Notes under the pieces: generated by a model | The model's database searches: none | What the model saw: only the letters and a program-made list of their open reading frames with translations | Told to the model about the DNA's origin: nothing | Assembly (NCBI GenBank): GCA_027310365.1 | Contig: DAIDAY010000001.1 | Coordinates: 4,142-68,141, forward strand | From: a bacterium | Lineage (GTDB): Bacteria; Patescibacteriota; Minisyncoccia; UBA6257; GWB1-50-10 | Direction: 5' to 3' | Length of the DNA stretch: 64,000 nt | Shown: positions 1 through 64,000 of the stretch, piece after piece | Position numbering within the stretch: the stretch's first letter is position 1 | Layout: each line of letters begins with the position of its first letter | Position numbers and translations under genes: made by a program

Positions 1-362
1 CCCCGGCCAGACAGAAATTCAACGAAGGAAAAATTTTCATACAATCGACGTACAACAACACCATCATGACGGTCACCGACAAATCGGGTAATGTAATCGC
101 TTGGATGTCCGCAGGATCTCTCGGGTTTTCCGGTCCTAAGAAAGCGACGCCGTTCGCTGCTTCGAAGGTCGCGGAAGCGATAGTTCAGAAAATAGAAAAG
201 ACGGGACCCTCGACGGTCGAGATTTGCGTCCGTGGTGTCGGCTCCGGCAGGGATTCGGCGGTGCGGTCGTTTGCTTCCAGAGGATTGAACATCACGGCCA
301 TCAAAGATGTGACGCCGATTCCGCACAACGGCCCTAAACCGCCGAAAACGAGGAGGATTTAA
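1..362 (+). CDS. rpsK: 30S ribosomal protein S11, 5'-partial at window edge
   Basis: Reading the same frame back to base 3 gives ...GKIFIQSTYNNTIMTVTDKSGNVIAWMSAGSLGF..., the conserved S11 core. The ATG at 66 is internal, so the true start lies upstream of the window. Confidence 0.9.
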   Translation, partial: PARQKFNEGKIFIQSTYNNTIMTVTDKSGNVIAWMSAGSLGFSGPKKATPFAASKVAEAIVQKIEKTGPSTVEICVRGVGSGRDSAVRSFASRGLNITAIKDVTPIPHNGPKPPKTRRI

Positions 363-379
363 AAATATTTAAATTCATT

Positions 380-982
380 ATGAAACCCATCAAGGAAAAA
401 AAAGAACGGGCGCTCGGCATGAAGCTTTTCGTCAAAGCGGAACGCTGTAGTTCACCGAAATGCGCGACGATCAGAAAACCGTACCGGCCGGGCATGCACG
501 GACAGAAAAGGAGGAGGGCGATGTCCGACTATGGCCGCCAGCTCCAGGAAAAGCAGAAAGTACAACTTCTCTACGGTTTGAAAAACAATCAGGTGCGGTT
601 GATGTTCAAGAAACATTCATCCTCGGAAATATTCTCGATTTTGGAACGGCGCTTGGACCGGGTGGTGTACTACTTGGGCTTCGCCGGATCGCCCCGCGTC
701 GCGCGCCAGATGATTTCTCATGGGCACATTCTCGTGAACGGCCGGAAGGTGACAATTCCTTCCTACGGTGTTACCATAGGCGATACGATTGCGATACGGC
801 AGGAATCTCGGCAGAGAAAGCTTTTTGAAGGGATCGCGGAGCGGCTGAAGCAAAAAGAAACACCACCGTGGCTCAAGCTGAATCACGAAAAGTTGGAAGG
901 CGAGTGCTTGGCCATCCCCGACGCTACCGGAATCCAATTGCCTTTCGACATCAGCTTAGTCGGGGAATTTTATTCCCGCTAA
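380..982 (+). CDS. rpsD: 30S ribosomal protein S4
   Basis: The N-terminal Cys-rich zinc-ribbon-like region (CSSPKC) and the S4 domain (YGLKNNQVR...RRLDRVVYYLGFA) are both present. Length is 200 aa. Confidence 0.95.
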   Translation: MKPIKEKKERALGMKLFVKAERCSSPKCATIRKPYRPGMHGQKRRRAMSDYGRQLQEKQKVQLLYGLKNNQVRLMFKKHSSSEIFSILERRLDRVVYYLGFAGSPRVARQMISHGHILVNGRKVTIPSYGVTIGDTIAIRQESRQRKLFEGIAERLKQKETPPWLKLNHEKLEGECLAIPDATGIQLPFDISLVGEFYSR

Positions 983-1069
983 AGGAGCTGATGAATCTCG
1001 CGAGAAATCGCGTACGCAAATCAAAGCAAAATACTATGAATAAAGAATCAGTCGAAATGATCGAAAATA

Positions 1070-1864
1070 ATGGACGCAACGCACCGAGTGCGTATGCGTA
1101 CTATTTCTAAGGGGATGAAATATTCTCATCTCAGTGAGACGGTATCGGTGAAGACCGTCTCGGAAAAAGGAAACGTCGGCATGTTCCACATTGAGGGGCT
1201 TTACACCGGTTACGGTACGACGCTCGGGAACGCGTTGCGGAGAGTGCTCCTCTCGTCTTTGCCGGGAGCAGCTATCACGCAAGTGAAGATTAAAAATGTC
1301 GACCACGAATTTTCAACGCTCCCCGGCATGGCCGAGGACATCGTTGAGTTTACGTTGAATCTCAAAAGAGTCAGGTTTTATTTCACGGCCGACGACCCGC
1401 AGACTCTCGCTTTGAAATTCAAAGGCGAGGGTGAAGTGACGGCGGGCGACATCGACGAGAACACGTTCGTGAGGGTTTTGAATAAGGATTTGCGCTTGGC
1501 GACCATGACGAAAAAGGGAGCCGACATGGAGGTGGAATTGGTGGTTGAAAAAGGCTTGGGATACGTCGTCGCCGAATCGAGAAAAATGGAACGGCTGTCG
1601 GTCGGAACAATCGTCCTGGATTCCATCTTTTCGCCGATTGTGCGGGTTTCTTTCGAAGTTGAAAACATGCGTGTGGGCGACCGGACCGACTACAACCGCC
1701 TGAAGCTTGAGATAGAGACGGACGGATCCATCAGCCCGTCGGAAGCGCTGCACAAAGCCGGGAACGTTTTGAAAGATCATTTCGAAAAAGTTTCAGGGGT
1801 TGAAGTGATAGTTGCCGAAGTTCCGGAAGAAAAGGAAACGAAAGCGGCGAAGAAGAAAAAGTAA
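1070..1864 (+). CDS. rpoA: DNA-directed RNA polymerase alpha subunit, N-terminal domain only; alternative start at 1115
   Basis: Alpha-NTD motifs are present (GYGTTLGNALRRVLLSSLPGAAITQVKI...HEFS...ED, and TDYNRLKLEIETDGSISPSEA near the end). The protein stops after a Lys-rich tail with no alpha-CTD. Confidence 0.85.
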   Translation: MDATHRVRMRTISKGMKYSHLSETVSVKTVSEKGNVGMFHIEGLYTGYGTTLGNALRRVLLSSLPGAAITQVKIKNVDHEFSTLPGMAEDIVEFTLNLKRVRFYFTADDPQTLALKFKGEGEVTAGDIDENTFVRVLNKDLRLATMTKKGADMEVELVVEKGLGYVVAESRKMERLSVGTIVLDSIFSPIVRVSFEVENMRVGDRTDYNRLKLEIETDGSISPSEALHKAGNVLKDHFEKVSGVEVIVAEVPEEKETKAAKKKK

Positions 1865-2088
1865 GGGTTCGATACGCAATCTCAAGCCGAAGGCGTAGAA
1901 ATTGCATCTATCAAACCTTACTCCCGCGCTTCATCTTCGCTATACGGGCAATTAATCCCAATGAATATCAATCAGTCGAATACAAAACCAAACACATTAA
2001 ATTCAGCCACTGTAAGTGTGGGGGTGCTCGCTATTGCAGCTAAAACTCCTGCGTTGCGGATGAGCTGGCCATTTTAGGCAATAACGGC

Positions 2089-2439
2089 ATGCGGCATTTG
2101 CACAAAGGAAGAAAATTTGGCTTAAAAACCGGGAGGCGAAAGGCGTTCTTGCGCATTCTGGCGAATAATTTGGTGAGCCACGAACACATCACAACAACCG
2201 AAGCGCGAGCCAAAGAAATCAAATCTCTGGTTGAGCGCTATGTAACTTACGGCAAGCAGCAAAATTTGGCCGGGATGAAGCTTCTCCTCAAGTACTTACC
2301 GAAGAAATCAGCGTACAAGATGTATCATGAAATCGCCCCGCGCTATGCGAAGCGGAACGGCGGGTACCTCCGCGTTTTGAAGGCCATTGCCGCAAGGAAG
2401 AGCGACGGATCGAAAATGGCGAGGATCGAATTTGTATAA
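2089..2439 (+). CDS. rplQ: 50S ribosomal protein L17
   Basis: MRHLHKGRKFGLKTGRRKAFLRILANNLVSHEHITTTEARAKE matches L17. Confidence 0.95.
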   Translation: MRHLHKGRKFGLKTGRRKAFLRILANNLVSHEHITTTEARAKEIKSLVERYVTYGKQQNLAGMKLLLKYLPKKSAYKMYHEIAPRYAKRNGGYLRVLKAIAARKSDGSKMARIEFV

Positions 2440-2443
2440 GGTG

Positions 2444-2785
2444 ATGGAACGTACGATAGACGCAAAAAACAAAAGATTGGGCCGCCTGGCTTCCGAAATC
2501 GCTTTGTTGCTCCAGGGCAAAGACAGCCCGAAGTATAACCCGCGCCTTCAAAGCGACAACAAGGTCATTGTCAAAAACGCTTCCGGCATCATCATGACCG
2601 GCACGAAAGAAAAGACGAAAATTTACTACAAACACACCGGCCCGTTGGGACACTTGAAGGAAAACAAGTATGCTGACGTTTTCAAGAAAAATCCGGGGTG
2701 GGTTTTAAAACATGCCGTACGGCTTATGCTTCCCAAGAACAAACTTGCCGCCAAAAGGTTGAGGAATTTGATTGTTGAAAATTAA
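2444..2785 (+). CDS. rplM: 50S ribosomal protein L13 (start at the internal ATG 2444, after the rplQ stop)
   Basis: MERTIDAKNKRLGRLASEIALLLQGK...HTGPLGHLKE matches L13. The ORF-track start at 2387 overlaps rplQ, so the start at 2444 is preferred. Confidence 0.9.
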   Translation: MERTIDAKNKRLGRLASEIALLLQGKDSPKYNPRLQSDNKVIVKNASGIIMTGTKEKTKIYYKHTGPLGHLKENKYADVFKKNPGWVLKHAVRLMLPKNKLAAKRLRNLIVEN

Positions 2786-3207
2786 TGCCTCCGAAAAAAA
2801 CAACCAGCAAGGAAAAATACACAGAAGCCATCGGCAGGAGAAAAACCGCGACTGCCCGCGTACGCCTGACGCCGAAGAAATCAGCAAAAGAAATTGAAGT
2901 TATCGTAAACGGCAAGGAAATCACGAAATATTTCCCCGTCAAAAAGAACCAAGATACCGTCCACGCGCCCTTCAAAGCGCTCGCGCTCACGGAATATGTC
3001 GGGCATGTCATCGTTTCCGGCGGGGGAATGAATGCGCAGGCGGAAGCGATCCGTTTGGGATTCGCCCGGGCCTTGGTTGCTATCGATCCTTCATGGAGAT
3101 CGGCTTTGAAAACGCTCGGATTTCTCAAGCGGGATCCCCGCATGGTGGAACGCAAGAAATTCGGCTCCCGCAAAGCAAGACGGCCTCAACAGTGGAGGAA
3201 GCGTTAG
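2785..3207 (+). CDS. rpsI: 30S ribosomal protein S9
   Basis: GRRKTATARVRL...VSGGGMNAQAEAIRLGFARAL...RDPRMVERKKFGSRKARR matches S9. Confidence 0.95.
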   Translation: MPPKKTTSKEKYTEAIGRRKTATARVRLTPKKSAKEIEVIVNGKEITKYFPVKKNQDTVHAPFKALALTEYVGHVIVSGGGMNAQAEAIRLGFARALVAIDPSWRSALKTLGFLKRDPRMVERKKFGSRKARRPQQWRKR

Positions 3208-3331
3208 CTTCCGGAACTGCTGTATGATATTGACAGCAATTCCTTCCAGGGTGTATTTATTTTTTGCTTACTTCAAAAGCTTTTTTGTTGCATAATTACT
3301 TCATGCTTCAATTAAGCTATAATAAATTTTC

Positions 3332-3751
3332 ATGAAAGAAAGTACGAGTGCAGGCGGAGTTGTATTGAACAAGAAGGAGCGGGTGCTCATTGTCAATCAG
3401 CGTGGAAGTTTGTGGTCTCTGCCGAAAGGGCATATTGAAAAAGGGGAAGATGCCCTTGCGGCCGCCAAGAGAGAAATCGCGGAAGAGGCCGGTATTACCC
3501 AACTTGAATTCATTAAAGAGTTGGGAAGTTGTCAGCGTTATAAAATCGGATTAGATGGAGACGATGATCGATCAGAACTGAAAAATATCACAATGTTTCT
3601 CTTTACAACATCACAGAGCGCTTTAAAACCCATTGATCTGGAAAATCCGGAGGCTCGATGGGTTGAGAAAAGTGAAGTTGCTGAATTACTTACTCACCCG
3701 AAGGATAAAGAGTTTTTCTTAAGAGTAGTAGACAGGTTCGAATCGGGATAA
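3332..3751 (+). CDS. NUDIX hydrolase
   Basis: Nudix box GHIEKGEDALAAAKREIAEEAGI. Confidence 0.8.
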   Translation: MKESTSAGGVVLNKKERVLIVNQRGSLWSLPKGHIEKGEDALAAAKREIAEEAGITQLEFIKELGSCQRYKIGLDGDDDRSELKNITMFLFTTSQSALKPIDLENPEARWVEKSEVAELLTHPKDKEFFLRVVDRFESG

Positions 3752-3781
3752 CCAAGCGGTCATTTTTGTCATAATAGTCTC

Positions 3782-4300
3782 ATGCCCATCAAAGACGGTT
3801 TCATTCTTAGCGTAGTCGATAAAGACGATAACATTATCAGCCAAGCAACTCGCAAGGAAATCCACGAAAAAGGATTACTTCATTGTGAAATCCATGTTTG
3901 GTTTGTCACTCCTGATGGAAAAATAATTTTCCAGCATAGAGTCAAGGACAAGGATACTTTCCCCGATCTGCTAGATGCGACCGTCGGCGGCCATGTCGAG
4001 ATAGATGATTCTTACAAAAATACCGCTTTGAAGGAGATGAAAGAAGAAGCAGGCATTCGGGGCAACCCCAAAGATTTGCACTTCATCATTAAGTTCGCCA
4101 AACGCTCCGAAGACCCGGTGACAAAAACGATCAACAATACCATCCGGGCGCAATATGCCTATGTATATCGAGGCACGATAAGCGATCTCAAGATCGAAGA
4201 GGGGAAAGGTCTTGGTTTCGAGGCTTGGCTGAAAGCGATAGGAAGAAATTTATCCCTCTTATCTTGGGACCAGATATGCTTGCGCTGTTCCAGAGCATGA
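3782..4300 (+). CDS. NUDIX hydrolase (second copy)
   Basis: Nudix box GGHVEIDDSYKNTALKEMKEEAGI. Confidence 0.75.
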   Translation: MPIKDGFILSVVDKDDNIISQATRKEIHEKGLLHCEIHVWFVTPDGKIIFQHRVKDKDTFPDLLDATVGGHVEIDDSYKNTALKEMKEEAGIRGNPKDLHFIIKFAKRSEDPVTKTINNTIRAQYAYVYRGTISDLKIEEGKGLGFEAWLKAIGRNLSLLSWDQICLRCSRA

Positions 4301-4313
4301 AGAAATTAATAGC

Positions 4314-4874
4314 ATGAAAAAAGTGTTTATTGCCCATGGATTTGAAAGCCGCCCCAACGGCGGATGGCGGCCGTGGCTTATGGGAGAGCTTGAAAAAATT
4401 GATGTCTATGCATGTGCGCTTCCCATGCCAACTCCAGAGAATCCGGTTTGTTCCGAATGGGTGGAAGAAATCTCGAGACAAGTTAAGAGAAACGAAAGTG
4501 ATGAGATTCATTTGGTGGGACATAGCTTAGGTGTCCCAGCCATTCTCCGCTATCTAGAATCTACCCAAACAAGAATAGCGGGGGCAGTTCTCGTCTCTGG
4601 CCCCTGCGAAAAGAACGACAATAGAAAGATAGACAGCTTTCTAGGCAAGCCATTTGATTACGGAAGTATCAAATCAAAAGCCGGTAGATTTGTGATTATT
4701 CAAGGCGATAACGATCCTAACATACCGATGAGTAATGCGGAAACGTTGTCTAAAGAGTTGGATGGAAAACTCATCGTTATTCCAAATGGTGGTCACCTGA
4801 ATGGAGCGAGCGGGTGGTATCAGTTACCGCAATGCCTGAATGCCCTGAAAGAAATGGTGAATTTATACTCATGA
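4314..4874 (+). CDS. alpha/beta serine hydrolase, YdeN/RBBP9-like
   Basis: An HGF motif near the N-terminus, the GHSLG nucleophile elbow and a late GGH motif are present. Length is 186 aa. Confidence 0.6.
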   Translation: MKKVFIAHGFESRPNGGWRPWLMGELEKIDVYACALPMPTPENPVCSEWVEEISRQVKRNESDEIHLVGHSLGVPAILRYLESTQTRIAGAVLVSGPCEKNDNRKIDSFLGKPFDYGSIKSKAGRFVIIQGDNDPNIPMSNAETLSKELDGKLIVIPNGGHLNGASGWYQLPQCLNALKEMVNLYS

Positions 4875-4993
4875 ATTTTTGACGACGCTCGGACAAAACA
4901 ATAGCAAAAGCTTTTGTTTTGCTCCTCGCTTGTCAAAATAAGACTTGTCGGCATCGTCCGGAGACAGCCTGAGTGATGGCGACTGGCGAGCCC

Positions 4994-6388
4994 CTACTTC
5001 TGCGCCAAGCTAACCCCGAAGAGGGAATTGTTCTTGATATAGTAGAGATTTGTGCCGGAAAGAAGCATTTTCGTCACGCCGCGGTCGATGAGGTACTGGT
5101 TTTGTGGCGCTCGCCCGTCCATTTCACTCACGACAAGCGAGCCATTTTCCAAAAGGACGCCGTAGTTTAAAGCGGAAGGAAGCCACAGAAAATCGGAAAC
5201 GGGCTTCGCCGTTTGTATTTTCCACGCAGTTCCTCTTTCCACTTGGTAGTCTCTTTTATAGTCATTGACGGCGAGGACGGACAGCGTACCGTTCTCATCA
5301 GTCAAAGCAAGACGGTCGTTATCGAAAGAAGGATATATTTTACTCACGATTCCGGAAATGGTTTTAATCGGGGTGGACGTGCCACTTGACCGGTCGTATT
5401 CATAAAATTGTCCAGCCAGATCGGTGAGGTAAAGGATGTTTCCGGAATCTCCGGCGATTGCGCTTATGCCGTCATTGAGGCCGGTCTTCATCGTTGCCGT
5501 GGTTCTGAGGATGAGATTGGCTGCGAAGAGAGTGCCATCGTTTTGAGCAACGATAATTTCGTTGCCGTTCTTGTAGGAATATCGGTTGCCGTTCACGGCA
5601 TAGAGTCTTTGGCTTATGCCGGTCGTTTCACTCACGGAATAAAGATATTTTGTGCCGGCTGCGACGAGGGCGTTTTGGTCGAAAGGATGATAAAACCATT
5701 TCTTGATCACGGCGCCCGGAGGAAGCGAAAGCGGCACACTGCTCGTCGGATTTCTCAAATCGATGAAGTAAAAATCAATTCCGTCGGAAATCACGACGCT
5801 GCTTTTATTTTCGTCGTTCAGAGCGACAGAACTTCCTCCTATTTTCTGGTCCCCAAAGAAAAGATTTCCCTTTGTGTCCTTTATCATGAGTCCGTTTCCG
5901 GTAAGCCAGAAATTGGAAACGGAAAGATCTGATATCTTTTTGGCATTCCAGTCGGTCGGCCAGAGACCGATCGCGGAGGCAGCGGTAACGATGCCTGGTC
6001 GCACTTCGAGATTCTTTTCCCACGGCGAAAATCCGGGGTAACTCACCTTGATGTTGTACGAACCGGGGGTGAGATTGCTTATAAACATTCCGCTCGTAAA
6101 GAGGTTGGTAATAATGTTTGCATATTCGTGCGCTTGCCCGTTGATATCAACCTCCGCATCCTTCGGCGAGTAATTGAGGTAAATACCGCCCGTTTTCAGG
6201 AATTGGAATGTACGAAAATCGAAGACAAGTCCTTGAGCAGAGATAATAAGATAAGCGCCCCCGATTACAAAAACCCCGGCAAGCACCCAGAGAAAAAATT
6301 TTCTCGCTTTTACATTCATCCCATGAGAGACCGGAAACATTTCAATCTGTTCTTGGGGTAGCATTTGCCCATGACTGATTTCAATCAA
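4994..6388 (-). CDS. membrane-anchored PEGA-domain protein with C-terminal repeat region (hypothetical). The true start is likely internal at MNVKARKFFLW, about 6319.
   Basis: An N-terminal TM helix is followed by a PEGA-like segment (YLNYSPKDAEVDINGQ...GSYNIKVSYPGFSPWEKNLEVRPG). The rest has beta-rich repeats. Confidence 0.55.
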   Translation of the reverse strand: MIEISHGQMLPQEQIEMFPVSHGMNVKARKFFLWVLAGVFVIGGAYLIISAQGLVFDFRTFQFLKTGGIYLNYSPKDAEVDINGQAHEYANIITNLFTSGMFISNLTPGSYNIKVSYPGFSPWEKNLEVRPGIVTAASAIGLWPTDWNAKKISDLSVSNFWLTGNGLMIKDTKGNLFFGDQKIGGSSVALNDENKSSVVISDGIDFYFIDLRNPTSSVPLSLPPGAVIKKWFYHPFDQNALVAAGTKYLYSVSETTGISQRLYAVNGNRYSYKNGNEIIVAQNDGTLFAANLILRTTATMKTGLNDGISAIAGDSGNILYLTDLAGQFYEYDRSSGTSTPIKTISGIVSKIYPSFDNDRLALTDENGTLSVLAVNDYKRDYQVERGTAWKIQTAKPVSDFLWLPSALNYGVLLENGSLVVSEMDGRAPQNQYLIDRGVTKMLLSGTNLYYIKNNSLFGVSLAQK

Positions 6389-6691
6389 ATACGTCTCTCT
6401 CGACCTTGCGCTTTCTTCATTGAGACGAGCTTCGCGGTAGACCAGTTTCCCGGGAGCATATCCTTCTTAGTCCAGGCTGATTTTCCTTCATCCATTATGC
6501 CGATTAAAACGTTTTCGTAAATCATAGATGCTCTCGATATATCATTTCCCGTTCTTCTGCTCTCGATGGCATGCGCATAAAACATCGCACTGTGTCTCCA
6601 ACAGGATCCGTTCGGGGTAATTATCCACTAAATTCTCCTTTAGAGCAATTGCTTATCCCCTAAGGGTGAGAGATAATATCGACAGAAACAA

Positions 6692-8071
6692 ATGCAAAAT
6701 CCAGCTGGCGAAAAATTCATAGTTCAAGGAGGGAAATCGCTTGAGGGGAAAATACGGCTTTCGGGCGCCAAGAATGCGGCGACAAAGATACTGATCGCTT
6801 CGCTCCTCACGGATAAAGAATGTGTTCTGGAGAATTTCCCGGAGATCGGCGACACGAAGATTGTTTTGGAACTGTGCGGGATGCTGGGAAGCGCGATAGA
6901 GACAGGGGATCATACCGTGAAGATTCGGACGAGGGAAATCACCAATACGAAAATTTCCGGACTCTCAAGGCGGAACCGGATACCGATCCTCGCGTTGGGC
7001 CCGCTCTTATCGAGGGTCGGCACGGGCGAAGTGCCGGTTGTGGGGGGGGATAAAATCGGTCCTCGGCCAGTTGATATGCACATTGAGGGCCTGAAAACGC
7101 TGAGCGCCGAAGTGGAAACCGATGGAAATTCGTATAAAGCCGGAGCTCCTCATGGCCTCAAAGGCGCTGAAATAACGCTGAAATATCCTTCCGTCGGGGC
7201 TACGGAGCAGATTGTCATGGCCGCCGTCCTTGCGCGGGGGAAAACGATCCTTCGCAACGCCGCCGTCGAGCCGGAAATCATGGACCTTATCAAGGTTCTT
7301 CAGAAAATGGGGGCTATCATCGAACTGGGAACGAACCGCGTCGTCTCCGTGTACGGCGTCAAAAAGTTGAGAGGCTTTAGGCACAAGATTCTGTCGGATC
7401 GGAACGAAGCGGTTTCCTTCGCATGCCTTGCCGTTGCAACATCGGGAAAAATTTTTGTCGAAGGGGCTTTGCAGGAACATCTGATAACGTTTCTGAACAA
7501 CCTCCGGAGAATCGGCGGTGAATACGATGTTGCCGAAAACGGCATATCGTTTTGGCGGACGAGGAATCTGAACGGTATTAAGATTGAAACCGATACCCAT
7601 CCGGGGTTCATGACCGACTGGCAGCAGCCTTTCACCGTTCTTCTCACGCAAGCGGATGGATCTTCCGTAGTTCATGAGACGGTTTACGAAGACCGCTTCG
7701 AGTACGCGAAAGACTTGAATTTAATGGGTGCGGATATTACAGTAGTGAATGAATGCCTGGGTGATTTACCCTGCCGCTTCAAAGATTCCCCCTGTCCGCA
7801 TAGCGCGATCATCAAAGGGCCGACGAAGCTGAGGGGGAGAGAAATAATGGTTCCGGACATCCGGGCAGGGATTGCTCATCTTCTTGCAGCCATGGTTGCG
7901 GAAGGGGAATCGACCATCAAGGGTATCGACGAGATTGATCGGGGATACGAAAGGATCGATGAAAGATTGAGAAGTTTGGGAGCAGACATAGAGAGGAAAT
8001 TCTCAGCGCCAGATTCTAAGCCCTCAATAAATGCCAATGTTCAAAATCATGAATTCAGAAATACCTTTTAG
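6692..8071 (+). CDS. murA: UDP-N-acetylglucosamine 1-carboxyvinyltransferase
   Basis: KFIVQGGKSLEGKIRLSGAKNAATKILIASLLT and the EPT fold are present throughout. Confidence 0.9.
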   Translation: MQNPAGEKFIVQGGKSLEGKIRLSGAKNAATKILIASLLTDKECVLENFPEIGDTKIVLELCGMLGSAIETGDHTVKIRTREITNTKISGLSRRNRIPILALGPLLSRVGTGEVPVVGGDKIGPRPVDMHIEGLKTLSAEVETDGNSYKAGAPHGLKGAEITLKYPSVGATEQIVMAAVLARGKTILRNAAVEPEIMDLIKVLQKMGAIIELGTNRVVSVYGVKKLRGFRHKILSDRNEAVSFACLAVATSGKIFVEGALQEHLITFLNNLRRIGGEYDVAENGISFWRTRNLNGIKIETDTHPGFMTDWQQPFTVLLTQADGSSVVHETVYEDRFEYAKDLNLMGADITVVNECLGDLPCRFKDSPCPHSAIIKGPTKLRGREIMVPDIRAGIAHLLAAMVAEGESTIKGIDEIDRGYERIDERLRSLGADIERKFSAPDSKPSINANVQNHEFRNTF

Positions 8072-8138
8072 TCGTTGTGATTTTTTATTTTGATATTATT
8101 GAGGATTTGGATATTGAGATGTAAGGTTTTAACGAAAT

Positions 8139-9146
8139 ATGTTCACGAAAAAAATAGGCATCGATTTGGGAACCACGAATACGCTGGTTTTTTTGCCCAA
8201 GAAAGGAATTGTCATTAATGAACCGACGGTCGTCGCATTGAGCAAACCAAGCAACGCCGTTCTTGCCGTGGGGGCCGAAGCGAAGGAAATGGTCGGCCGC
8301 ACGCCGGACGACATCGTGACGTACCGCCCGCTGAAAGACGGCGTCATCGCCGAATACTACATAACGGAATCCATGCTCAAATACTTCATCACGAAGAGTG
8401 TTGGAGCATTCAATTTTTGGCGGCCGGACGTGGTGGTTTCGGTCCCGGCGGGCATAACTTCGACTGAATACCGGGCTGTCATCAATGCGGCAAAAGAAGC
8501 CGGCGCAAAGGAAACCTACCCCGTGAAAGAGCCCATTCTCGCGGCTTTGGGCGCGGGCATTCCCATCCACTCGGCGGAAGGCAACATGATCGTGAATATC
8601 GGCGGCGGGACGACCGAGGTCGCCGTGATATCCTTGGGCGGTATCGTGACGTGGCACAGTTTGCGGGTCGCGGGCAACAAGTTCGACCAGTCGATCAGCG
8701 ATTACATCAAGAAAAAGTACAATCTTGCGATCGGCGAGACGAGTTCCGAAAACATCAAAATCAATGTCGGAACGGCACTCCCGACGAGAAATAAAATGGA
8801 GATGAAAATCCGGGGAAGAGATCTCGGTTCCGGACTTCCAAAAGATTTGGTCATCAATTCCAACGAAATCGCCGAGGCAATCAATCAACATCTCCTCGAA
8901 ATCATGAGCGTCGTGCAATCCGTCTTCAACGTGACCCCACCGGAGCTTACGGCCGACATCATGGAAAAGGGCATCATTCTTTCGGGGGGAAGCTCCCAAC
9001 TCCGTGATTTGGAAGAGTTCTTCAAGCGTTCCCTCGGCGTTTCGGCATATACCGCCGAAGACCCAATTCTCTGCGTTGCCAAAGGTACGGCGATGGTTTT
9101 GAGTCACTTGGATGTGTACAAGAGAACATTGTTGAACAAACGATGA
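8139..9146 (+). CDS. mreB: rod shape-determining protein MreB (actin homolog)
   Basis: [36 protein letters not shown] and ILSGGSSQL motifs. Confidence 0.9.
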   Translation: MFTKKIGIDLGTTNTLVFLPKKGIVINEPTVVALSKPSNAVLAVGAEAKEMVGRTPDDIVTYRPLKDGVIAEYYITESMLKYFITKSVGAFNFWRPDVVVSVPAGITSTEYRAVINAAKEAGAKETYPVKEPILAALGAGIPIHSAEGNMIVNIGGGTTEVAVISLGGIVTWHSLRVAGNKFDQSISDYIKKKYNLAIGETSSENIKINVGTALPTRNKMEMKIRGRDLGSGLPKDLVINSNEIAEAINQHLLEIMSVVQSVFNVTPPELTADIMEKGIILSGGSSQLRDLEEFFKRSLGVSAYTAEDPILCVAKGTAMVLSHLDVYKRTLLNKR

Positions 9147-9204
9147 GCAATGGCGAGTGAATAAACAGCGCCTCGTTACTGAGACTGATCACTGATTATT
9201 TTTT

Positions 9205-9984
9205 ATGGGTACACTTTTGGGTTACGACGACAAATGCGAACTCTTTGAAAAACTCATCAAGGAAGACAACTTAGCCCACGCCTATCTCTTTTATGGCGAG
9301 CCGGAAACCGGGAAGCATTCTTTTGCGAAATCGATTGCGTATCTCCTCGAAGATCGGAAAAAAGCGGAAGGAGCACCTCTGATCGATGCGGTGTTTGTCG
9401 CCGCCGAAGAAGGTAAAACGCTCGGTATCGAGGATGTCGCGAGAATCCAGAAATTTCTCTCTGAGCGCCCGATGGCCTCGAAGAAACGGATGGTTGTCGT
9501 CGACAATGCCGAGTCGCTGACCCGCGAAGCGCAGGGAGCGCTCCTCAAGATCGTGGAAGAACCGCCGAAAACCTCGCTTATTATATTCGTTTCTTCGGAT
9601 TCAAGGAATATCTTTGAAGCGCTTTTATCGCGCATCGAGAAGATATACTTTCCGACGTTTTCCGAGAAAGAAATCGCGAGCGGCTTGGTGAAACAATTAA
9701 AAATCGAAGAAACGAAAGCGGCGAAAATAGCGAAGATGTCTTTCGGACGTTTCGGCCGGGCCGTCAAAATCGCGCGCGGAAAGAAAGAAAGTGGCGAGGA
9801 AGACGACGTTTTGAAAACGATCAATGATGCGATCCTCGCGCGCTACGAAGCTGGCATCGCGAAGAACACCAGGGTGCTGCGATGGCTTCTCGAGCGGCAG
9901 ATGTTCATCAAGAGATATAAACGGTATAATTTAAACATGAAATTACAAAAGAAAGTCGTCGATGCGGTATTAAAAAGCAAATAA
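9205..9984 (+). CDS. holB: DNA polymerase III delta-prime subunit-like AAA+ protein
   Basis: HAYLFYGEPETGKHSFAKSIAYLL (a degenerate Walker A) and VVDNAESLTREAQGALLKIVEEPP are typical of delta prime. Confidence 0.65.
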   Translation: MGTLLGYDDKCELFEKLIKEDNLAHAYLFYGEPETGKHSFAKSIAYLLEDRKKAEGAPLIDAVFVAAEEGKTLGIEDVARIQKFLSERPMASKKRMVVVDNAESLTREAQGALLKIVEEPPKTSLIIFVSSDSRNIFEALLSRIEKIYFPTFSEKEIASGLVKQLKIEETKAAKIAKMSFGRFGRAVKIARGKKESGEEDDVLKTINDAILARYEAGIAKNTRVLRWLLERQMFIKRYKRYNLNMKLQKKVVDAVLKSK

Positions 9985-9990
9985 AGAAAA

Positions 9991-10539
9991 ATGGTACAAA
10001 CTGAAGATATAAAACGGGAAGGAGAAGCGGTTCTCCAGAACCTCAAAAAAGCTTTGTCGGGAGTCAGGACATCGCGTCCCCAAACGGCGCTCGTTGAAGA
10101 CATCAGGGTGGAATACTACGGCCAAACGATGCCGATAAAACAACTCGGCACCGTGGGCGTGCGGCCCCCTCGGGAAATTGACATACAAGTATGGGACCAA
10201 AACGCCGTTCCCGTGATAGCAAAAGCCATAGAATCTTCTTCACTGAAGCTCTCGGCGAATATTTCCGGCAACTCGATTAAGATCAACCTTCCGGAATTGA
10301 GCCAGGAACGGCGGGAAGAGCTCGTGAAGTATGTCAAAAAAATAACCGAAGAACACAAGATCGAAATCAGGCACTTGCGGGACGAGATCAACAAGAAAGT
10401 GCAAACCTCTTTTGATGAGGGGGAGGTCAGCGAAGACCAGAAGTTCAAACTGAAGGAGGGCATTCAAAAGGAGATCGACAAGATCAACGGGGAGGTGGAG
10501 AATCTTCTCGGAGCGAAGATTAAGGAAATAGAAGAATAG
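9991..10539 (+). CDS. frr: ribosome recycling factor
   Basis: LSGVRTSRPQTALVEDIRVEYYGQTMPIKQLGTV...VWDQN matches RRF. Confidence 0.9.
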   Translation: MVQTEDIKREGEAVLQNLKKALSGVRTSRPQTALVEDIRVEYYGQTMPIKQLGTVGVRPPREIDIQVWDQNAVPVIAKAIESSSLKLSANISGNSIKINLPELSQERREELVKYVKKITEEHKIEIRHLRDEINKKVQTSFDEGEVSEDQKFKLKEGIQKEIDKINGEVENLLGAKIKEIEE

Positions 10540-10852
10540 GAAGAGCCCCCAATACTCCCTCTCTCGTAGGCTTCCATTCGCTAAAATCACCCTCGCTCAT
10601 CGTCATCCGCAACGGAAAATGCGGAACTTAACCTCGGTTTCATGAATGAAATCATCGGGATTCAAACAGTCCTAGTTTTCCTGCTCCTTCCTCTACCACA
10701 ACAGACTCGCTGTTTCGCAAGATTCGGCGAGTTTTCCTTTATGAAGAGAACCTCTTTCGTGATTCTCTACGCACAGCTGATTTTCAATTTTCTCCAGTAC
10801 GGTGAGTTTGGTTTATTTTTCTAATCTCATGAGAGGGGTTATAATTTATTAG

Positions 10853-11902
10853 ATGGATATTGTGCTGGTGATTTTGGGATTGGCGATTTTGATCCTGAGC
10901 CATGAGTTCGGGCATTTTTCGGTCGCCAAAATGCTCAAGATAAAAGTGGAAGAATTCGGCATCGGGTTCCCGCCCCGGCTTTTCGGCAAGAAAGCGAAAA
11001 GCGAAACGATATACAGTGTAAACGCCTTGCCTTTCGGAGGGTTTGTAAAGCTCTACGGCGAAGGCGAAGAAAAAGCGAGCGATTCCGAGGCATTCCTCAA
11101 CAAGAAATTTTGGCAGAAATCCGTCGTCGTTTTGGCCGGCATCGTAATAAACCTTCTCCTTGGGTGGATCTTCTTGAGCATTGTTTTCACCCTCGGAACT
11201 CCCGAGCATCTTATGATTTCGAGCGTTTCTCCCGGATCGCCGGCAGCTCAAGCAGGGGTGAAGGAAGGGGATATCGTCCAAAAACTTACCATCGACAATG
11301 TGACACTCTCCGATCCAATCGTCGATTCCGATTTCGTTTCGGCCATCAAGAATTCAGCAGATCGATCTCTTCAAGTGACGCTTTTGCGGGGAAACAAGAG
11401 CATCGCCGTGAATTTGGAAAAGCGTTTGAATCCGCCGTCCGGCCAGGGGACGATCGGCGTCGGTCTGACTAATATCGGCGCGGCGCCCAAGTCCATCCCG
11501 AAAAGTCTGAGCGATGCGGCCGTCGCGACGGCTGAGTTTTCCTGGCTTATTCTGGGCGGCTTGTGGTCGCTCATAACGGGGATTTTCGCGAATCCGAACA
11601 TCATCAAAAATGTGGCGGGGCCCGTGGGAATCATCTCCCTGGCTTCGCAGGCGACATCCCTTGGACTGGCTTATCTTCTCCAGCTTCTCGCCTTGATATC
11701 CGTGAATCTCGCCGTCTTAAACCTGATACCGTTTCCGGCGCTTGACGGCGGCCGGTTCCTGGTTTTTTTGATCGAAAAGATCAAGGGCAGAAAAATTTCC
11801 ACCCGCATCCAACTCATCATAAACGGTACCGGTTTCGCTCTCTTGATACTCCTCATGATTTTTGTCACCGTTAATGATGTAAGGAATTTATTTGTCAACT
11901 GA
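10853..11902 (+). CDS. rseP: RIP zinc metalloprotease RseP (site-2 protease)
   Basis: HEFGHF zinc motif, one PDZ domain, and a C-terminal NLIPFPALDGG motif. Confidence 0.85.
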   Translation: MDIVLVILGLAILILSHEFGHFSVAKMLKIKVEEFGIGFPPRLFGKKAKSETIYSVNALPFGGFVKLYGEGEEKASDSEAFLNKKFWQKSVVVLAGIVINLLLGWIFLSIVFTLGTPEHLMISSVSPGSPAAQAGVKEGDIVQKLTIDNVTLSDPIVDSDFVSAIKNSADRSLQVTLLRGNKSIAVNLEKRLNPPSGQGTIGVGLTNIGAAPKSIPKSLSDAAVATAEFSWLILGGLWSLITGIFANPNIIKNVAGPVGIISLASQATSLGLAYLLQLLALISVNLAVLNLIPFPALDGGRFLVFLIEKIKGRKISTRIQLIINGTGFALLILLMIFVTVNDVRNLFVN

Positions 11903-12905
11903 GACGATTATGGCAAAGAAAAAGATAGCGATTTTAGTCGGAGGGCCGTCTCACGAGCATGATGTTTCTTTGAAGACGGGGAAAAACGTTTTCAAACATT
12001 TGCCACGGGAAAAATACGACGCGGTAGAGGTTTTGATCAGCAAGGAAGGCAAGTGGCCGATTTCAATAGAAGAGTTGAAGGATTCCTATGACGCCGCTTT
12101 CATAGCGATGCACGGCGCATACGGTGAAGACGGCACTATCCAAGCGATCCTTGAAGAGCTCGGGATGCCCTATACCGGTTCCAGCGCGAGCGTGAGCGCG
12201 CTCGGCATGAATAAATTCCTCTCGGTTAAAATGTTCAAAGCGGCCGGCCTCGATGTTCCGCCATCATTGTATTTTAGCAAATCCCATTGGATGAAAGATA
12301 AAAACGGCGTTTTGGATGCCATTATGAAGCATCTGGAAAAGCCGTGGATTTTGAAACCGAATGCTTCCGGATCAAGCGTCGGGATAAAAATCGTGGATAC
12401 CAAAACGGAGCTTTTGACGTCTCTTGACTTCCTCTTCCAGGAATTTAAAGATGTCGTCGTCCAGAAATTCATTGCGGGGAAGGAAGTAACCTGCGGTGTT
12501 CTGGATTACGGCGATGCCTCGACCGCGTTCGCACTTTTGCCGACGGAAATCATCCCGGTCAAGAGGAAATTCTTCGATTACACGGCAAAGTACGACGCTG
12601 AATCGCATATCGAAATAACTCCGGCGAAAATTCCCGCACCATTCACAAAAGAAGTGAGACGGATCGCTCTCGTAGTCCACAAGCTCATGGGATGCCGACA
12701 CTTTTCGCGGACGGATATGATCATCGGCAAGGACAAGAAAATTTATGTTTTGGAAGTTAACACGATTCCGGGCCTCACGGAAACGAGCCTGGTTCCCCAG
12801 GAGGCGGAAGCCTACGGCATTCCGTTCTCGAAATTCCTCGATATGATCATAGAATCAACGTTGAAGCAGGAAGGAAGGAAAAAATCTTCCAAAAGGAATC
12901 TCTAG
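11892..12905 (+). CDS. ddl: D-alanine--D-alanine ligase
   Basis: KIAILVGGPSHEHDVSL N-terminus and an ATP-grasp fold. The C-terminus carries LEVNTIPG. Confidence 0.9.
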   Translation: MSTETIMAKKKIAILVGGPSHEHDVSLKTGKNVFKHLPREKYDAVEVLISKEGKWPISIEELKDSYDAAFIAMHGAYGEDGTIQAILEELGMPYTGSSASVSALGMNKFLSVKMFKAAGLDVPPSLYFSKSHWMKDKNGVLDAIMKHLEKPWILKPNASGSSVGIKIVDTKTELLTSLDFLFQEFKDVVVQKFIAGKEVTCGVLDYGDASTAFALLPTEIIPVKRKFFDYTAKYDAESHIEITPAKIPAPFTKEVRRIALVVHKLMGCRHFSRTDMIIGKDKKIYVLEVNTIPGLTETSLVPQEAEAYGIPFSKFLDMIIESTLKQEGRKKSSKRNL

Positions 12906-12945
12906 ATCTTCGCTCTCCACGCACATTGTCCATCCGTAAAAGGCG

Positions 12946-12991
12946 AAAGCAGTTCGATCAATTCGAACCGCTTTTCACGGTCACTTTTTTT
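12946..12991 (+). terminator. weak hairpin plus T-run downstream of ddl
   Basis: A 12 bp stem with one mismatch (AAAGCAGTTCGA / TCGAACCGCTTT). The T7 run begins about 10 nt after the stem, so this is not a canonical terminator. Confidence 0.3.
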
Positions 12992-13207
12992 CACCGCCAC
13001 ACTTCGCGATATACAACACCTTTACCCCCTCCAGATATTTTTTAAATGAATTCCAAAAACGAAAAGGCAAAGAAGGAAAAGAATAAGCGGAGTGGTAACG
13101 ATGTATCTCCTCCACCCCGTTCTTTCAATACCTGAAAACGATAAGAAATCCCTCCCCCTTCGTCGTGTAGACGACGATGTTTGCTTCCGCCGAAACGAAA
13201 GGGGGAT

Positions 13208-13278
13208 GAACGGATGACATTTCGAATCTCGTGTTCCGCTCCGGGAAACTCCCATGCTTGAGGGCGGAGAGCTTCACG
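13208..13278. repeat. intergenic ~70 nt repeat, copy 1 (ddl-proS gap)
   Basis: Near-identical to 16815..16886. The shared core is GAACGGATGRCATYYCGAATCTCGTRTTCCGCTYCCGGGAARCTCCCRTGYTTGAGGGCGGAGAGCTTCACG. Confidence 0.8.
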
Positions 13279-13309
13279 CTCTCTGGCATTTTGCTAAAGG
13301 ATAACTTCT

Positions 13310-14581
13310 TTGCTAATATCAATGGCAATGAAGCAGTCGGAAATTCTCTTTAAAACACAGAAAACGCCCCCGAAAGATGAGGTTGCGGTGAACGCCCAGC
13401 TCCTGATTAAGGCGAATTTCGTGGATAAACTCATGGCGGGCGTTTATTCATATCTGCCTCTGGGTTTCCGTGTGCGGGAGAAGATAGAAAAAATCATCAG
13501 GAAAGAAATGAACGCACTCGGTGCGGCGGAGATTTTAATGCCGTCGCTCCAACCTAAAGCGATTTGGGATGCGACGGGACGGTGGGAAGGATTAAAGAAA
13601 ATCATGTACCAGTTCGAGGACCATGCAGGCCACGACGTGGGTCTTGCGGTCACGCACGAAGAAGTCGTGGCGAACCTCGCTCAGGGGCTTATCGATTCGT
13701 ACGTTGATTTGCCGAAATCCGTCTACCAAATCCAGGCGAAATTCAGGGATGAACCGCGGGCGAAATCGGGTGTCATCCGAGGGCGGGAATTTACGATGAA
13801 AGATATGTATAGCTTCCACACGGACGAGAAATCGCTCGATGAATTCTACGAAGAGAGCAAAAAAGCATATATCAAGGTTTTTGAACGGTGCGAACTGAAG
13901 GCATACGTGACGGAAGCTTCGGGGGGAGATTTCTCCAAAAGCTTTTCCCACGAGTTCATGGTAGAGACGTCCGCCGGCGAGGATGAAACGTATCTCTGCC
14001 GGCTCTGCGGTTTCGCGCGGAATAAGGAAATCGCCGATTTCAAGAAGGGCGAACGGTGCCCCGGATGCGGAGCAGGTGTTTTGGAAAAAGTAAAAACGGT
14101 GGAGGTGGGGAACATTTTCAAGCTCGGAACCAAGTATTCCGAAGGCGCGAATTTGAATTTCAAAGACGAGAAGGGAAATCTGAGGCCGGTTGTGATGGGC
14201 TCTTACGGCATCGGCATTGATCGCCTGATGGGGACGGCGGTGGAGGTGCACCACGATGACAAAGGAATTGTTTGGCCCCCTGAGATAGCGCCGTTCCAGG
14301 TCCATCTTTTGACGATCGGCGCGGCGAACGAGGAGCTTCAAAAATTCGCCGAGAGCGTATATCATAAGCTTTGCGAACAGGGGGTGGAAGTGCTCCATGA
14401 CGACCGGGTAAAGATTTCCGCGGGAGAAAAATTCTACGATGCCGATTTGATCGGCATCCCGTGGCGGGTCGTTGTGAGCGATCGGATGATGGTGCAAGAA
14501 AAAGTGGAAGCGAAAAAAAGGAACGAAAAGAACTCGAAAGACATGAAACCCAGCGAATTCTTAAAAGTGCTGAAAAAATGA
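13310..14581 (+). CDS. proS: prolyl-tRNA synthetase (short form without the INS editing domain; CxxC...CxxC insertion)
   Basis: Class II motifs are present, and the C-terminus is an anticodon-binding domain. CRLCGFARNKEIADFKKGERCPGCG sits where the bacterial editing insertion would be. Confidence 0.9.
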   Translation: MLISMAMKQSEILFKTQKTPPKDEVAVNAQLLIKANFVDKLMAGVYSYLPLGFRVREKIEKIIRKEMNALGAAEILMPSLQPKAIWDATGRWEGLKKIMYQFEDHAGHDVGLAVTHEEVVANLAQGLIDSYVDLPKSVYQIQAKFRDEPRAKSGVIRGREFTMKDMYSFHTDEKSLDEFYEESKKAYIKVFERCELKAYVTEASGGDFSKSFSHEFMVETSAGEDETYLCRLCGFARNKEIADFKKGERCPGCGAGVLEKVKTVEVGNIFKLGTKYSEGANLNFKDEKGNLRPVVMGSYGIGIDRLMGTAVEVHHDDKGIVWPPEIAPFQVHLLTIGAANEELQKFAESVYHKLCEQGVEVLHDDRVKISAGEKFYDADLIGIPWRVVVSDRMMVQEKVEAKKRNEKNSKDMKPSEFLKVLKK

Positions 14582-15606
14582 TGCTGAAAAAAATATTAGG
14601 CGTTGATTTAGGAACGGATACGACGCAAGTGTATTTAAAAGGCGTCGGTATCGTTTTAAACGAACCGTCGATTGTCGCATTCAACAACCGGACGCAGCGG
14701 GTGGTTGCCGTCGGCAGGGAAGCGAAGAAAATGCTTTCCCGGACACCCTCTCACGTGACAGCCTTGCGGCCAATCATGAACGGCGTCATCGCCGATTTCG
14801 ACATGGCGAAGGAAATGGTACAGCGGTTTTTGAAGAACAAGACGCTCCCGTGGTCGTGGCTCACTGAGGTTGTCGTAAGCATTTCGACCAATTTGACGGA
14901 AGTTGAACGGAAGTCCGTGGAAGATCTCTTTAGGGAGGTCGGGGTCGGCAAAGTATACATGATTGAGGAGCCCATTGCGGCGGCTTTGGGAAGCGGTCTC
15001 GACATCGGCGCGCCTACCGCGCATCTCGTTGTTGATATTGGCGCCGGGACGACCGATATGGCCATTATTTCCATAAACGGCCTCGTTGTTTCCAAGCGTC
15101 TCAAGATTGCGGGAGATCATTTCAATCAGGAAATCATTCATGGCGTGAAAGACGAAATGAAGCTCTTTATCGGCGAACCGACGGCTGAGGAAATAAAAAT
15201 AGCCGTTGGCGCGGCGGTGCCCCAGACGGAAAAACTTGATATCAGCGTGAGGGGAAGGGATGCCGTTTCCGGCTTGCCGAAGGAAGTCAATGTGCGGGAT
15301 ACGCAGGTGAGGTATTGGCTCTTGAAATCATTGAAAACCATGACGGAAGCTCTGAAGGAACTGATTGACGTCACGCCCCCGGAACTTGTCGGAGACATCT
15401 ACCGGAACGGTGTGTACCTTTCAGGCGGAGGAAGCATGCTCCGTGGCATGCAGCAATTGTTTGAAAAAGAAATCGGCGTTAATGTCCATGGGGTTGATGA
15501 GCCTTTGATATGCGTCGTGCGAGGCATTGGCCTCATCGCCGAAAATACGAGTTTCTACACGAACATCCTGCACAGTTTCTCTTCTTCCTCAATCATCCGC
15601 TTATGA
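14578..15606 (+). CDS. second MreB/Mbl-like actin homolog
   Basis: ILGVDLGTDTTQVY, IVLNEPSIVAF, DIGAGTTDMAIIS and YLSGGGSMLRG motifs. The start ATG at 14578 overlaps the proS stop (ATGA). Confidence 0.8.
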   Translation: MMLKKILGVDLGTDTTQVYLKGVGIVLNEPSIVAFNNRTQRVVAVGREAKKMLSRTPSHVTALRPIMNGVIADFDMAKEMVQRFLKNKTLPWSWLTEVVVSISTNLTEVERKSVEDLFREVGVGKVYMIEEPIAAALGSGLDIGAPTAHLVVDIGAGTTDMAIISINGLVVSKRLKIAGDHFNQEIIHGVKDEMKLFIGEPTAEEIKIAVGAAVPQTEKLDISVRGRDAVSGLPKEVNVRDTQVRYWLLKSLKTMTEALKELIDVTPPELVGDIYRNGVYLSGGGSMLRGMQQLFEKEIGVNVHGVDEPLICVVRGIGLIAENTSFYTNILHSFSSSSIIRL

Positions 15607-16292
15607 ATCCGTTAAAAGCTTCGGTGATCGGAATGATTATTCTGGCAGCGACTGCGGTTGTCTTCTTTTTCGGCAAGGATATCTTTTCTTTTTTTGAGAA
15701 TTTCCGAGCCGCGCTTCTCTCGGGAGGAGGGGGGGAACTGAGCTACCGTCGTTTATTGGATTTCAGGCTGGCGGCAGAGAGCGCTTCTTCAGAACAGAAG
15801 TCTTCGGCGTCGCCGGTTGCTTCCGGCTTCACGACCGTGGAGGCGGAAGTTTTTTCTGATTATCCGTTCAATAATTTTTCGCGGCTTACGATCGCGGCAG
15901 GAAGCGATAAAGGCTTGAAAGCGGGGATGCCGGTTTTCGAAGGAGGAAACATCCTGCTCGGCAAAATCGTTTCCGTTGGATCGCGTACATCGGAGGTTGA
16001 AACCTTTTTCGATCCGTCGTGGAAAAGTTCCGTTTTCATCGGGGGCGAAAAAATCAAGGGTCTGCTCTCCGGCGGATCTTCCCCCTCCGTTGATTTCATA
16101 CCAAAGGGATCGGATGTTTCTTCCGGCATGCAGATAACGAATTCCGACAGCGCTTATCCCATCGACGCGTTTATCGGATCCGTCAATGCCGTGGAAAACG
16201 CGGGAAATAGCCTGTGGTTGCAAGCGACCGTCAAGATACCATTCGATCTCTCGAACGTCAACGACGTATTTGTCGTGACTAATTTCGACTAA
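15603..16292 (+). CDS. mreC: rod shape-determining protein MreC
   Basis: An N-terminal TM helix is followed by the MreC beta-domain (GMPVFEGGNILLGKIVSVGSRTSEVETFFDPS...). The start overlaps the mreB2 stop (ATGA). Confidence 0.75.
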   Translation: MNPLKASVIGMIILAATAVVFFFGKDIFSFFENFRAALLSGGGGELSYRRLLDFRLAAESASSEQKSSASPVASGFTTVEAEVFSDYPFNNFSRLTIAAGSDKGLKAGMPVFEGGNILLGKIVSVGSRTSEVETFFDPSWKSSVFIGGEKIKGLLSGGSSPSVDFIPKGSDVSSGMQITNSDSAYPIDAFIGSVNAVENAGNSLWLQATVKIPFDLSNVNDVFVVTNFD

Positions 16293-16297
16293 CAGCA

Positions 16298-16750
16298 ATG
16301 CATCGGGCGCTTACGCTCATCCTTCTCCTGGCCGTACTGGTGCTGGTATTTACCTCGCGCCTTCTTGCCTTAGGCGGTGTGAACCCAGATCTGCCGCTTA
16401 TATTTTTTGCATGGCTCTTGAGCGCTCCTTCCCTCCGAAGAATGAGGTTCGGAAGTTTCTCCCTGCTTATCCTTTTGTTTCTGGGTTTTATGGCGCTGGT
16501 TTCCACCTTTTGGCTTCCGGAAGCGGCTCTCCTCGGCGCCCTTGTGCTTGCGGCTTTTTATCCCAGTACACTCCTCTCCGGCCATCGGTTGTTCGACTTT
16601 CTGATTATCCAAGTTGTCGTTTCTTTCGTTTTTTATGTCTTGGGAGTCTTCATTTTTCACGGCGCTTTTCCCTGGGTCGACATTTTGTTCGAAGCGGCAT
16701 ACGGCATCCTTCTATCGCTTGCCGCCTATCTTTTCCTTCATGCCCGGTAG
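16298..16750 (+). CDS. mreD: polytopic membrane protein, probable MreD
   Basis: A 150 aa highly hydrophobic protein sits immediately after mreC and before the PBP2 gene. The call rests on position and hydropathy. Confidence 0.5.
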   Translation: MHRALTLILLLAVLVLVFTSRLLALGGVNPDLPLIFFAWLLSAPSLRRMRFGSFSLLILLFLGFMALVSTFWLPEAALLGALVLAAFYPSTLLSGHRLFDFLIIQVVVSFVFYVLGVFIFHGAFPWVDILFEAAYGILLSLAAYLFLHAR

Positions 16751-16814
16751 AATAAACTTCGGATGCGTTTGTGCCACCCCCGCCTGTTCATCCCCGCCGC
16801 CGTGCGGCAGGAAT

Positions 16815-16886
16815 GAACGGATGGCATCCCGAATCTCGTATTCCGCTTCCGGGAAGCTCCCGTGTTTGAGGGCGGAGAGCTTCACG
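16815..16886. repeat. intergenic ~70 nt repeat, copy 2 (mreD-pbp2 gap)
   Basis: See the copy at 13208..13278. Both copies are in the same orientation in non-coding gaps. Confidence 0.8.
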
Positions 16887-16987
16887 AGATGACTTTGATA
16901 CGCGGATAAAAAGAGTTTTAATAAATTCAATGAAGAAACAAAAGGTCAACTTGAAGCGATTCCTCATCCGAGGTCGTACTCCGGGGC

Positions 16988-18838
16988 ATGAAAGATGATT
17001 TGCACTTGAGCGATGTCTTGACCGATAAGTACGTTGAAGAGGATTTCATGGAAGTCCCTTTGGCCGACCAGGCATTCAGGTATTTTCTTCTCGTTGTCGG
17101 CGTCGTTTTTTTGGTTATTGCGGTGCGTTTATTTTACCTCGGCGTTATTCAACACAATTTTTATTCGAATAAAGCTTTGGCGAACGTGAGCGATTTGAAC
17201 GTCGAAGCGGCTCCGCGAGGGATTATCAATGACCGATTCGGAAGCCCCTTGACGGAAAACGTCCCCTTATTCAATGTCTTTGCGACGCCGATTGATCTTC
17301 CGAAGGATGCCGGCAATCGGGAGAATGTTTTGAAAACAGCGAGCGGGATTTTGGGCATTTCCTCTCCCGGCACGACCGGCACGAACCCCAACGACAAGAT
17401 ACTCCTCAAGAGCGGCATCAGTCAGGAAGAGCTGATCAGCATCGCTTCCCAGAATCTTCCGGGGATTGCCATCCTCCCATCGTTCAAGATGATCGATACG
17501 ACGCCCTTGAAATTTTCCCATGTGATCGGTTATTCCTCGCTTGCAACGGCGGATGACATCAAAGCCGACCCGGCATTGACGCCAAATGACACCAAGGGAC
17601 GGACGGGGCTGGAAAGCTTCTACGACAAGTACTTGAGGGGGATTGACGGAGAAAAAAGATATCTCACGAATGCTGCGGGACAGGTGCTGGGGGAAAACGT
17701 CGTCCGGCGGGCCGAGCAGGGGGATACAATCAATACGTTTCTCGATGCGGAATTCCAAAATTATTTTTACGACAGGCTACAGAATACCTTGAATGGCCTC
17801 GGCAGGAATATCGGCGCCGCGATCGCCATGAATCCCCAGAACGGAGAAATTTTAGCACTCTTCAGCATACCTTCATTCGATCCAGGGAATATCGCCGCGG
17901 CTTTGAATGCCCCGTATGAGCCACTTTTCAACCGGGCGGTTTCCGGCCTCTATAGCCCCGGTTCAACCATCAAGCCGCTCGTCGCGGCGGCGGCGCTTAC
18001 CGAAAGCATTTTGGATCCCAGCCGCCAGATTTTTTCCCCGGGATACATCTATGTCCCGAATCCCTACGATCCGACTCGCCCCTCGAAATTTTTGGATTGG
18101 CAGTATCAGGGATGGGTCGACATGTATTCGGCACTCGCAAAATCGAGCGACGTTTACTTCTACGCGGTCGGGGGCGGCTACGGCAATCAAAAGGGTTTGG
18201 GGATCGCGAAGCTCAAAGAATGGTGGCAAAAATTCCTGCTCGACAAAGAAACTGGCATCGACGTCGCGGGCGAGCAAAGCGGTTTCCTCCCCGATCCTGC
18301 GTGGAAAGAAAGGATAAAGCGTTCCATTTGGCGGATCGGCGACACGTACAATGTTTCCATCGGTCAGGGCGATTTGGTGATAACGCCGATCGAACTTTTG
18401 AATTATATCAGCGCCGTTGCGAACGGCGGCAAGCTCTATAAACCGCGCATTGTCGACCGTATCGTTGATTCCGAAGGCCAAACGGTCTTGAAAACAAGTC
18501 CGGAAGTCTTGAGCGATTTAAGCGGTGAAATAGGAAAGTACCTTCCACTCGTGCAAAAGGGAATGGAGGATGCCGTCTCCCAAAGTTACGGGACGGCCTA
18601 CACGCTCCGCGATTTGCCGGTCCAAGTCGCCGCGAAAACCGGTTCTGCGCAGGTATCGAACAACCAAAAAACGAACGCGTTCTTCGTCGGCTACGCGCCG
18701 GCGAAAAATCCTCAGATCGCCGTCGCTATCCTCGTGGAAAACGCCAAGGAAGGAAGTTTGAACGTCGTGCCGGTGGCGCGGGACATATTTCTATGGTACT
18801 ATGAACATCGTCTCAGAAGTCAAAATAATCAAAAATGA
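16988..18838 (+). CDS. mrdA: penicillin-binding protein 2 (class B transpeptidase)
   Basis: An N-terminal TM helix, then the STIKP (SxxK), SSDVYF (SxN-like) and KTGSAQ (KTG) motifs. Confidence 0.85.
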   Translation: MKDDLHLSDVLTDKYVEEDFMEVPLADQAFRYFLLVVGVVFLVIAVRLFYLGVIQHNFYSNKALANVSDLNVEAAPRGIINDRFGSPLTENVPLFNVFATPIDLPKDAGNRENVLKTASGILGISSPGTTGTNPNDKILLKSGISQEELISIASQNLPGIAILPSFKMIDTTPLKFSHVIGYSSLATADDIKADPALTPNDTKGRTGLESFYDKYLRGIDGEKRYLTNAAGQVLGENVVRRAEQGDTINTFLDAEFQNYFYDRLQNTLNGLGRNIGAAIAMNPQNGEILALFSIPSFDPGNIAAALNAPYEPLFNRAVSGLYSPGSTIKPLVAAAALTESILDPSRQIFSPGYIYVPNPYDPTRPSKFLDWQYQGWVDMYSALAKSSDVYFYAVGGGYGNQKGLGIAKLKEWWQKFLLDKETGIDVAGEQSGFLPDPAWKERIKRSIWRIGDTYNVSIGQGDLVITPIELLNYISAVANGGKLYKPRIVDRIVDSEGQTVLKTSPEVLSDLSGEIGKYLPLVQKGMEDAVSQSYGTAYTLRDLPVQVAAKTGSAQVSNNQKTNAFFVGYAPAKNPQIAVAILVENAKEGSLNVVPVARDIFLWYYEHRLRSQNNQK

Positions 18839-19296
18839 GCGATAATTACTTAACTCAGGAGCGGTACGACGAGTTGAAGGTCGAACTAAACAGCTTGAAA
18901 ACCGCTGGCCGGCAGTCGGTTGGCGAGCGCTTGCGCCACGCCAAAGAACTGGGCGACTTGTCGGAAAACGCCGAGTATCAGGCAGTCAGAGAGGAACAAA
19001 ATCTTTTAGAAAAGAAAATAGCTGATTTAGAAGATTTATTGGAGAATTCGTCGATCATCAACAAGGAAAGCGGCGGGGCGACCGTGAAAATTGGTTCCAA
19101 CGTTACGATCAAAAAAAGCGGCGGCGAAGCCGTGACCTACACGGTCGTGGGATCGAGCGAAACCGATCCGGCGAAGGGCTTGATTTCCAACGCCTCGCCT
19201 CTTGGCAAGCAGCTCCTCGGTAAAAAAATGGGAGACGTGATCGTCATAGAGGCGCCGAAGGGAAAAAACGAGTACGCTATCCTGAAGATAAACTAA
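18835..19296 (+). CDS. greA: transcription elongation factor GreA
   Basis: A coiled-coil N-terminus (ELGDLSENAEYQAVREEQ) is followed by the FKBP-like C-terminus. Confidence 0.9.
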   Translation: MSDNYLTQERYDELKVELNSLKTAGRQSVGERLRHAKELGDLSENAEYQAVREEQNLLEKKIADLEDLLENSSIINKESGGATVKIGSNVTIKKSGGEAVTYTVVGSSETDPAKGLISNASPLGKQLLGKKMGDVIVIEAPKGKNEYAILKIN

Positions 19297-19332
19297 GGGC
19301 TTGGTACGAACGTCAAGCCTTATCCCACCCCT

Positions 19333-19446
19333 ATGATGCCAACAAATTGATGAATGACATCAAACCAGTCGCTATGAACGCCCTCTTTGGATTAAGTGGA
19401 GGCAGTGGTCGTATAAGTGCGGAATGCTCGTTGTTGTAGCTCACTA
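19333..19446 (+). promoter_or_regulatory. conserved ~115 nt 5' leader element upstream of lysS (copy 1)
   Basis: About 75% identical to 20955..21072 upstream of serS. Shared blocks are ATGATGCCAACAAA, CATCAAA, AAGTGGAGG and GTCGTAT. An imperfect hairpin follows at 19426..19470. Confidence 0.6.
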
Positions 19447-19487
19447 TTCTACGCTACAAACGAGCTTGAATATCGAAACAAAACGGC

Positions 19488-20933
19488 ATGCTCGAGGACA
19501 TCAAAGGAGAAAGGAAACGAAAACTCGACAAATGGGAAGAATTCGCGGAAGGGTATCCGGCCCGCGTGAAGCGGTCCATCACGCTCGGCGAAGCACAGAA
19601 GCGCTTTACGGCGCTCGCGAAATCCAAGAAGAACATGAGCGTCGTGGGGCGCGTTTTTGGTTTGCGCGATCAGGGAGGAATCATCTTTGCCGACGTGCGA
19701 GATATTTCCGGCGCGCTCCAGATCGTTCTCGTGAAAAAGGAAATGGCCGATTTCGGGCGGCTGAAAACCTCGCTCGACATGGGCGATTTCCTTTCGGCGA
19801 CTGGCCATTTCTTCATAACGAAGAAGGGCGAGCGGAGTTTTTTGGCAAAAAAGGCATTGATTATTTCAAAGAGCCTGCGGCCCATTCCGCAGGAATGGTA
19901 CGGCCTCGGCGACATTGAAACAAGATTGAGAAAACGGTATTTGGATTCTCTGGTGAATTCCGCCGTGAGGGATATTTTCGTGAAAAAAAGTCGCTTCTGG
20001 AGGACGGTGAGAGATTTTTTGATCGACGAAGGGTTTTTGGAAGTTGAGAATCCGGTTTTGGAGGCGGTTCCGGGAGGCGCCGAAGCTGAACCATTCACGA
20101 CTCACCACAATGCGCTCAACGAAGATTTCTATTTGAGAATTTCTTTGGAGTTGCCCCTGAAAAAGATGCTCGTCGGTGGATTCGAAAAAATTTTCGAAAT
20201 CGGCCGCATCTTCAGGAACGAAGGAATCGACCGCGAGCACTTGCAGGATTACACGCAGATGGAGTGCTACTGGGCATACGCCGATTACCACGACATGATG
20301 AAGCTCGTGGAGAAGCTTTATAAAAAGCTGGCGAAAGCCGTTATCGGTTCTTTGAAATCGAAAAAGGGAAAGGAAACCATCGATTGGGGCGGAAAATGGA
20401 AGAAAGTCGGATATTTCGACCTCTTCAAGAAATACGCCGGCGTGAATCTTTCGAACGTTTCCACCGAGGATTTGAGGCGAAAGGCGAAAGAATTGAAACT
20501 CGATCTTGATCCAGGCGACAGCAAAGGGAGACTGATTGATCTTATTTACAAGAAAACCGTACGCCCTCATTTGATTCAGCCCTGCTTCCTCGTGAACCCA
20601 CCGGTTGAAATAGAACCGCTCGCGAAGCGCGTTCCCGGTCGTCCGGAGATGGTCGAACGGTTCCAAATCATGGCAGGGGGGACGGAACTGGGAAAGGGAT
20701 TTTCCGAATTGAATGACCCCGTCGATCAAAGGAAAAGATTTGAGGAACAAGTGGCGCTCCGGGAGGGCGGCGACAAAGAAGCGCAAATGATGAATGAAGA
20801 TTTCGTCGAGGCGCTCGAATACGGCATGCCTCCGGCGGCGGGGTTCGGGATGTCCGAGCGGGTTTTCGCAATCATGGTGGATATGGCTATAAGAGAAACC
20901 GTCTACTTTCCGCTCATGAGGAAGGAAAAATAA
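19488..20933 (+). CDS. lysS: lysyl-tRNA synthetase, class II
   Basis: An OB-fold N-terminus plus class II motifs (FLEVENPVLEAVPGGAEAEPFTTHHNAL, FRNEGID...QMECYWAY, GGTELGKGFSE). Confidence 0.9.
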   Translation: MLEDIKGERKRKLDKWEEFAEGYPARVKRSITLGEAQKRFTALAKSKKNMSVVGRVFGLRDQGGIIFADVRDISGALQIVLVKKEMADFGRLKTSLDMGDFLSATGHFFITKKGERSFLAKKALIISKSLRPIPQEWYGLGDIETRLRKRYLDSLVNSAVRDIFVKKSRFWRTVRDFLIDEGFLEVENPVLEAVPGGAEAEPFTTHHNALNEDFYLRISLELPLKKMLVGGFEKIFEIGRIFRNEGIDREHLQDYTQMECYWAYADYHDMMKLVEKLYKKLAKAVIGSLKSKKGKETIDWGGKWKKVGYFDLFKKYAGVNLSNVSTEDLRRKAKELKLDLDPGDSKGRLIDLIYKKTVRPHLIQPCFLVNPPVEIEPLAKRVPGRPEMVERFQIMAGGTELGKGFSELNDPVDQRKRFEEQVALREGGDKEAQMMNEDFVEALEYGMPPAAGFGMSERVFAIMVDMAIRETVYFPLMRKEK

Positions 20934-20954
20934 GAGGTTGATGCGAAATCTCAA

Positions 20955-21072
20955 ATGATGCCAACAAACTTATGAGCAACATCAAAGAAGTCACCATGAG
21001 CACCATACTTGTATGAAGTGGAGGTATGTAGTCGTATGATAAGTACGGGATGCTCAATGTTACGGCTAAATT
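20955..21072 (+). promoter_or_regulatory. conserved ~115 nt 5' leader element upstream of serS (copy 2)
   Basis: See copy 1. A T7 run at 21070..21076 follows this element. Confidence 0.6.
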
Positions 21073-21115
21073 TTTTTCGCCATGACATGAGCTCAAGAAT
21101 TTAGACACCATTGAC

Positions 21116-22387
21116 ATGCTTGATATCAATCTCATCAGGACGAATTCCGATAAAGTCAAAGAAGGCGTCCAGAGAAAGAAAATTGATCCGAAGCTCGTCG
21201 ACAAGTTTCTGCGGTTGGACGATGAGTGGAGGATAAAAACCAAAGCGATCGACGAGCTTCTGGCCGAGCAGAACGCGGTGAGTCGCGAGATGAGCAAGAA
21301 CCAAAGCCAGGATCTCTTGAGTAAGGCACAGCTTCTGAAACAACGCATCGGCGACATCGAAGCTGAACGGGATTCCCTTTCTGTTAAACGGGACGATCTT
21401 TTGAATAAGCTGCCCAACCTGCCTTTCGACAACGTACCGGTCGGCAAGGACGAGACGGAAAATAAAGTCCTGAAGAAAGTCGGCGAGAAGAACAATTTCA
21501 AGTTCAAGCCGCAGGATTACCTGACGCTCGGTGAAAAACTGAAAATCATCAACGTGAAAAAAGCGACGGAAATCGCCGGTTCGCGGTTCGGGTACATCAT
21601 GGGAGATGCAGCCCTTTTGGAATTCGCCTTGGTGCAATTGGCCTTCGACATACTCGGCAAAGAAGGATTCCTGCCGGTTGTACCGCCGGTCATGATCACG
21701 CCCGAGGTATACAAAGAAATGGGGCGGTTAGCCGCCGAACAGAAGGAAGACAAATACTTCCTGCCGAAAGACGAGTTGTACCTCGTAGGAAGCGCCGAAC
21801 ATACCGTGGGACCCTTGGGCCGTGGCGAAGTTTTTGAAGAATCATCGCTCCCGCGGCGGTACGCTGGCTTCTCGACGTGTTTTCGAAGAGAAGCGGGTTC
21901 CTACGGGAAAGACACCAAAGGAATTCTGAGGGTCCACCAGTTCGATAAAGTGGAAATGTATTCCTTCGCGAAGCCAGAAGATTCCGAGAAAGAGCATCGG
22001 TTCCTTCTCGGCATGCAGGAGAAGCTCGTCAGCGCTTTGAAATTGCCGTACCGCATCGTGGAAATATGCACCGGCGACATGGGATGGACCGATGCGCGGC
22101 AATTCGACGTCGAGACGTGGCTGCCGGGCCAAGGCGAAAACGGGGAATACCGCGAAACGCACTCCTGTTCCAACACGACTGATTTCCAGACGAGAGGAAT
22201 CAACGCAAAGTACGAGACCAAAGAAGGAAAGAAAGAGTTCTTGCACGCTTTGAATGCCACGGCCTTCGCGATCGGAAGAATGCTCATCGCCATTATCGAA
22301 AACTACCAGACGGAGAAGGGTGAAATCGAGGTTCCGGAAGCCCTGCGGGATTACCTCGGTAAAAACGTCATCAAGAAGCGTTTATAA
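21116..22387 (+). CDS. serS: seryl-tRNA synthetase
   Basis: The N-terminal coiled-coil arm and class II core ([13 protein letters not shown]..., [26 protein letters not shown]) are present. Confidence 0.9.
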   Translation: [423 protein letters not shown]

Positions 22388-23007
22388 TGAAAAAGGCGCT
22401 GAAGCTGCTTTTCTGGCTCGTCGTTTCCGTGGCAGTCGTTTACTTCGGTTATGAGGCGTACCAGCAATGGCTCGCGCCGGAAAATTTTTCGGTGACGGCC
22501 CAGGATGCGCAAAAGAAAGGAACCGAGATGCTGAATAATGCCAAAAATTCCGTCGTTTCCGGAGCCCAGTCCGTGATAACGAAAAACATTTCCGACCTCG
22601 CAAAGTGGGCTGGTCAGAATTTGTATTTGCTGGCCCAAACCATTTCCGGCACCTCGTCTTCCTCGTCCGTCCCCGGAACGCCGGCGGCTATTCCCATTCA
22701 GCGGTTTTTCGATAACCAAGTGATCGTGGCGCCCGCAGCGACCTCAGGCAATTTCAGCGTTCCGCCTCCGACGGTTTCGATCATAACCGGCATAAATCAG
22801 CAGATATCTTTTTCTTTGGTTTCCGACGGCACATACGAGATACAGTGGGGCGACGGCGTCGTCGAAGACGGTGCCGGCAAAGGATCGGGGAACGTCACGG
22901 TCATTGCTCATAGCTGGACGAAACCGGGCGATTACTCCGTCCAGGTCAAAACGACGAGTTCCAACGGCAATGCTTCTTACTCGTTTCCCATAAGAGTGTT
23001 AAAATGA
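22387..23007 (+). CDS. membrane-anchored protein with C-terminal PKD-like domain (hypothetical)
   Basis: An N-terminal TM helix. The C-terminus reads YEIQWGDG...GDYSVQVKTTSSNGNASYSFPIRV, which resembles a PKD fold. Confidence 0.5.
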   Translation: MKKALKLLFWLVVSVAVVYFGYEAYQQWLAPENFSVTAQDAQKKGTEMLNNAKNSVVSGAQSVITKNISDLAKWAGQNLYLLAQTISGTSSSSSVPGTPAAIPIQRFFDNQVIVAPAATSGNFSVPPPTVSIITGINQQISFSLVSDGTYEIQWGDGVVEDGAGKGSGNVTVIAHSWTKPGDYSVQVKTTSSNGNASYSFPIRVLK

Positions 23008-23023
23008 CAATATCTTATTCCTT

Positions 23024-23833
23024 ATGCGCGATGTTCTCAAGAACTATCAATTTGCGAGTCCGAAGAAGAGCAAAAAGAAGAAATGGAAACTGTGGCTTTC
23101 GATTTCTTCCCTTGCCGTTTGTTTTCTTCTTTTAATCCTTCTCGTGAAGGTCGTGCTTTCGTGGCCGGGATTGAATGTACAGAAATTTGCCGTTACCAAC
23201 GGCTCTCAAATCGAAAACAAGTATATTCTTTCGGCGGTCACCAATCAAATGCTCCAAAGTCGGCTCCGGGCTCTCCTCGGACCGAGGAATATCCTCTTTT
23301 GGGGTCTGGGAGGAAAACCCTCCGAGCCTCAGAATCTGCCCGAGATAGCAAACGTAAGCATTTCAGCCAACCTCTTTGGCAGAAATGTTTCGATTGATGC
23401 CACACCCCGTGTTCCCTTCGGCGTTATTTGCGAATCGACGAGCACGAATTGCTTCGTCTTTGATCAGAAAGGCGTCGTTTTTTCATCCTCTCCCGACGTC
23501 AAGGGGCCGTTGATACTCAAGGTGAACGACATGACGGGCAGGAATATCGTCTTGGGTCAAAATATCCTCCCGGAGAGCGTCTGGCGCGATAATTTCTTCG
23601 GTATCCTCCAATCGCTGAAAAACGCGAGTTTCACCGCAGCGAACATCAGCTTCGACGACTTTTCATCGCGGGAGTGGTCGGTAAATCTCCTGAACGGTCC
23701 CGTGTTTTACTTCAGCTTCGATTCGACGCCCGATAATCTGAGCTACATCCTGGCGAACCTTTCGGCGCGGCTGGATTTTAAGAAAGCAACCTACATCGAC
23801 TTTAGAGTCCCCGGCAGGATCTATTATAAGTAA
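23024..23833 (+). CDS. FtsQ/DivIB-like cell division protein (POTRA plus beta domain)
   Basis: A basic N-terminus, one TM helix, then a POTRA-like region (NVSISANLFGRNVSIDATPRVPFGVICE...VFDQKGVVF). Confidence 0.45.
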   Translation: MRDVLKNYQFASPKKSKKKKWKLWLSISSLAVCFLLLILLVKVVLSWPGLNVQKFAVTNGSQIENKYILSAVTNQMLQSRLRALLGPRNILFWGLGGKPSEPQNLPEIANVSISANLFGRNVSIDATPRVPFGVICESTSTNCFVFDQKGVVFSSSPDVKGPLILKVNDMTGRNIVLGQNILPESVWRDNFFGILQSLKNASFTAANISFDDFSSREWSVNLLNGPVFYFSFDSTPDNLSYILANLSARLDFKKATYIDFRVPGRIYYK

Positions 23834-23955
23834 TTCTCCATTTTACCATTTCCAATCGATTTACCAACATTCGGAAATTTCCAAATGGTAAATTTAATGG
23901 AAATCAAGAATGGCAAATCGGAAATGAGGTTTATGCTATCATTACTTATAAGTCC

Positions 23956-24756
23956 ATGAATCACAAAGAAGGTTTTTCGTTGGTAGAGTTGCTTATCTAC
24001 ATTGCTCTCTTTGCGGTCATCTCTCTTTTCCTCGTGGGGATTTTAACGACATTCACGAGAATTCAAGTGAGACAAAGCGCAGCGAATGAAATCAATAACC
24101 AAATCAGTTTCGTTTCGAGCGTCGTGAAGGAAATGGTCCAGAATTCCAGTTTAGTTTATTTGCAAGACGGCGTGACAACTTCAACTTTGGATTTGCGGAT
24201 GGCGTCATCTTCAGTTGATCCAACGCTCATCTATGCAAGTGGCACCGCGATCTACTTGCAGCAGGGGAATGCCGCACCGGTCGCGTTGACGAACTCAAAT
24301 GTTACCGTCAACAATTTCTCGGTCACACCGTATAAAAACCCCGGTGGCTCGACCGTAGTCCAAACAAATTTGTCTTTGACCTATAACAATCCGAATCCCG
24401 CGAGCCAGTTCAGTCAATCGTTGCAATTGGCCGTTGCGAGAATCTCTGCCGCCACATTCGATTCGGCATTGTATCCCGCAAGCTCAACCAGTTTGGATGT
24501 CGGGTCAGCAGCGAGTCCGTGGGGGAACGGATGGTTCAATGGCAGTCTCCATGTGTTCAATGCCGACACTGCGAGCAACCAGGGAGAAATTTATGCGGGA
24601 ACGGGGGTTTCGGGTTCGGTCGCCTTGAAAGCGAACGGTAACGTCGGCTTCTATAGCGCGAGTCAAGGTTTGATCCTGAATTCGGGCAGTAACTGCTATC
24701 TTCTGGGGGTGAACGCCTCGGGAACTTTGAGTACGACGCTTGTCAGCTGCCCGTAG
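23956..24756 (+). CDS. type IV pilin / pseudopilin-like protein
   Basis: The class III signal peptide and N-terminal helix (KEGFSLVELLIYIALFAVISLF) are characteristic of prepilins. Confidence 0.7.
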   Translation: MNHKEGFSLVELLIYIALFAVISLFLVGILTTFTRIQVRQSAANEINNQISFVSSVVKEMVQNSSLVYLQDGVTTSTLDLRMASSSVDPTLIYASGTAIYLQQGNAAPVALTNSNVTVNNFSVTPYKNPGGSTVVQTNLSLTYNNPNPASQFSQSLQLAVARISAATFDSALYPASSTSLDVGSAASPWGNGWFNGSLHVFNADTASNQGEIYAGTGVSGSVALKANGNVGFYSASQGLILNSGSNCYLLGVNASGTLSTTLVSCP

Positions 24757-24878
24757 GGGCAACAAAATCAATCCTTGCATTCGTAAAGTTTACGAATGCT
24801 AAAACCTATTCGCGCGCACGCTCCTCGCCACCCAACTCGCCATTCGGCGGGGGACTTGGCTCGGCACGCGGCTCGCTC

Positions 24879-25112
24879 ATGGATTTTGACGCATACTCCA
24901 ACATACTCATTCAAGGACACGCCGAAAAAAGTGGTCTTCTTGATTATTGCCAGAAGAATGACGTCTTCCTCGAGAATGTCATCACACTTTCCAAGACAAC
25001 AAGCATCGAGCATCTAAAAATATTCTTCAGAGAACTTCAGGAGAGGGGTGTATGCAAAGGCATGAACAAGTATGAAATCCATGCAATGAATCAGAAAATC
25101 ATTATAGTCTAG
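24879..25112 (+). CDS. small hypothetical protein (77 aa)
   Basis: The ORF is followed immediately by its own strong intrinsic terminator at 25113..25152. There is no recognisable homology. Confidence 0.4.
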   Translation: MDFDAYSNILIQGHAEKSGLLDYCQKNDVFLENVITLSKTTSIEHLKIFFRELQERGVCKGMNKYEIHAMNQKIIIV

Positions 25113-25152
25113 AGCCGTCATTGTGAAATATCAGTGACGGCTTTTTGCTTTT
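25113..25152 (+). terminator. rho-independent terminator
   Basis: A perfect 8 bp stem (AGCCGTCA / TGACGGCT) with a 14 nt loop, followed by TTTTTGCTTTT. Confidence 0.6.
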
Positions 25153-25207
25153 CGTTAGCCTTTTAGGAGGATCACTTTTCCCTGAAGAGGGACATCTGAG
25201 TGAATTG

Positions 25208-25394
25208 ATGAATCCCCGAGCGATGAGGAAGGAATAAACAATGTCGCCTGTCTGAATCCCGAGTCTGCCTCAAAATTCAGTAGGTACTGAATTTTGAGGC
25301 AACGAGGTTGAGTTCGATATTTCGTGGCTTTATTCCAACGAAGAGGGAGGGGGATTCATATGAATGAAAATTCTCCTGATGAAGGGGAAGGTGG
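25208..25394. repeat. ~190 nt intergenic repeat element, copy 1 (contains hairpin 25267..25300)
   Basis: About 85% identical to the reverse complement of 42897..43053. It includes a near-perfect 16 bp inverted repeat (GCCTCAAAATTCAGTA gg TACTGAATTTTGAGGC). Confidence 0.8.
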
Positions 25395-25410
25395 TTCCCG
25401 AAGTCCTCCT

Positions 25411-25437
25411 TTAGCACTTGACAGGTGTGAGTGCTAA
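25411..25437 (+). promoter_or_regulatory. CIRCE operator (HrcA binding site)
   Basis: TTAGCACTT-N9-GAGTGCTAA matches the CIRCE consensus TTAGCACTC-N9-GAGTGCTAA with one mismatch. It lies about 130 nt upstream of hrcA. Confidence 0.85.
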
Positions 25438-25568
25438 TATATAATTATTCTTAACGCTGAATCCCATGAGAAACCGCAAGCCTACAAAAAAAATGACCAC
25501 CTCCCACGTCGCATTAACCGAACATGACGGGCAATCGCTGATGCAAAAGGCGTTGTGCTTCTAAAGAG

Positions 25569-26261
25569 ATGAAAGATCGCAGCAAGGAAATTCTCAAAAC
25601 CGCCGTTGAAGACTATATAAAGACCGGCAAACCCATAACCTCCGAAGGCCTCTACGAAGATCACAATTTCGGCATCAAACCCGCCATGATTCGCTGGGAG
25701 CTGAATGATTTGTCCGAAGAGGGCTATTTCTACCAAACCCATCCTTCCGGCGGCAGGTTTCCCTCAGACAAAGCCTATCGACTCTTCGTGGAAGACTTGG
25801 TCAAAGACGGTTTGAAGGCCCGATGTGCCGATTCCGAATACCGGAGTTCGGTTTTGAAGTTTTTGAAAGGGGAGGTGAATTCTTTTGTGGAAGATGTTTC
25901 GGACGAACTCCGAATGCTTTCCGTAGGATATGAGACACGGAGGAACGAAATGTGGACGAGCGGCCTCTATGAACTTTTGGAGAATTTGGACCTTTTGGAC
26001 AGAGAAGAATTGGTTGACGTGGTGAAAGACGTGGAAATGCTTCCAACGAAGATCAAATCAGGGTTCTGGAGGGACGAAGAAGGTTGGCCGAAGGTTTTCA
26101 TCGGCAAGAATCCCTTCGTGCGGAGCAAGGACGTTGCAGTCATCGCAAATTGCCTCCGGGTCGGAAATGAAAATTTTCTCCTCTTGGCCATCGGGCCGAA
26201 ACGGATGGATTATGCGAAACCACTGGAACTTTTCGAGGTATTAAACAAAGCAGTCGAATGA
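25569..26261 (+). CDS. hrcA: heat-inducible transcription repressor HrcA (short form)
   Basis: The N-terminal winged-helix region (ILKTAVEDYIKTGKPITSEGL...IRWELNDLSEEGYFYQTHPSGGRFPSDKAYRLFV) is HrcA-like. A CIRCE element lies upstream and grpE-dnaK-dnaJ downstream. Confidence 0.7.
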   Translation: MKDRSKEILKTAVEDYIKTGKPITSEGLYEDHNFGIKPAMIRWELNDLSEEGYFYQTHPSGGRFPSDKAYRLFVEDLVKDGLKARCADSEYRSSVLKFLKGEVNSFVEDVSDELRMLSVGYETRRNEMWTSGLYELLENLDLLDREELVDVVKDVEMLPTKIKSGFWRDEEGWPKVFIGKNPFVRSKDVAVIANCLRVGNENFLLLAIGPKRMDYAKPLELFEVLNKAVE

Positions 26262-26326
26262 TTTATTTTTTGAATTTCGAGTAAATGACTGAGTTCATAA
26301 ATTCTTAAATTCAATCAAAATTCGAA

Positions 26327-26830
26327 ATGCTGTCATTCAAAATTATGGAGGAAAACATAAAAAAAGGAGAACAAACGCAGGAGGTGAGCAACGTCGAGGA
26401 AATAAAAAAGGAGCGGGACGAGTATTTAGATGGTTGGAAACGTGCGAAGGCGGATCTCATCAACTACAAGAAGGAAGAGATGCACCGCCTGGAATCATTC
26501 ACCAAGTTCTCGAACGAAGCCATAATGCTCGAAATGCTCCAAGTCCTCGACAGTTTTGATCTGGGACTCTCGATCATCAAGGAAGACGATCCGGCAAGGA
26601 AAGGAGTCATTCTCATCCAGAGCCAGATGAAAGACATCATGAAACGGCACGGACTGGAACGGATCGAGGTGAAGAAAGGTGATCAATTGGACACAAATCT
26701 CCATGAAGCGATAGAAGAAGTCAATTCCGATGCCCCTCCGGGGACGGTAAGCGAGGAAGTGACGGCCGGCTATAAGCTTCACGGAAAAACAATACGGCCG
26801 GCAAGAGTAAAAGTGTCGAAGAAACAATGA
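26327..26830 (+). CDS. grpE: nucleotide exchange factor GrpE
   Basis: DGWKRAKADLINYKKEEMH...MLEMLQVLDSFD matches GrpE. Confidence 0.9.
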   Translation: MLSFKIMEENIKKGEQTQEVSNVEEIKKERDEYLDGWKRAKADLINYKKEEMHRLESFTKFSNEAIMLEMLQVLDSFDLGLSIIKEDDPARKGVILIQSQMKDIMKRHGLERIEVKKGDQLDTNLHEAIEEVNSDAPPGTVSEEVTAGYKLHGKTIRPARVKVSKKQ

Positions 26831-26848
26831 CAAACAATAAACAAAACC

Positions 26849-28708
26849 ATGAGTAAGATATTAGGCATAGATTTGGGGACGACGAACTCGGCGATGGCCG
26901 TCGTGGAAGGCGGCGAGCCGAAAGTCCTCGAGAATGTGGAAGGTTTGCGGACAACGCCCTCTATCGTCGCGATTTCGAAATCGAACGAGCGCCTGACGGG
27001 CCTTTTGGCCAAACGCCAGGGCGTCGTGAACCCGAAGAACACCATTTTTTCGGTGAAGCGGCTCATCGGTCGGAAATTCACCGATCCGGAGGTCCAGAGG
27101 GACAAGGAATGGCTTTCGTACGACATCAAGGCGTCCGAGACCGGGGGCGTCGACATCAAAATGGGCGATCGATGGTACACGCCGGAAGAAATATCGGCGA
27201 TGGTCTTGCAAAAACTGAAGGCTGATGCCGAAGCGAAACTCGGCGAATCGATCACCGAAGTGGTTATCACCGTTCCGGCGTACTTCGACGACTCTCAGAG
27301 GCAGGCAACCAAGAACGCAGGCGAAATCGCCGGGTTCAAGGTGCGGAGGATTTTGAACGAGCCGACGGCTGCTGCTTTGGCCTATGGCATGAACAAGCAG
27401 AAAAACGAAAGGATCGTCGTTTACGATTTCGGCGGCGGAACCTTCGATATTTCCATCCTCGAAGTCGGCGATGACACCGTCGAGGTAAAAGCGACGGGCG
27501 GCGACACTCATTTGGGTGGAGACGATTTTGACAAGAGGATTATGGAATATCTCGTTTCCGAATACAAGAAACAGGAAGGCATCGACCTTTCGAAAGACAC
27601 CTTGGCGCTCCAGAGATTGAAGGAAGCCGCGGAACGGGCGAAGCACGAACTTTCGACCGTCACGGAAACGGAAATCAATCTACCGTACATCACGTCCGAT
27701 GCCAGTGGGCCGAAGCACTTCCTGATCAAGATGACGCGGGCGAAGCTCGAAGATTTGGTGAAGGATATGATCGATCGCTCGATCCAGCTCGTAAAAGAAG
27801 CGGTTGAATCACCCGCTCCCCGGGGAGCGGGGATGAAACTTTCCGACATCAACGAAATCATCTTGGTCGGCGGCCAAACAAGAATGCCCGCCATGCAGGA
27901 AGCGGTGAAGAAACTCTTCAGCAAAGAACCCAATAAAAACATCAACCCGGATGAAGTCGTGGCGGTAGGCGCCGCGGTTCAGGCCGGCATACTCCAGGGA
28001 GACGTAAAGGATATTTTACTCTTGGATGTAACGCCACTGACCTTGAGCATCGAAACGTACGGCGGTGTTGCAACACCCATGATCCAGAAGAACACGACGG
28101 TGCCGACCGCAAAAACGCAAATCTTCTCGACGGCAGCCGACACCCAAACCTCGGTGGAAATCCATGTCGGTCAGGGAGAACGCCCAATGATGGCGGACAA
28201 CAAGACGCTTGCCCGGTTCATCTTGGATGGCATACCGCCCGCGCCGCGCGGAGTTCCGCAAATCGAAGTAACTTTTGACATCGACGCAAACGGCATTTTA
28301 ACCGCGAAGGCCGTCGACAAAGCGACGAACAAGGAACAATCCGTGAAAATTGAGGCCTCGACAAGCTTAAGCAAAGATGAAATCGAGCGTTTGAAGAAAG
28401 AAGCCGCCGAACACGCGAGCGAAGACCAGAAAAAGAAAGAAATGGCGGAAACGCGGAACCAGGCGGAGATGACGATCTATGCTGCGGAGAAATCCGTGAA
28501 AGATGCCGGCGATAAGATAGGCGAAGACGTCAAGAAAGACATCGCCGAGAAACTCGAAAAGGTGAAAGGATTGAAAGACGGCGCCGACATCGACGGCTTG
28601 AAATCGGCCATGAGCGATCTTTCGACGTCACTCCAGAAAATAGGGGAAACAATGTACAATAGGACAGAAGAACCAAACAATGGAACAGGGACTGCAAATA
28701 GTCAGTGA
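26849..28708 (+). CDS. dnaK: chaperone DnaK (Hsp70)
   Basis: [25 protein letters not shown] and [11 protein letters not shown] are all present. Length is 619 aa. Confidence 0.95.
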
Positions 28709-29738
28709 ATCCAAAGAAATCGAAGAAGACAAGAATTGGTGGAAGATCGTTCTCATCGGACTCTTTGATGTCGGAGTGAGCGTTCTCTCGTTTTGGTATC
28801 TAAACCAGTTTCTCAGCGTTGCGGGATTTTCCAACTTTTGGCTCCTCGTTCTGTTTTTCTTCCTTGCTCTCGTCTTCAACATTTTGACCGTCTTTTTGGT
28901 CAAAAGATTGTGGAAAGCGGTTCTCATCGGCTTTCTCGAAATCGCCGTTTCCATCGTATGGTACGCGAAGAACTTCAGCGCAGAGGATCCCAATCTTTCG
29001 CGAATCCTCGTCTTGGGACTTGCGGCGGGATTTTACTTCCTCTTCCTCGGTTTGCGGCGCGGGAACAAGATGATCGAGAATAGTTTGAAAACGAAATTTT
29101 TCGGCACATCAAGACGGATGATACCTATGCTCTCCGCCGGATTTCTTGTCCCATTCATGGTGGTTTTCGGCTTGTACTTCTTCGGCTGGCATGCAGGTTC
29201 TCCCGCGATGGGAAGAGGAATCACCGATGGATTGATCGACGCGATCGTTCCGTTTTCGAGCATCATAACGCCGGGCAATACCGTGAGTCGCGGCGAAAGC
29301 ATGAAAGAACTTTTGAGGAATTTCGCGCTTCAGAAATTGCAGTCGACCAAGATCAGCACAATCGACAAAAGCCAGACGATCAATGTTTCCTACAACAGCC
29401 TCCCTCCCGATTACCAAAAGCAGCTCCTTGACCAGATGACGGGCGAGCTGGAAGCAGGGCTGAAGAGCAAATTCAGCTATTTCGATTCCCGAAAAAGCGT
29501 TGCCGATTTCGCGTACGAAGCGGCATCCGACTATTTTAACAAACTTACCATTGTTTTCGGTTCCTCCGCGCCGGTGCTCCTCGTCGCAGTGCTCTTTTTC
29601 ATCATCAAAGGAACTTTGGTTTTATTCTATTGGCTCATAGAATTCATAGCGTTTGTCGTTTTGAAGATTCTCGTTGTTTTCAATTTCGCGTATCCCAACT
29701 TGGAAACCCGGACAAGGGAATTCTTGCTTCTTTCGTAG
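28680..29738 (+). CDS. polytopic membrane protein of unknown function, embedded between dnaK and dnaJ
   Basis: A 352 aa protein with multiple predicted TM helices. Its start overlaps the dnaK 3' end by 29 nt. No homology recognised. Confidence 0.5.
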
Positions 29739-29834
29739 AAAGGGCAAAATGCAAAGCGCAAGATTGAAACGTAAAACTTTTTAGCTTTAAACTTCAATTG
29801 TGAGTTTTAAATTTCGTATCTTCGGTAAAAATTA

Positions 29835-30926
29835 ATGAAAGACTATTACAAAGTACTCGGTGTTCCAAAGGATGAAAGCGAGGAGAATATTAAAAAGGCG
29901 TACCGGAGACTGGCGCATGAGTACCACCCGGACAAGCCGGGGGGCAACGAAGCAAAGTTCAAGGAAATCAACGAGGCGTACCAAGTGCTCTCCAACAAAG
30001 AAAAGCGGGCGCAGTACGACCGGTTTGGCCAAGTCTTTGAGAACGGAGCTCAGCCGGGAGCCGGTGGGGGCACATGGAATCCTTTCGGCGAGGGGTTTTC
30101 GTCGTGGGGTTTCGGCGGCAACGCGGAGGATATCGGGGATATCTTCGGCGACATTTTTGAACAATTCGGAGGAGGAAAGCGCAAAACTCATATACGCGGT
30201 TCCGATATCGAAATCGCGATCCAAATAACGCTCGAAGAGGCGTTCCGCGGACTTCAAAGGGATATCCAGTTCAAAACGAACGTTGCTTGTCCGTTTTGCG
30301 GCGGTGTGGGATACGACAGAAGCAAGGGGACGAAAAAATGCGCCACATGCGGCGGAAAAGGGGAAGTACACGTTAGCCGGCGGACGATCTTCGGAAATAT
30401 TTCGCAGGCGAAGACCTGCGACGAATGCGGCGGCTTGGGTGAAATTCCGAATGCCAAATGCAAACACTGCGGAGGCGACGGCCGCGTGTTTTCCTCGAAA
30501 ACGGTTTCGATCTACATCGCCCCGGGAATCGAAGACGGCCAAGTGATCAAAATTGCGGGCGGGGGCGAGGCCGGATTGAAGAACGGCGGAAACGGCGATC
30601 TTTACGTAATGGTAGGGGTGACGCCGAGCGCAATTTACACGAGGAAGAAAGATGGTCTCTATGCGACGAAAAACGTGACGCTTTCGGAAGCTCTTTTGGG
30701 AAAAGAGATACCGATAACGGACGTCGGCGGCGAAAAGTTCACGGTCAAGATACCCGCGGGATTTTCGTTGAGCGAAAAGATAACGGTTCCGAAGCGGGGT
30801 ATGCCGCGATTCGGTGGCGGAGGCCGGGGTGATCTCTATCTCACATTCAACCTGAAACTCCCGAAGCACGTATCTTCCAAAGCGAAGAAATTAATCGAGG
30901 ACTTGGGAAACGAACTCAATGATTGA
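29835..30926 (+). CDS. dnaJ: chaperone DnaJ
   Basis: A J-domain ([31 protein letters not shown]), a G-rich linker and four CxxCxGxG zinc-finger repeats. Confidence 0.9.
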
Positions 30927-32046
30927 TGAGGAAAAAACGTGGAGCGTCGGCGGCTTCCTGGATCACCTGAACAACATTCTGAAGAGTGAAGAGGTTTTCG
31001 TCGTCGGGGAAGTGACCGAACTCAAGAAGCACCCCACGGGGTTCTATTTCGCCCTGAAGGATCAGGAGGGCGAAGGTATCCTTTTCTGTTATTTGAGTCC
31101 AAGGAAAGCAAAGATGTTCGGCATCGATTTCGAGGACGGGTTTTTGGTCAAGGTCGGAGGCTCTCCCGGCATTTACAAGCCGCGCGGCAGTTTCAGTTTC
31201 GTCGTGGAAAGTCTGGAGCTCGTGGGCGAAGGATCACTCAAGAAAACATACGAACTTTTGAAGAAAAAACTTGAGACCGAAGGCCTCTTTATGAGAAAAA
31301 GAGAATTGCCGAAATTCATAAATAGTGTTGGTATTATAACTTCAAAGACCGGAGCGGTCATAGATGACTTCAGGAAAAACCTGAAGCAATTAGGCCTTCA
31401 TCTTTGTCTCTATGATGCGAGAGTTGAGGGTCGGGAAGCGGTCGCCAACATCATGGCGGGCATCGATTATTTCAACGGCTTTCCTGAGGGAACGTTCGAC
31501 GTTTTAGTCGTTATGCGGGGCGGCGGAAGCCTGGAAGATTTGCAGGCATTCAACAACGAGGCCGTCGCGCGGAAAGTATTTTCGTCCCGCATCCCGGTTC
31601 TCTGCGGCATCGGCCACGACAAAGACGTCCCGATTGCGAGCTTAGTTTGCGATAAAGCGGTGTCTACCCCTTCGATCGCCGCACAGACGGTGAACGCTTC
31701 GTGGGACGATTTGTTTTCGGGAGTTCCGCTGCTTTCCAAAAAACTCTCGTTCGCTTTCGAATCAGCCCTCGGCGAAGCGGCGGGTACGCTCGAAAACCTT
31801 TCTCAGCCACTTCTCGGTTTTTTGTTTTCGGAAATAGAGCGCGTGAAAGCGCGGCTTGAGTATTTCCTGAAATATTTGAATGCCGCAAACCCGATGAGGA
31901 ATTTGAAACTCGGCTATAGCGTCGTTTTCGGAAACGGGGAAAAGATCATCAAAGATGCCCGGTTATTGAAGAAACACGATAAAATAACCATTAAGCTCTT
32001 TAAGGGTTTGATCGGCGGCAAAGTAACGGATATCATAGATGAATAG
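30919..32046 (+). CDS. xseA: exodeoxyribonuclease VII large subunit
   Basis: An OB-fold N-terminus ([34 protein letters not shown]) is followed by the catalytic core. Confidence 0.85.
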
Positions 32047-32263
32047 CATGCCCACCAAAGACAAAAAAGAAAAAAAGGAAATGAGCGAAGAGTTGAACAA
32101 ACTCCAGAAAATCGTGGAGTGGTTTGAAGAGCGCGAAGAAGTGGATGTTGAAGAAGGCCTTGCGAAAGTCAAGGAAGGCGCCGCTATCATCAAGGATTTG
32201 AAATCGCGGATGAAGGACGTCGAAAATGAATTTGAGATTGTCAAAAAGAATTTAAAAGATTAG
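32039..32263 (+). CDS. xseB: exodeoxyribonuclease VII small subunit
   Basis: A short helical protein (LNKLQKIVEWFEE...EEGLAKVKEGAAI). Its start overlaps the xseA stop. Confidence 0.75.
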   Translation: MNSMPTKDKKEKKEMSEELNKLQKIVEWFEEREEVDVEEGLAKVKEGAAIIKDLKSRMKDVENEFEIVKKNLKD

Positions 32264-32265
32264 CG

Positions 32266-32616
32266 ATGGAAAGCATTTCGATAGACAAGTTCAAGGAAAT
32301 CGATTTGAGGGTCGCGAAAGTTCTTTCAGCTGAAAAAGTCGAGAACGCCGACAAGCTTTTGCGCTTAGAGATTGATCTCGGCTCTTCAACGAATCCAGGG
32401 CAGGCAACAGAGAAAAGACAGATCGTTTCCGGTATCGCGGAATATTATGCGCCGGAGTCGCTCGTCGGCAGAGAAATCATCGTGGTGTACAATCTCGAGC
32501 CGAGAACGCTGAAGGGTTTGGAAAGCAAGGGGATGCTTTTGGCGGCATCGGGCGACGGCTTCGTTTCGCTTCTGGAACCAGATAAGAAAGTGCCGCCCGG
32601 AAGTAAAATTTTTTAA
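32266..32616 (+). CDS. tRNA-binding domain protein (CsaA/Trbp111-like OB fold)
   Basis: IDLRVAKVLSAEKVENADKLLRLEIDLG...QIVSGIAEYY...VVYNLEPRTLKG matches the CsaA/Trbp111 fold. Confidence 0.75.
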   Translation: MESISIDKFKEIDLRVAKVLSAEKVENADKLLRLEIDLGSSTNPGQATEKRQIVSGIAEYYAPESLVGREIIVVYNLEPRTLKGLESKGMLLAASGDGFVSLLEPDKKVPPGSKIF

Positions 32617-32692
32617 TCCCTAAAAAACAGGAAGCGGAAAGTTGGCAGCAAAAAGGTTCCCCGCTTCAAATATATCGGTGATTAAACACCGA

Positions 32693-32716
32693 GGTGGTAT
32701 ACTATAATATACCACC
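32693..32716. promoter_or_regulatory. perfect 9 bp inverted repeat (GGTGGTATA ctataa TATACCACC), candidate operator
   Basis: It lies just 3' of the yerC-like gene. The half-site GGTGGTATA recurs at 33105 (with mismatch) and at 33644 in reverse orientation. Confidence 0.4.
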
Positions 32717-32722
32717 TTGAGC

Positions 32723-33097
32723 TTACGACATCCGCCGGGTCGCAGACGGCCAAACTTTCCTTATTTTTTGATTTTTCCAAATACCGTCCGGATAGTGTTT
32801 CTGCAATTTTTTGCCTTTTCCATTGCTTCTTTGCTTAAAACCAGATCGCAAAAAAGTTATCGTCCTCCTGGTAACGTCTGCACGCCGACTAATTTCTCGT
32901 ATTGGTACGCCCTTCTCCAAGAAAGCAACGATCATTAACCGTTTTTCAAACATCGCCATTTCATCTTGAGGGAGAAGGCGACTGAGTATTTTCTCAATAT
33001 CACCGGCGCTTTTAACTTGCTTCAATGCTCCAAAAAAGCTCTCCCAAACTTTTTCTTTTATATCTTCCTCGAAAAGTTTTTTGCTGGTTCGCGGCAT
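32723..33097 (-). CDS. YerC/YecD (TrpR-like) family DNA-binding protein
   Basis: LPQDEMAMFEKRLMIVAFLEKGVPIREISRRADVTRRTITFLRSG resembles the Trp-repressor-like YerC fold. Confidence 0.55.
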   Translation of the reverse strand: MPRTSKKLFEEDIKEKVWESFFGALKQVKSAGDIEKILSRLLPQDEMAMFEKRLMIVAFLEKGVPIREISRRADVTRRTITFLRSGFKQRSNGKGKKLQKHYPDGIWKNQKIRKVWPSATRRMS

Positions 33098-33124
33098 AGT
33101 TTTGGATGGTATACTATAGTGAAT

Positions 33125-33600
33125 TTAATTCCGCGGGCTGAAGCCCGCGGCTTCCCGTATCATCATGGCATACTTTCGGTATTCTCGCGAATGGAGCTTT
33201 TGACAGCGTTGTAGTTCCTGACCCCCACCGTCTCAGCAAAGCAGCCGTCCGCCCAGAAGTTGTCTCCCCAGAGGAATTCTTCAAGATCAGGAAACTCTTT
33301 TCGGATCACCCGACCGTGCCACCCTTCAGATACTGGACGGCTTTGGCGAGGGCAAGATGTGGTTGAATCTAAGTCATGAGATGGACGTGATTGGGAAGGA
33401 TCTTCGGTTCATCAAGCCACCAGCGGTTCACGGTGGCAGCTTCGTAGAGGAGGTTGTGAAGACGGCCGGCCACTTTGTCTGTTAGTATCCGCTTCTGGTG
33501 CTTAAGAAGCAGAACGAGGCAATGCCGGAGACAGTGTCTCGTGCGGGCACCGCTCCAATGCTTGGGGTGCCATACCGAAAGTATGCCAGACTACGCTTCA
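33125..33600 (-). mobile_element. degenerate IS200/IS605-family insertion sequence remnant
   Basis: A minus-strand tnpA pseudogene carrying both HUH-region motifs. A perfect hairpin (CCGCGGGCTGAAGCCCGCGG) sits at 33131..33150, and 17 nt inverted repeats lie at 33168..33184 and 33571..33587. Confidence 0.6.
33163..33575 (-). pseudogene. tnpA: IS200/IS605 tnpA (Y1 HUH transposase) pseudogene: no start codon, in-frame TAG, and a frameshift
   Basis: Minus-strand translation gives ...HCLVLLLKHQKRILTDKVAGRLHNLLYEAATVNRWWLDEPKILPNHVHLMT*IQPHLALAKAVQYLKGGTVG. After a frameshift it continues RVIRKEFPDLEEFLWGDNFWADGCFAETVGVRNYNAVKSYIREN. This matches TnpA along its whole length. Confidence 0.6.
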
Positions 33601-33695
33601 CCCTACCAGACTAAAGCCTGGGGCTATAGGCAGGGAGAGAGTATACCACTTTCCTATTTTATCCGTGGGCTTATAATCAGTATTGTATTTTCCAT

Positions 33696-34661
33696 ATGAA
33701 GAAGGTGCTGGTTATCGCAATCACAATCGCTGTCTTACTCGGCGGATTTTATTATTTTTTTCTTGGGGCGGCGGGAAGTGATCAAGCGCCTGAACGGTTT
33801 GTCATATCCCTTGGTGAAGACAAATCGCAGGCCACGCAAGATTTAGCGCGTCAAGGTTTCATAAAGAACAGCTTGGGATTTGCAATAGCGGCACTCCTTG
33901 AGGGGAATCGCACTCTCGTGCCCGGTGGGTACAAGATTTCCAAGTCTATGAACGCTTTCCAAGTGGCATTGGTTTTGGCGAAGCCGTCGTATATGAAATG
34001 GGTCGTCGTGCCAGAAGGTCTTCGGAAAGAAGAAATCGCTGACATGCTCCAAAAAATCTTGGGTTGGTTGGATGACACGAAGAGCCAATTCCTGAACGCC
34101 TATCAGCGTTTGGGTGGGAATGAGTACCGGGAAGGCGTCTACTTCCCCGACACGTATCTCCTTCCAGTTGACGAAACAGGCACCCAGATAGCCCAGAGAT
34201 TCATAACCCAATTCAATGAAAGTTTCACGCCGTACGCCAAAGAAGCTGCGGCTCAAAACATAAAGTGGACTACGGCGCTAAAAATCGCTTCGCTCATAGA
34301 ACGGGAGGCCAGCGGCACGAGCGACATGGCTCTGATATCGGGAATCATTTGGAATCGGCTTCTGAAAAACATGCCGCTCGACATCGACGCGACCATCCAA
34401 TATGTCATCGGAGACGCGGGGAGCGGTTATTGGGCGCCGCTCACAAAGGGAGCGACCAGTTTCAAGTCGCCCTACAATACCTACCTCCACGCCGGTCTTC
34501 CACCGACACCGATCTCCAATCCGGGGATCGATGCCATCAATGCGGCGCTCAATCCGGCAACGACGACATGCCTGTATTACCTCCACGACGCGAATGGGGT
34601 CATCCACTGCACCGATACGTATGCCGGACAACAAGCAAATATACAAAAATATTTGAAATAA
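33696..34661 (+). CDS. mltG: endolytic murein transglycosylase MltG (YceG family)
   Basis: An N-terminal TM helix and the YceG domain (YFPDTYLL..., GLPPTPISNPG). Confidence 0.85.
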   Translation: MKKVLVIAITIAVLLGGFYYFFLGAAGSDQAPERFVISLGEDKSQATQDLARQGFIKNSLGFAIAALLEGNRTLVPGGYKISKSMNAFQVALVLAKPSYMKWVVVPEGLRKEEIADMLQKILGWLDDTKSQFLNAYQRLGGNEYREGVYFPDTYLLPVDETGTQIAQRFITQFNESFTPYAKEAAAQNIKWTTALKIASLIEREASGTSDMALISGIIWNRLLKNMPLDIDATIQYVIGDAGSGYWAPLTKGATSFKSPYNTYLHAGLPPTPISNPGIDAINAALNPATTTCLYYLHDANGVIHCTDTYAGQQANIQKYLK

Positions 34662-34840
34662 AGGAGTTGATGCACAAACGCATCGCTGGATGGTCACGCG
34701 ATGAAAAAGTGAAAAAGCTTTTTGGGATAAAATGAAAAATCGTGCTAAACTTGGGAACAAGCCGGGCAATCCGGCGTACCGGACAGCAGCCACATTCAGG
34801 TACCGGCAATATTTGAAGGTTAAAAAGACAAAATCGAAAA

Positions 34841-35515
34841 ATGAACGGTAAACTTTACATCGTGGGAACGCCCATCGGAAATTTGAAGGACATAACGGAG
34901 AGGGGAATCGCGACGCTCAAAAGCGTCGATTTGATACTCGCGGAAGATACCCGGGTGACCAGCAAACTCCTGAACCACCTCGGCGCGAGAAAGCCCATGT
35001 GGCGATATGACGAATACGCGAAGGATGATCTTTACGAACGCATCCTTGAATTCCTGGGAGCGGGGAAAAATATAGCCATGGTGACGGATGCCGGCATGCC
35101 GAACATCGCCGATCCGGGGTCAAAACTGATTTCCTTCGTACGGGAACGGACGCCGGAAGCGGAAATCGTGTCGATACCGGGGCCTTCCGCCATCGTGACC
35201 GCTCTTTCGGTTTCCGGAATGAATGCCGATACATTTACGTTTGCCGGCTACCCACCGCACAAGAAGGGGAGGCAAACCTTTTTCAAAAAGCTGAAAGAAA
35301 TCGAAATGAGGCCCGTTGTCATGTATGAGTCGCCCCATCGGCTCCAGAAAACGTTCGGCGACATGGAGAAAATCTGCTCGTCGCAGCACCCGATAACCGT
35401 GGCGAAAGAACTTACGAAAATTCACGAAGAGGTATGGAGCGGAACGATCGATGAAGCGAAAAAGCATTTTGAAAAGGATCGGGGAAAAGGGGAATTTGTG
35501 ATCATCATACCCTGA
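34841..35515 (+). CDS. rsmI: 16S rRNA (cytidine1402-2'-O)-methyltransferase
   Basis: The tetrapyrrole-methylase fold is present (LYIVGTPIGNLKDIT...ILAEDTRVT...MVTDAGMPNIADPG). Confidence 0.85.
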   Translation: MNGKLYIVGTPIGNLKDITERGIATLKSVDLILAEDTRVTSKLLNHLGARKPMWRYDEYAKDDLYERILEFLGAGKNIAMVTDAGMPNIADPGSKLISFVRERTPEAEIVSIPGPSAIVTALSVSGMNADTFTFAGYPPHKKGRQTFFKKLKEIEMRPVVMYESPHRLQKTFGDMEKICSSQHPITVAKELTKIHEEVWSGTIDEAKKHFEKDRGKGEFVIIIP

Positions 35516-36114
35516 TGGCGTACCGGGGAAAGAGAATGCTGGATTTGATCGTCGCCGTACCGGCTTCCCTGATTACCGCGGTTTTAACACCCTTCGTGGG
35601 TGTCTTCATTGTTTTGGAAAGTGGTTTCCCGATATTCGCGAGGCTCGATCGCGTGAGCGGCAGCAGAACGATCCGGGTTTGGAAATTCCGCTCGATGGTG
35701 AGAGGGGCGCACGCCATAAAGAAGGAGTTGGAAAATTTGAACGAGCGGAAAGACGGACCGCTTTTCAAGATAAAGAATGATCCACGGCTGACAAAAATCG
35801 GGAAAATGCTACGGAAATTCAGATTGGATGAACTCCCTCAGGTTTGGAATGTTTTGACGGGCGATATATCGCTCGTGGGACCCCGGCCGCACGAACCGGA
35901 AGAAATTCTGCAGTATCCGCCGGAATTTAAAAGACTCTTTCTTGCTAAATCAGGTCTCACAGGACTCTCTCAAGTAAGCGGTGCATCGAAACTGCCATTC
36001 AAGGAGGAGGTGGCGCTCGACCTCTTCTACGTCGACAACGAATCGTTTCTCGTGGATTTGAAGATTCTCTGGAAAACGCTCATCATTTTTTTCTCCGACC
36101 CCACGGGAGTGTAG
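35515..36114 (+). CDS. undecaprenyl-phosphate sugar phosphotransferase (bacterial sugar transferase family)
   Basis: KRMLDLIVA...PIFARLDRVSGSRTIRVWKFRSM...DELPQVWNVLTGDISLVGPRP matches the family. Confidence 0.8.
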   Translation: MAYRGKRMLDLIVAVPASLITAVLTPFVGVFIVLESGFPIFARLDRVSGSRTIRVWKFRSMVRGAHAIKKELENLNERKDGPLFKIKNDPRLTKIGKMLRKFRLDELPQVWNVLTGDISLVGPRPHEPEEILQYPPEFKRLFLAKSGLTGLSQVSGASKLPFKEEVALDLFYVDNESFLVDLKILWKTLIIFFSDPTGV

Positions 36115-36413
36115 AGAGAAGAATTATGTTTGACATAGGCCACCGTTGTGAGAGAAGTTTTTAATTTCTCTCTATTTTTTTCTCAACATCTCTATTTTCC
36201 ATTCTTCCCGAAGAAACATTCCATGCAGGCTGCGCGTCTCTGCCTGACGGCAACTCTCGGAGCGCCGATAGCTCGATTCCGCAAAGCGGATATCGGCGCG
36301 AGAGCATAGCGGTGCGGCGAGCCGCTGGAGCGAGCCGACACCCGGTGACAGAGAATATGGACACGCAGCCGAAAGCATGGAAAATCACGTAGAATCGGGG
36401 TAGAATTGAGCTA

Positions 36414-37511
36414 ATGAAAGTTGCCATTCTCCATGATTATCTGAACCAGTTCGGCGGAGCGGAACGGGTGGTGAAAGTCCTTCTCGAAATTTTCCCGAAT
36501 GCCGACATTTACACCCTCCTGCACGACGTGGAGAAAACAAACGGCCTCTTCGCGAAGAACGTCAAAAAGACCAGCTTCCTCGATCATGCACTCGTAACGA
36601 GCCACCACCGCGCCCTGATTCCCTTGATGCCCCTTGCGGCCCGCCTGCTGACCGCGGACGAAGAATATGATTTGGTTCTTTCTTCTTCTGCGGGATACGG
36701 GAAGGGAATTAACGTGAAGGGGCAATATCATGTGTGCTATTGCCATACGCCCCTTCGCTACGCGTGGGAAATCGATTACCTGAAAAACTTGTCGATTACG
36801 CCCAAGGGATTTTCGCAGGTGTTCACATATCCGATCGCGCGGTGGCTCAAGACATGGGACAAGAATGCAGCGCAAAAAGTGAATCTTTTCATCGCCAATT
36901 CAACCTTCATCGCGGATAAGATAAAATCCTATTACGGCCGGGATGCGGTTGTTGTGAATCCGCCAGTCAATTTGAGCGTGTTTTTTCCGGAGAGCGGAAG
37001 CGGAAAAAAAGACTATTACCTCATGGTCGGACGGATGCTGTATTTCAAGGGCTTCGACATCGGCATTCATGCCTTCAATCATCTCCAGAAGCCGTTGAAA
37101 ATCGCGGGGAACGGCCCCGAACTCAAGAAACTCCAAAGGACAGCGAAGTCACCGTACATCGAATTCATCACGAACGCGAGCGACCAAGACCTTCGCCTCT
37201 TGTACTCGAATGCCAAGGCGCTCATTTTCCCGCAAATAGAAGATTTCGGCCTCGTCGCAGCCGAAGCCCAGGCCTGCGGGACGCCCGTCATCGCTTACGA
37301 AAAAGGCGGCATCAAAGATATCGTTATCAATAAAAAAACGGGGCTTTTCTTCGGGGAACAAACCCCTGAAGCCGTCATCGCCGCGGTGAAAGATTTCGAG
37401 AACATGCCGTTCAATCGCTCCCTGATCACCAAGACTGCAGAACGGTTTTCGAAAGAACGTTTCAAGAAAAACATCCTGGATGTTGTGAAGAGTTACGGCA
37501 TACGACTCTGA
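36414..37511 (+). CDS. glycosyltransferase, GT4 family
   Basis: A GT-B fold with the EDFGLVAAEAQACGTPVIAYEKGG motif. Confidence 0.8.
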   Translation: MKVAILHDYLNQFGGAERVVKVLLEIFPNADIYTLLHDVEKTNGLFAKNVKKTSFLDHALVTSHHRALIPLMPLAARLLTADEEYDLVLSSSAGYGKGINVKGQYHVCYCHTPLRYAWEIDYLKNLSITPKGFSQVFTYPIARWLKTWDKNAAQKVNLFIANSTFIADKIKSYYGRDAVVVNPPVNLSVFFPESGSGKKDYYLMVGRMLYFKGFDIGIHAFNHLQKPLKIAGNGPELKKLQRTAKSPYIEFITNASDQDLRLLYSNAKALIFPQIEDFGLVAAEAQACGTPVIAYEKGGIKDIVINKKTGLFFGEQTPEAVIAAVKDFENMPFNRSLITKTAERFSKERFKKNILDVVKSYGIRL

Positions 37512-37614
37512 ATCCCGTGAGCAACGAACGTCCCATCAATGATTTACAAAAATGAGCCAGTGAAATACAAAACTTTTCACAACGAGTCGGGTTTTTTAAT
37601 TTGTTTCTAACGGG

Positions 37615-38775
37615 ATGAAGATTTTCATCGATACGAGATCACTTGACGCAAAAATCATTTCCGGCATCCCAGAATATACGCGCTTCCTGGTCAAAAATCT
37701 CACGGAAATGTACCCGGAGGAAAAATACCTCTTCTTCTCAAACGGCTTTCACAGGAAGAGAAATCCCTCTTCTGCCGAAAACCTCCCGGGGAAGACAATC
37801 AACTACGGTATACCGAACAAAATCTGGGATACGACAAATCGTTTCTCTCATCTACCGAACATAGACAAGCTCGTGAAAGCCGATGTTTACCTGAGCCCGC
37901 ATATCGATATTCTTTCCTTTAAGGAGCCGCGGAAACACATCCTCACCATCCACGATCTTTCGTTCATCTTCCATAAAGAATTTTTCACATGGAGAAAGAA
38001 CTTCTGGCACTGGCGTCAGAACTACCAAAAGCAAATCAAGGAAGCGGGGTGCGTCATTGCGGTATCAGATTTCACGCGCCAAAACATTCTGGATCATTTC
38101 CGCATCGCCGAAGGGAAGGTTGTCCGCATCTATCCGGGGATAAACCCATACTATAAGCAACTCGGCGCGAAGGACGATGGGCTCACGACTTTTCGAAAGC
38201 AAAAAAAAATCAGTTATCCTTTCATCCTTCATGTCGGGACGCTCGAACCGCGCAAAAATGCGATCGGCGCCATAAGGAGCTTCAATATCCTCAAGGAGAA
38301 GAAGGAATTCCGGGACTTACGGTTCATTCTCGTCGGCACACGAGGATGGCTCTATGAAAAAATAGTTGCCGAGATCGCGGCATCACCCTTCGAGAAAGAT
38401 ATTCTTCTTTGGGGGAGGGCAACGGAAGAAGAATTGCGTTATCTCTACAATCTTGCGGCGGCTTTCGTGTATCCCTCTTTCTTTGAAGGGTTCGCTTTTC
38501 CATGCCTCGAAGCCCAGGCCTGCGGGACGCCCGTCATCGCTTCTGACCGGGGACCTCTTCCCGAAACTCTCGGGGAAAGCGCCTTTTTCGTGAATCCTTG
38601 GAAGGTCTACGAAATCGGAATGGCAATGGAGAGCATTTTATCACACAATAATAAAAGGGATGAACTCGTGAAGGCCGGTTTCGAAAACGTAAAGAAGTTC
38701 AACTGGACCGTTGCGGCCCGGGAAGTTATGGAAACCTTGAAAAAAAATCACCATGCCCCAAAAGACTGTTCCTAA
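37615..38775 (+). CDS. glycosyltransferase, GT4 family
   Basis: The EGFAFPCLEAQACGTPVIASDRGPLPE motif is present. The coding sequence contains an A9 homopolymer at 38201..38209. Confidence 0.8.
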   Translation: MKIFIDTRSLDAKIISGIPEYTRFLVKNLTEMYPEEKYLFFSNGFHRKRNPSSAENLPGKTINYGIPNKIWDTTNRFSHLPNIDKLVKADVYLSPHIDILSFKEPRKHILTIHDLSFIFHKEFFTWRKNFWHWRQNYQKQIKEAGCVIAVSDFTRQNILDHFRIAEGKVVRIYPGINPYYKQLGAKDDGLTTFRKQKKISYPFILHVGTLEPRKNAIGAIRSFNILKEKKEFRDLRFILVGTRGWLYEKIVAEIAASPFEKDILLWGRATEEELRYLYNLAAAFVYPSFFEGFAFPCLEAQACGTPVIASDRGPLPETLGESAFFVNPWKVYEIGMAMESILSHNNKRDELVKAGFENVKKFNWTVAAREVMETLKKNHHAPKDCS

Positions 38776-40864
38776 AAAGAATATCGAGCCCGTTTTGGTT
38801 GATATCAGAAAACCCAATTTCAACTACGAGCACCTCGAAAAATTCGAGACGGTCAATCTCACAAAAATCCCGCAAAAAAGGAAGGGGCGTTTTGCCGTTT
38901 TCAAAAGGACAGTCCTCGCGGTTCTTGTCGCTTTCATCATCGGCGTGGTATCGTTCATCGGCATAACATTCGCGAACATCAAACAGATAAAATCGGTCGT
39001 CACGGAAACGGGATCCCAGATTATGCAGAATTTCAATTCATCGGTCGGCGCCCTGAAGAATTTCGAACCCAGCAATGCAACATCGTACCTGGAAAACAAC
39101 ACAAAATCCCTCGCCACCATCAACGACCTTGTCCAAAAGAGCTTCGGGCAGACGATTCTCGACACTCTCGGCAACATCGTGCCGATATTTAAGGAATCGG
39201 TCGGCTTGATAGGCCAAGTGTCGGACTTGAACTACAGCCTTCTCGAACTCACGAATACGCTCGGCGATCTGGAACAAAACGGGTTTAAGTATTTTCAGAA
39301 CAACGGGTCTGCCTTGATAGCCGATCTCCAGAAAATACACACCTTCATCCAGAATCTCAACGCGGAAACGAAGAGCATCAAGAATGCGACCTCATACCTC
39401 CAGAGCATGTCGGGATTTTTCGGCAATTTGAATCAGTCGATCGGCGATCAATATCTGAAATACAGCTCCGATCTCTATGGCTGGGACAATATGCTCATCG
39501 CGCTCATGAACTTCTTGAACTCTTCGACCACGGAACATGTCGCTATTTTGTTCCAGAACCCTTCCGAGATACGGCCGGGCGGCGGATTCATCGGAAGCTA
39601 CGCGGACCTTGCGATCCGGAACGGACAAATCCAAAACCTCGATGTGCGTGACATCTATGACCCCGACGGACAGCTCACCGTAAAAGTCATCCCGCCGGAA
39701 GAATTGCAGGCAACGACGCCGAACTGGGGGGCGAGGGATTCTAATTGGTTCTTTGATTTCCCGACATCCGCAAAAACGGCCGTCAACTTCCTGAATATCT
39801 CCAAGATGTATTCGGAAAAGGGAATACGGTTTGACGCCGTCATTGCGATCAACATTAACGTCGTAGAATCTTTCCTCGACGTAACCGGCCCCATCGCCGT
39901 GCCCGGCTACGGTACCATCAATTCCTCGAATCTTCTTCCCGAGGTGCAGAAAGAAACGGAGGTCGGCGCAGACAAATCCGCCGGCCAGCCGAAGAAAATT
40001 CTCACGGTCATCGCACCCATTCTCATGGAAAAATTGAACGGGCTAAACGTCCAGGGCAACCGGGCGCTTGTGAACGCCCTAAAAACCCATCTCGACAAGA
40101 AAGACATTATGCTCTATTCGACCGACCCAGTCATGCAGAGCTTTCTTGGCGCGAACAATTTGGATGGCTCGGTCTACGAACTGCCGGATAGTTTCTGGGG
40201 CAATTATCTTGCCGTCGTGAATGCGAATGTGGCGGGCGGGAAAAGCGACGCCTTCATCGACGAAAGCGTGACCGCGAAGATCGACATGGACACGAGCGGC
40301 AACACTTTCACGAACGTTTCCATTGCGCGGCAGCACAACGGTAATACAGCCCAAGACCCTTGGTGGAAGGCAAAAAATAACGACTTCATTCAAATTTTTA
40401 CCGAACCGCAATCGAGTCTGGTCGACATCAAGGGGAATGACTTCCGCCCGAAGTATTCCCCGCTCGCAAACTATGCCCAGTCGACATACGCCGTGAACCC
40501 GGATCTCAATGCCATCCAATCGGGAGAAGTATTCCTTTCCAATTTCAACGCCTGGCAGCGCAATGAATTCGGCAAAAATGTCTTCGGCGCCTGGCTTGTC
40601 ACTCAGGCAGGCGGAACCAAGAATCTCACGATCCGGTACCAGTCGAGCTATACGAACGTAAAAGCGCTCCTGCCGGGCCAACAGTACACTTTTATCTTTG
40701 AACGGCAGTCGGGCGTCAAAAATTCCCTTGATTTGACCATCAATGCCCCCTTCAAATATTATTGGGTGGAATCGAATTCACCCGTCTTCACGTATCGCTC
40801 GGATGATCCAGACAAGAGAATAATCATAACCTTGACTTTGGGTTACCAAAGTCTCAACGAATGA
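38753..40864 (+). CDS. large membrane-anchored extracytoplasmic protein, possibly DUF4012-like (hypothetical)
   Basis: A 703 aa protein with one N-terminal TM helix and an ...EIRPGGGFIGSYADL... motif. The gene overlaps the upstream GT4 gene by 23 nt. Confidence 0.5.
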   Translation: MPQKTVPKKNIEPVLVDIRKPNFNYEHLEKFETVNLTKIPQKRKGRFAVFKRTVLAVLVAFIIGVVSFIGITFANIKQIKSVVTETGSQIMQNFNSSVGALKNFEPSNATSYLENNTKSLATINDLVQKSFGQTILDTLGNIVPIFKESVGLIGQVSDLNYSLLELTNTLGDLEQNGFKYFQNNGSALIADLQKIHTFIQNLNAETKSIKNATSYLQSMSGFFGNLNQSIGDQYLKYSSDLYGWDNMLIALMNFLNSSTTEHVAILFQNPSEIRPGGGFIGSYADLAIRNGQIQNLDVRDIYDPDGQLTVKVIPPEELQATTPNWGARDSNWFFDFPTSAKTAVNFLNISKMYSEKGIRFDAVIAININVVESFLDVTGPIAVPGYGTINSSNLLPEVQKETEVGADKSAGQPKKILTVIAPILMEKLNGLNVQGNRALVNALKTHLDKKDIMLYSTDPVMQSFLGANNLDGSVYELPDSFWGNYLAVVNANVAGGKSDAFIDESVTAKIDMDTSGNTFTNVSIARQHNGNTAQDPWWKAKNNDFIQIFTEPQSSLVDIKGNDFRPKYSPLANYAQSTYAVNPDLNAIQSGEVFLSNFNAWQRNEFGKNVFGAWLVTQAGGTKNLTIRYQSSYTNVKALLPGQQYTFIFERQSGVKNSLDLTINAPFKYYWVESNSPVFTYRSDDPDKRIIITLTLGYQSLNE

Positions 40865-41037
40865 AACAAAAGAATATTCGAAATTTTTGCATCATCGCAT
40901 AAATCGATGGCACGGCTCGCTCTCCAAGTCGCTCTCACGAATCCCGCAATTCGTGAGCTCCGCGATGGGAGAACTTCTGTTTTCCCGACCCTCTTCCCGT
41001 CAATGTGCGCTTATGCAAGAATATAGTTACATATCAC

Positions 41038-42852
41038 ATGGAAACCAAAAATATAAGAAACTTCTGCATCATCGCGCACATTGACCACGGCAAATCGACC
41101 CTGGCGGACCGATTTCTTGAAATAACGGGGACGGTTGATTCACGGCACATGCACGCCCAATACCTCGACCAACTCGAGCTGGAGCGCGAGCGAGGAATAA
41201 CCATCAAGATGGCTCCCGTCCGGATGAGCTACGGCGACTATATTCTGAATTTGATTGATACTCCCGGCCATTCAGATTTTTCCTATGAGGTTTCGCGCGC
41301 CCTCCAGGCAGTCGAAGGGGGGGTCCTTCTCGTCGATGCGACACAGGGTATCCAAGCCCAGACGCTTTCGAATTTCCGCTCGGCAAAGAACGCTGGACTC
41401 ACAGTGATAGGTGCAATCAATAAAATCGACAGATTCAAAGACCGGAACGATCCCATACTCCTCGAATTAAAGAAAGAAGTCGCCGACCTGATCGGCGTCG
41501 AAGAGAAAAAGATCTTCATGGTTTCCGGCAAAACCGGAGAAGGAGCAAGGCAGCTGCTGGACGTTGTCATAGAAAAAGTACCGCCGCCAAAAGCCGCAAT
41601 TCCAAATGACAAATTACAAATTCCAAATTTAGGCCGAGCGCTGCTCTTTGATTCTTTTTATGACGATCACAAAGGCATCGTCGCTTCGGTTCGGGTTTTC
41701 GACGGCAAATTTCAGAGAGACGATACCGCCGTCTTTGCGATCAACAATGTGAATTTGAAAATCAAGGAAGTCGGTTACTTCGCGCCACAGATCAAGGCGG
41801 GAACAAGCATCGGAACGGGGGAAGTGGGATACATCGCGACGGGCATCAAGGACACGAGCAAGGTGAAAATAGGAGACACCGTATTGAATTCAAAAGTTCA
41901 AATCTCAAATGCCACATCACTTGCCTTGCCTGGCTACCGGGAACCCAGCCCTGTGGTTTTCGTCTCATTTTACTCGGAAGACGCGAATGACCACGACGTT
42001 TTGCAAAGGGGGCTGGAAAAGCTTCACTTGAACGACTCATCTTTAAAAATAGAGCAAGATCAAAATGAGATTCTGGGGAGAGGGTTCAAGGTGGGATTCC
42101 TTGGGAAACTCCATTTCGAGATAACGGCCGAGCGCCTCGAGCGTGAATTCAACGTGACGGTGGTAAGCACCTTCCCATCAGTCGTCTATAAAATCAAACA
42201 CCAGGGGCACATCAGCTTCATAACGAAACCCGAAGACTTGCCCGAAGGAGTGGAAGAAATTTGGGAACCGATCGTGGCAATCAACATCCTCACGCCCTCG
42301 AACTATTTGAGCAACGTCATCTCGCTCCAGCGGACGTTCCGAATGCGAGATCTCACGACCACGACCATCGGGACGGCGATAGAAATCGACGGGCGGATGC
42401 CTTTGGCCGAACTCATCAGCGATTTCGACGACCAGTTGAAATCGGCAACATCCGGATATGCTTCGTTTAGTTATGAATTCGAGAACTATGAAAAAGCAGA
42501 TATCGTGAGGGTTGACAGCTATGTCGCAAGCGAGATAGTGCCGGGACTCTCAAGGTTCTTCCCCAAGGAAACCGTTGAGCATGAAGCGCGGAAGATGGTT
42601 GAGAAACTCAAAGAAACGCTTCCGCGGCAGCAATTTTCACAGGCAATCCAGGCGAAGATCTCCGGGAAAGTGATAGCGCGGGAAGACATCCCGGCCATGC
42701 GGAAAGAACTCGGGAATTTCGGCAAAAATGGGGGAGACCGAACAAGGAAGATGAAGCTTTGGCAGAAACAGAAGAAAGGGAAGGAGAAACTAAAAGCGAT
42801 GGGGAAGGTCACAATCGCCCCAGAGGTGTTCAAGGAGTTGATCAAAAAATAG
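41038..42852 (+). CDS. lepA: elongation factor 4 (LepA)
   Basis: IRNFCIIAHIDHGKSTLADR, DTPGH and the LepA-specific C-terminus are present. Confidence 0.9.
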   Translation: METKNIRNFCIIAHIDHGKSTLADRFLEITGTVDSRHMHAQYLDQLELERERGITIKMAPVRMSYGDYILNLIDTPGHSDFSYEVSRALQAVEGGVLLVDATQGIQAQTLSNFRSAKNAGLTVIGAINKIDRFKDRNDPILLELKKEVADLIGVEEKKIFMVSGKTGEGARQLLDVVIEKVPPPKAAIPNDKLQIPNLGRALLFDSFYDDHKGIVASVRVFDGKFQRDDTAVFAINNVNLKIKEVGYFAPQIKAGTSIGTGEVGYIATGIKDTSKVKIGDTVLNSKVQISNATSLALPGYREPSPVVFVSFYSEDANDHDVLQRGLEKLHLNDSSLKIEQDQNEILGRGFKVGFLGKLHFEITAERLEREFNVTVVSTFPSVVYKIKHQGHISFITKPEDLPEGVEEIWEPIVAINILTPSNYLSNVISLQRTFRMRDLTTTTIGTAIEIDGRMPLAELISDFDDQLKSATSGYASFSYEFENYEKADIVRVDSYVASEIVPGLSRFFPKETVEHEARKMVEKLKETLPRQQFSQAIQAKISGKVIAREDIPAMRKELGNFGKNGGDRTRKMKLWQKQKKGKEKLKAMGKVTIAPEVFKELIKK

Positions 42853-42896
42853 AGAGCGGAGGTTTTCCCTCGCTTAGTCTCTCATTCGTCAAAATC

Positions 42897-43053
42897 CACC
42901 TTACCCCTCATCGAAATGAAAGGAATAAAGCCGTGCAATATCGAACTCAGCATCGCTGCCTCAAAATTCAGTACCTGCTGATTTTTGAGGCAAGATCGGG
43001 ATTCCGACGGGTGATCGTTTACCCATTCCTTCCTTATCGCTCGGGGATTTTAA
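42897..43053. repeat. ~160-190 nt intergenic repeat element, copy 2 (inverted relative to copy 1; hairpin 42958..42991)
   Basis: The reverse complement aligns with 25208..25394 at about 85% identity. Matching blocks include the 16 bp hairpin arms, GAGTTCGATATT, GGCTTTATTCC and CCCCGAGCGAT. Confidence 0.8.
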
Positions 43054-43231
43054 AACGCTTTCGGGGAAACTGTTCGAAACGACTTTTGTTCTCTCTTGAG
43101 GAGAGATAGAATAGAAAGCAATGAATCCTGTTGGAAACCGCAAACTTATGCAAATCATAATCATCAACCGAGTCGAGTTAATCGCACATCATAGGCAGTT
43201 GCTTTAAGTAAGGCGTTCTGTTCCCAATAAG

Positions 43232-43528
43232 ATGAGGTACTGGAAAGCCATGGTGTTCGTATTGTTCTTCGCTCTTGTGGCGTGGGGATTGGTAAACCTC
43301 TACGTGGCACGAAGGCAGGCAAGCGAACGGGCGGGGATCCTCCAGAGTGAATTAAACGAGGAAAAAACGAAAAACCAGAACCTCGCCTCTCAGCTTCAGT
43401 ACTATTCAAGCGACAATAATTTGGTGAAGGAATTGAAGGAACAGACGTCTTACAAAAATCCGGGCGAAAAGGTTATAATACTCGTGCCCGGAGCGACATC
43501 AACGACCAGTACGACAAGTACACAATAG
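43232..43528 (+). CDS. FtsB/DivIC-like septum formation initiator (TM helix plus coiled coil)
   Basis: A 98 aa protein with an N-terminal TM helix followed by a coiled coil (LQSELNEEKTKNQNLASQLQ). Confidence 0.55.
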   Translation: MRYWKAMVFVLFFALVAWGLVNLYVARRQASERAGILQSELNEEKTKNQNLASQLQYYSSDNNLVKELKEQTSYKNPGEKVIILVPGATSTTSTTSTQ

Positions 43529-43533
43529 AAAAT

Positions 43534-43607
43534 GCGGGTATGGTTTAGTGGCAGAATGCGACCTTCCCAAGGTTGAGACAGGAGTTCGATTCTCCTTACC
43601 CGCACCA
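43534..43607 (+). tRNA. tRNA-Gly (anticodon CCC), with encoded CCA
   Basis: Cloverleaf by hand: a 7 bp acceptor stem (GCGGGTA/TACCCGC), an anticodon stem CGACC/GGTTG with loop TTCCCAA, a T-arm AGGAG-TTCGATT-CTCCT, and discriminator A followed by CCA. Confidence 0.85.
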
Positions 43608-45062
43608 CAAAGGAAAAGTCAATGCCTCGCGGCGCGAGACGCGCCGCTCGGCGACCAAATCGTATGGAGTTTTCGGGGCAAAAAGAAATTCCCGATTCCT
43701 CAAAATATGGTTCGAGCCGATGTTTTTCAGAAATGTTGGCAATTCAGAAAGATTATCTGATTCAAGCAGTTTTTCGGCTTGATTTAAGGATTTTACAAAC
43801 TCACGAGCCGGTTCGAGCCAAGATAATCCTTTTTGCTCAAGGTCGGTGATTTTCTCAGCAAGCGACACTTTTTCGGACAACAATCTCTGCTTTTTGGCGG
43901 CGTATTCTTCTGTGGATAAAGCGTCTGCTAAATAGATGTCCAGTAGCTTTTGAAGTTTTACTTCAATTTGCGATAACTGATCTTTTAAAATACTAACCTT
44001 GGCTTGTGCGTCTTGCTTTGCTTTATCTTGCTCGCTATCTAACGCCGCCAAAACTTTTTCAGTGTCTTGGCTCGACAAAGAAACTTTTTGAAGAAAAGAT
44101 TTGATTTGCTCGGTTAGTGCTTCCTCGCGGAGATAATGCTTTTCTTGGCACGGCCCTTTCTTTTTCGTGCATCGGTAGTAGTTATGTTCCTTTTGTTTCT
44201 CGGCAGTAATTGAACAACCGCAGGAAGCGCATTTTAATAAGCCAAGAAAAGCAAAATTGTGTTTACGAACTTCTTGTACCTTGCCACGCTTTGCCATAAC
44301 TTCTTGGCATTTGTCAAAAAGTTTCTTTGAAATTAACGGCTCGTGCGTTCCTTCAAAAATTTCCCCCTTCCATTTCATCAATCCTAAGTAGAAAATATTT
44401 TGTAGATTTTTCTGAATATTGCCCACTCGTATTTCTTTATTGAGATTGCCGCGCAAGCCGTTATCCTTGCACCAATTTGCGAGAGAATGAAGGGTGTATT
44501 TTCCGGTGGCGTATAGCTCAAACATTTTTCTAACTTTTGGAGATTTATCGGGGTCAATATCAACCATTCTCGTTTTCGGATTGTTGAGATACCCCACCGG
44601 AGCCCAGCCAGGCCACACTCCGTTTCGGATTTTTTGGCGTAGTCCACGCTTCACATTCTCTCGTAAATTATCTACAAAATATTTTGATTGCCCGAAAGCT
44701 ATATTGAGCATGAATAATCCCTGCGGTGTCGGTTCAAACCAAAAAGTGGGAAATTTGAGGGACTTAATCAAGCCGCGATCTACGAAATGAATAATCTTTC
44801 CGCCATCAACGGAATTTCTTGCGAGACGATCGGGGTGCCATGAGATAATCCCGTCTGCCTTTCCTGATTCGAGAATTGCCAACATTTCTGCGAATTTCAT
44901 TCGCCCAGGTTCTTTGGCAGTTTTTGCCTCGCACAGCGAGGCGACAATTTCAAGTTTTTCTTTGGCGGCAAATTCTTTTAGCTCAACAAGTTGAGCTTCA
45001 ATCGAAAGCACTTGTCGGTCGTCCTCCTCGGTAGATTTTCTCGCGTAGATTATGTATCGCAT
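43596..45062 (-). CDS. large serine recombinase (integrase), resolvase/invertase N-terminal domain
   Basis: The N-terminus (YIIYARKSTEEDDRQVLSIEAQ) carries the catalytic Ser. A recombinase domain, a Cys-rich zinc ribbon (CASCGC...YYRC) and a coiled-coil C-terminus follow. The 3' end overlaps the tRNA-Gly 3' end by 12 nt. Confidence 0.85.
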   Translation of the reverse strand: MRYIIYARKSTEEDDRQVLSIEAQLVELKEFAAKEKLEIVASLCEAKTAKEPGRMKFAEMLAILESGKADGIISWHPDRLARNSVDGGKIIHFVDRGLIKSLKFPTFWFEPTPQGLFMLNIAFGQSKYFVDNLRENVKRGLRQKIRNGVWPGWAPVGYLNNPKTRMVDIDPDKSPKVRKMFELYATGKYTLHSLANWCKDNGLRGNLNKEIRVGNIQKNLQNIFYLGLMKWKGEIFEGTHEPLISKKLFDKCQEVMAKRGKVQEVRKHNFAFLGLLKCASCGCSITAEKQKEHNYYRCTKKKGPCQEKHYLREEALTEQIKSFLQKVSLSSQDTEKVLAALDSEQDKAKQDAQAKVSILKDQLSQIEVKLQKLLDIYLADALSTEEYAAKKQRLLSEKVSLAEKITDLEQKGLSWLEPAREFVKSLNQAEKLLESDNLSELPTFLKNIGSNHILRNREFLFAPKTPYDLVAERRVSRREALTFPLWCG

Positions 45063-45145
45063 ATGATTTGGATTTTGTTGTCAATTATGGCAATATGTAT
45101 TCCACTCTGGTAATTCCAGACACAAACAACAGAAAGGAGGTCGTT

Positions 45146-45430
45146 ATGGTCAAACAGCACCTTGCAAAGGGGATGAAAGTCAAAATCCTCGAGAGGGGAG
45201 AAATGATTGACGAAGCGATCATTCGACGCATCGGGACTGGTGGATATCCGCCTACCGACGAGATCGAGATCGAGAGCCTCAAGCTTCATCCCGGGGAGAA
45301 GACCGAGTTCGCGTTCATTCGACACAACAATCCCGACCGAGAAGGGTGGCGCATGCTCTTCGAAGATCCGATGGCTGGCGGTCGCTGTTTCAGTCAGCGG
45401 GCGCCGACCTACACCTTCGAGCCAGCGTAA
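45146..45430 (+). CDS. hypothetical protein (94 aa) with strong RBS, divergent from the recombinase
   Basis: An AGGAGG sequence lies 8 nt upstream of the ATG at 45146. No homology recognised. Confidence 0.4.
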   Translation: MVKQHLAKGMKVKILERGEMIDEAIIRRIGTGGYPPTDEIEIESLKLHPGEKTEFAFIRHNNPDREGWRMLFEDPMAGGRCFSQRAPTYTFEPA

Positions 45431-45544
45431 GATGTCTTGTCCTCCCCAATCATCAACGGGCGCACGACCTTCGGGTACGGCGCCTTTCTTTTTTCTTAAT
45501 TTTTTTTGGATTTGAATTTTCATAAAAGAATTTGCCGCCAAAGC

Positions 45545-45607
45545 AGTAAATTTTTCAATCATTTTTCATTGAAAAATTTACTGGAATGATTTATATTTAA
45601 ATCATTC
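45545..45607. repeat. two adjacent near-perfect palindromes in an AT-rich stretch inside the element
   Basis: One is a 17 bp inverted repeat with one mismatch (AGTAAATTTTTCAATCA tttt TCATTGAAAAATTTACT). The other is a 10 bp inverted repeat (GAATGATTTA tatt TAAATCATTC). A GC-rich hairpin (TCGCCGCC gcag GCGGCGA) follows at about 45655..45673. Confidence 0.5.
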
Positions 45608-45925
45608 AAAAACTTGAAATTGTCCGGTTCGCGGCGAAGCCGCTCAATTTTGGTGGGGGCTTCCTCGCCGCCGCAGGCGGCGAAATGCGTTCGAACTATT
45701 TTAAGAATGGAGCACCAGACGAGACACCAAGATCGACGCGTCTGATACCATGAACATGTGGGGGCGGGGCTACTTGGAGAAACAAGAAAGTCAAGTACGG
45801 GATGCTTGGACTTGCGATTCTCGAATCGCTCGTCATGATCGCGGCGCGGGGACACCATACGACCGATGTCGTCGCAAACTTCTGCGGGGTATTCTTTATC
45901 TATACCGTTGGTAGCCGCTGGTGGG

Positions 45926-46198
45926 TTAAAGCAACCGCGGCGGAACAAGTTCCTTCCGCGCTGTGACTTTGCGGTCGATCATCTTTCGGAGATCGACGAC
46001 TCTCACGTTCCATTTTTTGCCGATCTTGAAAGCCGGCAGTTTCCCTTTTTTGCACCACGTGAGAATCGTGCGATTCGTCACGCCGAAAAATTTAGCGAGA
46101 TGCTCCGTATCGTAGATTTTGCTTTCGTTGCTCGTATTGACATTATACCACTTCGATGGCCTTCTTTTGAAAATCCGAAAAACGTGATAAAAAGGCAT
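45926..46198 (-). CDS. excisionase/Xis-family helix-turn-helix DNA-binding protein
   Basis: [38 protein letters not shown] resembles the excisionase/MerR-like HTH fold. Confidence 0.6.
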
Positions 46199-46202
46199 CC
46201 TT

Positions 46203-46796
46203 ATGCAATCTGATAGCAGAAGAACAATAAAACCGGCAGGTATTCCGCGCCTATCACAAGGGAGTGCGCCGCCATCCGTGGCTGATAGCTTCGGTTATTT
46301 TGGGTTCCGTGGGCATTCAGGCGGCAGATTTGTCTTCTCCACTCTTCATGCGGCAGCTTTTCAGTACATGGAGAACATCCGCTATGGAAGGCGCGGCGCG
46401 ACCGATGGGGAAGTTATCCTCGCGGCGAAGAAAGCGCACTGCCACGCATTCATCGAGATACTGCCTGAAAAGTACCAAACGTATGTCGGCGAGCGCCAGT
46501 GGGTCGCGATCGCGCGGGCGATTTTGAAAGACGCGCCCATTTTGGTTCTCGACGAAGCAACTTCGAGCTTGGATTCCGAATCGGAAGCGCTCATCCAGGA
46601 TGCGCTCCGTACGCTCATGGAAGGGAAGACGGTTATTGTGATCGCTCACCGGCTTTCGACGATCATGAAAATGGACCGGATTATGGTGATAAAAAACGGT
46701 GCGATCGTCGCCGAAGGGAACCACAACGATCTCTTGAAACAGAACGGTTTATACCAGAAGTTGTGGAACATCCAAGCGGGAGGATTCCGTTCGTAG
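46203..46796 (+). pseudogene. 3' fragment of an ABC exporter ATPase gene (MsbA-like). It lacks the TM domain and Walker A and has an in-frame loss of the LSGGQ signature.
   Basis: ...ENIRYGR..ATDGEV...[42 protein letters not shown]...[11 protein letters not shown]... has the Q-loop-adjacent, Walker B, D-loop and H-loop regions. Where ERG..LSGGQRQR would be, the sequence reads ERQW. Confidence 0.6.
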
Positions 46797-46809
46797 TACA
46801 ATAAGAAGC

Positions 46810-47391
46810 ATGGAAATGAAACGACTATCCTCGAAACAGCCGATACCGCCGGATGCGAAGCGGGTTTTTCACGGCGTCATTTTCGACGTCTATCAGTGGC
46901 AGCAGAAACTTTTTGACGGGTCGTACCAGACATTCGAGAAACTGAAACGTCCGGACACGGTTCTCATCATAGCCGTCAATCGGGAGGGAAAGATTTTCTT
47001 CGGCCGGCAAGAACAGCCGGATAAAGCGCCGTTCGCCGGCCTCCTCGGCGGGCGCGTAGAAGAGGGAGAAACGCCTCTTGAAGCAGCCAAGAGGGAACTT
47101 TTGGAAGAGTCGGGATACGCCTCCGACGAGTGGGATTCTTTCGATGTTGTAGAACCGGTGAGCAAGATCGACTGGAGCATTTACACTTTTATTGCGAGGA
47201 AATGCCGTAAGGTCGGCAATCAAAAACTTGAAGCGGGGGAAAGAATAATTCTGGCATTCGCGACATTTGAGGAATTCGTCGATCTCACACTCTCGAAAGA
47301 ATTCGGCGACTCGGAGATAAGGGTAAGATTTTTGGAAGCGAAACTCGATCCGGCAAAGATGGCTGGATTGAAACGTCTTATTATCGGCTGA
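46810..47391 (+). CDS. NUDIX hydrolase (third copy; ADP-ribose pyrophosphatase-like)
   Basis: Nudix box GGRVEEGETPLEAAKRELLEESGY. Confidence 0.75.
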   Translation: MEMKRLSSKQPIPPDAKRVFHGVIFDVYQWQQKLFDGSYQTFEKLKRPDTVLIIAVNREGKIFFGRQEQPDKAPFAGLLGGRVEEGETPLEAAKRELLEESGYASDEWDSFDVVEPVSKIDWSIYTFIARKCRKVGNQKLEAGERIILAFATFEEFVDLTLSKEFGDSEIRVRFLEAKLDPAKMAGLKRLIIG

Positions 47392-48244
47392 TGCGGTAGT
47401 GGTTGTTTTCCTCCTCGAGAAACCCTTCGCGAGAAAGGGAAGCGAGAAGAGGCCGGAGAATGGTTTGCGGCTGGTTGGTTTTTCGCGAAAGCTGATGGAG
47501 CGTTAAGGGGAATTTCAAGAGGAGTTTCAGTACCTGTCCGCGGGTTTGGCGAGTTGATCCCTCGAAACGCAATTGTCTCGCGTAGTGTTTGCTCTTCCGA
47601 TTGGGATTTTCTTTTTTTAAGGAACCCAGCATAGTACCGTAATCCATGAGAGCCCAGTACCACTCGCGGGGATTCCTCCGGTCGATCGTTTGTTCGACGA
47701 AAGGCAAAATGTCGCGGTCGTCGACCTCTTTTTTCTTCCTAAAAAACCAATGAATGAACGTCCGCCGGACATTCGTCTCGATGTAGGGAAGGGGGATATT
47801 GTAGGCATAGGCAAGAATTGCTCCGGCTGTCGCTTTTCCGATGCCGGGGAGCTTGGCAAGCTCATCGGGATTTTTCGGTATCTTTCCGTCGTATTTTTTG
47901 ATTACTTCCCCTGCGGTTTTTTGAAGATGGAGCGCACGGCGGTTATATCCCAGTCCCTGCCAAATCCCGAGGATTTTCCCGGGAGAGGCGCCGGCGAGCG
48001 TTTGCCAGTCGGGGAACGTTTTTAAGAACTTCGGGTAGTATTGCTTCACCCGCTCCACCTGCGTTTGTTGGAGCATGATCTCGGAAACGAGAATACGATA
48101 TGGCGTCAAATGTTTCCGCCACGGAAGATCGCGGCCGCAGTGCCGGTAGTAACCCCAGATTTCGCGTTGGAACTTTCCCCTTTGCTGTTTGCTCAAATTT
48201 TTTGCCATCGTGTGGATTGTACCCCCGTACCTGTCGAGGGGCAA
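47381..48244 (-). CDS. HhH-GPD DNA glycosylase, MutY/A-G-specific adenine glycosylase-like
   Basis: WGYYRHCGRDLPWR, ILVSEIMLQQTQVERV and LPGIGKATAGAILAYAY match the family. The typical C-terminal 4-Cys cluster is not evident. Confidence 0.65.
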   Translation of the reverse strand: MPLDRYGGTIHTMAKNLSKQQRGKFQREIWGYYRHCGRDLPWRKHLTPYRILVSEIMLQQTQVERVKQYYPKFLKTFPDWQTLAGASPGKILGIWQGLGYNRRALHLQKTAGEVIKKYDGKIPKNPDELAKLPGIGKATAGAILAYAYNIPLPYIETNVRRTFIHWFFRKKKEVDDRDILPFVEQTIDRRNPREWYWALMDYGTMLGSLKKENPNRKSKHYARQLRFEGSTRQTRGQVLKLLLKFPLTLHQLSRKTNQPQTILRPLLASLSREGFLEEENNHYRISR

Positions 48245-48352
48245 CGTCTATTATTTAACGCTCCTCGGCAGGTACAGGGTGTCGCGCAACGCTCTTGGAT
48301 TGCCTTTCGTATATAAGGATACGAAAGGTCGTAAATTGAACGATTACAAGAG

Positions 48353-49099
48353 ATGAAGAATACATCTACGCTCATGCTCGCCGGAGTTATTGTTTCCGGG
48401 ATGCTTCTTGCGGGAATGGCGCTCGCAGCCGAGGGAAAAGGGAACGGTTGGGGGGCGAGAGACGGCAAAGCGCTGGGCATTGTCGGGACCGTCGCATCGG
48501 TCAGCGGCACATCGCTCTCCATGACGAGCAAAAGTTTCGGGCCGAACGCGGCGACAACGACGTACGCCGTTGATGCTTCGAATGCCGCCGTCGTTAAAGA
48601 CGGCGCGACCGCGACGCTTGCGAGCATTGCGGTCGGCGACCGGGTGATAGTGCGGGGTACCGTGAGCGGCGCGTCAATTGCCGCGACCGTCATTCGTGAT
48701 GATGTGCCGATGAGAGGGAACGGGGAATTCGGCAAACGGCCCCAAGGGCAGGTGCCACCCATCCAGGGGAATGGTGAACCGGTTGTCGGGGGAAACGTAA
48801 CAGCAATCAATGGCACAACACTTACCGTGACGAACCGGAGCAGCGTTATTTATACCGTCGATGCTTCGAATGCGAAAGTGGTGAAAGAGAACGCCGCTTC
48901 GTCGATCGGTAGCGTCGCAGTCGGCGACAGCATCCTCGTCCAGGGGGTGGTAAACGGAAGGACCGTTACCGCGAACACGGTTATCGACCAAGGCGCGCCG
49001 AAAACACCGTCCACGAACGTAAGCACCGGCAATGAAGGTTTTGTAGGAAAAATCTTCGGAGGGATCGGAGGATTTTTCAAAAAACTCTTCGGATTTTAA
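48353..49099 (+). CDS. secreted protein with two internal ~70 aa repeats (DUF5666-like)
   Basis: A signal peptide. The two repeats are (GTVASVSGTSLSMTSKS...YAVDASNAAVVKDGATATLASIAVGDRVIVRGTVSG) and (GNVTAINGTTLTVTNRS...YTVDASNAKVVKENAASSIGSVAVGDSILVQGVVNG). Confidence 0.5.
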   Translation: MKNTSTLMLAGVIVSGMLLAGMALAAEGKGNGWGARDGKALGIVGTVASVSGTSLSMTSKSFGPNAATTTYAVDASNAAVVKDGATATLASIAVGDRVIVRGTVSGASIAATVIRDDVPMRGNGEFGKRPQGQVPPIQGNGEPVVGGNVTAINGTTLTVTNRSSVIYTVDASNAKVVKENAASSIGSVAVGDSILVQGVVNGRTVTANTVIDQGAPKTPSTNVSTGNEGFVGKIFGGIGGFFKKLFGF

Positions 49100-49276
49100 A
49101 CGGAGAGCCTCGACAAACGAACAGAGGGGAGGGGGTGTTTTGCGCTGATCCAAGTTCGGTTCTTCGGGTTTGACGAGAAACCCGCATTATGGGGGCTTCT
49201 CGTGCTATAATAAAAAGAAAGAGAAATCTTGCCGGCGGTCGCGAGCAAGAAGAAATTATTGTGCGTGTGACAATAA

Positions 49277-51128
49277 GATGAAACAAGCATACCTAAAAGG
49301 TCTTGTAGCCGGAAGCGCTCTCGTTGGAGGATTTTTTCTCAATATTCTTCCTGCGGCCGCTTCCACGCCGTCGCTGTCGGCGTTTTATACCGGCAACGGC
49401 GACTACGTGCAGATCAATATATCGAACGCCGATCCCAACGTCCCTGTCCTTTTGAACTACGCCTCCTCATTAACGTCGCTCGGCGCCACCAATGCGAATG
49501 GTTCTCTTTCTTTGACAATCAGCACCGCTCAGTACGGCATTCCGGCGGGGAGCGTCGTTTCCGCATCAGTCAATGGCCAAACATCCAACACCATCCAGTG
49601 GCCGTATACAAACCTCTCCGGTTCATTCAGCCTGAGCCAGACGAGCATTTCGCTCATCGCCGGGCAGTCAACGGTCGTTACGGTAAACCCTTCCGGCTCG
49701 TACTACCTTTCGAGTAATTCCAATCCGAGCGTCGCGAACATCGCGATCAACGGCAACCAGATCACGGTGACCGGAAATACCGCCGGAACGACGAATGGAA
49801 GCATCTGTTCTCTCGTAAATCCGTCGACGTGCGCATCGGCGACGATAAGCGTATCTGGTTCGGGAACGCAAACTATTTATTTCAGCCAGAATAACTTGAG
49901 CATGTCGTCGGGCCAAATCGCGACCGTCGTCGTGACGGGCGGGAGCGGTGCGTACTCTATTGTCGGCAATTCGAACTCTGCGAGCGTCCAAACGAACTTG
50001 AGTGGTTCCGTTATAACCTTGACCGCGGGTGCGACGATGGGGTCATCGGCGATTACCGTTTGTTCGGCCAATACGAGCTTTTGCAGCGTTTTGAACGTAA
50101 CGGTCGGCACCAATGCCAATTATTCCGTCCTCGTTTTCACGCCCGCGAATCCATCGCTCGCTTTCGGTCAGGCGACGTCGGTCAGCATCATAGGCGGCAT
50201 CGCGCCGTACTACGTAAGCTCGAACTCGAACAGCGGCATTGTCCAGGCGACGCTTTCCAACAACATCCTGACGCTCTCGGCGCAACAGACTGCCGGTTCC
50301 GCGACGGTTACGGTTTGTTCGGCGACGAACGCGTGCGGCTCCGTCGTGGCGAACGTCAATTCCACGAACGGCGCGATATCCTTTGGCCAGAGCAACATCT
50401 CCATCCCCGTGGGGCAAAGCTCCAATATCCCGATTTACGGCTCAAGCAACTATTACCTATCGAGCAACAGCAGCGCCTCCGTCGCCTCCGCCGTCATCAG
50501 CGGAACGAATGTTTTCATCTCGGGACTCGTGGCGGGAACCGACAGCATCGGCATCTGCTCGAGCGCCGGCCAGTGCGGCACGATCTTCGTGACCGTCGGA
50601 GGAACAGGAACGGTGAGTTCCTCGAACGCTACGGTCTCTCTGTATCAGTCGCTCGCCGTTGGGAGCCAACAAAATCTTCTTATATCGGGAGGAACGGCGC
50701 CGTATTACGTCTCGCCGGCCTCGAACTCCGCATTCAGCGCAACGATAAACAACGGGAGCACATTGACCCTTACGGGGCTTTCGGTCGGCATATCGTCGGT
50801 CAGCGTTTGTTCCTATAATGGTTCTTGCGCCACCCTGAACGTCACTGTGACGAACACATCCGCATCGAGCGGAGCGAGCAATGCCGGGAACGCGCCAAGC
50901 GGCATTTCCGACGGGTATGTTTTCAATAATCTCATCACCTACGGCATGAAGAATACCGACGTCCTGGAACTCCAGAAACGTTTGGCATCCCTCGGTTTCT
51001 ACGGAGGACCCCTTTCGGGCTACTACGGCGATTTGACTACGAAAGCGGTCCGAGCGTTCCAAACGGCGCGCGGCATCGCGGCGGCCGGTTACGTTGGGCC
51101 CTCAACGCGCGCAGCTTTGAACCGGTAG
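49277..51128 (+). CDS. cell-surface protein with ~7 tandem ~80 aa Ser/Thr/Asn-rich repeats and a C-terminal peptidoglycan-binding domain
   Basis: A signal peptide starts at M 49277 (the ORF-track start is 49170). Repeated units read ...SxSQxNxSxxxGQxxxVxxxGGxxxYYxSSNSNxxxVxxxIxGxxxTxTG.... The C-terminus (DVLELQKRLASLGFYGGPLSGYYGDLTTKAVRAFQ) matches PG_binding_1. Confidence 0.6.
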
Positions 51129-51137
51129 CCTTCATCC

Positions 51138-51680
51138 ATGCTTGAAAGGAAAACCATTGTTTGTGGAGGAGTGTTTGCGGCCGTATCGTTGATTTTTCTG
51201 ACGATGTACGTCGCGGTCCAGGAGAGTGAACGGCAGGCAGCAAACGATCCGCAGATTCAAATGGCGGAGGATGCCGCATCAGCCCTGAACGCCGGCGAAA
51301 CTTTGGGGGCCGTGGTGCCGGGCGAGCGGATAGACGTCCTGAAGAGCCTTGCGCCATTCATCGAGGTTTTCGACAATGCGGGGAAACCAGTCATCTCTTC
51401 GGGGTACCTGAATAACGTGATGCCTACGCTTTCAAGCGGTGTTTTTGATTATGTCCGGAACCGCGGAGAAAACCGTTTCACCTGGCAGCCGGAATCCGGC
51501 GTGCGGGACGCCGCAGTTATGACGCGTTTCAATTCGGGTTTCGTTCTTGTCGCCCGGTCGCTGCGGGAGGTTGAGAAGCGCGAAAGCCGGCTTTTGTTGG
51601 AAGTATTCGCCGGGTGGGTTATTCTTTGGGGGACTTGGGGAATTGGCGCTCATCTCCTTAAAAAGAAGGCGGAGAAATAG
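51138..51680 (+). CDS. hypothetical protein with N- and C-terminal TM helices
   Basis: Hydrophobic segments at both ends. No homology recognised. Confidence 0.4.
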   Translation: MLERKTIVCGGVFAAVSLIFLTMYVAVQESERQAANDPQIQMAEDAASALNAGETLGAVVPGERIDVLKSLAPFIEVFDNAGKPVISSGYLNNVMPTLSSGVFDYVRNRGENRFTWQPESGVRDAAVMTRFNSGFVLVARSLREVEKRESRLLLEVFAGWVILWGTWGIGAHLLKKKAEK

Positions 51681-51769
51681 AACGTTTTCCACAGAAACGA
51701 CTTTCACCCGCCTTCCGGCGGGTTTAAAATAGTATGAGAAATTTTTATTAATAAACCCCGGAGGTAATC

Positions 51770-52066
51770 GTGGATGTCGATTCCATACGCATCACGGAAC
51801 ACGTGAAGCAAAGATTTTCGGAGAGGTTTCTCAGGGTCAATAGAAGCAAACCGAAGAATTCAGAAGCGACGCTGAGAAAATTGCTGGCTGATGCTGAAGA
51901 AGTGGAAAGGCCTCATGCCTTTTACTACGTGATAAAGCATCATGCAAGAGCAAGATATTTTGCCGCCGGCAACTGGTATTTTGTTTTCGACATGCCCGTT
52001 ATCACGTTGATAACGGCTTTCCATCGGGACTCAAGCCGTCCGCCCTGGCCCAAGAAAGAAATATAA
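51770..52066 (+). CDS. hypothetical protein, DUF4258-like (possible solitary toxin-family member)
   Basis: An N-terminal IRITEHVKQRFSER segment and a C-terminal beta segment WYFVFDMPVITLITAFH. The similarity is weak. Confidence 0.35.
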   Translation: MDVDSIRITEHVKQRFSERFLRVNRSKPKNSEATLRKLLADAEEVERPHAFYYVIKHHARARYFAAGNWYFVFDMPVITLITAFHRDSSRPPWPKKEI

Positions 52067-52084
52067 AATTGAGAGCGTGCATTC

Positions 52085-52116
52085 AAGCGGCTGCTTGGAA
52101 AATCAAACAGCCGCTT
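52085..52116. terminator. hairpin between convergent genes (perfect 9 bp stem AAGCGGCTG / CAGCCGCTT)
   Basis: On the + strand the hairpin is followed by TCCTTTTAT. It lies between the 51770..52066 (+) and dedA (-) 3' ends. Confidence 0.5.
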
Positions 52117-52121
52117 TCCTT

Positions 52122-52745
52122 TTATGAAGGAGCACCGTTCCGGCGCTTCTTGATGTAACGTTTAAGCTTCAACCCGAAGACAGCGAGAAGGAGGAGGGTA
52201 AGGAGCGAATAGAAGGCGAACGAAGCCCCGCCGAAATCTTGGGCGATTTTCTCCCAATAAGAACCCATAAAGTGTCCCGCGATGGCATATCCGCCGCTCC
52301 ACGTGACAGCCGAGAGGATGACGGTAAGGAGGAAAGTGCGCGGTTGCACCTGGAGAAGCCCCGCGGCGACCGACGTATATCCTCTCACATAGGGAATAAG
52401 CCGGCCGAGGTAAATCCCCCACCAGTTTTTTTCGAGAATCCTTTCGCTGAAGTGTTCAATGTGTTCGATCTTGATGGGTATCCAGCGCGGCTTTTTATTC
52501 AAGATGGTTTTTCCAAAGAAATAGAAAACGAAGAACAGAATCGATGTCCCGATGAAGTCTGCGGCGACCACTGAAAGGAATACCAAGGGAAGGCTTAAAA
52601 CGCGGATGGATGTAAGATAGCCGGCGAAAAGGAGAACAAACTCGTTCGGGATGGGATTCGGCACTCCGATTTCCTGGAGAAAAACGAGCGAAAAAATCGC
52701 GAGATACCCGTACTGGGTGATATAATCCGCGAGTGCGGTAGGCAT
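52122..52745 (-). CDS. DedA/SNARE-associated (VTT domain) membrane protein
   Basis: YGYLAIFSLVFLQEIGVPNPIPNEFVLLFAGYL...GRLIPYVRGYTSVAAG matches the DedA family. Confidence 0.8.
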   Translation of the reverse strand: MPTALADYITQYGYLAIFSLVFLQEIGVPNPIPNEFVLLFAGYLTSIRVLSLPLVFLSVVAADFIGTSILFFVFYFFGKTILNKKPRWIPIKIEHIEHFSERILEKNWWGIYLGRLIPYVRGYTSVAAGLLQVQPRTFLLTVILSAVTWSGGYAIAGHFMGSYWEKIAQDFGGASFAFYSLLTLLLLAVFGLKLKRYIKKRRNGAPS

Positions 52746-52804
52746 TGCTTAATTATAGGGGAGGAGGTATAACTTTTAAAGCTCATTAAGGAGACAATAA
52801 GAAA

Positions 52805-53557
52805 ATGAAAAAAACGAGGTTTTTTATTTGTGTTCCCGTTCGCAATGAAGCGGGGACGATAGGTGACCTCCTCACATCGATTTTCTCTTTTGAATTGGAT
52901 GAAGGGGACAGTCTTTTCATCATCATCGCGGATAACGGATCAGTAGACAACACCGCTGAAATAGCCAGGAAGGCTTTGGGTCAGAGAGGTAAAGTGATTT
53001 CCGCAACTAAAATGCAAGATCACCACAACTATCCGCGGGAAGAGGCTTTTCGGGCGTCATTTTTCTATTCAGAATCCCCGGATGACATCATGTGTTTTTT
53101 TGATGCGGACGATTCTGATATTCCTTCCGACTGGTTGAGGTGCGTGAAAAGAAAAATCCGGAAAGGCTATGTCGCGGCGAGCGGACCCTATAGATACGAC
53201 TTCAAGGAGTGGTACTGGAAAACGGCGAACTGGCTTGCCAATTGGTTTATCATGCCCCTTCTGCCGTATGTTCTGCATGCGGTTTACGGGAAAAAAGCTG
53301 CCATAATCATTGGGGGTAACTTTGCGGCAACGCGGGAAGCCCTGAATGACATCGGCGGAATTCCACAAGTTGAGCCCCTCGACGACGACCCGGCGATAGC
53401 GATGCGGTTGGTGCGGCTCGCGGGTCCGGTTGCTTTTACGAACAGGATGGCGGTTAAAAGCTCCGCGAGGCGCTATTACAAATATGGCGTCGGGAAAACT
53501 CAAAAAAAATACTTCGAGAGATTCATGAAAATCTACAAGGAGGAGGAAAAAAAATGA
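52805..53557 (+). CDS. glycosyltransferase family 2
   Basis: FICVPVRNEAGTIGDLL...IIIADNGSVDNT and a DAD-like FFDADDSD motif. Confidence 0.7.
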   Translation: MKKTRFFICVPVRNEAGTIGDLLTSIFSFELDEGDSLFIIIADNGSVDNTAEIARKALGQRGKVISATKMQDHHNYPREEAFRASFFYSESPDDIMCFFDADDSDIPSDWLRCVKRKIRKGYVAASGPYRYDFKEWYWKTANWLANWFIMPLLPYVLHAVYGKKAAIIIGGNFAATREALNDIGGIPQVEPLDDDPAIAMRLVRLAGPVAFTNRMAVKSSARRYYKYGVGKTQKKYFERFMKIYKEEEKK

Positions 53558-53622
53558 GTTTTCCTTTGCAAATCGGATGGAGATTTTTGTGCTCCATCCG
53601 ATTTTTGTTATAATGGAGATGC

Positions 53623-54300
53623 ATGGAAATACAATGGAACAGGGTAACGTGGTATTCGCGTATTTTCTCGATCATCATTTTCACGGCACTACCGTTCTGG
53701 GGATTCTATCTCGGTTATAACTACGGCCAAACGCAGATATCAGGGCCGATCATCGTGACTATCGGCCCGGTAAGGAACGCTGCGGCAAAGCAAAGCGGAA
53801 TACCGGCTTCCGGCTGGTTTCCCTATCGAAACGATCAGTACGGTTTTACGCTCAAATACCCGCTGGGAGTCGAACAGCAAATGCCGACTGAGGGACAGCT
53901 CGTGAAGTTGAGCATTCCCGGCATTTTCGAAATAGGCACGAACTTCGCCGAAGCCTCGTTTGTTGTAAGCGCCAGGAGAGATCCGTCGGCCATTTCGCGT
54001 TGCGAAACGTTCAGCGGTTCGAATCTTGGCCCCGGAGGCGAAACTTCAACGGTCGTCGTGGAAGGCATCACGTTCTACGATACCAAGAGCGCCGATGCGG
54101 GTGCCGGAAATTTCTACCAGACGGATGATTTAAGAACGCTCCGCAACGGCGCCTGCTACGATATAATCATGACCATTCATTCCACCAACATCGATAATTA
54201 CCCGCAGGAATTCGGCGTCCAGCCATTTAACTATAACAAGATTCGCGATCTCCTCTTCGCAATCCTCCAAACATTTTCCTTCGCCCCCACACCTCAGTAA
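53623..54300 (+). CDS. hypothetical secreted protein
   Basis: An N-terminal TM or signal segment. No homology recognised. Confidence 0.4.
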   Translation: MEIQWNRVTWYSRIFSIIIFTALPFWGFYLGYNYGQTQISGPIIVTIGPVRNAAAKQSGIPASGWFPYRNDQYGFTLKYPLGVEQQMPTEGQLVKLSIPGIFEIGTNFAEASFVVSARRDPSAISRCETFSGSNLGPGGETSTVVVEGITFYDTKSADAGAGNFYQTDDLRTLRNGACYDIIMTIHSTNIDNYPQEFGVQPFNYNKIRDLLFAILQTFSFAPTPQ

Positions 54301-54351
54301 GATTACGCAATGCGGAAGGGATACCCTTCCTGAGATGGAGAGGGTCGCCCA

Positions 54352-55137
54352 ATGACTATGAAAAATAAAACAAAAGACATTGCGGGTTTAGCGATCGGCA
54401 TACTCGCCGTCACTTTGATTGTTTATTTCGGCTTCATCGAAAACGGCGGCCCGGCGCCGGTTCCGGCAGGGGACAGTGGATACGCCATTTCGGCGCGGAC
54501 CCTCGACGAAGCAGGAAGAGGTTATTCAATCACCGGTTTGTATCCCGTGTTAAAAGGCGCCGGCGCAGTCGCATTCAACGCGTATGTTTCTTCGGTGATC
54601 CAGGGGCGCATTGACGCCTTTACCCGATCGCTAGCCGCGATGGATACTTCCCGTCTGCCGCCCCAAATGCAGAATGCGACGAGTACACTTGTCATTGACT
54701 ACGAAACCGTTGCGACATCTTCGGATTTCGTTGATTTCCTCTTTTCGTCCGAAAGTTATCTCATCGGCATGGCGCATCCGACGCACGCCCTGGATTCGGT
54801 GAACTTTGACCTCGCGGCCGGAAAAGAAATCAGCCTGCCGGATTTATTCCAGCCGGGCGCGGATTATCTCGCGGCGATCGCCGACTACTCGCGGAATGAC
54901 ATCTTAAACCAGATCAAGAACGGCGTTTATTCTTCGACTGAAGATTACGTCAACCAGAACGGAGGATTGATACCCGATCCGGTGAACTTTAGTGTTTTCA
55001 ACGTCACGAAAAACGCGCTCATCATCCGCTTCCAGGAATACCAAGTCGGGCCGTACGTGTCGGGGCCCGCATCAACTTCCATTCCGTGGAGCAGCCTTTC
55101 CGGTATCCTGAACCCTTTCGTCTCCCGATATTTCTAA
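54352..55137 (+). CDS. secreted protein, DUF4163/DUF3298-like (RsiV/PdaC extracellular domain-like)
   Basis: An N-terminal TM helix. The composition and spacing resemble DUF3298 (...EISLPDLFQPGADYLAAIADYSRNDILNQI...). The similarity is weak. Confidence 0.4.
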   Translation: MTMKNKTKDIAGLAIGILAVTLIVYFGFIENGGPAPVPAGDSGYAISARTLDEAGRGYSITGLYPVLKGAGAVAFNAYVSSVIQGRIDAFTRSLAAMDTSRLPPQMQNATSTLVIDYETVATSSDFVDFLFSSESYLIGMAHPTHALDSVNFDLAAGKEISLPDLFQPGADYLAAIADYSRNDILNQIKNGVYSSTEDYVNQNGGLIPDPVNFSVFNVTKNALIIRFQEYQVGPYVSGPASTSIPWSSLSGILNPFVSRYF

Positions 55138-55150
55138 ATTTCCCAAACGA

Positions 55151-55186
55151 GACCCCCCATCAGTCATAAACTGGCGGGGGGTCTTT
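55151..55186. terminator. hairpin between convergent genes (GACCCCCC ... GGGGGGTC) followed by TTT
   Basis: An 8 bp GC-rich stem with a 17 nt loop, located between the 54352..55137 (+) and 55201..55416 (-) 3' ends. Confidence 0.5.
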
Positions 55187-55200
55187 GTCTCCCTTCGATC

Positions 55201-55416
55201 TTATATATTCCCCGACGGTATTTGGGATTTCTTTCCCAAAAGTTTCGTGATCGCCCAGAGTCCGGAGAGACCGACCAAGATGTAAATGATGGTCGACAAG
55301 GTCGATCCCGCGCCGAAAAGGGCATCAACCAAGTTAAAATTGAATGCTCCGACAAGGCCCCAGTTGATGGCACCGATGACGACAAGGAGCGTTGCAATCC
55401 ATTTAACAGCTTTCAT
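55201..55416 (-). CDS. DUF378-family small membrane protein
   Basis: LLVVIGAINWGLVGAFNFNLVDALFG...IIYILVGLSGLW matches DUF378. A TAGTATAAT -10-like sequence lies upstream on the minus strand. Confidence 0.6.
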   Translation of the reverse strand: MKAVKWIATLLVVIGAINWGLVGAFNFNLVDALFGAGSTLSTIIYILVGLSGLWAITKLLGKKSQIPSGNI

Positions 55417-55521
55417 TTTTGTGATGTAAAAGCTCGCGACCTTTTTTCTTTTTATTATACTAAAAATCGTCCTATCCCCGCAGGGCAGGCGTCTTCCGCA
55501 AGGATTCGATGGTAGCCATAC

Positions 55522-55719
55522 TCATATAAGCGAAGTGCGCGGATGGAGCGCATCCCTCCCGTCCGGTGACGGCGCCACGTGGACGAGAAAAACCGGCATG
55601 CCGTTTTTCCGGGAAGCATCCGCGATCGCCGCGGCATTCTTCACGACGTCGGAAGCGAAGTATGGGTATCGTTCTCCCGTCGCGATGCCTTTCTGGAGGT
55701 CGATCACGAGTTTACTCAT
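55522..55719 (-). pseudogene. isochorismatase-family (cysteine hydrolase) N-terminal fragment, 66 aa, truncated
   Basis: MSKLVIDLQKGIATGERYPYFASDVVKNAAAIADASRKNGMPVFLVHVAPSPDG resembles the first ~60 aa of isochorismatase-like hydrolases, then hits a stop. The start ATG overlaps the upstream ORF stop (ATGA). Confidence 0.35.
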
Positions 55720-55916
55720 AACTTGATGGCGAGAACCGTCAAAATTTTCCATATGGCTATCTTCCGCATGATTTTTTGCTTCAGGCTGTCGGTTTTTTCC
55801 AGGGTAACTTTTTTTACCGCTTCGCGTTCAAGATCGTTGACATACCGCTCAAGCATTTCTCTTGTCGCTTCCCGTTCCGGCGCCCGCTCCGGCATAGGAG
55901 GAAGTTCATGATTCAT
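55716..55916 (-). CDS. small hypothetical protein (66 aa)
   Basis: Minus-strand ORF translationally coupled to the downstream fragment. It has a charged N-terminus and a hydrophobic C-terminus. No homology recognised. Confidence 0.3.
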   Translation of the reverse strand: MNHELPPMPERAPEREATREMLERYVNDLEREAVKKVTLEKTDSLKQKIMRKIAIWKILTVLAIKL

Positions 55917-56164
55917 ATCGGTTTTGATACCAATTCGTCGAGTTCCTTCTCAATCATTCTCTGGAACTCCTTAGGGTCGCTTCCACTCAAGTGTTTTTTC
56001 GTTTTGAAACTCTCGGTGTAGTTTTCGAGAGCGTAGAACGACGAATTCAATTCCTCGAAGAAGAGTGATTTCTGGTCCCGGGAAAGGTGGGGAATGATGA
56101 ATTCGAGCCAAACGCCCTTGTCTTCGTGGGAGAGCCGCGAGCTCGTGATAAGTTCCTCAAGCAT
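55913..56164 (-). CDS. small hypothetical protein (84 aa)
   Basis: This is the C-terminal part of the 286 aa ORF-track entry at 55913..56773. The N-terminal 2/3 of that ORF is antisense to the lipoprotein gene at 56195..56725 and is judged spurious. Confidence 0.3.
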   Translation of the reverse strand: MLEELITSSRLSHEDKGVWLEFIIPHLSRDQKSLFFEELNSSFYALENYTESFKTKKHLSGSDPKEFQRMIEKELDELVSKPI

Positions 56165-56194
56165 GATGAGATATGATATTATTATACCAAGCCC

Positions 56195-56725
56195 ATGAAA
56201 AAATTTGTTTATCTCGTGATCGGGGCAATCATTATCGTTGTCCTTTGGATTGCTCTCGGCTCCCAGAAAAAAGCGGTGGCGCCCGTGGTCACGGCGCCCG
56301 TGGTCACGGCGACGCCATCGGTGGAAACGAACGGCTCCATTACGGTAACGACGCCGCCTGCGCCGGAGAAGATTGTTGTTCAATCCGGTTATTTCAGCCA
56401 GGAAAGCGCTTCTTCCCTCGGGACGTACCTGACCGACGCAAAGGGCATGACGCTCTACACTTTTGGGAACGATGCGCCGGGTGTCAGTAACTGCTATGAC
56501 ACTTGCATCGACAAATGGCCGGCATACGGCCCGAGCGTCAAAGCGGGTACGGCGCCGGCGAATCTCCCGATGCTTCCCGCGGACGTGGCTACCACAAAGA
56601 GATCCGATGGGACGTTGCAATTCACCTGGAAGGGGATGCCTTTGTATTATTATTTCAGCGACAAGAATCCCGGCGACACGCTTGGCGAGGGAATCGGCGG
56701 CGTTTGGTACGTCGTGAAATTGTAA
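56195..56725 (+). CDS. secreted lipoprotein with Yx(FWY)xxD-type repeats (COG4315-like)
   Basis: A signal peptide. Two motif-bearing repeats: GMTLYTFGNDAPGVSNCYDTCIDKWPAY and TLQFTWKGMPLYYYFSDKNPGDTLGEG. Confidence 0.65.
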   Translation: MKKFVYLVIGAIIIVVLWIALGSQKKAVAPVVTAPVVTATPSVETNGSITVTTPPAPEKIVVQSGYFSQESASSLGTYLTDAKGMTLYTFGNDAPGVSNCYDTCIDKWPAYGPSVKAGTAPANLPMLPADVATTKRSDGTLQFTWKGMPLYYYFSDKNPGDTLGEGIGGVWYVVKL

Positions 56726-56800
56726 TTTTCTATCGAGAACGGGGGGCCTAATATTTTGAGGATAATTTTGCAAGCGCCGATGTCTTCGGCGCTTTTATAA

Positions 56801-57472
56801 TTGAGAGTGATGAAAATGAAGGATATGCCGCGGGTGGAGCGGCCGCGGGAGAAACTCGCGAAGTACGGCGCCGAGCGGCTTCAAGATGCGGAACTTCTGG
56901 CGATTCTCCTCGGGTCGGGTGTGCGAGGCATGAACGTCGTCGAGCTTTCCAAGAAGATTCTCCGGAATTTCAGCGGAGCGAAACTGCAGAATGCTTCCGC
57001 CGGTGATTTCGCAAAGATACACGGCTTGGGTTCCGTGAAGGCCTCGCAAATCGTGGCATCCTTGGAATTGAGTCGTCGCCTCTTAAAAGGGAAAAAAGCC
57101 GCACTGATTTTGTCGCCGGGGGACGTGTGGAACGAACTCAAGGACATCCGCAACTGCAAGAAAGAGTATTTTATCGTTTTCTATCTCGACGCCCGAAACC
57201 AGGAAATCAAGCGGGAAATCGTATCCGTGGGAACGTTGAACGCGAGCTTAGTCCACCCGCGCGAGGTTTTCGAGCCGGCGGTGAGGAATCTTGCGGCGCA
57301 AATTATTATCGCCCATAATCATCCCTCCGATAACACTGATCCTTCAGAAGAAGACATTATCCTCACGAATCGTCTTGCGGAAGCGGGGAGGATCCTCGAT
57401 ATCGAGATTCTCGATCATGTCATTGTTTCACAATCGGTCTTCTTGAGTTTCAAAGAGAAGAAACTGCTGTAG
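56801..57472 (+). CDS. radC: RadC-like JAB/MPN domain protein (UPF0758)
   Basis: An N-terminal HhH region (LLAILLGSGVRGMNVVEL) and the JAMM motif HNHPSDNTDPSEEDIILTNRL. Confidence 0.85.
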   Translation: MRVMKMKDMPRVERPREKLAKYGAERLQDAELLAILLGSGVRGMNVVELSKKILRNFSGAKLQNASAGDFAKIHGLGSVKASQIVASLELSRRLLKGKKAALILSPGDVWNELKDIRNCKKEYFIVFYLDARNQEIKREIVSVGTLNASLVHPREVFEPAVRNLAAQIIIAHNHPSDNTDPSEEDIILTNRLAEAGRILDIEILDHVIVSQSVFLSFKEKKLL

Positions 57473-57525
57473 GTCTTCATATCTGTACAATCTCCGCACG
57501 TCAGGTCTTCGCGAACTCGCCCGCG

Positions 57526-57840
57526 GTGAATCCCGTTACCCCGCTCCGTCTATTATTGCCTAAAAGAAATCTCCAGATCGAAAGACGGCTTGAGAAGAAG
57601 ATCGCTCAACGGGGACATCGCTTGAAGCGGTACGAGAAGCGGAAGATCGGGAACATTTCCAATGGAAGAACGGCGACGAGGTCAAGAAATACATCAAAAC
57701 GCACAAGGAGCACATCGGCGAGGAGTTGATGGACGTTTTGTACTGGTTGCTCCTCTTGAGCCACGATCTCGACATCGATATCAAAAAGGCATTCGGGGAT
57801 AAGGGGGAGAAGAATGAAAAGAAATATCCCGTCGAGAAAT
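57526..57840 (+). pseudogene. MazG-like nucleotide pyrophosphohydrolase, frameshifted (3' end approximate; the in-frame stop is at 58058)
   Basis: From ~57594 one frame reads ...LEAVREAEDREHFQWKNGDEV...KEHIGEELMDVLYWLLLLSHDLDIDIKKAFGDKGEKNEKKYP, the MazG-like two-EExxE core and C-terminus, but a TGA sits 11 codons upstream. The N-terminus (MNPVTPLRLLLPKRNLQIERRLEKKIAQRG) is in a different frame starting at 57526. Confidence 0.5.
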
Positions 57841-57900
57841 CGCGCGGAAGCCGCCGGAAATACACGGAGTCCTCAATCGGCAAACAAAACGGTCGCGACC

Positions 57901-58338
57901 TTACGGTTCGCGACCCTTTATTTTTCTTTCCCAGAACTTTTTTCGGTTCCGGCGTTTCCGCCAGTAACCATATTCTCGAATTTCGCAGAGCTTCACTTCG
58001 TAGCCGATTTCCCGAAGCTGCGAGAAAAAAGCGTGAAGCTCATCGCAATCGCAAATGATGCTTTTTTCTGCCGAGAGAAATTCCCGGCAGCCGTCGAAGG
58101 TTTCGACGAATTTCGCGAACTCGTCGAGCTTGTGCCGCACCTTCCGCGAGAAGTGCATCGTGCCCGAGAGAATGAATGCTGCTGTTTGCTTCTCGCTTTT
58201 TTCTCCGTCTCTCGCTGCAGCAAGGAAACGGGTTGCTTCCGCGAGAACGTCCGGCCTCAACTCACCCTCCCCGTCAAGAATGCGTTTCATGCAGAGAGCC
58301 ATATTCCGATAGTGGCTCGGGGACAATCCCTTTCCCAT
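57901..58338 (-). CDS. hypothetical protein (146 aa)
   Basis: A strong RBS (AAGGAG, 5 nt spacer) lies before the ATG at 58338. The protein (MGKGLSPSHYRNMALCMKRILDGEGELRPDVLAEATRFLAAARDGEKSEKQTAAFILSGTMHFSRKV...) has no homology I can name. The overlapping + strand ORF at 57814..58449 looks spurious. Confidence 0.5.
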   Translation of the reverse strand: MGKGLSPSHYRNMALCMKRILDGEGELRPDVLAEATRFLAAARDGEKSEKQTAAFILSGTMHFSRKVRHKLDEFAKFVETFDGCREFLSAEKSIICDCDELHAFFSQLREIGYEVKLCEIREYGYWRKRRNRKKFWERKIKGREP

Positions 58339-58786
58339 ACTTTCTCCTTGTTTGTGTGCTGTAGTGTTAGTTGTATCATCCGCTCCGCCCGCCTGTCCAG
58401 CCCGCCCTCTGCCTATCCCCAGAATCGACCGGGGAAAACGGGAGGCTAAATATTTATCGTTGGTAACCCGATCCAAAAGCGTTACAATCAGTTTGGGGAA
58501 TGTGAAAATTCACGCTATAAATTTTGCTTATATCGATGGCGCAAACCTTCGTGTTTAATATATGGGGTCCGGGTCACAATTTATCCATCAAAGCTACTAT
58601 TTTACCGGTAGGACCAAATCCGAAAGGATTTGATATAAATAAAACGGTATTAATCGCCTTGTCTGTCATGCATACTTATTGTACGTCAATCACAGTTTAC
58701 GAGCGACAGTGTTGTTTTTAACGTAATGAATTCAATGGGGGTTAGTTCTGTTTGACGACGCCTCTCTTGCCTGTTATTGTTCGAGC

Positions 58787-59998
58787 ATGACTCCTGGCGG
58801 CAATGATTTTTCCGATCTCGGCATCGCTCCGGGGATTCTGGAGGTTTTGAAGAAACTCAATTTCACGGAGCCCACGCCGATCCAGCGCCAGGCGATCCTG
58901 CCGGGCATCGAGAAGAAAGACATCGTCGGCATCGCCCAAACCGGGACCGGAAAGACGCTTGCTTTCGGCATTCCGCTCATCCAGCACGCCCTCCAAGGGA
59001 TGAAGACGGCTCTCGTCGTCGTGCCGACCCGTGAGCTCGCCATCCAGGTGTGCGAATCCATAAACTCGGTCGGCACGAAACTCGGCGTGAAGACCACGAT
59101 GGTTATCGGCGGAGAAGACATGTACCGGCAGGTCAAATCGCTCCACGCTCATCCCCAGATTATCGTCGGGACGCCCGGCCGCCTCGTCGACCACCTCGAA
59201 CGAAAGAACGTCTCGTTCGCCGACCTCGCGACCGTCGTTCTCGACGAAGCGGATCACATGCTCGACATGGGATTCGCTCCGCAGATCCAGAAGATTTTCG
59301 CCGCTCTGCCGCGCGAACGGCAAACCATGCTTTTCTCGGCAACCATGCCCGAGCGCATCGTGGAAATTACCAAGCGGTACATGAAACTCCCGATACGGGT
59401 GGAAATCGCCCCGCCGGGCACTGCGGCGGAAACCGTCTCGCAAGAACTCTTCTTTGTTGAGAAAAGCGACAAGATGCGTCTTTTGGAAAAGATACTCGAC
59501 GACTACCGCGGGTCCGTTCTTATTTTCTCGAGAACGAAATTCGGCGCGAAGAGAATCGCGCGAGGCGTCCGCAACCTCGACATCTCCGCGACTGAACTCC
59601 ACTCGAACCGGTCGTTGAGCCAGCGGAAGCATTCGCTTGAAGGATTCAAGAATGGCATGTACCGCGTTTTGATCGCGACCGATATCGCGGCGCGGGGAAT
59701 CGATGTGAAAGGGATCGAACTTGTTTTGAACTACGATTTACCCCAGAGCCCCGAGGACTACGTTCACCGGATCGGCCGGACCGGCCGCATGGGAGGCATC
59801 GGACACGCAATCTCTTTCGCGACACCGGCTGAGCGGCGCGACGTCCGGGACATCGAACGACTCGTCCGCTCCGCTATCCCGCTTTCCAAACTTCCAGAGC
59901 TCCCGCCAGCCCGGATGGCACCGCGCCCTGAACGCCCTCCGCATGCTTTTCACTCCCGAAACCGGCAGCCCTACCGCCCGCATCGGAACAGGTTTTGA
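58787..59998 (+). CDS. DEAD-box ATP-dependent RNA helicase
   Basis: Q-motif region, AQTGTGKT, DEAD (VLDEADHMLDMGF), SAT, ARGID and HRIGRTGR motifs. The C-terminal tail is Arg-rich. Confidence 0.9.
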   Translation: MTPGGNDFSDLGIAPGILEVLKKLNFTEPTPIQRQAILPGIEKKDIVGIAQTGTGKTLAFGIPLIQHALQGMKTALVVVPTRELAIQVCESINSVGTKLGVKTTMVIGGEDMYRQVKSLHAHPQIIVGTPGRLVDHLERKNVSFADLATVVLDEADHMLDMGFAPQIQKIFAALPRERQTMLFSATMPERIVEITKRYMKLPIRVEIAPPGTAAETVSQELFFVEKSDKMRLLEKILDDYRGSVLIFSRTKFGAKRIARGVRNLDISATELHSNRSLSQRKHSLEGFKNGMYRVLIATDIAARGIDVKGIELVLNYDLPQSPEDYVHRIGRTGRMGGIGHAISFATPAERRDVRDIERLVRSAIPLSKLPELPPARMAPRPERPPHAFHSRNRQPYRPHRNRF

Positions 59999-60031
59999 GA
60001 TGGGTTCTGATCTTGGTATAACTAATTCAAT

Positions 60032-60433
60032 TTGGCCATCCTCATATTCTTCGGACCGATGGCAAGCGCCGAATTCGACAGGGCGACGTGGCTCGAATTC
60101 GCAGTTGCGCTGCCGTTTGTCTATTCCGCAATTTTCTTCCATGCGCAGCATTCGCGGGCGCGGGAATACGCAGAGGAATATTCGTTCAAATCGCTCGTTG
60201 CTCGATCGCTCGGCGGGTATGCCGATCTCGTGAAGAAAGAGGTGAATCACGCGAAGGTTGAAGAACAAAAGAAATATCTGGATTTCGTGATCGATACGAT
60301 CGGCATCCTGTTCTCGTCGCCCCGCGAGGCGATTTCAAAGCATCCGATCAAGGATGAAGAAGACGTGAAGGTGGGCGTGGTGGAAAAGCTCGGCGATGTT
60401 TTTAAGAAGTTCATATCGGGGAATCTGGGATAG
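60032..60433 (+). CDS. hypothetical protein
   Basis: ORF only. No homology recognised. Confidence 0.35.
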   Translation: MAILIFFGPMASAEFDRATWLEFAVALPFVYSAIFFHAQHSRAREYAEEYSFKSLVARSLGGYADLVKKEVNHAKVEEQKKYLDFVIDTIGILFSSPREAISKHPIKDEEDVKVGVVEKLGDVFKKFISGNLG

Positions 60434-60518
60434 GAGAAAGAAGAATGCCTCCATGCGGCAACGCCTTTGCAAAGAAAAAGAGCTGGATGTTCATCCGGAA
60501 ATATGGTAAAATTGAAGC

Positions 60519-60854
60519 ATGAAAAGCCGCAGCGAGAATTTTATGCCCGATCTTTTCACCACCGAAAATCCCAAGCCGGGAGAAAAGGGTTACCTCGAAA
60601 AGGGCTTTCACTTCAATAAGAAAGGAGAGGTGGAAGATGAAAAGGGGAATATTTACAACGAGTATTACCAGCTGATGAAGGAAGCGCCGAGCGAGGCGTA
60701 TCTGGCGGCAAAGAGATTGCATCCGGGATTTGACGATGATCAGTTGAGGCCTTATGTCAAGATGTTCGAGAAACAAATCGAGACCGCGAAGAAAAACGAG
60801 AAACATGAAAATACTCGTACAAGTGAAGCCGGGCGCGAAAGGAAAAAAGATTGA
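60519..60854 (+). CDS. hypothetical protein (111 aa); overlaps the next gene by 50 nt
   Basis: A charged, low-complexity C-terminus. The real 3' end is uncertain. Confidence 0.3.
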   Translation: MKSRSENFMPDLFTTENPKPGEKGYLEKGFHFNKKGEVEDEKGNIYNEYYQLMKEAPSEAYLAAKRLHPGFDDDQLRPYVKMFEKQIETAKKNEKHENTRTSEAGRERKKD

Positions 60855-61023
60855 AAGGGTTGATAAAACGCATTTTAAGATTTCAGTGAAAGAGCCTGCG
60901 AAAGAGGGGAGGGCGAACTCTGCCGTCGTGAAAGCGGTGGCGGACTATTTCGGCGTGAGTATCTCGCGCGTCACTGTGGTCTCCGGATTAACGTCACGGG
61001 AGAAGGCGCTGGAGCTCAATTGA
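60805..61023 (+). CDS. DUF167 (YggU/UPF0235) family protein
   Basis: MKILVQVKPGAKGKKIERVDKTHFKISVKEPAKEGRANSAVVKAVADYFGVSISRVTVVSGLTSREKALEL matches DUF167 along its length. The ORF-track start at 60754 is probably too early. Confidence 0.6.
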   Translation: MKILVQVKPGAKGKKIERVDKTHFKISVKEPAKEGRANSAVVKAVADYFGVSISRVTVVSGLTSREKALELN

Positions 61024-61105
61024 CGGCTTCCCGGGAACGTTGTACTGTTGTCGAAGCTCTCTTGAGAGCAAGTGCGCTTATTTTTAACTAAAAAGGAGGT
61101 GTTGT

Positions 61106-61546
61106 GTGTTATACTCATGGTACCTGGAGTTCCTCAGATTCTGCGCGTTCATCGATGGCCCTGAGGGTAAACCGGATGGAATGACCTTGGTTTTTCTTTC
61201 CTTTACGGTGGGAATGTTCGTACTCTTTGCATTTAACCGAGGGAAGGGGAGAATAAGGAAGGCATTGAGGAACGATAAGGGTGAAATCGGAATTGATTTA
61301 AAAGAAGGAACTCAGTGGTATTTCTGGGGGCAGAAGACCGTCAACAAACGTGGTTGGCCGATTCACATTGTCCTCTTGTCGCCTCTCGTGGAATTGAGAA
61401 GAGATTCCTTGATGGTTGCCGAGTACGTTTTCATTGACGAGGAAAAATTCCCGCCGGGAACCATCTTTGAAGTTCGCGACAAACAATTGGCGGTCAAGGA
61501 GCGACTCGACGACCGCAGATCTCTCCTGAGAAAAGCGGGTTTTTGA
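61106..61546 (+). CDS. hypothetical protein with N-terminal TM segment
   Basis: An ORF followed by a strong intrinsic terminator. No homology recognised. Confidence 0.4.
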   Translation: MLYSWYLEFLRFCAFIDGPEGKPDGMTLVFLSFTVGMFVLFAFNRGKGRIRKALRNDKGEIGIDLKEGTQWYFWGQKTVNKRGWPIHIVLLSPLVELRRDSLMVAEYVFIDEEKFPPGTIFEVRDKQLAVKERLDDRRSLLRKAGF

Positions 61547-61566
61547 CCTCTCGCGGACCCGTATAC

Positions 61567-61609
61567 GAAGCCTATCTTCGGAGAATCGAAGATAGGCTTC
61601 TCTTTTTTC
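61567..61609 (+). terminator. rho-independent terminator
   Basis: A perfect 14 bp stem (GAAGCCTATCTTCG gagaa TCGAAGATAGGCTTC) followed by TCTTTTTTCG. Confidence 0.8.
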
Positions 61610-61657
61610 GTCTTCGCGGACATGGACGCTGCGCAATGCCGCCAATGCCAAAAACGT

Positions 61658-62839
61658 TCAAGCGGTTTTGAAGTGGATTCTGGCAAGAATAATGAGCGCG
61701 GCGAAACTCGAAATGATCGAAAATACGAAAGGCGCCCGGAATCCCGCGGCTTGCCACAGAAAACCCGCGATGACGGAAGCGGGGAGCGCAATGAGACCCG
61801 TCACCATGGCGAAGCTGCCGAGAAAACTGGCGCGAAGTTCCGGCGGCGACATGTCGGCGACGATCGTTTTCAAATTTCCTTCATACGCGCCGTAGTGGAG
61901 ACCGTAGACCAAGAACCCAACGAGAAAGAGCGCGAGGGAGTTCGTCATCGCGAAGAAAAAGTTCGCGACGATGAAGAGAAGATAGGCGACGGAGAGGACG
62001 ATTTTCCTGCCGATCCGGTCGGCGAGTTTCCCGAACGGCATTGCCGTGAGCGCCGAGACGAAAATGAAAACGCCGTAGAGAAGCGTCACTTCTTCCAACG
62101 AAGAGCCGACGGTTTTTGCGGCTAAGATATAGAATGAATCGGTGAACGCGCCGAGCGTGAAGACGGCCGAAGCGACGGTAAAGAGTTTCAAATCCCGGTC
62201 AGCGAGTTTGAACGAGAAGGAAAGTTTTTTCTCCAGATTCGTTTGCGGGCGATGTTCGCGGACGAGAAAGAAAATCAAAAACGCTCCGATCAAGGAGGGG
62301 ACGGCGGCGACCACGAAGAGCTGCCGTTGGGTCAGGGCGGCGATGAGGAAGAGGGAGGCGAGAAGGCCGACCAACGCTCCTGTCCGGTCGGCGGCCCGGA
62401 GCGCACCGAAAGCGGTTGCCCGGACATTGTATTTTTTGATGTCGGCGACAATCGCATCGCGCGGTGCATCGCGGAGTTTACCTCCACGGTCGAGGATTTT
62501 TCCCGGTATCACGTGCCAGGGAAGACGCGACAGGGCATAGACAATCCTGCTCAGGAAAGCGCTTGCGTATCCGATCCAAATAAAAATCTTTCTTTTTTTT
62601 AATTTGTCCGACAGGAATCCGGAGAAAGCCTGGGAGATCGAAGTCAAGGCATCCCCGAAACCGTCGACAAAACCGAGAAACGTCGTCGAGGCGCCCAGGG
62701 TTACGGTCACGAAAACCGGCCAGATAACGGTCACGAGATAATAGCCGACATCATTCAAGAATGACGCGGCGGCGAAAATCCAGATTGTCAGCCGATGCTG
62801 TTTTTCAGGTTCCATTGTTTTAATGATATCATGGGGCAT
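61658..62839 (-). CDS. major facilitator superfamily transporter
   Basis: A 393 aa protein with ~12 predicted TM helices. MFS-like loop motifs are present (GKLADRIGRKIVL, DRTGAL). Confidence 0.85.
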   Translation of the reverse strand: MPHDIIKTMEPEKQHRLTIWIFAAASFLNDVGYYLVTVIWPVFVTVTLGASTTFLGFVDGFGDALTSISQAFSGFLSDKLKKRKIFIWIGYASAFLSRIVYALSRLPWHVIPGKILDRGGKLRDAPRDAIVADIKKYNVRATAFGALRAADRTGALVGLLASLFLIAALTQRQLFVVAAVPSLIGAFLIFFLVREHRPQTNLEKKLSFSFKLADRDLKLFTVASAVFTLGAFTDSFYILAAKTVGSSLEEVTLLYGVFIFVSALTAMPFGKLADRIGRKIVLSVAYLLFIVANFFFAMTNSLALFLVGFLVYGLHYGAYEGNLKTIVADMSPPELRASFLGSFAMVTGLIALPASVIAGFLWQAAGFRAPFVFSIISSFAALIILARIHFKTA

Positions 62840-62918
62840 GCGTTAAACTCCCCCGCCTCAGCGAAAGCGCACCGCAACAGAGTTGCTCTCATTGAGGTGC
62901 GGGGGTAAACTGCTATTG

Positions 62919-64000
62919 ATGGACGAGGCTGAATGGTTAAAGAAAAATCCGGCGCTTCAGCGCTTCGAGAAAAAACATCCGAAGATTTCCGCATTTTTCG
63001 GCAGGAGGTTCTCGCGGCGCGGCCGCTACGGCCTGAAGTTCACGTGGGGGATGGTTTTGTGCGCTTCATTTCTCGTGATCTTCATCGAAATGGCGATTGA
63101 TGTCCTCTCTCGGGAAAGCGTCCCGTTCGACTTGAGCGTGATGAATTTCATCTATACCTTCCGGAACCTGGATTTTGCCAGGGTCTTTTTATTTTTCACC
63201 GACTTGGGTGATTGGCAAATCATGACGGCACTGATTGTCATTCTCATAATCTTCTTCCTGATGCTCGGCAAGAAACAGGAGGCGCTTTTTTCCGTCGCAA
63301 CGCTCGCCGTGGGCGAGGCGCTCTATTCTTTCGTCAAGATTCTCATGGCTGTGCCTCGGCCGAGCGTTTTCTATTCCCTGGTTCCTCGAAGCGGCTTTTC
63401 GTTCCCGAGCGGCCACGCGGTAGGGTCGGTGGTTTTCTATGGAATGGCGGGATATCTCATCGCGAAGATGTTCAGAAGACATACGCCGCGCATGATCGTT
63501 TGGGCGACGACCGCCCTCATTGTTTTGGGGATCGGCCTCTCGAGGATTTATTTGGGGGTTCACTGGATTTCCGACGTTTTGGCCGGCTGGTCGCTCGGCC
63601 TCGCGATAGTCTTTTTTTCCATCACTCTTTTTAAAGAATTCAACCGCGATAAACCGGCCGGCGAGAAACCGGTTTTCAAGAAAAGATCAATCTATCAGAT
63701 AACGGCGGCGTTTCTGGCCGGCGGCGCGCTTTTCATTTATTACTTCTACCTTTACCACCCTCTCGAATATAAAGTTCAACCGAACCCGCCCGCGCCGATA
63801 TTTTTGAGCGCAACGACGACCATAACCGATCTCATCTCCCGTTCCGATTTTCCGAAATTTTCCGAAGCGATCACCGGCGACAAGATGGAACCGATGAGTT
63901 TCGTTGTCGTCGGATCCAGAGACGCCCTCGTTTCCGCTTTTAAAAAGGAAGGGTGGCTCATCGCCGATGCGCCGACGACGGCGAATTTCGTGAAACTCGG
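62919..64000 (+). CDS. PAP2-family phosphatase fused to an LssY-like C-terminal domain, 3'-partial at window edge (absent from the ORF track)
   Basis: Hand translation from the ATG at 62919 gives a continuous frame with the PAP2 motifs KILMAVPRP, FPSGHA and SRIYLGVHWISDVLAG. It then reads ...MEPMSFVVVGSRDALVSAFKKEGWLIAD (LssY_C-like) and runs off the window end without a stop. Confidence 0.75.
   Translation, partial: MDEAEWLKKNPALQRFEKKHPKISAFFGRRFSRRGRYGLKFTWGMVLCASFLVIFIEMAIDVLSRESVPFDLSVMNFIYTFRNLDFARVFLFFTDLGDWQIMTALIVILIIFFLMLGKKQEALFSVATLAVGEALYSFVKILMAVPRPSVFYSLVPRSGFSFPSGHAVGSVVFYGMAGYLIAKMFRRHTPRMIVWATTALIVLGIGLSRIYLGVHWISDVLAGWSLGLAIVFFSITLFKEFNRDKPAGEKPVFKKRSIYQITAAFLAGGALFIYYFYLYHPLEYKVQPNPPAPIFLSATTTITDLISRSDFPKFSEAITGDKMEPMSFVVVGSRDALVSAFKKEGWLIADAPTTANFVKL

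Follow-up and report, generated by a model that had tools for sequence, protein, structure and literature searches.

Bacillus subtilis has several MreB isoforms per cell (MreB, Mbl and MreBH), one of which, mreB, shares its locus with mreC and mreD. These isoforms co-localise and are partly redundant; they use a hydrophobic membrane loop rather than an N-terminal amphipathic helix, and they keep the phosphate-2 Asp (D158 in MreB). Spiroplasma combines a small genome with multiple paralogs (MreB1-5), some with non-canonical catalytic residues. However, it lacks a cell wall and swims by means of its MreBs. In Escherichia coli the single MreB carries an N-terminal amphipathic helix, and pbp2 and rodA form an operon (mrdAB) apart from mreBCD. 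In Patescibacteria (CPR), two MreB clades have been known since 2020 to occur together in one genome: in the tree of Takahashi et al. (bioRxiv 10.1101/2020.05.13.095042), individual genomes of Parcubacteria and Woesebacteria contain one member of each. The passages of that preprint on which we rely give these clades as a tree alone, and the clades described below were not matched to them sequence by sequence. Gene context, the proS-mreB2-mreCD-pbp2 linkage, evolutionary rates, a clade-specific Asn and a partial Glu-to-Gln replacement, described here, go beyond those passages.

Organization of the mreB1-mreB2 cluster

The window analysed here (the whole 64,000-nucleotide stretch) contains two mreB genes in one cluster made up of both housekeeping and cell-wall genes. 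Gene identities were assigned from Pfam and NCBIfam profile scores, and all genes are on the + strand:

6692-8071, +: murA (UDP-GlcNAc 1-carboxyvinyltransferase); PF00275 247 bits, TIGR01072 488 bits (cutoff 393)
8139-9146, +: mreB1; PF06723 426 bits, NF010539 437 bits and TIGR00904 412 bits (both above cutoff)
9205-9984, +: holB (DNA polymerase III delta'); PF13177, top match TIGR00678 (below its cutoff)
9991-10539, +: frr (ribosome recycling factor); PF01765 153 bits
10540-10852: frr/rseP spacer, 313 nt; 10564-10694 is a repeat shared with intergenic DNA of relatives
10853-11902, +: rseP (site-2 M50 metalloprotease with PDZ domain); PF02163 193 bits, TIGR00054 247 bits (cutoff 148)
11910-12905, +: ddl (D-Ala-D-Ala ligase); PF07478, PF01820, NF002378 295 bits (cutoff 243)
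12906-13321: ddl/proS spacer; 77-nt repeat copy at 13203-13278, terminator-like hairpins
13322-14581, +: proS (bacterial-type prolyl-tRNA synthetase); TIGR00409 442 bits (cutoff 307) in two separate match stretches
14578-15606, +: mreB2; PF06723 374 bits, NF010539 375 bits (cutoff 293)
15603-16292, +: mreC; PF04085 84 bits
16298-16750, +: probable divergent mreD, 150-aa polytopic membrane protein; position, hydrophobicity, weak MreD similarity
16751-16987: mreD/pbp2 spacer, 237 nt; second 77-nt repeat copy at 16810-16886
16988-18838, +: pbp2 (class B PBP, MrdA-like transpeptidase); PF00905, PF03717, TIGR03423 441 bits (cutoff 455)
18835-19296, +: greA; PF01272, PF03449
19488-22387, +: downstream extension of the cluster, lysS (19488-20933) and serS (21116-22387); Pfam

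The order is thus murA-mreB1-holB-frr-rseP-ddl-proS-mreB2-mreC-mreD slot-pbp2-greA-lysS-serS, with 67 nt between murA and mreB1. The genes holB and ddl were absent from the initial annotation. The proS product has no INS editing domain. As in E. coli mreBCD, the order is mreB-mreC-mreD with an overlapping junction (mreC/mreD or mreB/mreC), and, as in mrdAB, a class B PBP with SxxK, SxD and KTG motifs is encoded; here, however, pbp2 sits between mreD and greA, and proS is the first gene of the operon.

The initial annotation had proS through greA joined by 4-nt overlaps. Such ATGA overlaps are present at three of the five junctions (proS/mreB2, 14578-14581; mreB2/mreC, 15603-15606; pbp2/greA, 18835-18838), whereas mreC and mreD are separated by a 5-nt gap and mreD and pbp2 by the 237-nt spacer. 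Given this spacer, pbp2-greA may form a separate transcript. Public gene calls start mreB2 at 14581 and mreC at 15633. However, the mreC ATG overlaps the mreB2 stop codon in the closest relatives, which share a homologous N-terminus (M-x-x-F/V-K-x-S/L-V-L-G), and the MreB2 family consensus exceeds the product of the 14581 start by one residue. Because of these ortholog MreC N-termini and this consensus length, starts at the ATGA overlaps are better supported than the public calls, in agreement with the initial placement of the mreB2 start on the proS stop and of the mreB2 stop over the mreC start.

Three spacers carry repeats. The frr/rseP repeat (10564-10694) is 80% identical to opposite-strand intergenic DNA at two related loci (L030 and L008), and the spacer had no Rfam match. 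The canonical frr-uppS-cdsA-rseP neighbourhood had been described as reduced here to frr and a 313-nt gap ahead of rseP. In relatives, frr and rseP lie next to each other (median spacing 3 nt), so uppS-cdsA is missing from this site throughout the lineage, but the 313-nt gap is a lineage-specific, repeat-bearing spacer with no sign of a uppS/cdsA remnant. The two 77-nt copies (13203-13278 and 16810-16886) are 88% identical. Hairpins lie at 13160-13177 and 13265-13285 in the ddl/proS spacer; hairpin number across the region was not above that of shuffled sequence. The mreD/pbp2 spacer is absent from relatives, in which pbp2 lies within a few nt of mreD.

Both copies are intact MreB genes

The two MreB proteins share 37% identity over their full length. 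The top PDB match of MreB1 was Geobacillus MreB (E = 1e-101). MreB2, which has more than 6,700 homologs, matched PDB MreB sequences at E = 3e-79 and every other family no better than 3e-10. In a fold search its 25 top matches were all MreB/Mbl (TM 0.72-0.80), followed by an 11-order drop in E-value to MamK and DnaK. These results rule out the possibility that the second copy is an FtsA- or ParM-like actin. For both proteins, PDB matches to Spiroplasma MreB3 and MreB5 were weaker than those to conventional MreBs, and scores against the MreBH model (364 and 328 bits) were below its cutoff of 515. Both ORFs were intact and full-length in all 42 related genomes that carry both, no frameshift or internal stop was found in any ortholog examined of either MreB, and GC and GC3 of both genes were like those of neighbouring genes. 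Thus, mreB1 and mreB2 are each a genuine and intact MreB gene, and neither is a pseudogene.

Of the associated proteins, MreC has one N-terminal TM helix (residues 6-24) plus the barrel core. PBP2 shares 28% identity with E. coli PBP2 across 587 aa (E = 1e-55), with a TM helix at 33-51 and motifs STIK326, SSD386 and KTG550. The 150-aa ORF had no significant HMM match in Pfam or NCBIfam; it aligned with PDB MreD 9dvb_D over nearly its full length at E = 1.9, and its P-N/D motif aligns with E. coli MreD. A hydrophobic ORF of 136-172 aa occupies the mreC-pbp2 slot at 53 of 54 loci, and three of the 54 members matched TIGR03426 weakly (best E = 0.019). Mainly on this conserved position, the ORF is a probable divergent mreD. 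Neither rodA nor rodZ was found within the window, and rodA lay near the locus in only 1 of 80 loci. The initial label of a complete MreCD-PBP2 elongation system is therefore not supported, with mreC and pbp2 identified and MreD probable.

Two MreBs are the rule in Paceibacteria

MreB2-specific motifs were present in at least 575 species genomes, and synteny was compared in the best 80 of these, species-level Paceibacteria genomes all labelled Patescibacteria or uncultured bacterium, bar one Spirochaetia-labelled MAG. The tight proS-mreB2 linkage noted initially was conserved: proS lies directly 5' of mreB2 in 65 of 69 testable loci, with a median spacer of 5.5 nt (exact 4-nt overlap in 9/70). 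On the 3' side, mreC follows mreB2 in 66 of 77 loci (median spacer 12 nt; exact 4-nt overlap in 13/68), pbp2 is present in 59/67, and greA comes after pbp2 in 31/60. In 39 of 51 cases, an MreB1-type gene was located no more than 10 kb upstream of the mreB2 locus; among the other 12 it is in some (L034, L075) nearby but arranged otherwise. The synteny table also showed murA 5' of mreB1 in some relatives, holB 3' of mreB1, and the lysS-serS order in closer relatives. In relatives, MreB1 never adjoins mreCD or pbp2, whereas MreB2 almost always does.

These findings demonstrate that the two-MreB arrangement, described at first as out of the ordinary for so small a genome, is standard in Paceibacteria; though real, it is largely unremarkable, and co-occurrence of two CPR clades is already published. 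The mere 37% identity between the copies might suggest that the pair is a recent accident of this genome, with one copy horizontally acquired or decaying. This is extremely unlikely: both clades are syntenic across many candidate phyla of Paceibacteria, which refutes a recent event, and the native-like composition, the intact orthologs and the monophyly of each clade (100% bootstrap) argue likewise.

In an NJ tree, whose sequences were chosen for their similarity to MreB1 and which had no outgroup, so that it neither dates the duplication nor excludes ancient transfer, the MreB1 and MreB2 clades each had 100/100 bootstrap and were never sisters. The window's two MreBs thus fall in two separate clades, like those in the tree of Takahashi et al. 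The CPR pair (35-45% identity inside one genome) is far more diverged than the B. subtilis isoforms and, per that published tree, arose independently of them.

The copies differ in evolutionary rate and in nucleotide-site residues

As had been stated initially, the second copy is the more divergent. Mean pairwise identity in the same 42 genomes was 74.8% for MreB1 and 58.2% for MreB2, and MreB1 identity was the higher in 861/861 genome pairs, a roughly two-fold rate difference. MreB1 is therefore under tighter constraint than MreB2.

The MreB catalytic pair is Glu and Thr, and V121 and S284 serve as interface probes. MreB2 here has canonical Glu, Asp and Thr at the catalytic positions, keeps Val at the V121 position, and retains the phosphate-1, phosphate-2 and adenosine motifs credited to it initially; in many of its relatives Gln replaces the catalytic Glu. 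The non-canonical nucleotide-site residue is instead in MreB1, in which Asn153 (codon AAT, 8595-8597) stands at the phosphate-2 Asp (E. coli D165, B. subtilis D158), unlike in the B. subtilis isoforms. Asn occupies this position in 43/43 orthologs. Of the 150 nearest representatives of clusters at 50% identity, 127 have Asp and 16 have Asn, the latter sitting around the MreB1 clade. MreB1 also has Asn180 at the E. coli D192 position and an invariant, clade-specific Thr at the inter-protofilament Val (E. coli V121); it keeps the catalytic Glu/Thr, the membrane-loop hydrophobics and the intra-protofilament small residue. The E. coli-type N-terminal amphipathic helix is absent from both copies, as in B. 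subtilis, and both have an aromatic/hydrophobic loop at the membrane-insertion loop site of Thermotoga, Caulobacter and Geobacillus MreB, LPWSW being a feature of MreB2. In published work, mutants of the phosphate-2 Asp had decreased ATPase activity and nucleotide affinity but still formed filaments; for the natural Asp-to-Asn change, the effect is an extrapolation from Ala, Glu and Val substitutions in other species.

Both copies exceed MreB HMM thresholds with full-length architecture, and B. subtilis isoforms set a precedent for partial redundancy, so the two could be redundant isoforms without meaningful specialisation whose differences reflect neutral drift. We consider this improbable: streamlined genomes seldom retain redundant genes, both ORFs are intact in all 42 genomes examined that carry the pair, and the invariant clade-specific differences (N153, Thr at V121, the LPWSW loop) together with the rate gap point to distinct constraints.

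A possible but doubtful reading is that MreB2 alone runs the elongasome, and MreB1 forms a stable, low-turnover filament outside wall elongation, with another actin-like role that might, for example, be to organise the Mur enzymes of the cytoplasm or to serve type IV pili, the chromosome, the cell pole or attachment to a host. The position of MreB1 beside murA, holB and frr and away from mreCD/pbp2, its Asn and Thr substitutions, its much stronger conservation and the non-sister clades are consistent with this, and Takahashi et al. proposed, in the passages used here, differing roles for the two CPR types. However, MreB1 keeps the membrane-loop hydrophobics, catalytic pair and intra-protofilament residue, it often adjoins murA, a wall-precursor gene, and no alternative partner gene is conserved beside it.

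Discussion

It is quite probable that this is a class-wide, vertically inherited Paceibacteria (Patescibacteria/CPR) cluster with two anciently diverged, intact MreBs, a hydrolysing MreB2 and a partner MreB1 of altered turnover. Judged from sequence, the most likely roles are elongasome-operon MreB for MreB2 and, for MreB1, a partner whose nucleotide handling is altered. MreB2 would form an ATP-hydrolysing filament, co-translated with MreC and MreD, and would position PBP2 for lateral wall synthesis with an assumed RodA encoded elsewhere. MreB1 would still polymerise and bind membrane with altered, probably slower or weaker, nucleotide turnover, acting as a partner isoform either in a co-polymer with MreB2 or as a separate, more static scaffold. 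In this streamlined genome, the linkage to proS would reflect conserved packing of the operon and coupled translation, with no functional tie between ProRS and cell shape.

Such a two-MreB scheme would have parallels in the MreB/Mbl/MreBH set of B. subtilis and in the multiple MreBs of Spiroplasma. Analogy with Spiroplasma MreB1-5 suggests that hydrolysing and non-hydrolysing isoforms divide the work between them, with the paralogs here, in contrast to Spiroplasma, placed among peptidoglycan genes (murA, ddl, mreC and pbp2).

Organization of the two-mreB cluster

Gene calls from Pfam and NCBIfam scans placed both mreB genes in a single cluster whose listed genes are all on the plus strand.

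Genes of the cluster (each called by Pfam/NCBIfam except the 150-aa ORF)
6692-8071, plus strand, murA
8139-9146, plus strand, mreB1
9205-9984, plus strand, holB
9991-10539, plus strand, frr; followed by a 313-nt spacer
10853-11902, plus strand, rseP
11910-12905, plus strand, ddl; followed by a 416-nt spacer
13322-14581, plus strand, proS
14578-15606, plus strand, mreB2
15603-16292, plus strand, mreC
16298-16750, plus strand, hydrophobic ORF of 150 aa, the mreD candidate; followed by a 237-nt spacer
16988-18838, plus strand, pbp2
18835-19296, plus strand, greA
19488-20933, plus strand, lysS
21116-22387, plus strand, serS

The initial annotation described proS-mreB2-mreC-mreD-pbp2-greA as a string of overlapping genes. 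ATGA overlaps were present at the proS/mreB2, mreB2/mreC, and pbp2/greA junctions; however, mreC and the mreD candidate are separated by a 5-nt gap, and the 237-nt spacer interrupts the string before pbp2. On two identical Logan contigs (SRR5161795 and SRR5161805), the public gene calls start mreB2 at 14581 and mreC at 15633; the MreB2 product from 14581 is on record on these contigs, and that from 14578 had no exact database match. In the closest relatives, the mreC ATG overlaps the mreB2 stop codon and the N-terminal peptide has the same pattern as MNPLKASVIG of the window. The product from 14581 falls one residue short of the MreB2 family consensus. Starts 14578 and 15603 were preferred on the basis of the relatives' mreC N-termini and the MreB2 consensus length. 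The location first assigned to both mreB genes was confirmed. Judged against these orthologs, the public mreC start is placed 30 nt too late and the public mreB2 start is probably one codon late. Scans for promoters and terminators returned as many candidates as expected from shuffled sequence, and therefore no transcript boundaries were drawn from them.

Both genes encode MreB

MreB1 scored 426 bits against PF06723, 437 against NF010539 (cutoff 293), and 412 against TIGR00904 (cutoff 366). MreB2 scored 374 bits against PF06723 and 375 against NF010539, and fell below the TIGR00904 cutoff with 337 bits. Neither copy reached the cutoff of the MreBH model NF010540 (515 bits; copy 1, 364; copy 2, 328). 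The best PDB sequence match was an MreB for each copy (E = 1e-101 for MreB1 and 3e-79 for MreB2), and the best non-MreB families, DnaK and MamK, reached only about 1e-10 to 1e-12 with either. A fold search was performed on copy 2 only, using an AF2 model of modest confidence (pLDDT 64). Its top 25 matches were all MreB or Mbl (E = 1e-33 to 1e-27; TM 0.72-0.80), MamK came next at 2e-16, and a gap of 11 orders of magnitude in E-value preceded MamK, DnaK, and BeeR. Clustering of copy 2 with FtsA or ParM, which had been named as the finding that would overturn its assignment, was not seen in the sequence or fold matches. The two copies, which are 37% identical to each other, are both MreB by full-length HMM matches and by their nearest solved relatives.

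Conservation of the cluster in Paceibacteria

MreB2 had more than 6,700 homologs at E < 1e-20, and the nearest taxon-named ones were Patescibacteria (Paceibacterota and Jorgensenbacteria). A scan of one genome per species found MreB2-specific motifs in at least 575 genomes. The 80 top-ranking loci among these belong to Jorgensen-, Wolfe-, Colwell-, Lipton-, Harrison-, Brenner-, and Magasanikbacteria, and tblastn of the window proteins revealed the same gene order throughout. Among loci drawn from these best 80, proS lay directly upstream of mreB2 in 65 of 69 and mreC directly downstream in 66 of 77; pbp2 was found within 5 kb of mreB2 in 59 of 67, greA followed pbp2 in 31 of 60, and an MreB1-type gene was present within 10 kb upstream of mreB2 in 39 of 51. 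The junctions are tight: the median spacer was 5.5 nt at proS/mreB2 (exact 4-nt overlap in 9 of 70 loci) and 12 nt at mreB2/mreC (exact 4-nt overlap in 13 of 68).

Duplicated mreB beside an elongation cluster had been considered unusual for a small genome. That view does not stand: given the conserved order and these counts, the MreB pair with mreC-(mreD)-pbp2 is the norm in the class and therefore no oddity of the window genome. MreB has been reported in 75-95% of groundwater Patescibacteria MAGs. In Takahashi et al. 2020, the MreBs of CPR form two clades that occur together within single genomes, and different roles are proposed for them; the core fact of two MreB types in CPR/Patescibacteria is thus already published there.

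Two further readings of the pair were considered, namely that one copy was acquired recently by horizontal transfer and that one copy is decaying. GC and GC3 of both mreB1 and mreB2 are native-like, and the ORFs are intact in relatives, neither copy being a pseudogene there. Recent transfer and the pseudogene reading were each rejected on synteny, composition, and intact ORFs, and both are unlikely. These data demonstrate that the cluster is vertically inherited and class-wide, with two ancient, intact MreB paralogs.

Divergence of the two copies

Copy 2 had been described as the more divergent actin homolog, and this was borne out by its lower identity to the MreBs of E. coli, Caulobacter, Thermotoga, and Geobacillus (40-42%, vs. 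44-49% for MreB1). Across the same 42 genomes, mean pairwise identity was 74.8% for MreB1 and 58.2% for MreB2, and MreB1 was the better conserved of the two in 861 of 861 genome pairs. Neighbor-joining trees, built without B. subtilis Mbl or MreBH sequences, recovered an MreB1 clade and an MreB2 clade with 100/100 bootstrap support each, and the two clades were never sisters. Within one genome the copies share 35-45% identity; that they are simply redundant is unlikely.

Active-site, loop, and interface residues

We checked the phosphate-1 Asp, the catalytic Glu and Thr (Caulobacter E140/T167), the phosphate-2 Asp (E. coli D165), and the adenosine GGG motif. In Caulobacter MreB, Glu140 and Thr167 place the attacking water. 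E. coli MreB D165A/E/V is non-functional; in B. subtilis MreB, D158A markedly reduces Pi release and lowers nucleotide affinity, and the protein still polymerises.

The full set of phosphate-binding and adenosine motifs reported for copy 2 is present: D10, E131, D153, T158, and GGG283-285, numbered from the 14578 start (D9, E130, D152, T157, and GGG282-284 from 14581). In MreB1, the phosphate-1 Asp is retained and the catalytic Glu and Thr are each found in 43 of 43 orthologs. The phosphate-2 position (E. coli D165, B. subtilis D158) is Asn instead of Asp in all 43 (Asn153 in the window; codon AAT), and Asp in 76 of 80 MreB2 sequences (codon GAT in the window). Two further positions differ between the copies. 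That of E. coli D192 is Asn in 41 of 43 MreB1 (Asn180 in the window) and Asp in 62 of 80 MreB2, and the adenosine motif is GGS in place of GGG in 28 of 43 MreB1 and GGG in 77 of 80 MreB2. Among the 150 cluster representatives (50% identity) nearest to MreB1, 127 have Asp and 16 have Asn at the D165 position; the Asn-bearing representatives group around the MreB1 clade, and one of their clusters is named Patescibacteria. Because every HMM still calls MreB1 an MreB, its predicted nucleotide site is a variant active site and not grounds for exclusion from the family. Unexpectedly, the odd active site is in the more conserved copy.

MreB2 varies at other catalytic positions. The catalytic Thr is conserved in 72 of 80 sequences. 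The catalytic Glu (Caulobacter E140) is Glu in the window, in its immediate group, and in more distant relatives; among 120 close homologs it is replaced by Gln in 105, and Arg or Lys also occur (Jorgensenbacteria-like relatives). Of the 42 genomes that encode both copies, 22 have the complete canonical Glu/Asp/Thr set in neither MreB.

The E. coli-type N-terminal helix or N-terminal extension is absent from both window copies. At the membrane-insertion loop position, MreB1 has F-N-(I/L/V/F)-(F/W/I) and MreB2 has LPWSW(F/L/Y), the latter a hallmark of the window's subclade and not class-wide; both loop sequences appear compatible with membrane binding. Two interface probe residues were taken from the literature. 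The intra-protofilament probe E. coli S284 is Ala in 43 of 43 MreB1 and Gly in 80 of 80 MreB2, both small; the inter-protofilament probe E. coli V121 is Val in 80 of 80 MreB2 and Thr in 42 of 43 MreB1.

Other components of the elongation system

The mreC product matched PF04085 with 84 bits (cutoff 28), has a single N-terminal TM helix (residues 6-24), and reached only 45 bits against the NCBIfam equivalog TIGR00219 (cutoff 93). By its barrel core, TM anchor, and place after mreB, it is MreC. The pbp2 product contains both class-B domains (PF03717 and PF00905) and the motifs STIK326, SSD386, and KTG550; its best match was TIGR03423 (441 bits, 14 bits under cutoff), and it shares 28% identity with E. 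coli PBP2. The dimerisation and transpeptidase domains and the three motifs identify it as a class B PBP.

The slot between mreC and pbp2 is filled by a hydrophobic ORF of 136-172 aa in 53 of 54 loci. No Pfam match, to the MreD model PF04093 or to any other, was found in 54 orthologs of the 150-aa ORF, and the window ORF itself had no significant Pfam or NCBIfam match. TIGR03426 was the sole family matched by more than one member, and weakly (3 of 54; best E = 0.019). A solved MreD (9dvb_D) gave an almost full-length but weak alignment (E = 1.9). An hhalign comparison with E. coli MreD gave a probability of 0.5%; the P-N motif nonetheless aligned. A homolog search with the window ORF returned only 4 relatives, and its AF2 model (pLDDT 53) was too poor for a fold search. 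From its position and hydrophobic character, the ORF is probably MreD.

No RodA or RodZ was detected by tblastn with the E. coli proteins in the 64-kb window, and Pfam scans of 46 window ORFs (about 25 smaller ORFs left out) revealed no FtsW/RodA or RodZ domain. Of the 80 related loci, a single one had RodA encoded within 10 kb. The initial annotation had inferred a complete elongation system; MreC and PBP2 are supported, but completeness is not borne out because MreD is only probable and RodA and RodZ were not found in the window. Further envelope genes are located at 33696-40864: mltG/yceG (33696-34661), a sugar transferase, two GT4 glycosyltransferases, and a gene for a 703-aa DUF4012 protein. 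There is no RodA/FtsW among them.

ProRS (13322-14581), encoded upstream of mreB2, matched TIGR00409 with 442 bits (cutoff 307) in two stretches and is 419 aa long, vs. 568 positions in the model. It is therefore a ProRS of the bacterial type, and by the two-stretch match and the length difference its INS editing domain is absent.

Spacers and intergenic repeats

The frr-uppS-cdsA-rseP neighbourhood had been described as reduced to frr and a gap before rseP. The genes uppS and cdsA are indeed absent between frr and rseP, but this is lineage-wide: frr and rseP adjoin in relatives (median 3 nt), and the 313-nt gap is a lineage-specific spacer with no sign of a uppS-cdsA remnant. In relatives mreD likewise adjoins pbp2. 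All three large window spacers (313, 416, and 237 nt) are lineage-specific and bear repeats. A 77-nt direct repeat occurs at 13203-13278 in the ddl/proS spacer and at 16810-16886 in the mreD/pbp2 spacer (88% identical); both copies are upstream of operon-leading genes, and the repeat is not found in related genomes. The stretch 10564-10694 in the frr/rseP spacer is ~80% identical to intergenic, opposite-strand sequences of two related loci (L030, 5676-5805, minus strand; L008, 13995-14065, minus strand), where it occupies the ddl/proS and pre-pbp2 slots. Such a distribution would fit a small intergenic element, mobile or REP-like, that inserts at the boundaries of operons. A search of Rfam over 10000-22000 at E ≤ 1 gave no match, and folding z-scores of the spacers (-1.1 to +0.6) revealed no significant predicted RNA structure; on both grounds the spacers were regarded as repeats and not as RNA elements.

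Other repeats were observed in the window. The lysS and serS leaders (19333-19435 and 20955-21061) share a 107-nt stretch of 76% identity, which includes AAGTGGAGG; in both leaders its end lies about 50-55 nt short of the start codon. Upstream of serS in the related locus L010, 37 nt of it recur. Rfam gave no match for this stretch and no significant fold was predicted; it may serve both aaRS genes as a common leader or regulatory element. An internally palindromic element of 93 nt occurs as inverted copies, 85% complementary, in two large intergenic gaps (25244-25336 and 42922-43014), and fragments of it are found in two related loci (L005 and L008).

A tRNA-Gly(CCC) gene (43534-43607) and the 3′ end of a large serine recombinase gene (43596-45062, minus strand) overlap, and three small ORFs follow in a low-GC stretch (0.459; region 43534-46198). 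The 170-aa ORF, the sole one of the three scanned, had no Pfam match. This layout makes it probable that a small mobile element has integrated at a tRNA gene in the region 43534-46198. In the hrcA-grpE-dnaK-dnaJ heat-shock cluster (25569-30926), an extra 352-aa ORF (28680-29738) lies between dnaK and dnaJ; it shares 29 nt with the end of dnaK and had no Pfam match.

Discussion

The window is a clean example of the known retention of two MreB types in CPR/Patescibacteria, and what is new, to a modest degree, lies in the details of residues and synteny. Gene context adds to what is given in the accessible portion of Takahashi et al. 2020: the faster-evolving type is located in proS-mreB-mreC-mreD-pbp2. 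The slower-evolving type bears an invariant Asn at the phosphate-2 position, where mutation is lethal to E. coli and reduces ATPase activity and nucleotide affinity in B. subtilis.

We propose that MreB2 would be the filament of the elongasome operon, with translational coupling to proS on its upstream side and to MreC on its downstream side. MreB1 would be a partner isoform with altered nucleotide handling, which would either co-polymerise with MreB2 or make a separate scaffold. The main rival to this partnership is full functional separation, in which MreB1 has a non-wall role.

A stronger form of the partner proposal is speculative, and we consider it rather improbable. The Paceibacteria Rod system would depend on an obligate MreB pair whose nucleotide chemistry is split or relaxed; MreB1 (Asn) would turn over slowly, and MreB2 would hydrolyse in the window genome and carry Glu to Gln in Jorgensenbacteria-like relatives. 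If this were true, many Paceibacteria would be without any MreB that has the full canonical catalytic set, and MreB-guided wall growth in them would proceed almost or entirely without ATP hydrolysis.

The picture of what MreB is remains unchanged by the finding of two copies. The pair offers a natural experiment on the role of ATP hydrolysis in the MreB polymerisation cycle, and it is relevant to how a two-component actin cytoskeleton is still maintained in ultra-small cells whose genomes are minimal.

Follow-up and report, generated by a model that had tools for sequence, protein, structure and literature searches.

Three copies of one element in the window

The window, a stretch of 64,000 nt from a Patescibacteriota contig (DAIDAY010000001.1), carries greA, lysS and serS in succession on the + strand, with rpoA and rplQ adjoining each other further upstream. 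A reading made from the sequence alone (hereafter the sequence-only reading) had proposed a conserved, indel-rich leader of about 115 nt shared by lysS and serS, diverging exactly where the coding sequences begin. This leader is borne out. The two copies (W1 and W2) share 81% mean column identity with small indels when aligned with MAFFT (19297-19490 against 20934-21118) and 77% identity over the first 70 nt according to an ungapped repeat finder (19333-19402 against 20955-21024), and the likeness reaches the ATG of each gene (19488 and 21116) and ends there. The repeat is thus genuine, but its true span is wider than about 115 nt, running from stop codon to start codon in both spacers (19294-19490 and 20931-21118). 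The block AAGTGGAGG..GTCGTAT..AAGT occurs only in W1 and W2, with 0 expected from 100 shuffles, and the centre common to both copies is absent elsewhere in the data. The search for further copies yielded a third within the window (W3), which fills the rpoA-rplQ spacer (1862-2091). A covariance-model scan of the whole window for the 3'-terminal module of the element (P3), with filters off, returned exactly W1, W2 and W3 at E values of ~1e-11, the fourth-ranked match having an E value of 0.16. All three belong to one multicopy family, in which the lysS and serS leaders have diverged and the rpoA-rplQ spacer has the canonical form.

The canonical copy W3, full-length and on the + strand as are the other two, begins with the rpoA stop codon (1862-1864) and ends with the rplQ start codon (2089-2091). 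Its first part, P1 (1862-1921), is a 60-nt hairpin in which the stop-codon region, forming the base, is paired with CCTTAC. P2 (1922-2023) is a long-range stem of 1922-1932 with 2013-2023, G.U pairs included, which encloses a variable, A-rich centre, and P3 (2024-2091; 62.6 bits, E = 8.7e-12) is the switch module. An internal ORF (1961-2077; 38 codons plus stop, MNINQSNTKPNTLNSATVSVGVLAIAAKTPALRMSWPF) runs from the P2 centre through P3 to a TAG 11 nt 5' of the rplQ ATG.

Between the lysS stop codon (20931-20933) and the serS start codon (21116-21118), W2 has an intact P3 (21050-21118; 64 bits, E = 4.2e-12), with P1 and P2 degenerate. This P3 consists of segment X (21052-21066), a loop (21067-21078), segment Y (21079-21092), the tail S' (21095-21104) and segment Z (21105-21115), followed directly by the ATG. 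The T7 run at 21070, pointed out previously as a T-rich tract before the start codon, is present, but lies inside the hairpin loop and is therefore not a terminator tail. The internal ORF of W2 (21036-21104; 22 codons plus stop, MISTGCSMLRLNFFRHDMSSRI), with GGAGG 11 nt 5' of its ATG, crosses P3 and terminates at the conserved TAG, 11 nt 5' of the serS ATG.

W1, a diverged family member between the greA stop codon (19294-19296) and the lysS start codon (19488-19490), opens with a short hairpin (19294-19322; TAAGG-G-CTTG / CAAG-CCTTA) that holds the greA stop codon and is homologous to the P1 of the family. Its P3 (19424-19490; 60.4 bits, E = 2.8e-11) is composed of X (19426-19440), loop (19441-19452), Y (19453-19465), tail S' (19468-19477) and Z (19478-19487), with a weak loop-tail helix of 5 bp and without the usual TAG. 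The imperfect stem at 19426-19470 that the sequence-only reading had marked is genuine, showing compensatory changes between W1 and W2. The ORF, present in W3 and W2, is truncated in W1 (19350-19439; 29 codons plus stop, MNDIKPVAMNALFGLSGGSGRISAECSLL), where, having come into P3 in the +1 frame, it meets a TAG inside X; GTAGC in X closes this frame in the copies that have GTAGC.

Promoter and terminator scans of the lysS/serS region gave no excess, and an exact-protein lookup of LysS returned no record. A 45-aa ORF on the minus strand (20951-21088) was discarded as a candidate; it is interrupted in copy 1, and the minus-strand ORFs of the family are shorter (median 18 vs 37 codons).

Helices and reading frames of the element

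P3 is a conserved module of 68-74 nt ending on the ATG, and 89 distinct modules were aligned with MAFFT without regard to structure. Both partners of X, namely Y and Z, are supported by covariation in this alignment. In the closed fold, X pairs with Z and the loop with the tail, forming a 23-bp hairpin that buries the start codon, whose A and U are paired at the base (RUGC with GCAU). The closed hairpin is 95.5% paired across the 89 modules, with double-sided changes at 16 of its 23 pairs and a covariation score of 0.312 against 0.097 in shuffles, and the paired fraction drops to 25-48% when the register is slid. In the open fold, X pairs with Y in a weaker, G.U-rich hairpin, and neither the A/U-rich tail nor the AUG is engaged. 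The inner part of the X:Y helix is 92% paired, and column 15, without a partner in the closed state, shows covariation with column 32 (GC 47, AU 35). Folding of the full module gives the closed form (mean -23.0 kcal/mol), and folding of its 5' part alone gives X:Y (mean -16.1 kcal/mol). Some P3 positions are conserved in sequence beyond what pairing demands, and the loop-tail helix together with the stop codon accounts for much of the conserved sequence. An H-type pseudoknot, with X:Y and the loop-tail helix present at once, was dropped because X:Z covaries as an extension of the loop-tail helix, and because the loops (0 and 3 nt) are too short to span stems of 9-15 bp.

Pairs of G.U outnumber A.C on the + strand by 99 to 13 in X:Y and by 47 to 12 in P1. 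In the closed helix without pair 1-82 there is no such excess (20 G.U vs 42 A.C), so the closed helix alone does not identify the folding strand. Taken with the covariation of the helices, the G.U counts uphold the earlier view of the leader as an RNA element rather than a peptide: it is structured, lies on the sense strand and acts in cis. Neither a chance repeat nor a conserved peptide is supported as the source of the likeness between the lysS and serS leaders, and a structured RNA leader is.

The modules upstream of P3 are more variable in presence and content. P1, a hairpin of ~60 nt with the upstream stop codon in its base, shows compensatory changes at 13 of 17 pairs among 36 copies, and is paralogous to P3, the two similar hairpins standing at the ends of the element in direct orientation. 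P2 is a GC-clamped stem with interchangeable, variable cargo; its closing stem reaches 10 bp or more in 54 of 56 copies and is built from 26 distinct arm sequences. P1, P2 and P3 follow one another as three helices of 14-25 bp with almost no linkers from stop codon to start codon, and the full element occupies the entire spacer. The build is nevertheless modular, with P1 and P2 optional and short forms of 80-100 nt.

An upstream ORF (uORF) that begins with ATG, has at least 30 codons and ends 4-20 nt 5' of the main ATG is found in 31 of 56 long copies, part of this signal being inflated, as two of the three P3 frames are open through sequence conservation alone. The uORFs are 30-60 codons long, and their commonest end is 11 nt 5' of the main ATG, at the TAG within the conserved AAATTTAGAC. 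In controls that kept P3 unchanged and shuffled or reversed only what precedes it, at least 15 codons upstream of P3 were open in 7.7% (shuffled) and 3.6% (reversed) of cases, compared with 55% of real copies. P3 is read in two frames, differing by copy, which end in VLNFVAKFSSPQxGSKI or CSILWLNFLRHxIGSKI before the stop. This use of two frames points to translation itself, and not the peptide, as the conserved thing, and means that there is no conserved stalling peptide; no inducer-dependent stalling motif was evident in the uORFs either. About 40% of long copies are without a long uORF, having a structured GGCGAAGCC-type P2 centre or a plain-hairpin P2, and therefore a uORF relay cannot be the universal trigger. 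All short copies are likewise without one. A uORF starting from the RTG that opens P3 was rejected, its frame not being conserved: of 89 modules, 39 have the first stop at the TAG, 35 have one before it and 13 are open beyond it.

Distribution, gene context and translation initiation

A pattern scan of metagenomes, with groundwater samples from Hainich among those that matched, gave at least 120 loci with about 100 strong copies, after which nhmmer yielded at least 104 matches in at least 84 loci. Among the matches listed, an ATG of a same-strand ORF lies within 4 nt of the match end in 96 of the 99 that reach the end of the model, a co-directional ORF ends upstream in 86 of 104, and the strong matches are all sense-oriented. 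One locus (L025) holds three copies, one of them upstream of greA, and in two others (L186 and L155) the element is directly 3' of promoters, where P1 forms the 5' end of the transcript. No family in Rfam 15 matched the whole window at gathering score, nor positions 19250-21200 and 1840-2110 at E <= 10, and eight loci with canonical copies returned tRNA and 16S rRNA matches only. A scan of viral contigs gave a single match, by chance, and a literature search found no description of the element. This is apparently a large and undescribed family of folded RNA leaders in Patescibacteria.

The genes downstream of the element are of many kinds, comprising at least about 70 gene families, with at least 27 different ribosomal-protein genes among them. 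In the metagenome set, 42 of the 78 downstream genes among the matches listed encode ribosomal proteins. In a small CPR genome, about 6-7% of genes are assumed to encode ribosomal proteins, and against this assumed baseline ribosomal-protein operons are enriched about eightfold. The other downstream genes include those for NusB, SecY, RpoA, SecDF, GreA, DnaJ, LysS and SerS.

Which junctions are occupied varies from genome to genome, and the same junctions in close relatives have spacers of only 2-25 nt. The P2 centre at one locus (L112) is the exact inverse of that at another (L180), with identical arms around both, and other repeats are nested in the element or adjoin it. Neither terminal inverted repeats nor target-site duplications were found at the ends of the element, nor was a transposase identified, so that the mobility we infer is read from its distribution only.

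SD-like motifs are not enriched upstream of genes in carrier loci, and SD usage, by a crude ORF-based measure, is near chance in carriers and non-carriers alike. In the single case in which a 16S rRNA is linked to the element (L095), its 3' end is without CCUCC, which agrees with previous work on these lineages, in which their mode of translation initiation is stated as not known (PMC9297842). The carrier lineages seem to lack an anti-SD. Pairing of the tail AAUUGG with the 3' end of this 16S rRNA was considered and rejected; it spans no more than 6 nt, Z is tied to X by covariation, and upstream of other genes AATTGG is not enriched (9 of 608).

A possible start-codon switch, its rivals and comparable systems

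We favour, at a probability of about one half, the reading that this is a multicopy intercistronic or leader RNA element with a translation-driven start-codon switch, found in Parcubacteria (Patescibacteria) that are poor in anti-SD. During transcription the X:Y hairpin could form first, with the tail and the AUG staying free, and the closed P3, once formed, would block SD-independent initiation and thereby repress translation of the downstream gene. A ribosome on the uORF, travelling from the A-rich P2 centre across P3 to ~11 nt before the AUG, would melt the closed form and terminate over the tail and the AUG; X and Y may then re-pair behind it, keeping the start site open for re-initiation or fresh initiation. 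For short forms, the upstream gene may supply the melting ribosome in place of the uORF, because its stop codon lies ~10-30 nt before P3. The element would spread among the stop-start junctions of tightly packed, highly expressed operons, carrying the uORF relay along so that downstream translation survives the insertion.

Some observations form counter-evidence. In W1 the ORF ends inside X, the TAG is degenerate and so is the loop-tail helix. A closed hairpin of great stability before highly expressed ribosomal-protein genes also fits simple repression poorly, and might rather serve for processing or for the binding of a protein.

If the start-codon switch is true, it would bring to light in the Patescibacteria, which are poorly understood, a large RNA family rich in covariation, one that joins in a single cassette a bistable start-codon switch with a leader ORF and an interspersed repeat, features usually found apart. 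Located in the cell's most conserved operons, it would represent a natural ribosome-driven RNA switch and offer a testable handle on SD-independent initiation and on coupling in polycistronic mRNAs. For annotation, the element accounts for gaps of 80-240 nt and for spurious ~40-aa hypothetical genes in CPR ribosomal-protein operons. A further suggestion, put forward tentatively and on balance doubtful, is that in the subgroup of Parcubacteria that has lost the anti-SD the cassette serves as a portable, lineage-specific stop-to-start adaptor by which the translation of internal cistrons is initiated and co-ordinated, the uORF relay and the ribosome-driven two-state hairpin replacing SD pairing and stop-start coupling; with the element concentrated in ribosomal-protein operons, ribosomal-protein synthesis would then depend on ongoing translation capacity.

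Rather unlikely, though with several features in its favour, is a selfish interspersed DNA repeat (a MITE, REP/BIME or IS200/IS605-derived PATE) with no regulatory RNA role, the hairpins of which would serve single-stranded DNA mobilisation or protein binding, and the orientation, ATG registration and open frame of which would reflect the survivorship of insertions. Patchy occupation of orthologous junctions, with several copies per genome, is in keeping with this, as are the modular build (optional P1 and P2, short forms), the inverted P2 cargo, the paralogous P1 and P3 hairpins at both ends and the nested or adjoining repeats; W1 and W2, furthermore, resemble an intragenomic duplication and look partly decayed. 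However, every copy found is on the sense strand, and nearly all end on an ATG (96 of 99, among the matches listed), and X covaries with two partners, which a DNA recognition hairpin does not need. The excess of G.U on the sense strand, the open frame kept with its end at a fixed distance from the ATG, the roughly eightfold enrichment in ribosomal-protein operons and the lack of terminal inverted repeats and target duplications all argue in the same direction.

P3 could also be the operator for a trans factor (a ribosomal or other RNA-binding protein, a small RNA or a ligand) that governs a translation-machinery regulon, with binding of GGCUAAAUUUUC and its partner AAAUUUAGAC shifting the equilibrium between X:Y and X:Z. 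Such an operator would serve the copies without a uORF too, and the sequence conservation of some P3 positions, the bistability reminiscent of a riboswitch expression platform and the strong gene bias (ribosomal proteins, NusB, SecY, RpoA, GreA and aminoacyl-tRNA synthetases) are consistent with it. We nonetheless consider it improbable, as there is no conserved multi-helix, aptamer-like core, everything upstream of P3 being variable or optional, and as the loop-tail helix and the stop codon account for much of the conservation in P3. Junctions that differ per genome, with close relatives lacking the element, would also be unusual for a core regulon.

A role in operon punctuation would have P1, P2 and the closed P3 cut by RNase III or another endonuclease, P1 remaining on the upstream cistron to stabilise its 3' end and the downstream one receiving a short leader, or none, for SD-independent initiation. 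The near-linkerless succession of three helices of 14-25 bp from stop codon to start codon suits such processing, and so do the SD-poor lineage with its single linked 16S rRNA without anti-SD and the position of P1 at the transcript 5' end after promoters. It leaves unexplained, however, why X pairs with both Y and Z and why an ORF is kept open across P3, and the element matches neither a known family of self-cleaving ribozymes nor one of RNase P substrates; its chances seem small.

Very improbable is a gene for a functional small protein of ~40 aa, in which the RNA structure would be incidental. An ATG-ORF of 30-60 codons is kept in more than half of the long copies, but its two frames give unrelated C-termini, its N-terminal parts are unalignable, it is absent from ~40% of long and all short copies, its peptides have no match in Pfam or NCBIfam, and the substitutions are compensatory for base pairing rather than synonymous. 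A divergent T-box-like, or tRNA- or amino-acid-sensing, leader specific to aminoacyl-tRNA synthetase genes, as advanced in the sequence-only reading, has next to no chance of being right: two of the three window copies precede synthetase genes, with alternative helices by the start codon, but the survey of gene contexts refuted it, in that the module recurs at many unrelated loci, before rplQ and greA as well as about 70 further gene families. It also encloses maintained short ORFs, and the region differing between lysS and serS, formerly a candidate for the specifier, is hypervariable, non-homologous cargo across the family.

Among known systems, the T-box riboswitch (RF00230) is similar for two window copies only, as a synthetase leader with alternative helices. 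The element has none of its defining parts, and its gene range is unrelated. The RF00230 model gave no match at any threshold applied (the whole window at gathering score; 19250-21200 and 1840-2110 at E <= 10). The canonical T-box 14-mer, which had already not been recognised in the lysS and serS leaders, and the antiterminator bulge for the tRNA 3' NCCA appear neither in W1, W2 or W3 nor anywhere among the 89 aligned modules. Across the family there is no conserved Stem I-like domain with a specifier, nor a terminator, and the downstream genes are not restricted to synthetase or amino-acid genes, as the share of ribosomal-protein genes among the matches listed (42 of 78) makes plain. Autogenous ribosomal-protein leaders (the S4 alpha-operon pseudoknot, S8/spc, L4/S10, L20 and the Rfam r-leader candidates) are comparable in placing structured RNA at ribosomal-protein start codons, some of them trapping the initiation region. 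The present element differs in that one module stands before at least 27 ribosomal-protein genes and non-ribosomal genes as well, with no rRNA mimicry found in it and no match in Rfam 15.

The REP/BIME and ERIC (IRU) repeats of enterobacteria, as well as MITEs and PATEs, resemble the element as palindromic mosaics of modular build that lie in the transcribed intergenic regions of operons, are dispersed in many copies, are patchy among relatives and nest with other repeats. Insertion in either orientation is not seen here; instead the element is strictly sense, with its 3' end on a start codon (96 of 99, among the matches listed), and it has a bistable helix, a maintained ORF and the enrichment in ribosomal-protein operons. 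A GTAG-type REP signature was not found in it, and neither were terminal inverted repeats or target duplications; no RAYT or TnpA gene was noticed next to it on the contig fragments covered.

The hok/sok type I toxin mRNAs reportedly form metastable co-transcriptional hairpins with coupled covariations in which one segment has two partners, as Gultyaev, Franch and Gerdes are said to have described in 1997. The element resembles them in the two exclusive partners of X, in the contrast between an early hairpin and a stabler, start-closing fold, and in having several copies per genome. Unlike them, it encodes no conserved hydrophobic toxin peptide, P3 being read in two frames, and has no evident antisense RNA gene, and it precedes an unrelated housekeeping gene, which it would control in place of its own ORF.

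The leader-peptide systems of translational attenuation in ermC, cat and cmlA likewise combine a short leader ORF with alternative helices that hide or expose a downstream start, the ribosome on the leader deciding between them. In 31 of the 56 long copies an ORF upstream of the gene overlaps the switch segments, and the covariation supports two helices that exclude each other, the initiation region being sequestered in one of them. The ORF of the element, in contrast, extends across every switch segment to a stop ~11 nt short of the AUG, with no SD, and the element is multicopy, sits in housekeeping operons, carries two extra hairpin modules and has no kinship with these systems in sequence or in Rfam. 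Translational coupling, as in rpmI-rplT of the E. coli IF3 operon and in the long-distance interaction between the coat and replicase genes of MS2, also involves a start site held in a helix that is melted by a ribosome translating upstream. In the present element, however, the sequestering partner and the melting ORF are carried on a portable cassette of ~200 nt outside the upstream gene, and the cassette has a built-in anti-sequestor, Y.

The lysS and serS leaders and their relatives

In the window, lysS (19488-20933) lies in an operon between greA (18835-19296) and serS (21116-22387), with spacers of 191 nt (greA-lysS) and 182 nt (lysS-serS). The similarity upstream of lysS and serS described in the sequence-only reading was borne out: once aligned, the spacers show 81% column identity with small indels, and they include an ungapped 70-nt stretch of 77% identity and remain alike up to each ATG, where the similarity ends. 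A composite block of the two matched nowhere in the window except in these two spacers, with a chance expectation of 0. A profile of the shared 3' part revealed a third copy, and a covariance-model scan with filters off found exactly three in the whole window: W1 (greA-lysS, 19294-19490), W2 (lysS-serS, 20931-21118) and W3 (rpoA-rplQ, 1862-2091). W3 is canonical, with hairpins P1, P2 and P3 and an internal ORF of 38 codons (1961-2077). W1 has a short P1, a weak loop-tail helix within P3 and no TAG, and its 29-codon ORF (19350-19439) stops within segment X of P3, while in W2 P1 and P2 are degenerate, P3 is intact, and the 22-codon ORF (21036-21104) ends at the canonical TAG. The imperfect stem noted at 19426-19470 is genuine, with compensatory changes already visible between W1 and W2; the T7 run at 21070 forms the loop of this hairpin in the second copy.

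LysS relatives (71-78% identical at best) place the window in Patescibacteria, near Paceibacterota/Jorgensenbacteria. In nearly all of 80 related genomes greA, lysS and serS are tightly packed, with spacers of 2-25 nt or overlaps, and only L025 (LysS 64% identical) has related sequence, in three copies, one preceding greA and one in each of the greA-lysS and lysS-serS spacers. Unrelated inserts fill other spacers among the relatives (L001, L005, L007 and L019). In two close relatives (L001 7435-7585, L005 7408-7557) the lysS-serS spacer is occupied by an unrelated, AT-rich insert, ~140 nt long and with inverted ends of the TTTAGGATTT type; small insertions seem to concentrate at this junction. 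The element is not a conserved synthetase leader, and the T-box-like leader raised earlier as one possibility is not supported, the element falling short on each of the defining T-box tests. Rfam gave zero matches for the element at any threshold, and no Rfam 15 family fits it.

Other repeats were observed in the window. A second upstream block of ~75 nt (13203-13278 and 16810-16886, 85-90% identical), unrelated to the P1-P2-P3 element and without an Rfam match, lies 30-100 nt 5' of a class II aminoacyl-tRNA synthetase gene (13310-14581) and a PBP2/FtsI-type transpeptidase gene (16988-18838). Its minus-strand short ORFs have a VKLSALKHGSFPE peptide in common, probably due only to DNA conservation. 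An inverted pair of ~125 nt (25211-25336 and 42922-43049), 17.6 kb apart and 85-96% complementary, has a 38-nt perfect palindrome, TTGCCTCAAAATTCAGTAGGTACTGAATTTTGAGGCAA, in each arm; one arm precedes an HrcA-like gene and the other is between lepA and a DivIC-like gene. The pair may represent an operator, a repeat or the two boundaries of an invertible segment.

Architecture and gene context

The full element consists of three parts. P1 is a ~60-nt hairpin, TAA(A)GGGCTTTGT...ACAAAACCTT(T)AC, with compensatory changes in 13 of 17 pairs, and in 36/56 long copies the preceding gene's stop codon supplies its first three bases. P2 is a stem, CCCCGC.../...GCGGGG or one of many variants (median 14 bp, at least 10 bp in 54/56 copies, 26 distinct arm sequences), closed around 3-120 nt of unrelated "cargo". 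P3 is a conserved module of 68-74 nt, RTGCTC-X-GGC-TAAATTTTC-TTC-GCC-Y-RGCTC-GAAAATTTAG-AC-Z-GGCATG. P1 and P2 are optional, and short forms of 80-100 nt hardly exceed P3. In L186 and L155 the element follows a sigma-70-like promoter instead of a gene, with P1 still kept. The arms of P1, in W3 and at further loci, resemble those of P3 (...TTTGT..C.AAATTTTC ... GAAAATTT.G..ACAAAA...), and the P3 model weakly matches the P1 of W3 (1860-1921, E = 0.16); by sequence, the hairpins at the two ends look paralogous.

An (A/G)GTCG(A) motif recurs in the central domains of many elements (e.g. window 1976-1985, 19368-19372 and 20990-20994), 20-35 nt 5' of the P2 3' arm and often after A-rich or GGAG-like sequence; it falls in differing frames of the internal ORF, which suggests a nucleotide-level signal. 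A distinct MITE-like repeat, with terminal inverted repeats of ~20 nt (GATCCCGCACTTCCGCGAA...TTCGCGGAAGTGCGGGATC), is nested in or beside elements at L129 6229-6659 (-), L165 2-382, L100 ~9800-10050 and L174, splitting P3 within the tail in L129 and L165. An insert of ~80 nt also occupies the P3 tail at L130 1920-2314 (-), where Z-GGCATG still adjoins the start codon of the next gene, whose product starts MSRSLKKGPYVD and was read as ribosomal protein S19.

A degenerate pattern built from the six copies in the window and L025 returned at least 120 stretches from metagenomes and a single match, by chance, from viral contigs, and nhmmer (E < 1e-3) gave at least 104 matches in at least 84 loci. 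Among the matches listed, 16 loci have two or three copies, 96 of the 99 matches reaching the model end finish no more than 4 nt from the ATG of an ORF on the same strand (at least 50 codons long or running off the contig in 91 of those 96), and a co-directional ORF ends upstream in 86/104, mostly 180-240 nt away. Ribosomal-protein genes make up 42 of 78 downstream genes in the metagenome set, again among the matches listed, with at least 27 different ones; the others are mainly housekeeping genes (NusB, SecY, RpoA, SecDF, DnaJ, SSB, MraW and others), and include a class II (D/K/N-type) aminoacyl-tRNA synthetase. GreA, LysS and SerS are encoded 3' of copies in the window and L025.

Two folds of P3 and the internal ORF

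Folding was assessed on a structure-blind MAFFT alignment of 89 distinct P3 modules. The closed fold, a 23-bp hairpin (RUGC:GCAU, X:Z and loop:tail), is 95.5% paired across the 89, with both sides changing in 16 of 23 pairs and a covariation score of 0.312 vs 0.097 for shuffles; register slides reduce pairing to 25-48%. Its basal pairs include the start-codon A and U. The inner helix of the alternative, open X:Y hairpin is 92% paired, and covariation links column 15, a bulge in the closed fold, to column 32 (GC 47, AU 35), so that X covaries with two mutually exclusive partners. In RNAfold predictions the full module has its energy minimum in the closed fold (mean -23.0 kcal/mol) and the 5' part alone folds into X:Y (mean -16.1). 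X:Y can therefore form first in transcription, and the closed fold is the predicted resting state. G.U outnumber A.C pairs by 99:13 in X:Y and 47:12 in P1, an excess which points to folding of the sense strand, and the closed helix is almost wholly Watson-Crick.

An ATG-ORF of 30-60 codons is present in 31/56 long copies, starting in the A-rich centre of P2, often directly 3' of the 5' arm, spanning the P2 3' arm and P3, and stopping 4-20 nt before the main ATG, most commonly 11 nt before it at the TAG within AAATTTAGAC. In controls that held P3 constant and shuffled or reversed the upstream part alone, 15 or more ORF codons 5' of P3 occurred in 7.7% of shuffles and 3.6% of reversed sequences, vs 55% of real copies. 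P3 is read in two frames among copies, depending on the length of Y, and Pfam and NCBIfam did not recognise the uORF peptides, suggesting conservation not of a protein but of translation through the switch and of where it stops. As read from the sequences, the GTAGC variant of X, which would introduce a TAG at that point, is avoided by copies using the +1 frame. About 40% of long copies lack the ORF, as does every short copy, and in the short copies the upstream gene ends ~10-30 nt 5' of P3.

Shine-Dalgarno-like motifs are not enriched among genes in element-bearing loci. The sole 16S rRNA gene on a carrier contig (L095 2290-3911, complete, alongside two elements) has a 3' end, ...GUGGACCAAUUAAACU / ...GUGCGUGGACCAAUUAAACU, with no CCUCC anti-SD, which fits the published loss of this motif in a subgroup of Parcubacteria, where initiation is not understood (Tsurumaki et al., 2022; PMC9297842).

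Proposed mechanism and known systems

We infer function here from sequence throughout, and give roughly even odds (about 0.5) that the element is a portable stop-to-start cassette with a ribosome-opened P3 switch. The closed hairpin would block SD-independent initiation until opened by a ribosome on the internal ORF, or on the upstream gene in short forms; this ribosome would terminate over the tail and AUG, and X and Y would re-pair behind it, keeping the start site open. The element also appears to spread among stop-start junctions, because it is patchy in relatives, W1 and W2 are partly decayed, their common centre occurs nowhere else in the data, and the ~80-nt P2 centres of the elements at L112 773-1014 and L180 8064-8307 (oriented positions) are exact reverse complements between identical P2 arms, either because the DNA between the arms inverted or because cargo was inserted in either orientation. 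It may be mainly a tolerated selfish element, or mainly a regulator recruited by the host, and it may be cleaved or acted on by a trans-acting factor.

No description of the element was found in the searchable literature, and it appears to represent a new RNA family. The three known systems mechanistically closest to it are leader-ORF translational attenuation (erm, cat), coupling through start-site sequestration (rpmI-rplT, MS2) and hok-type mRNAs with metastable, doubly covarying folds, and in distribution the closest are the REP/BIME and ERIC repeats.

Follow-up and report, generated by a model that had tools for sequence, protein, structure and literature searches.

A family of long hairpin repeats with a strand-specific fold in Patescibacteria genomes

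The repeat that lies in opposite orientations upstream of the hrcA operon and downstream of lepA belongs to a multi-copy family of about 220–250 nt, which so far has been seen in Patescibacteria (CPR) only. Every copy is a single long imperfect hairpin of ~245 nt, here called a rod. The explanation that we find best, with a probability of about 0.5, is that the rods, unusual as their anatomy is, are dispersed hairpin repeats comparable to REPINs and ERIC, with a possible role as an insulator in cis. They are not a classical MITE, nor a demonstrated gene for an sRNA. We could not find the family described in Rfam 15 or in literature searches, which returned nothing specific on a comparable CPR repeat or non-coding RNA.

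Copies in the window and anatomy of the rod

The window, that is the whole stretch of 64,000 nucleotides that was analysed, holds three copies of the rod (Table 1), and relatives hold many more, so the two loci of the earlier note were too narrow a count. The repeat pair itself is borne out by the alignment of 25211-25336 (+) to 43049-42922 (-), which are 83% identical over 130 nt (E=4e-31), and a repeat search of the window gives a second support, an inverted pair of 93 nt with 85% identity. The similarity is far above the chance level, and independent patterns found >30 homologues elsewhere. The sequence blocks listed as common to both copies were recovered by MAFFT, except the last one, which was a wrong pairing: in the family alignment GATGAGGGGTAAGGTGG of copy 2 (42912-42896) aligns to AACGAAGAGGGAGGGGG of copy 1 (25337-25353), and GATGAAGGGGAAGGTGG (25379-25395) is the 3' arm of the basal stem of copy 1 itself. 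The 16-bp apical hairpin of copy 1 is confirmed (25267-25282 paired to 25285-25300), and the element is non-coding as proposed, a reading frame being conserved nowhere between the copies. The size of ~160-190 nt was too small; with the lower and basal stems included, copies 1 and 2 take up the positions given in Table 1. Copy 1 was also thought to end 17 nt before the CIRCE operator, but its basal stem ends in TCCTCCT (25404-25410) and stops 1 base before CIRCE.

Table 1. Positions of the rods, their parts and adjacent signals in the window.
Feature	Position	Strand	Remarks
Copy 1, whole rod	25165-25410	+	nhmmer E=9.5e-46; between the upstream gene's terminator and the CIRCE/hrcA promoter
Copy 1 basal stem, 5' arm AGGAGGATCACTTTTCCC	25165-25182	+	partner is 25384-25410
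Copy 1 tandem G·A helix, 5' strand CCGAGCGATGAGGAA, then GGAAT	25216-25235	+	opposite 25332-25353
Copy 1 invariant module, 5' half TGTCTGAATCCC	25249-25260	+	invariant columns in alignments A2 and A3
Copy 1 apical hairpin, 16-bp stem GCCTCAAAATTCAGTA / TACTGAATTTTGAGGC	25264-25303	+	exchangeable module
Copy 1 invariant module, 3' half GGTTGAGTTCG	25306-25316	+	family alignments
Copy 1 ATTCC, then G·A helix 3' strand AACGAAGAGGGAGGGGG	25332-25353	+	family alignment
Copy 1 basal stem, 3' arm GGGGAAGGTGGTTCCCGAAGTCCTCCT	25384-25410	+	homologous to the CIRCE-upstream flank in 4 related genomes
Copy 2, whole element	42851-43096	-	nhmmer E=1.6e-37; begins at the lepA stop TAG (42850-42852), antisense to lepA
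Copy 2 apical hairpin	42955-42994	-	almost identical to that of copy 1
Small hairpin AGCGAGGGAAAACCTCCGCT and T-run (42844-42849)	42854-42873	-	terminator-like on the folding strand of copy 2; read from the sequence
Copy 3, degenerate	~10540-10700	-	nhmmer E=4e-19; directly after the frr stop (10537-10539), antisense to frr
Intrinsic terminator of the upstream gene	25111-25144	+	20 nt 5' of copy 1
CIRCE operator (25411-25437)	25411-25445	+	overlaps a perfect TTGACA-16-TATAAT hrcA promoter (25418-25445)

From base to tip, a rod consists of a locus-specific basal stem, a tandem G·A helix, an 11-bp helix that covaries, the invariant module TGTYTGAATCCC / GGTTGAGTTCG, and an apical hairpin. The tandem G·A pairs alternate with G-C pairs, and GAGCGA stands opposite GAGCGA with two-fold symmetry. 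At each of 8 alignment positions G·A or A·G is found in 13-24 of the 27 members (18-24 at seven of the positions), with Watson-Crick pairs as substitutes in a few. A kink-turn was considered and rejected, as the G·A pairs have no adjoining 3-nt bulge. The block TGTCTGAATCCC was constant already in the first pattern-scan matches, though the scan did not select for it. The basal and apical stems vary from copy to copy, and conservation falls from core to lower stem to base. The apical hairpin of copy 1 is common to copy 2 only, and other members have other types, some of them recurrent. In copy 2 the basal stem is largely broken, AGAGAG/CTCTCT alone being left, and in copy 3 the 5' GAGCGA block is gone, though CTGTTTGAATCCC, GACGATGAGCGAGGGTGATTTT and an apical hairpin persist. 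The rod ends were set by hand, because RNAfold and duplexfold ran too far into the flanks.

The structure is maintained by compensatory substitutions. RNAalifold gives 64 pairs, 37 of them with compensatory changes, and among the 27 members double changes occur in 16 pairs. Their covariation score is 0.273, as compared to 0.106 in shuffles (0 of 500 reach 0.273) and 0.03-0.09 in slid controls. The orthologous pair L029/L035 has one compensatory change in the lower stem, C-G to U-A.

Good folding is limited to the purine-rich strand. Copy 1 has an RNAfold energy of -91.6 kcal/mol on the strand given here and -74.3 on the complement, and in 25 of 25 curated rods the purine strand is the more stable, by 5-29 kcal/mol. 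These rods have 142 G·U pairs on the purine strand as compared to 9 A·C mismatches, plus 80 tandem GA/GA loops; where the purine strand has G·U and G·A, the pyrimidine strand has C·A mismatches and tandem U·C loops. Being mismatched and always less stable, the pyrimidine strand is therefore not one whose fold selection maintains. The sequence alone cannot separate RNA from single-stranded DNA as the folding molecule.

Distribution and genomic position of the family

Pattern and profile searches together brought up >40 relatives, from genomes of Patescibacteria and metagenomes of groundwater: 8 homologues in a genome scan, 22 with an independent metagenome pattern, and further copies with nhmmer. 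The fold and the invariant core are kept across lineages whose housekeeping proteins are only ~70% identical. Head-to-head pairs and clusters occur, and in OY970216.1 there are 5 copies within 20.5 kb. Decayed or truncated copies are numerous (copies 2 and 3 of the window and L009 among them), and the contig ends of assemblies fall inside copies. No family member was found in viral, phage and plasmid collections. A phage or plasmid origin was rejected, three scans of viral contigs giving 0, 0 and one chance coding match, and blastn against phages and plasmids nothing.

The rods resolve into no known family of Rfam 15. At the gathering threshold the whole window gave a tRNA only; at E<=10 copies 1 and 2 gave weak miRNA and snoRNA noise only, and the box C/D-like matches of copy 1, weak and sub-threshold, were also treated as noise. 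The intact members L025, L017, L021, L022 and L046 gave nothing relevant at E<=1. T-box, 6S, SRP, Y-RNA and tRNA-like elements were ruled out by the copy number, the Rfam blank and the covariation, which places 'TTCGA' in a helix. A coding repeat or a small toxic peptide of the Sib/Ibs type was rejected as well, no ORF being conserved across the subfamilies when inspected by eye.

The locus comparisons show rods that have been gained (lepA), retained (hrcA, 5 genomes) or swapped between relatives. The lepA-divIC spacer, the site of copy 2, is empty in the relatives L038, L039 and L041, one with an ordinary terminator there, where absence is judged by a profile made from the rod family alone. 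The slot upstream of hrcA is occupied in 5 genomes, with differing interiors and homologous basal arms, and in L044 and L051 the complementary arms at this site change in step with the 3' flank. The frr slot is occupied in 4 genomes, and OY970216.1 has an intact counterpart of copy 3 there. Within the orthologous pairs L009/L010 and L029/L035 the apical hairpin differs. We also observed a related hairpin family distinct from the rods, 'family 2', which is inverted between L047 and L048.

Intergenic 'terminator slots' are where the rods sit: the 3' end adjoins the stop codon of a convergent gene or, in the hrcA case, CIRCE and the promoter. A stop codon faces the 3' side in 16 of 24 cases, 12 of these within -11 to +15 nt, and on the 5' side the median distance to a stop codon is ~100 nt (Mann-Whitney p=0.0003 vs the 3' side). 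The 16:8 orientation bias alone is not significant (p=0.15). Most copies begin at the stop codon of a gene whose transcription would yield the pyrimidine strand; the hrcA copies have the opposite arrangement. The identity of the stop codon was rejected as a target, since 9 TAA, 5 TAG and 1 TGA show no bias relative to background counts of 100/48/55. A replication-strand rule was also rejected, because copies alternate in orientation within one co-directional 20-kb region.

At several loci the next canonical terminator comes only after the rod. The rods themselves do not have the form of an intrinsic terminator, a G+C-rich hairpin with an immediate U-tract, and T- or A-runs flank a minority of them. 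T-runs after the rod, in either orientation, were seen in only ~1/3 of the copies (by eye, without a statistical test), and therefore simple intrinsic termination is not supported. The terminator scan makes no call at the rod ends in the window, nor for the small hairpin and T-run of copy 2.

Nature and possible role of the rods

The earlier note had suggested a MITE-like repeat or a small RNA gene. The rods are indeed non-coding, multi-copy, structured, and present or absent between relatives, but neither class stands in the form given. That the rods are a DDE-type MITE of the classical sort, or just a local duplication, would account for multiple intergenic copies that are gained and lost, and yet is hardly credible: conserved terminal inverted repeats are absent, conservation being central and the ends differing between almost all copies, inspection of the flanks of ~27 copies for target-site duplications found no consistent direct repeat, and copies diverge from each other by compensatory changes. 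The many genomes and metagenomes that have copies also count against it; for the earlier note, copies found here only would possibly have meant a local duplication. No rod split around an ORF was seen in the loci compared, and no transposase among ~30 scanned ORFs of the window. When these ORFs were compared to Pfam, the sole relevant match was a large serine recombinase beside a tRNA; Y1 transposase, HUH, integrase, tyrosine recombinase and Nop-domain gave no match. Very improbable is also a 3'-UTR element, in which the transcribed pyrimidine strand would act as terminator, as stabiliser of the 3' end or by exposing CCUCC loops. The start of most copies at the stop codon of the gene transcribing this strand, and the canonical terminators beyond the rod, agree with it, but not the C·A mismatches and tandem U·C loops of a strand that is always the less stable, nor the opposite arrangement at hrcA.

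It is unlikely, but less so, that the rods are stand-alone genes for trans-acting structured RNAs. The purine-strand rod would then be the product, a putative binder or sequestrator of a dimeric protein via the G·A platform, and RNase III cutting in the basal stem might free it from longer transcripts. The covarying, conserved secondary structure expected of an sRNA gene is present, with G·U far exceeding A·C on one strand and a gradient from core to base such as closing-stem RNAs typically show; the compensatory change in L029/L035, the hrcA basal arms changing in step, and terminator-like hairpins 3' of some copies on the folding strand (copy 2, L003) point the same way. An own promoter and terminator on that strand are not found as a rule: sigma-70-like promoters upstream of it are not enriched (7 sites, as compared to 8 on the opposite strand and 4.9 for shuffled sequences), and L003, L010 and L025 leave just 9-25 nt between the 5' end and the neighbouring start codon. 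The many decayed or truncated copies, and presence, absence and subtype replacement at one same site, also count against RNA genes, and we know of no RNA gene family with 5 copies in 20 kb. A purely DNA-level element, with the folded purine strand as a single-stranded substrate for a recombinase or HUH transposase (attC-, IS200- or REPIN-like) and no role for RNA, appears quite unlikely. Strand-specific folding without a promoter and the variable apex and base would fit, as would the inverted 'family 2' hairpin. The sites known as attC are imperfect hairpins with a variable tip, located so that they touch or overlap the stop codon of the gene before them, and recombinogenic in the fold antisense to that gene, and the rods resemble them in the position just after stop codons, the antisense folding strand and the tip. 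However, attC sites are 57-141 bp with conserved R and L boxes at the foot, are arrayed beside an integrase and have no conserved core of 100 nt; for the rods no such boxes, arrays or adjacent integrase were found, the foot is locus-specific, and the copies are dispersed singly with no tyrosine recombinase among the window ORFs. Both attC and REP sites are cut at the hairpin foot, whereas the conserved part of the rod is its middle. G·U makes up ~7.5% of the pairs, which is typical of RNA, the alternating orientations follow no replication-strand rule, and no integrase, Y1 or HUH gene was noted, either in the window or next to the copies. Head-to-head pairs and clustering are shared with REPINs (PMC3116915) and favour a DNA-level element too.

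The rods are most similar to dispersed hairpin repeats of the REPIN/ERIC kind. Like REPINs they are extragenic, multi-copy and hairpin-forming as single-stranded DNA or RNA, with compensatory changes, clustered copies and no transposase inside the element. REPINs are REP doublets that form hairpins, are mobilised by RAYT transposases and are far shorter than the rods, and a tandem G·A helix is to our knowledge not one of their features. They consist of two highly conserved REP regions and a less conserved spacer; compensatory changes are common, and clusters form as new copies insert into others or beside them (PMC3116915). The rods are 220-250 nt, conserved in the middle and variable at base and tip, without inverted REP motifs at the ends; no RAYT gene was seen, and no Y1 domain among the window ORFs. 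The ERIC, Correia (NEMIS) and Rickettsia palindromic elements are imperfect palindromes of at least 100-150 bp, intergenic and often transcribed, with reported orientation-dependent effects on RNA and an unusually high sequence conservation across genera, and those of the Correia type end in conserved repeats, with a TA duplication. The rods differ in their locus-specific ends, strand-specific G·A pairing, exchangeable apex and Patescibacteria hosts, and the likeness drawn here is one of anatomy. A precedent for DNA that settles within a hairpin already present between genes is given by IS1397 and ISKpn1-type elements, which insert in the loops of palindromic units and leave locus-specific inverted flanks; they are autonomous, of the IS3 family and with a transposase, whereas the rods are non-coding. 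A further comparison from CPR genomes is TIGR-Tas, whose hairpin RNAs associate with a symmetric dimer of a protein (PMC12045711). TIGR units are arrayed beside a tas gene, and short box C/D motifs enclose the variable spacers in their loops. Rods occur as single dispersed copies that vary in paired stems, and the scanned window ORFs have no Nop-domain match.

We infer that the rods, in general type like REPINs or ERIC, are non-autonomous and dispersed, and that they may lodge within locus-specific intergenic hairpins; insertion into hairpin loops is suggested by the comparison of the hrcA locus. Recombination between copies would then exchange interior and apex, and the symmetric G·A platform and the invariant module would together be bound by a trans-acting dimeric protein. 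The most speculative step is that the rod could act in cis, in an orientation-specific way, either as a barrier to read-through and antisense transcription or as a site at which such transcripts are processed. It is conceivable because the stable fold forms only in transcripts heading to the feature on the 3' side, the 3' end of a gene or the hrcA promoter. The ~100-nt conserved core is more than a barrier would need, which counts against it. It is a tentative and somewhat unlikely reading that the rods are a new class of structured nucleic acid, in which a dimeric protein would read the G·A platform and the module, and which would spread via hairpin loops, its own apex included. If true, this would mean that elements can transpose or recombine in a new way, or that the ultra-compact Patescibacteria genomes insulate their genes by a new ribonucleoprotein system.

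Patescibacteria have genomes of ~0.8-1 Mb with little non-coding DNA. Despite such a compact genome, one relative holds 5 rods of 220-250 nt in 20 kb, which points to a successful genomic parasite, or to a built-in separator of transcription units, for instance one that shields the heat-shock operon controlled by HrcA/CIRCE. The rods are a concrete, alignable RNA or DNA family for annotation pipelines and a marker that breaks short-read assemblies of Patescibacteria. They also offer a means of searching for a partner protein, and a testable case of a helix built from repeated tandem G·A pairs.

Rods as a family in Patescibacteria

The two inverted repeats of the window described in the earlier note, copies 1 and 2, are indeed related (83% identity over 130 nt, 25211-25336 against 43049-42922, blastn E=4e-31), and a repeat search of the window gave a 93-nt inverted pair with 85% identity. 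A MAFFT alignment of the two recovered the shared blocks listed in the note, the last of which had the wrong segments matched to each other. The copies belong to a family of imperfect hairpins that we call rods. The basal stem of copy 1 ends at 25410, and CIRCE, the operator upstream of hrcA, starts at 25411; the 17-nt gap reported between them is not there.

It is clear that the rods are a widespread Patescibacteria family, with no Rfam 15 model and no description found in the literature. The possibility that the element would resolve into a known RNA family was not borne out; neither copy matches one, an Rfam search of the whole window gave one tRNA only, and relaxed scans of the copies gave only weak miRNA and snoRNA noise. 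The organism itself belongs to the Patescibacteria; its LepA, HrcA and RRF have their closest matches in MAGs labelled Patescibacteria, Minisyncoccia, Jorgensenbacteria or Paceibacterota. A scan of species-representative genomes with a 20-nt block common to copies 1 and 2 found eight true homologues, five of them in OY970216.1 (an 805-kb chromosome), while JAJYWR01, JAMCYI01 and CAYQPG01 held one apiece. Another pattern, taken from elsewhere in the element, matched 23 metagenome contigs, mostly from groundwater, of which 22 are members. The profile HMM revealed additional copies beside known ones, and placed five copies inside 20.5 kb of OY970216.1. Phage and plasmid collections held no rod match, and pattern scans of viral contigs gave one chance coding hit only. 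Short-read contigs repeatedly end inside rod copies, as expected if the rods are a dispersed repeat.

Rods and other features in the window and in loci from other genomes or metagenome contigs (L-numbers)
Feature	Sequence	Position	Strand	Remarks
Copy 1	window	25165-25410	+	nearly intact; first helix of 11-bp type weakened; lower stem idiosyncratic
Copy 2	window	42851-43096	-	lower stem family-typical; base largely broken
Copy 3	window	~10540-10700	-	profile HMM E=4e-19; 5' GAGCGA block lost; another subfamily
Weak partial rod match	window	24873-24917	-	5' lower part of profile, E=0.005
Second hairpin family	L047; L048; L051	2033-2201; 10556-10850; 9790-9975		frr slot (L047, L048); hrcA slot (L051)
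77-nt direct repeat	window	13203-13278; 16810-16886	+	88% identity
Pilin-like (N_methyl) genes beside rods	L049 (OY970216.1); L003	10749-11972, 18311-19642; 4424-5683
~110-120-nt motif	window; L039	25455-25568, 43120-43231; 11880-12000	+ (window)	non-coding, conserved
tRNA gene	window	43534-43604	+
Large serine recombinase gene	window	43596-45062	-	Resolvase, Recombinase, zinc-ribbon domains
Start of lepA, duplicated	window	40861-40907; 41038-41084	+	~47 nt, 72% identity
35-nt repeat	window	37262-37296; 38508-38542	+	perfect
~105-nt repeat	window	19333-19435; 20955-21061	+	76% identity

Structure and strand of the rod

Intact members form a single long, nearly unbranched hairpin of 200–250 nt, whose folding energy ranges from about -57 to -110 kcal/mol. 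From the base upwards there is a basal stem of 10–22 bp with a different sequence at almost every locus, a moderately conserved lower stem with purine-rich internal loops, occurring in two main flavours (TTGAGCG..TTGTTCGAGGTTG or CTTTTC.TAGCCAGCCTGTTGAAG, each with its partner), and a short A/U helix. The "purine loop" that follows is in fact a helix, 5'-CCGAGCGAGGAGGA-3' opposite 3'-GGAGCGAGCAGCAG-5' with a one-base shift, in which tandem G.A/A.G pairs alternate with G-C pairs so that GAGCGA faces GAGCGA. G.A or A.G is found at each of its eight positions in 13–24 of 27 members (18–24 at seven positions), and in several members the distal part is swapped for Watson-Crick pairs of the same length. 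Beyond it come GGAAU/AUUCC or AAGAAG/CUUCU, an 11-bp helix with textbook covariation (e.g. CACAATAGCG/CGCTATTGTG against CGAAATATCG/CGATATTTCG), an invariant module (TGTYTGAATCCC ... GGTTGAGTTCG) and an apical hairpin of 19–45 nt. The latter is unrelated in sequence between many copies, and a few types recur across different subfamilies and genomes. The symmetric and unusual G.A helix and the invariant module are firmly established.

The apical hairpin of copies 1 and 2 is private to them, yet their lower stems differ, which indicates exchange between copies rather than a simple duplication. The partial match near copy 1 lies within a 350-nt stretch of short ORFs lacking Pfam hits, and may be what is left of a fourth copy, arranged head-to-head with copy 1.

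Compensatory substitutions, proposed earlier as a check on the hairpin, support the structure: RNAalifold predicted 64 pairs from ten sequences, 37 of them with compensatory changes, and among the 27 members double changes occur at 16 pairs, in 105 cells. The covariation score of these members was 0.273, a value reached by none of 500 shuffles, which scored 0.106; with the partners slid it was 0.03–0.09. The structure was taken from the same MAFFT-aligned sequences, which favours the "cells paired" measure and bears less on the double-change and slid-control measures. Rod ends were set by hand, since automatic methods ran too far into the flanks. The purine-rich strand is more stable than its complement by 5–29 kcal/mol in all 25 curated rods, and in the helices 142 G.U pairs were counted as compared to 9 A.C single mismatches, besides 80 tandem GA/GA loops. 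A conserved fold specific to one strand is thereby firmly established; the fold under selection is that of the purine-rich strand (plus for copy 1, minus for copies 2 and 3), be it as RNA or as single-stranded DNA.

Terminator slots and turnover between genomes

Rods clearly reside in intergenic sites that we call terminator slots. Their neighbours are ordinary housekeeping genes (frr/rseP, lepA/divIC, S10, parB, efp, mreB) and also pilin-like genes. With curated ends, a stop codon faces the 3' side of the rod, read along the purine-rich strand, in 16 of 24 informative cases, a 16:8 split which is not significant by itself (p=0.15). The distances differ between the sides (Mann-Whitney p=0.0003); 12 of the 16 stop codons on the 3' side lie within -11 to +15 nt, and those on the 5' side have a median of ~100 nt, the terminator of the gene concerned often lying in between. 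Stop-codon identity showed no bias, and T-runs, judged by eye, follow only about one third of the copies. Orientations alternate within one co-directional 20-kb region, so that no replication-strand rule holds.

It is also firmly established that rods undergo turnover between genomes. Three relatives, with LepA identity of 87%, 76% and 73%, have lepA-divIC spacers of 87, 185 and 44 nt, respectively, and none of the three has a rod as judged by the family profile alone. The closest relative has an ordinary terminator at the position of copy 2, beyond which T-run and divIC promoter are homologous. We take copy 2 to be a gain. Five genomes (HrcA identity 69–100%) have an element in the slot that separates the upstream terminator from CIRCE, with interiors that differ: the window, L043, L044 and L045 have rod subtypes, and L051 has a second hairpin family, which contains GAGCGA. 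The ~25 nt just before CIRCE, which make up the basal stem's 3' arm, are homologous in four of these genomes, and the 5' arm is in each genome complementary to the version found there (AGGAGGATCAC, GGGAAGGACACC, AGGAGGATATC). The outer stem thus behaves like a conserved hairpin of the locus, evolving by compensatory change around an exchangeable interior. In the orthologous pairs L009/L010 and L029/L035 the rod is kept and the apex is different; L009 has lost its 3' lower arm. The frr slot is filled in four genomes, two of them with the second hairpin family in opposite orientations. This family (AAACCGTCTCG..GAGCGGGC..CCGAGAGCGAGCG..ATAGCGTGTTT) has GAGCGA motifs too, and is perhaps distantly related to the rods.

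Two further spacers of OY970216.1 hold rods; in the syntenic window these spacers carry a different repeat, of 77 nt, which has no Rfam hit and lies just upstream of a tRNA-synthetase-like gene (13310) and a PBP2-like gene (16988). OY970216.1 also has two extra pilin-like genes adjoining or flanked by rods. Such N_methyl genes are missing from the syntenic region of the window, and one lies between two inverted rods, which suggests that rods mark borders of inserted genes.

Other features were observed as well. Both hrcA and the divIC-like gene have the ~110–120-nt motif between their promoter and their start codon, and in the relative L039 it lies upstream of divIC; it is not in L038 or L041 and has no Rfam hit. 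It starts with TGAATCC..GAAACCGCAA, ends with AAGGCGTT.TG.T.C.AA..GATG, has the octamer TGAATCCC in common with the invariant module of the rod, and looks like an mRNA leader. The tRNA gene, with the serine recombinase gene directly after it, probably marks one border of an integrated element and lies ~500 nt from copy 2. The upstream duplicate of the lepA start overlaps the end of a DUF4012 gene and includes a stop codon. The 35-nt repeat lies within two neighbouring ORFs (36414-37511 and 37615-38775), the syntenic counterparts of which have glycosyltransferase domains in relatives. The ~105-nt repeat starts 155 and 160 nt upstream of the gene starts 19488 and 21116, and its second copy runs over the end of the ORF before it. 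These two repeats may be due to paralogy and not be mobile.

Nature of the element

The rods are of the general kind of REPINs, ERIC and similar hairpin repeats. They share compensatory change and clustering with REPINs (PMC3116915), but not the terminal REP motifs that define these, and no Y1 transposase domain, as expected of the RAYT gene of REPINs, was seen in the scanned window ORFs. The earlier note had proposed either a MITE-like mobile repeat or a structured small RNA gene at two loci. A dispersed repeat with turnover agrees with the former, but the conserved ends and target duplication of a classical MITE are lacking, and neither a split element around an ORF in the loci compared nor a transposase among about 30 window ORFs was seen as a partner element; also lacking are the defining features of an attC site, a TIGR array or an intrinsic terminator. 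Of the small RNA the conserved fold stands; the loci are three in the window and more elsewhere, and a stand-alone gene is weakened by the copy density, the decayed copies, rod 5' ends only 9–25 nt from neighbouring start codons, and the lack of promoters (promoter-like sites upstream numbered 7 on the purine-rich strand, 8 on the other and 4.9 in shuffles, thus no enrichment). Of the two strands, it is the pyrimidine one that is most often transcribed together with the upstream gene, but structural selection acts on the other.

A role in cis, as an orientation-specific barrier, is possible, though less likely than not. The stable fold is confined to transcripts that run towards whatever lies at the 3' end of the rod, a gene 3' end or the CIRCE-controlled promoter. 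With such a barrier one would understand why rods abut closely on the 3' side and are loosely spaced on the 5' side, why they have no promoter, and why a hairpin is conserved upstream of hrcA. We favour a dispersed hairpin repeat that would lodge inside, or be exchanged within, locus hairpins, and whose symmetric core would be recognised by a putative trans-acting dimeric factor.
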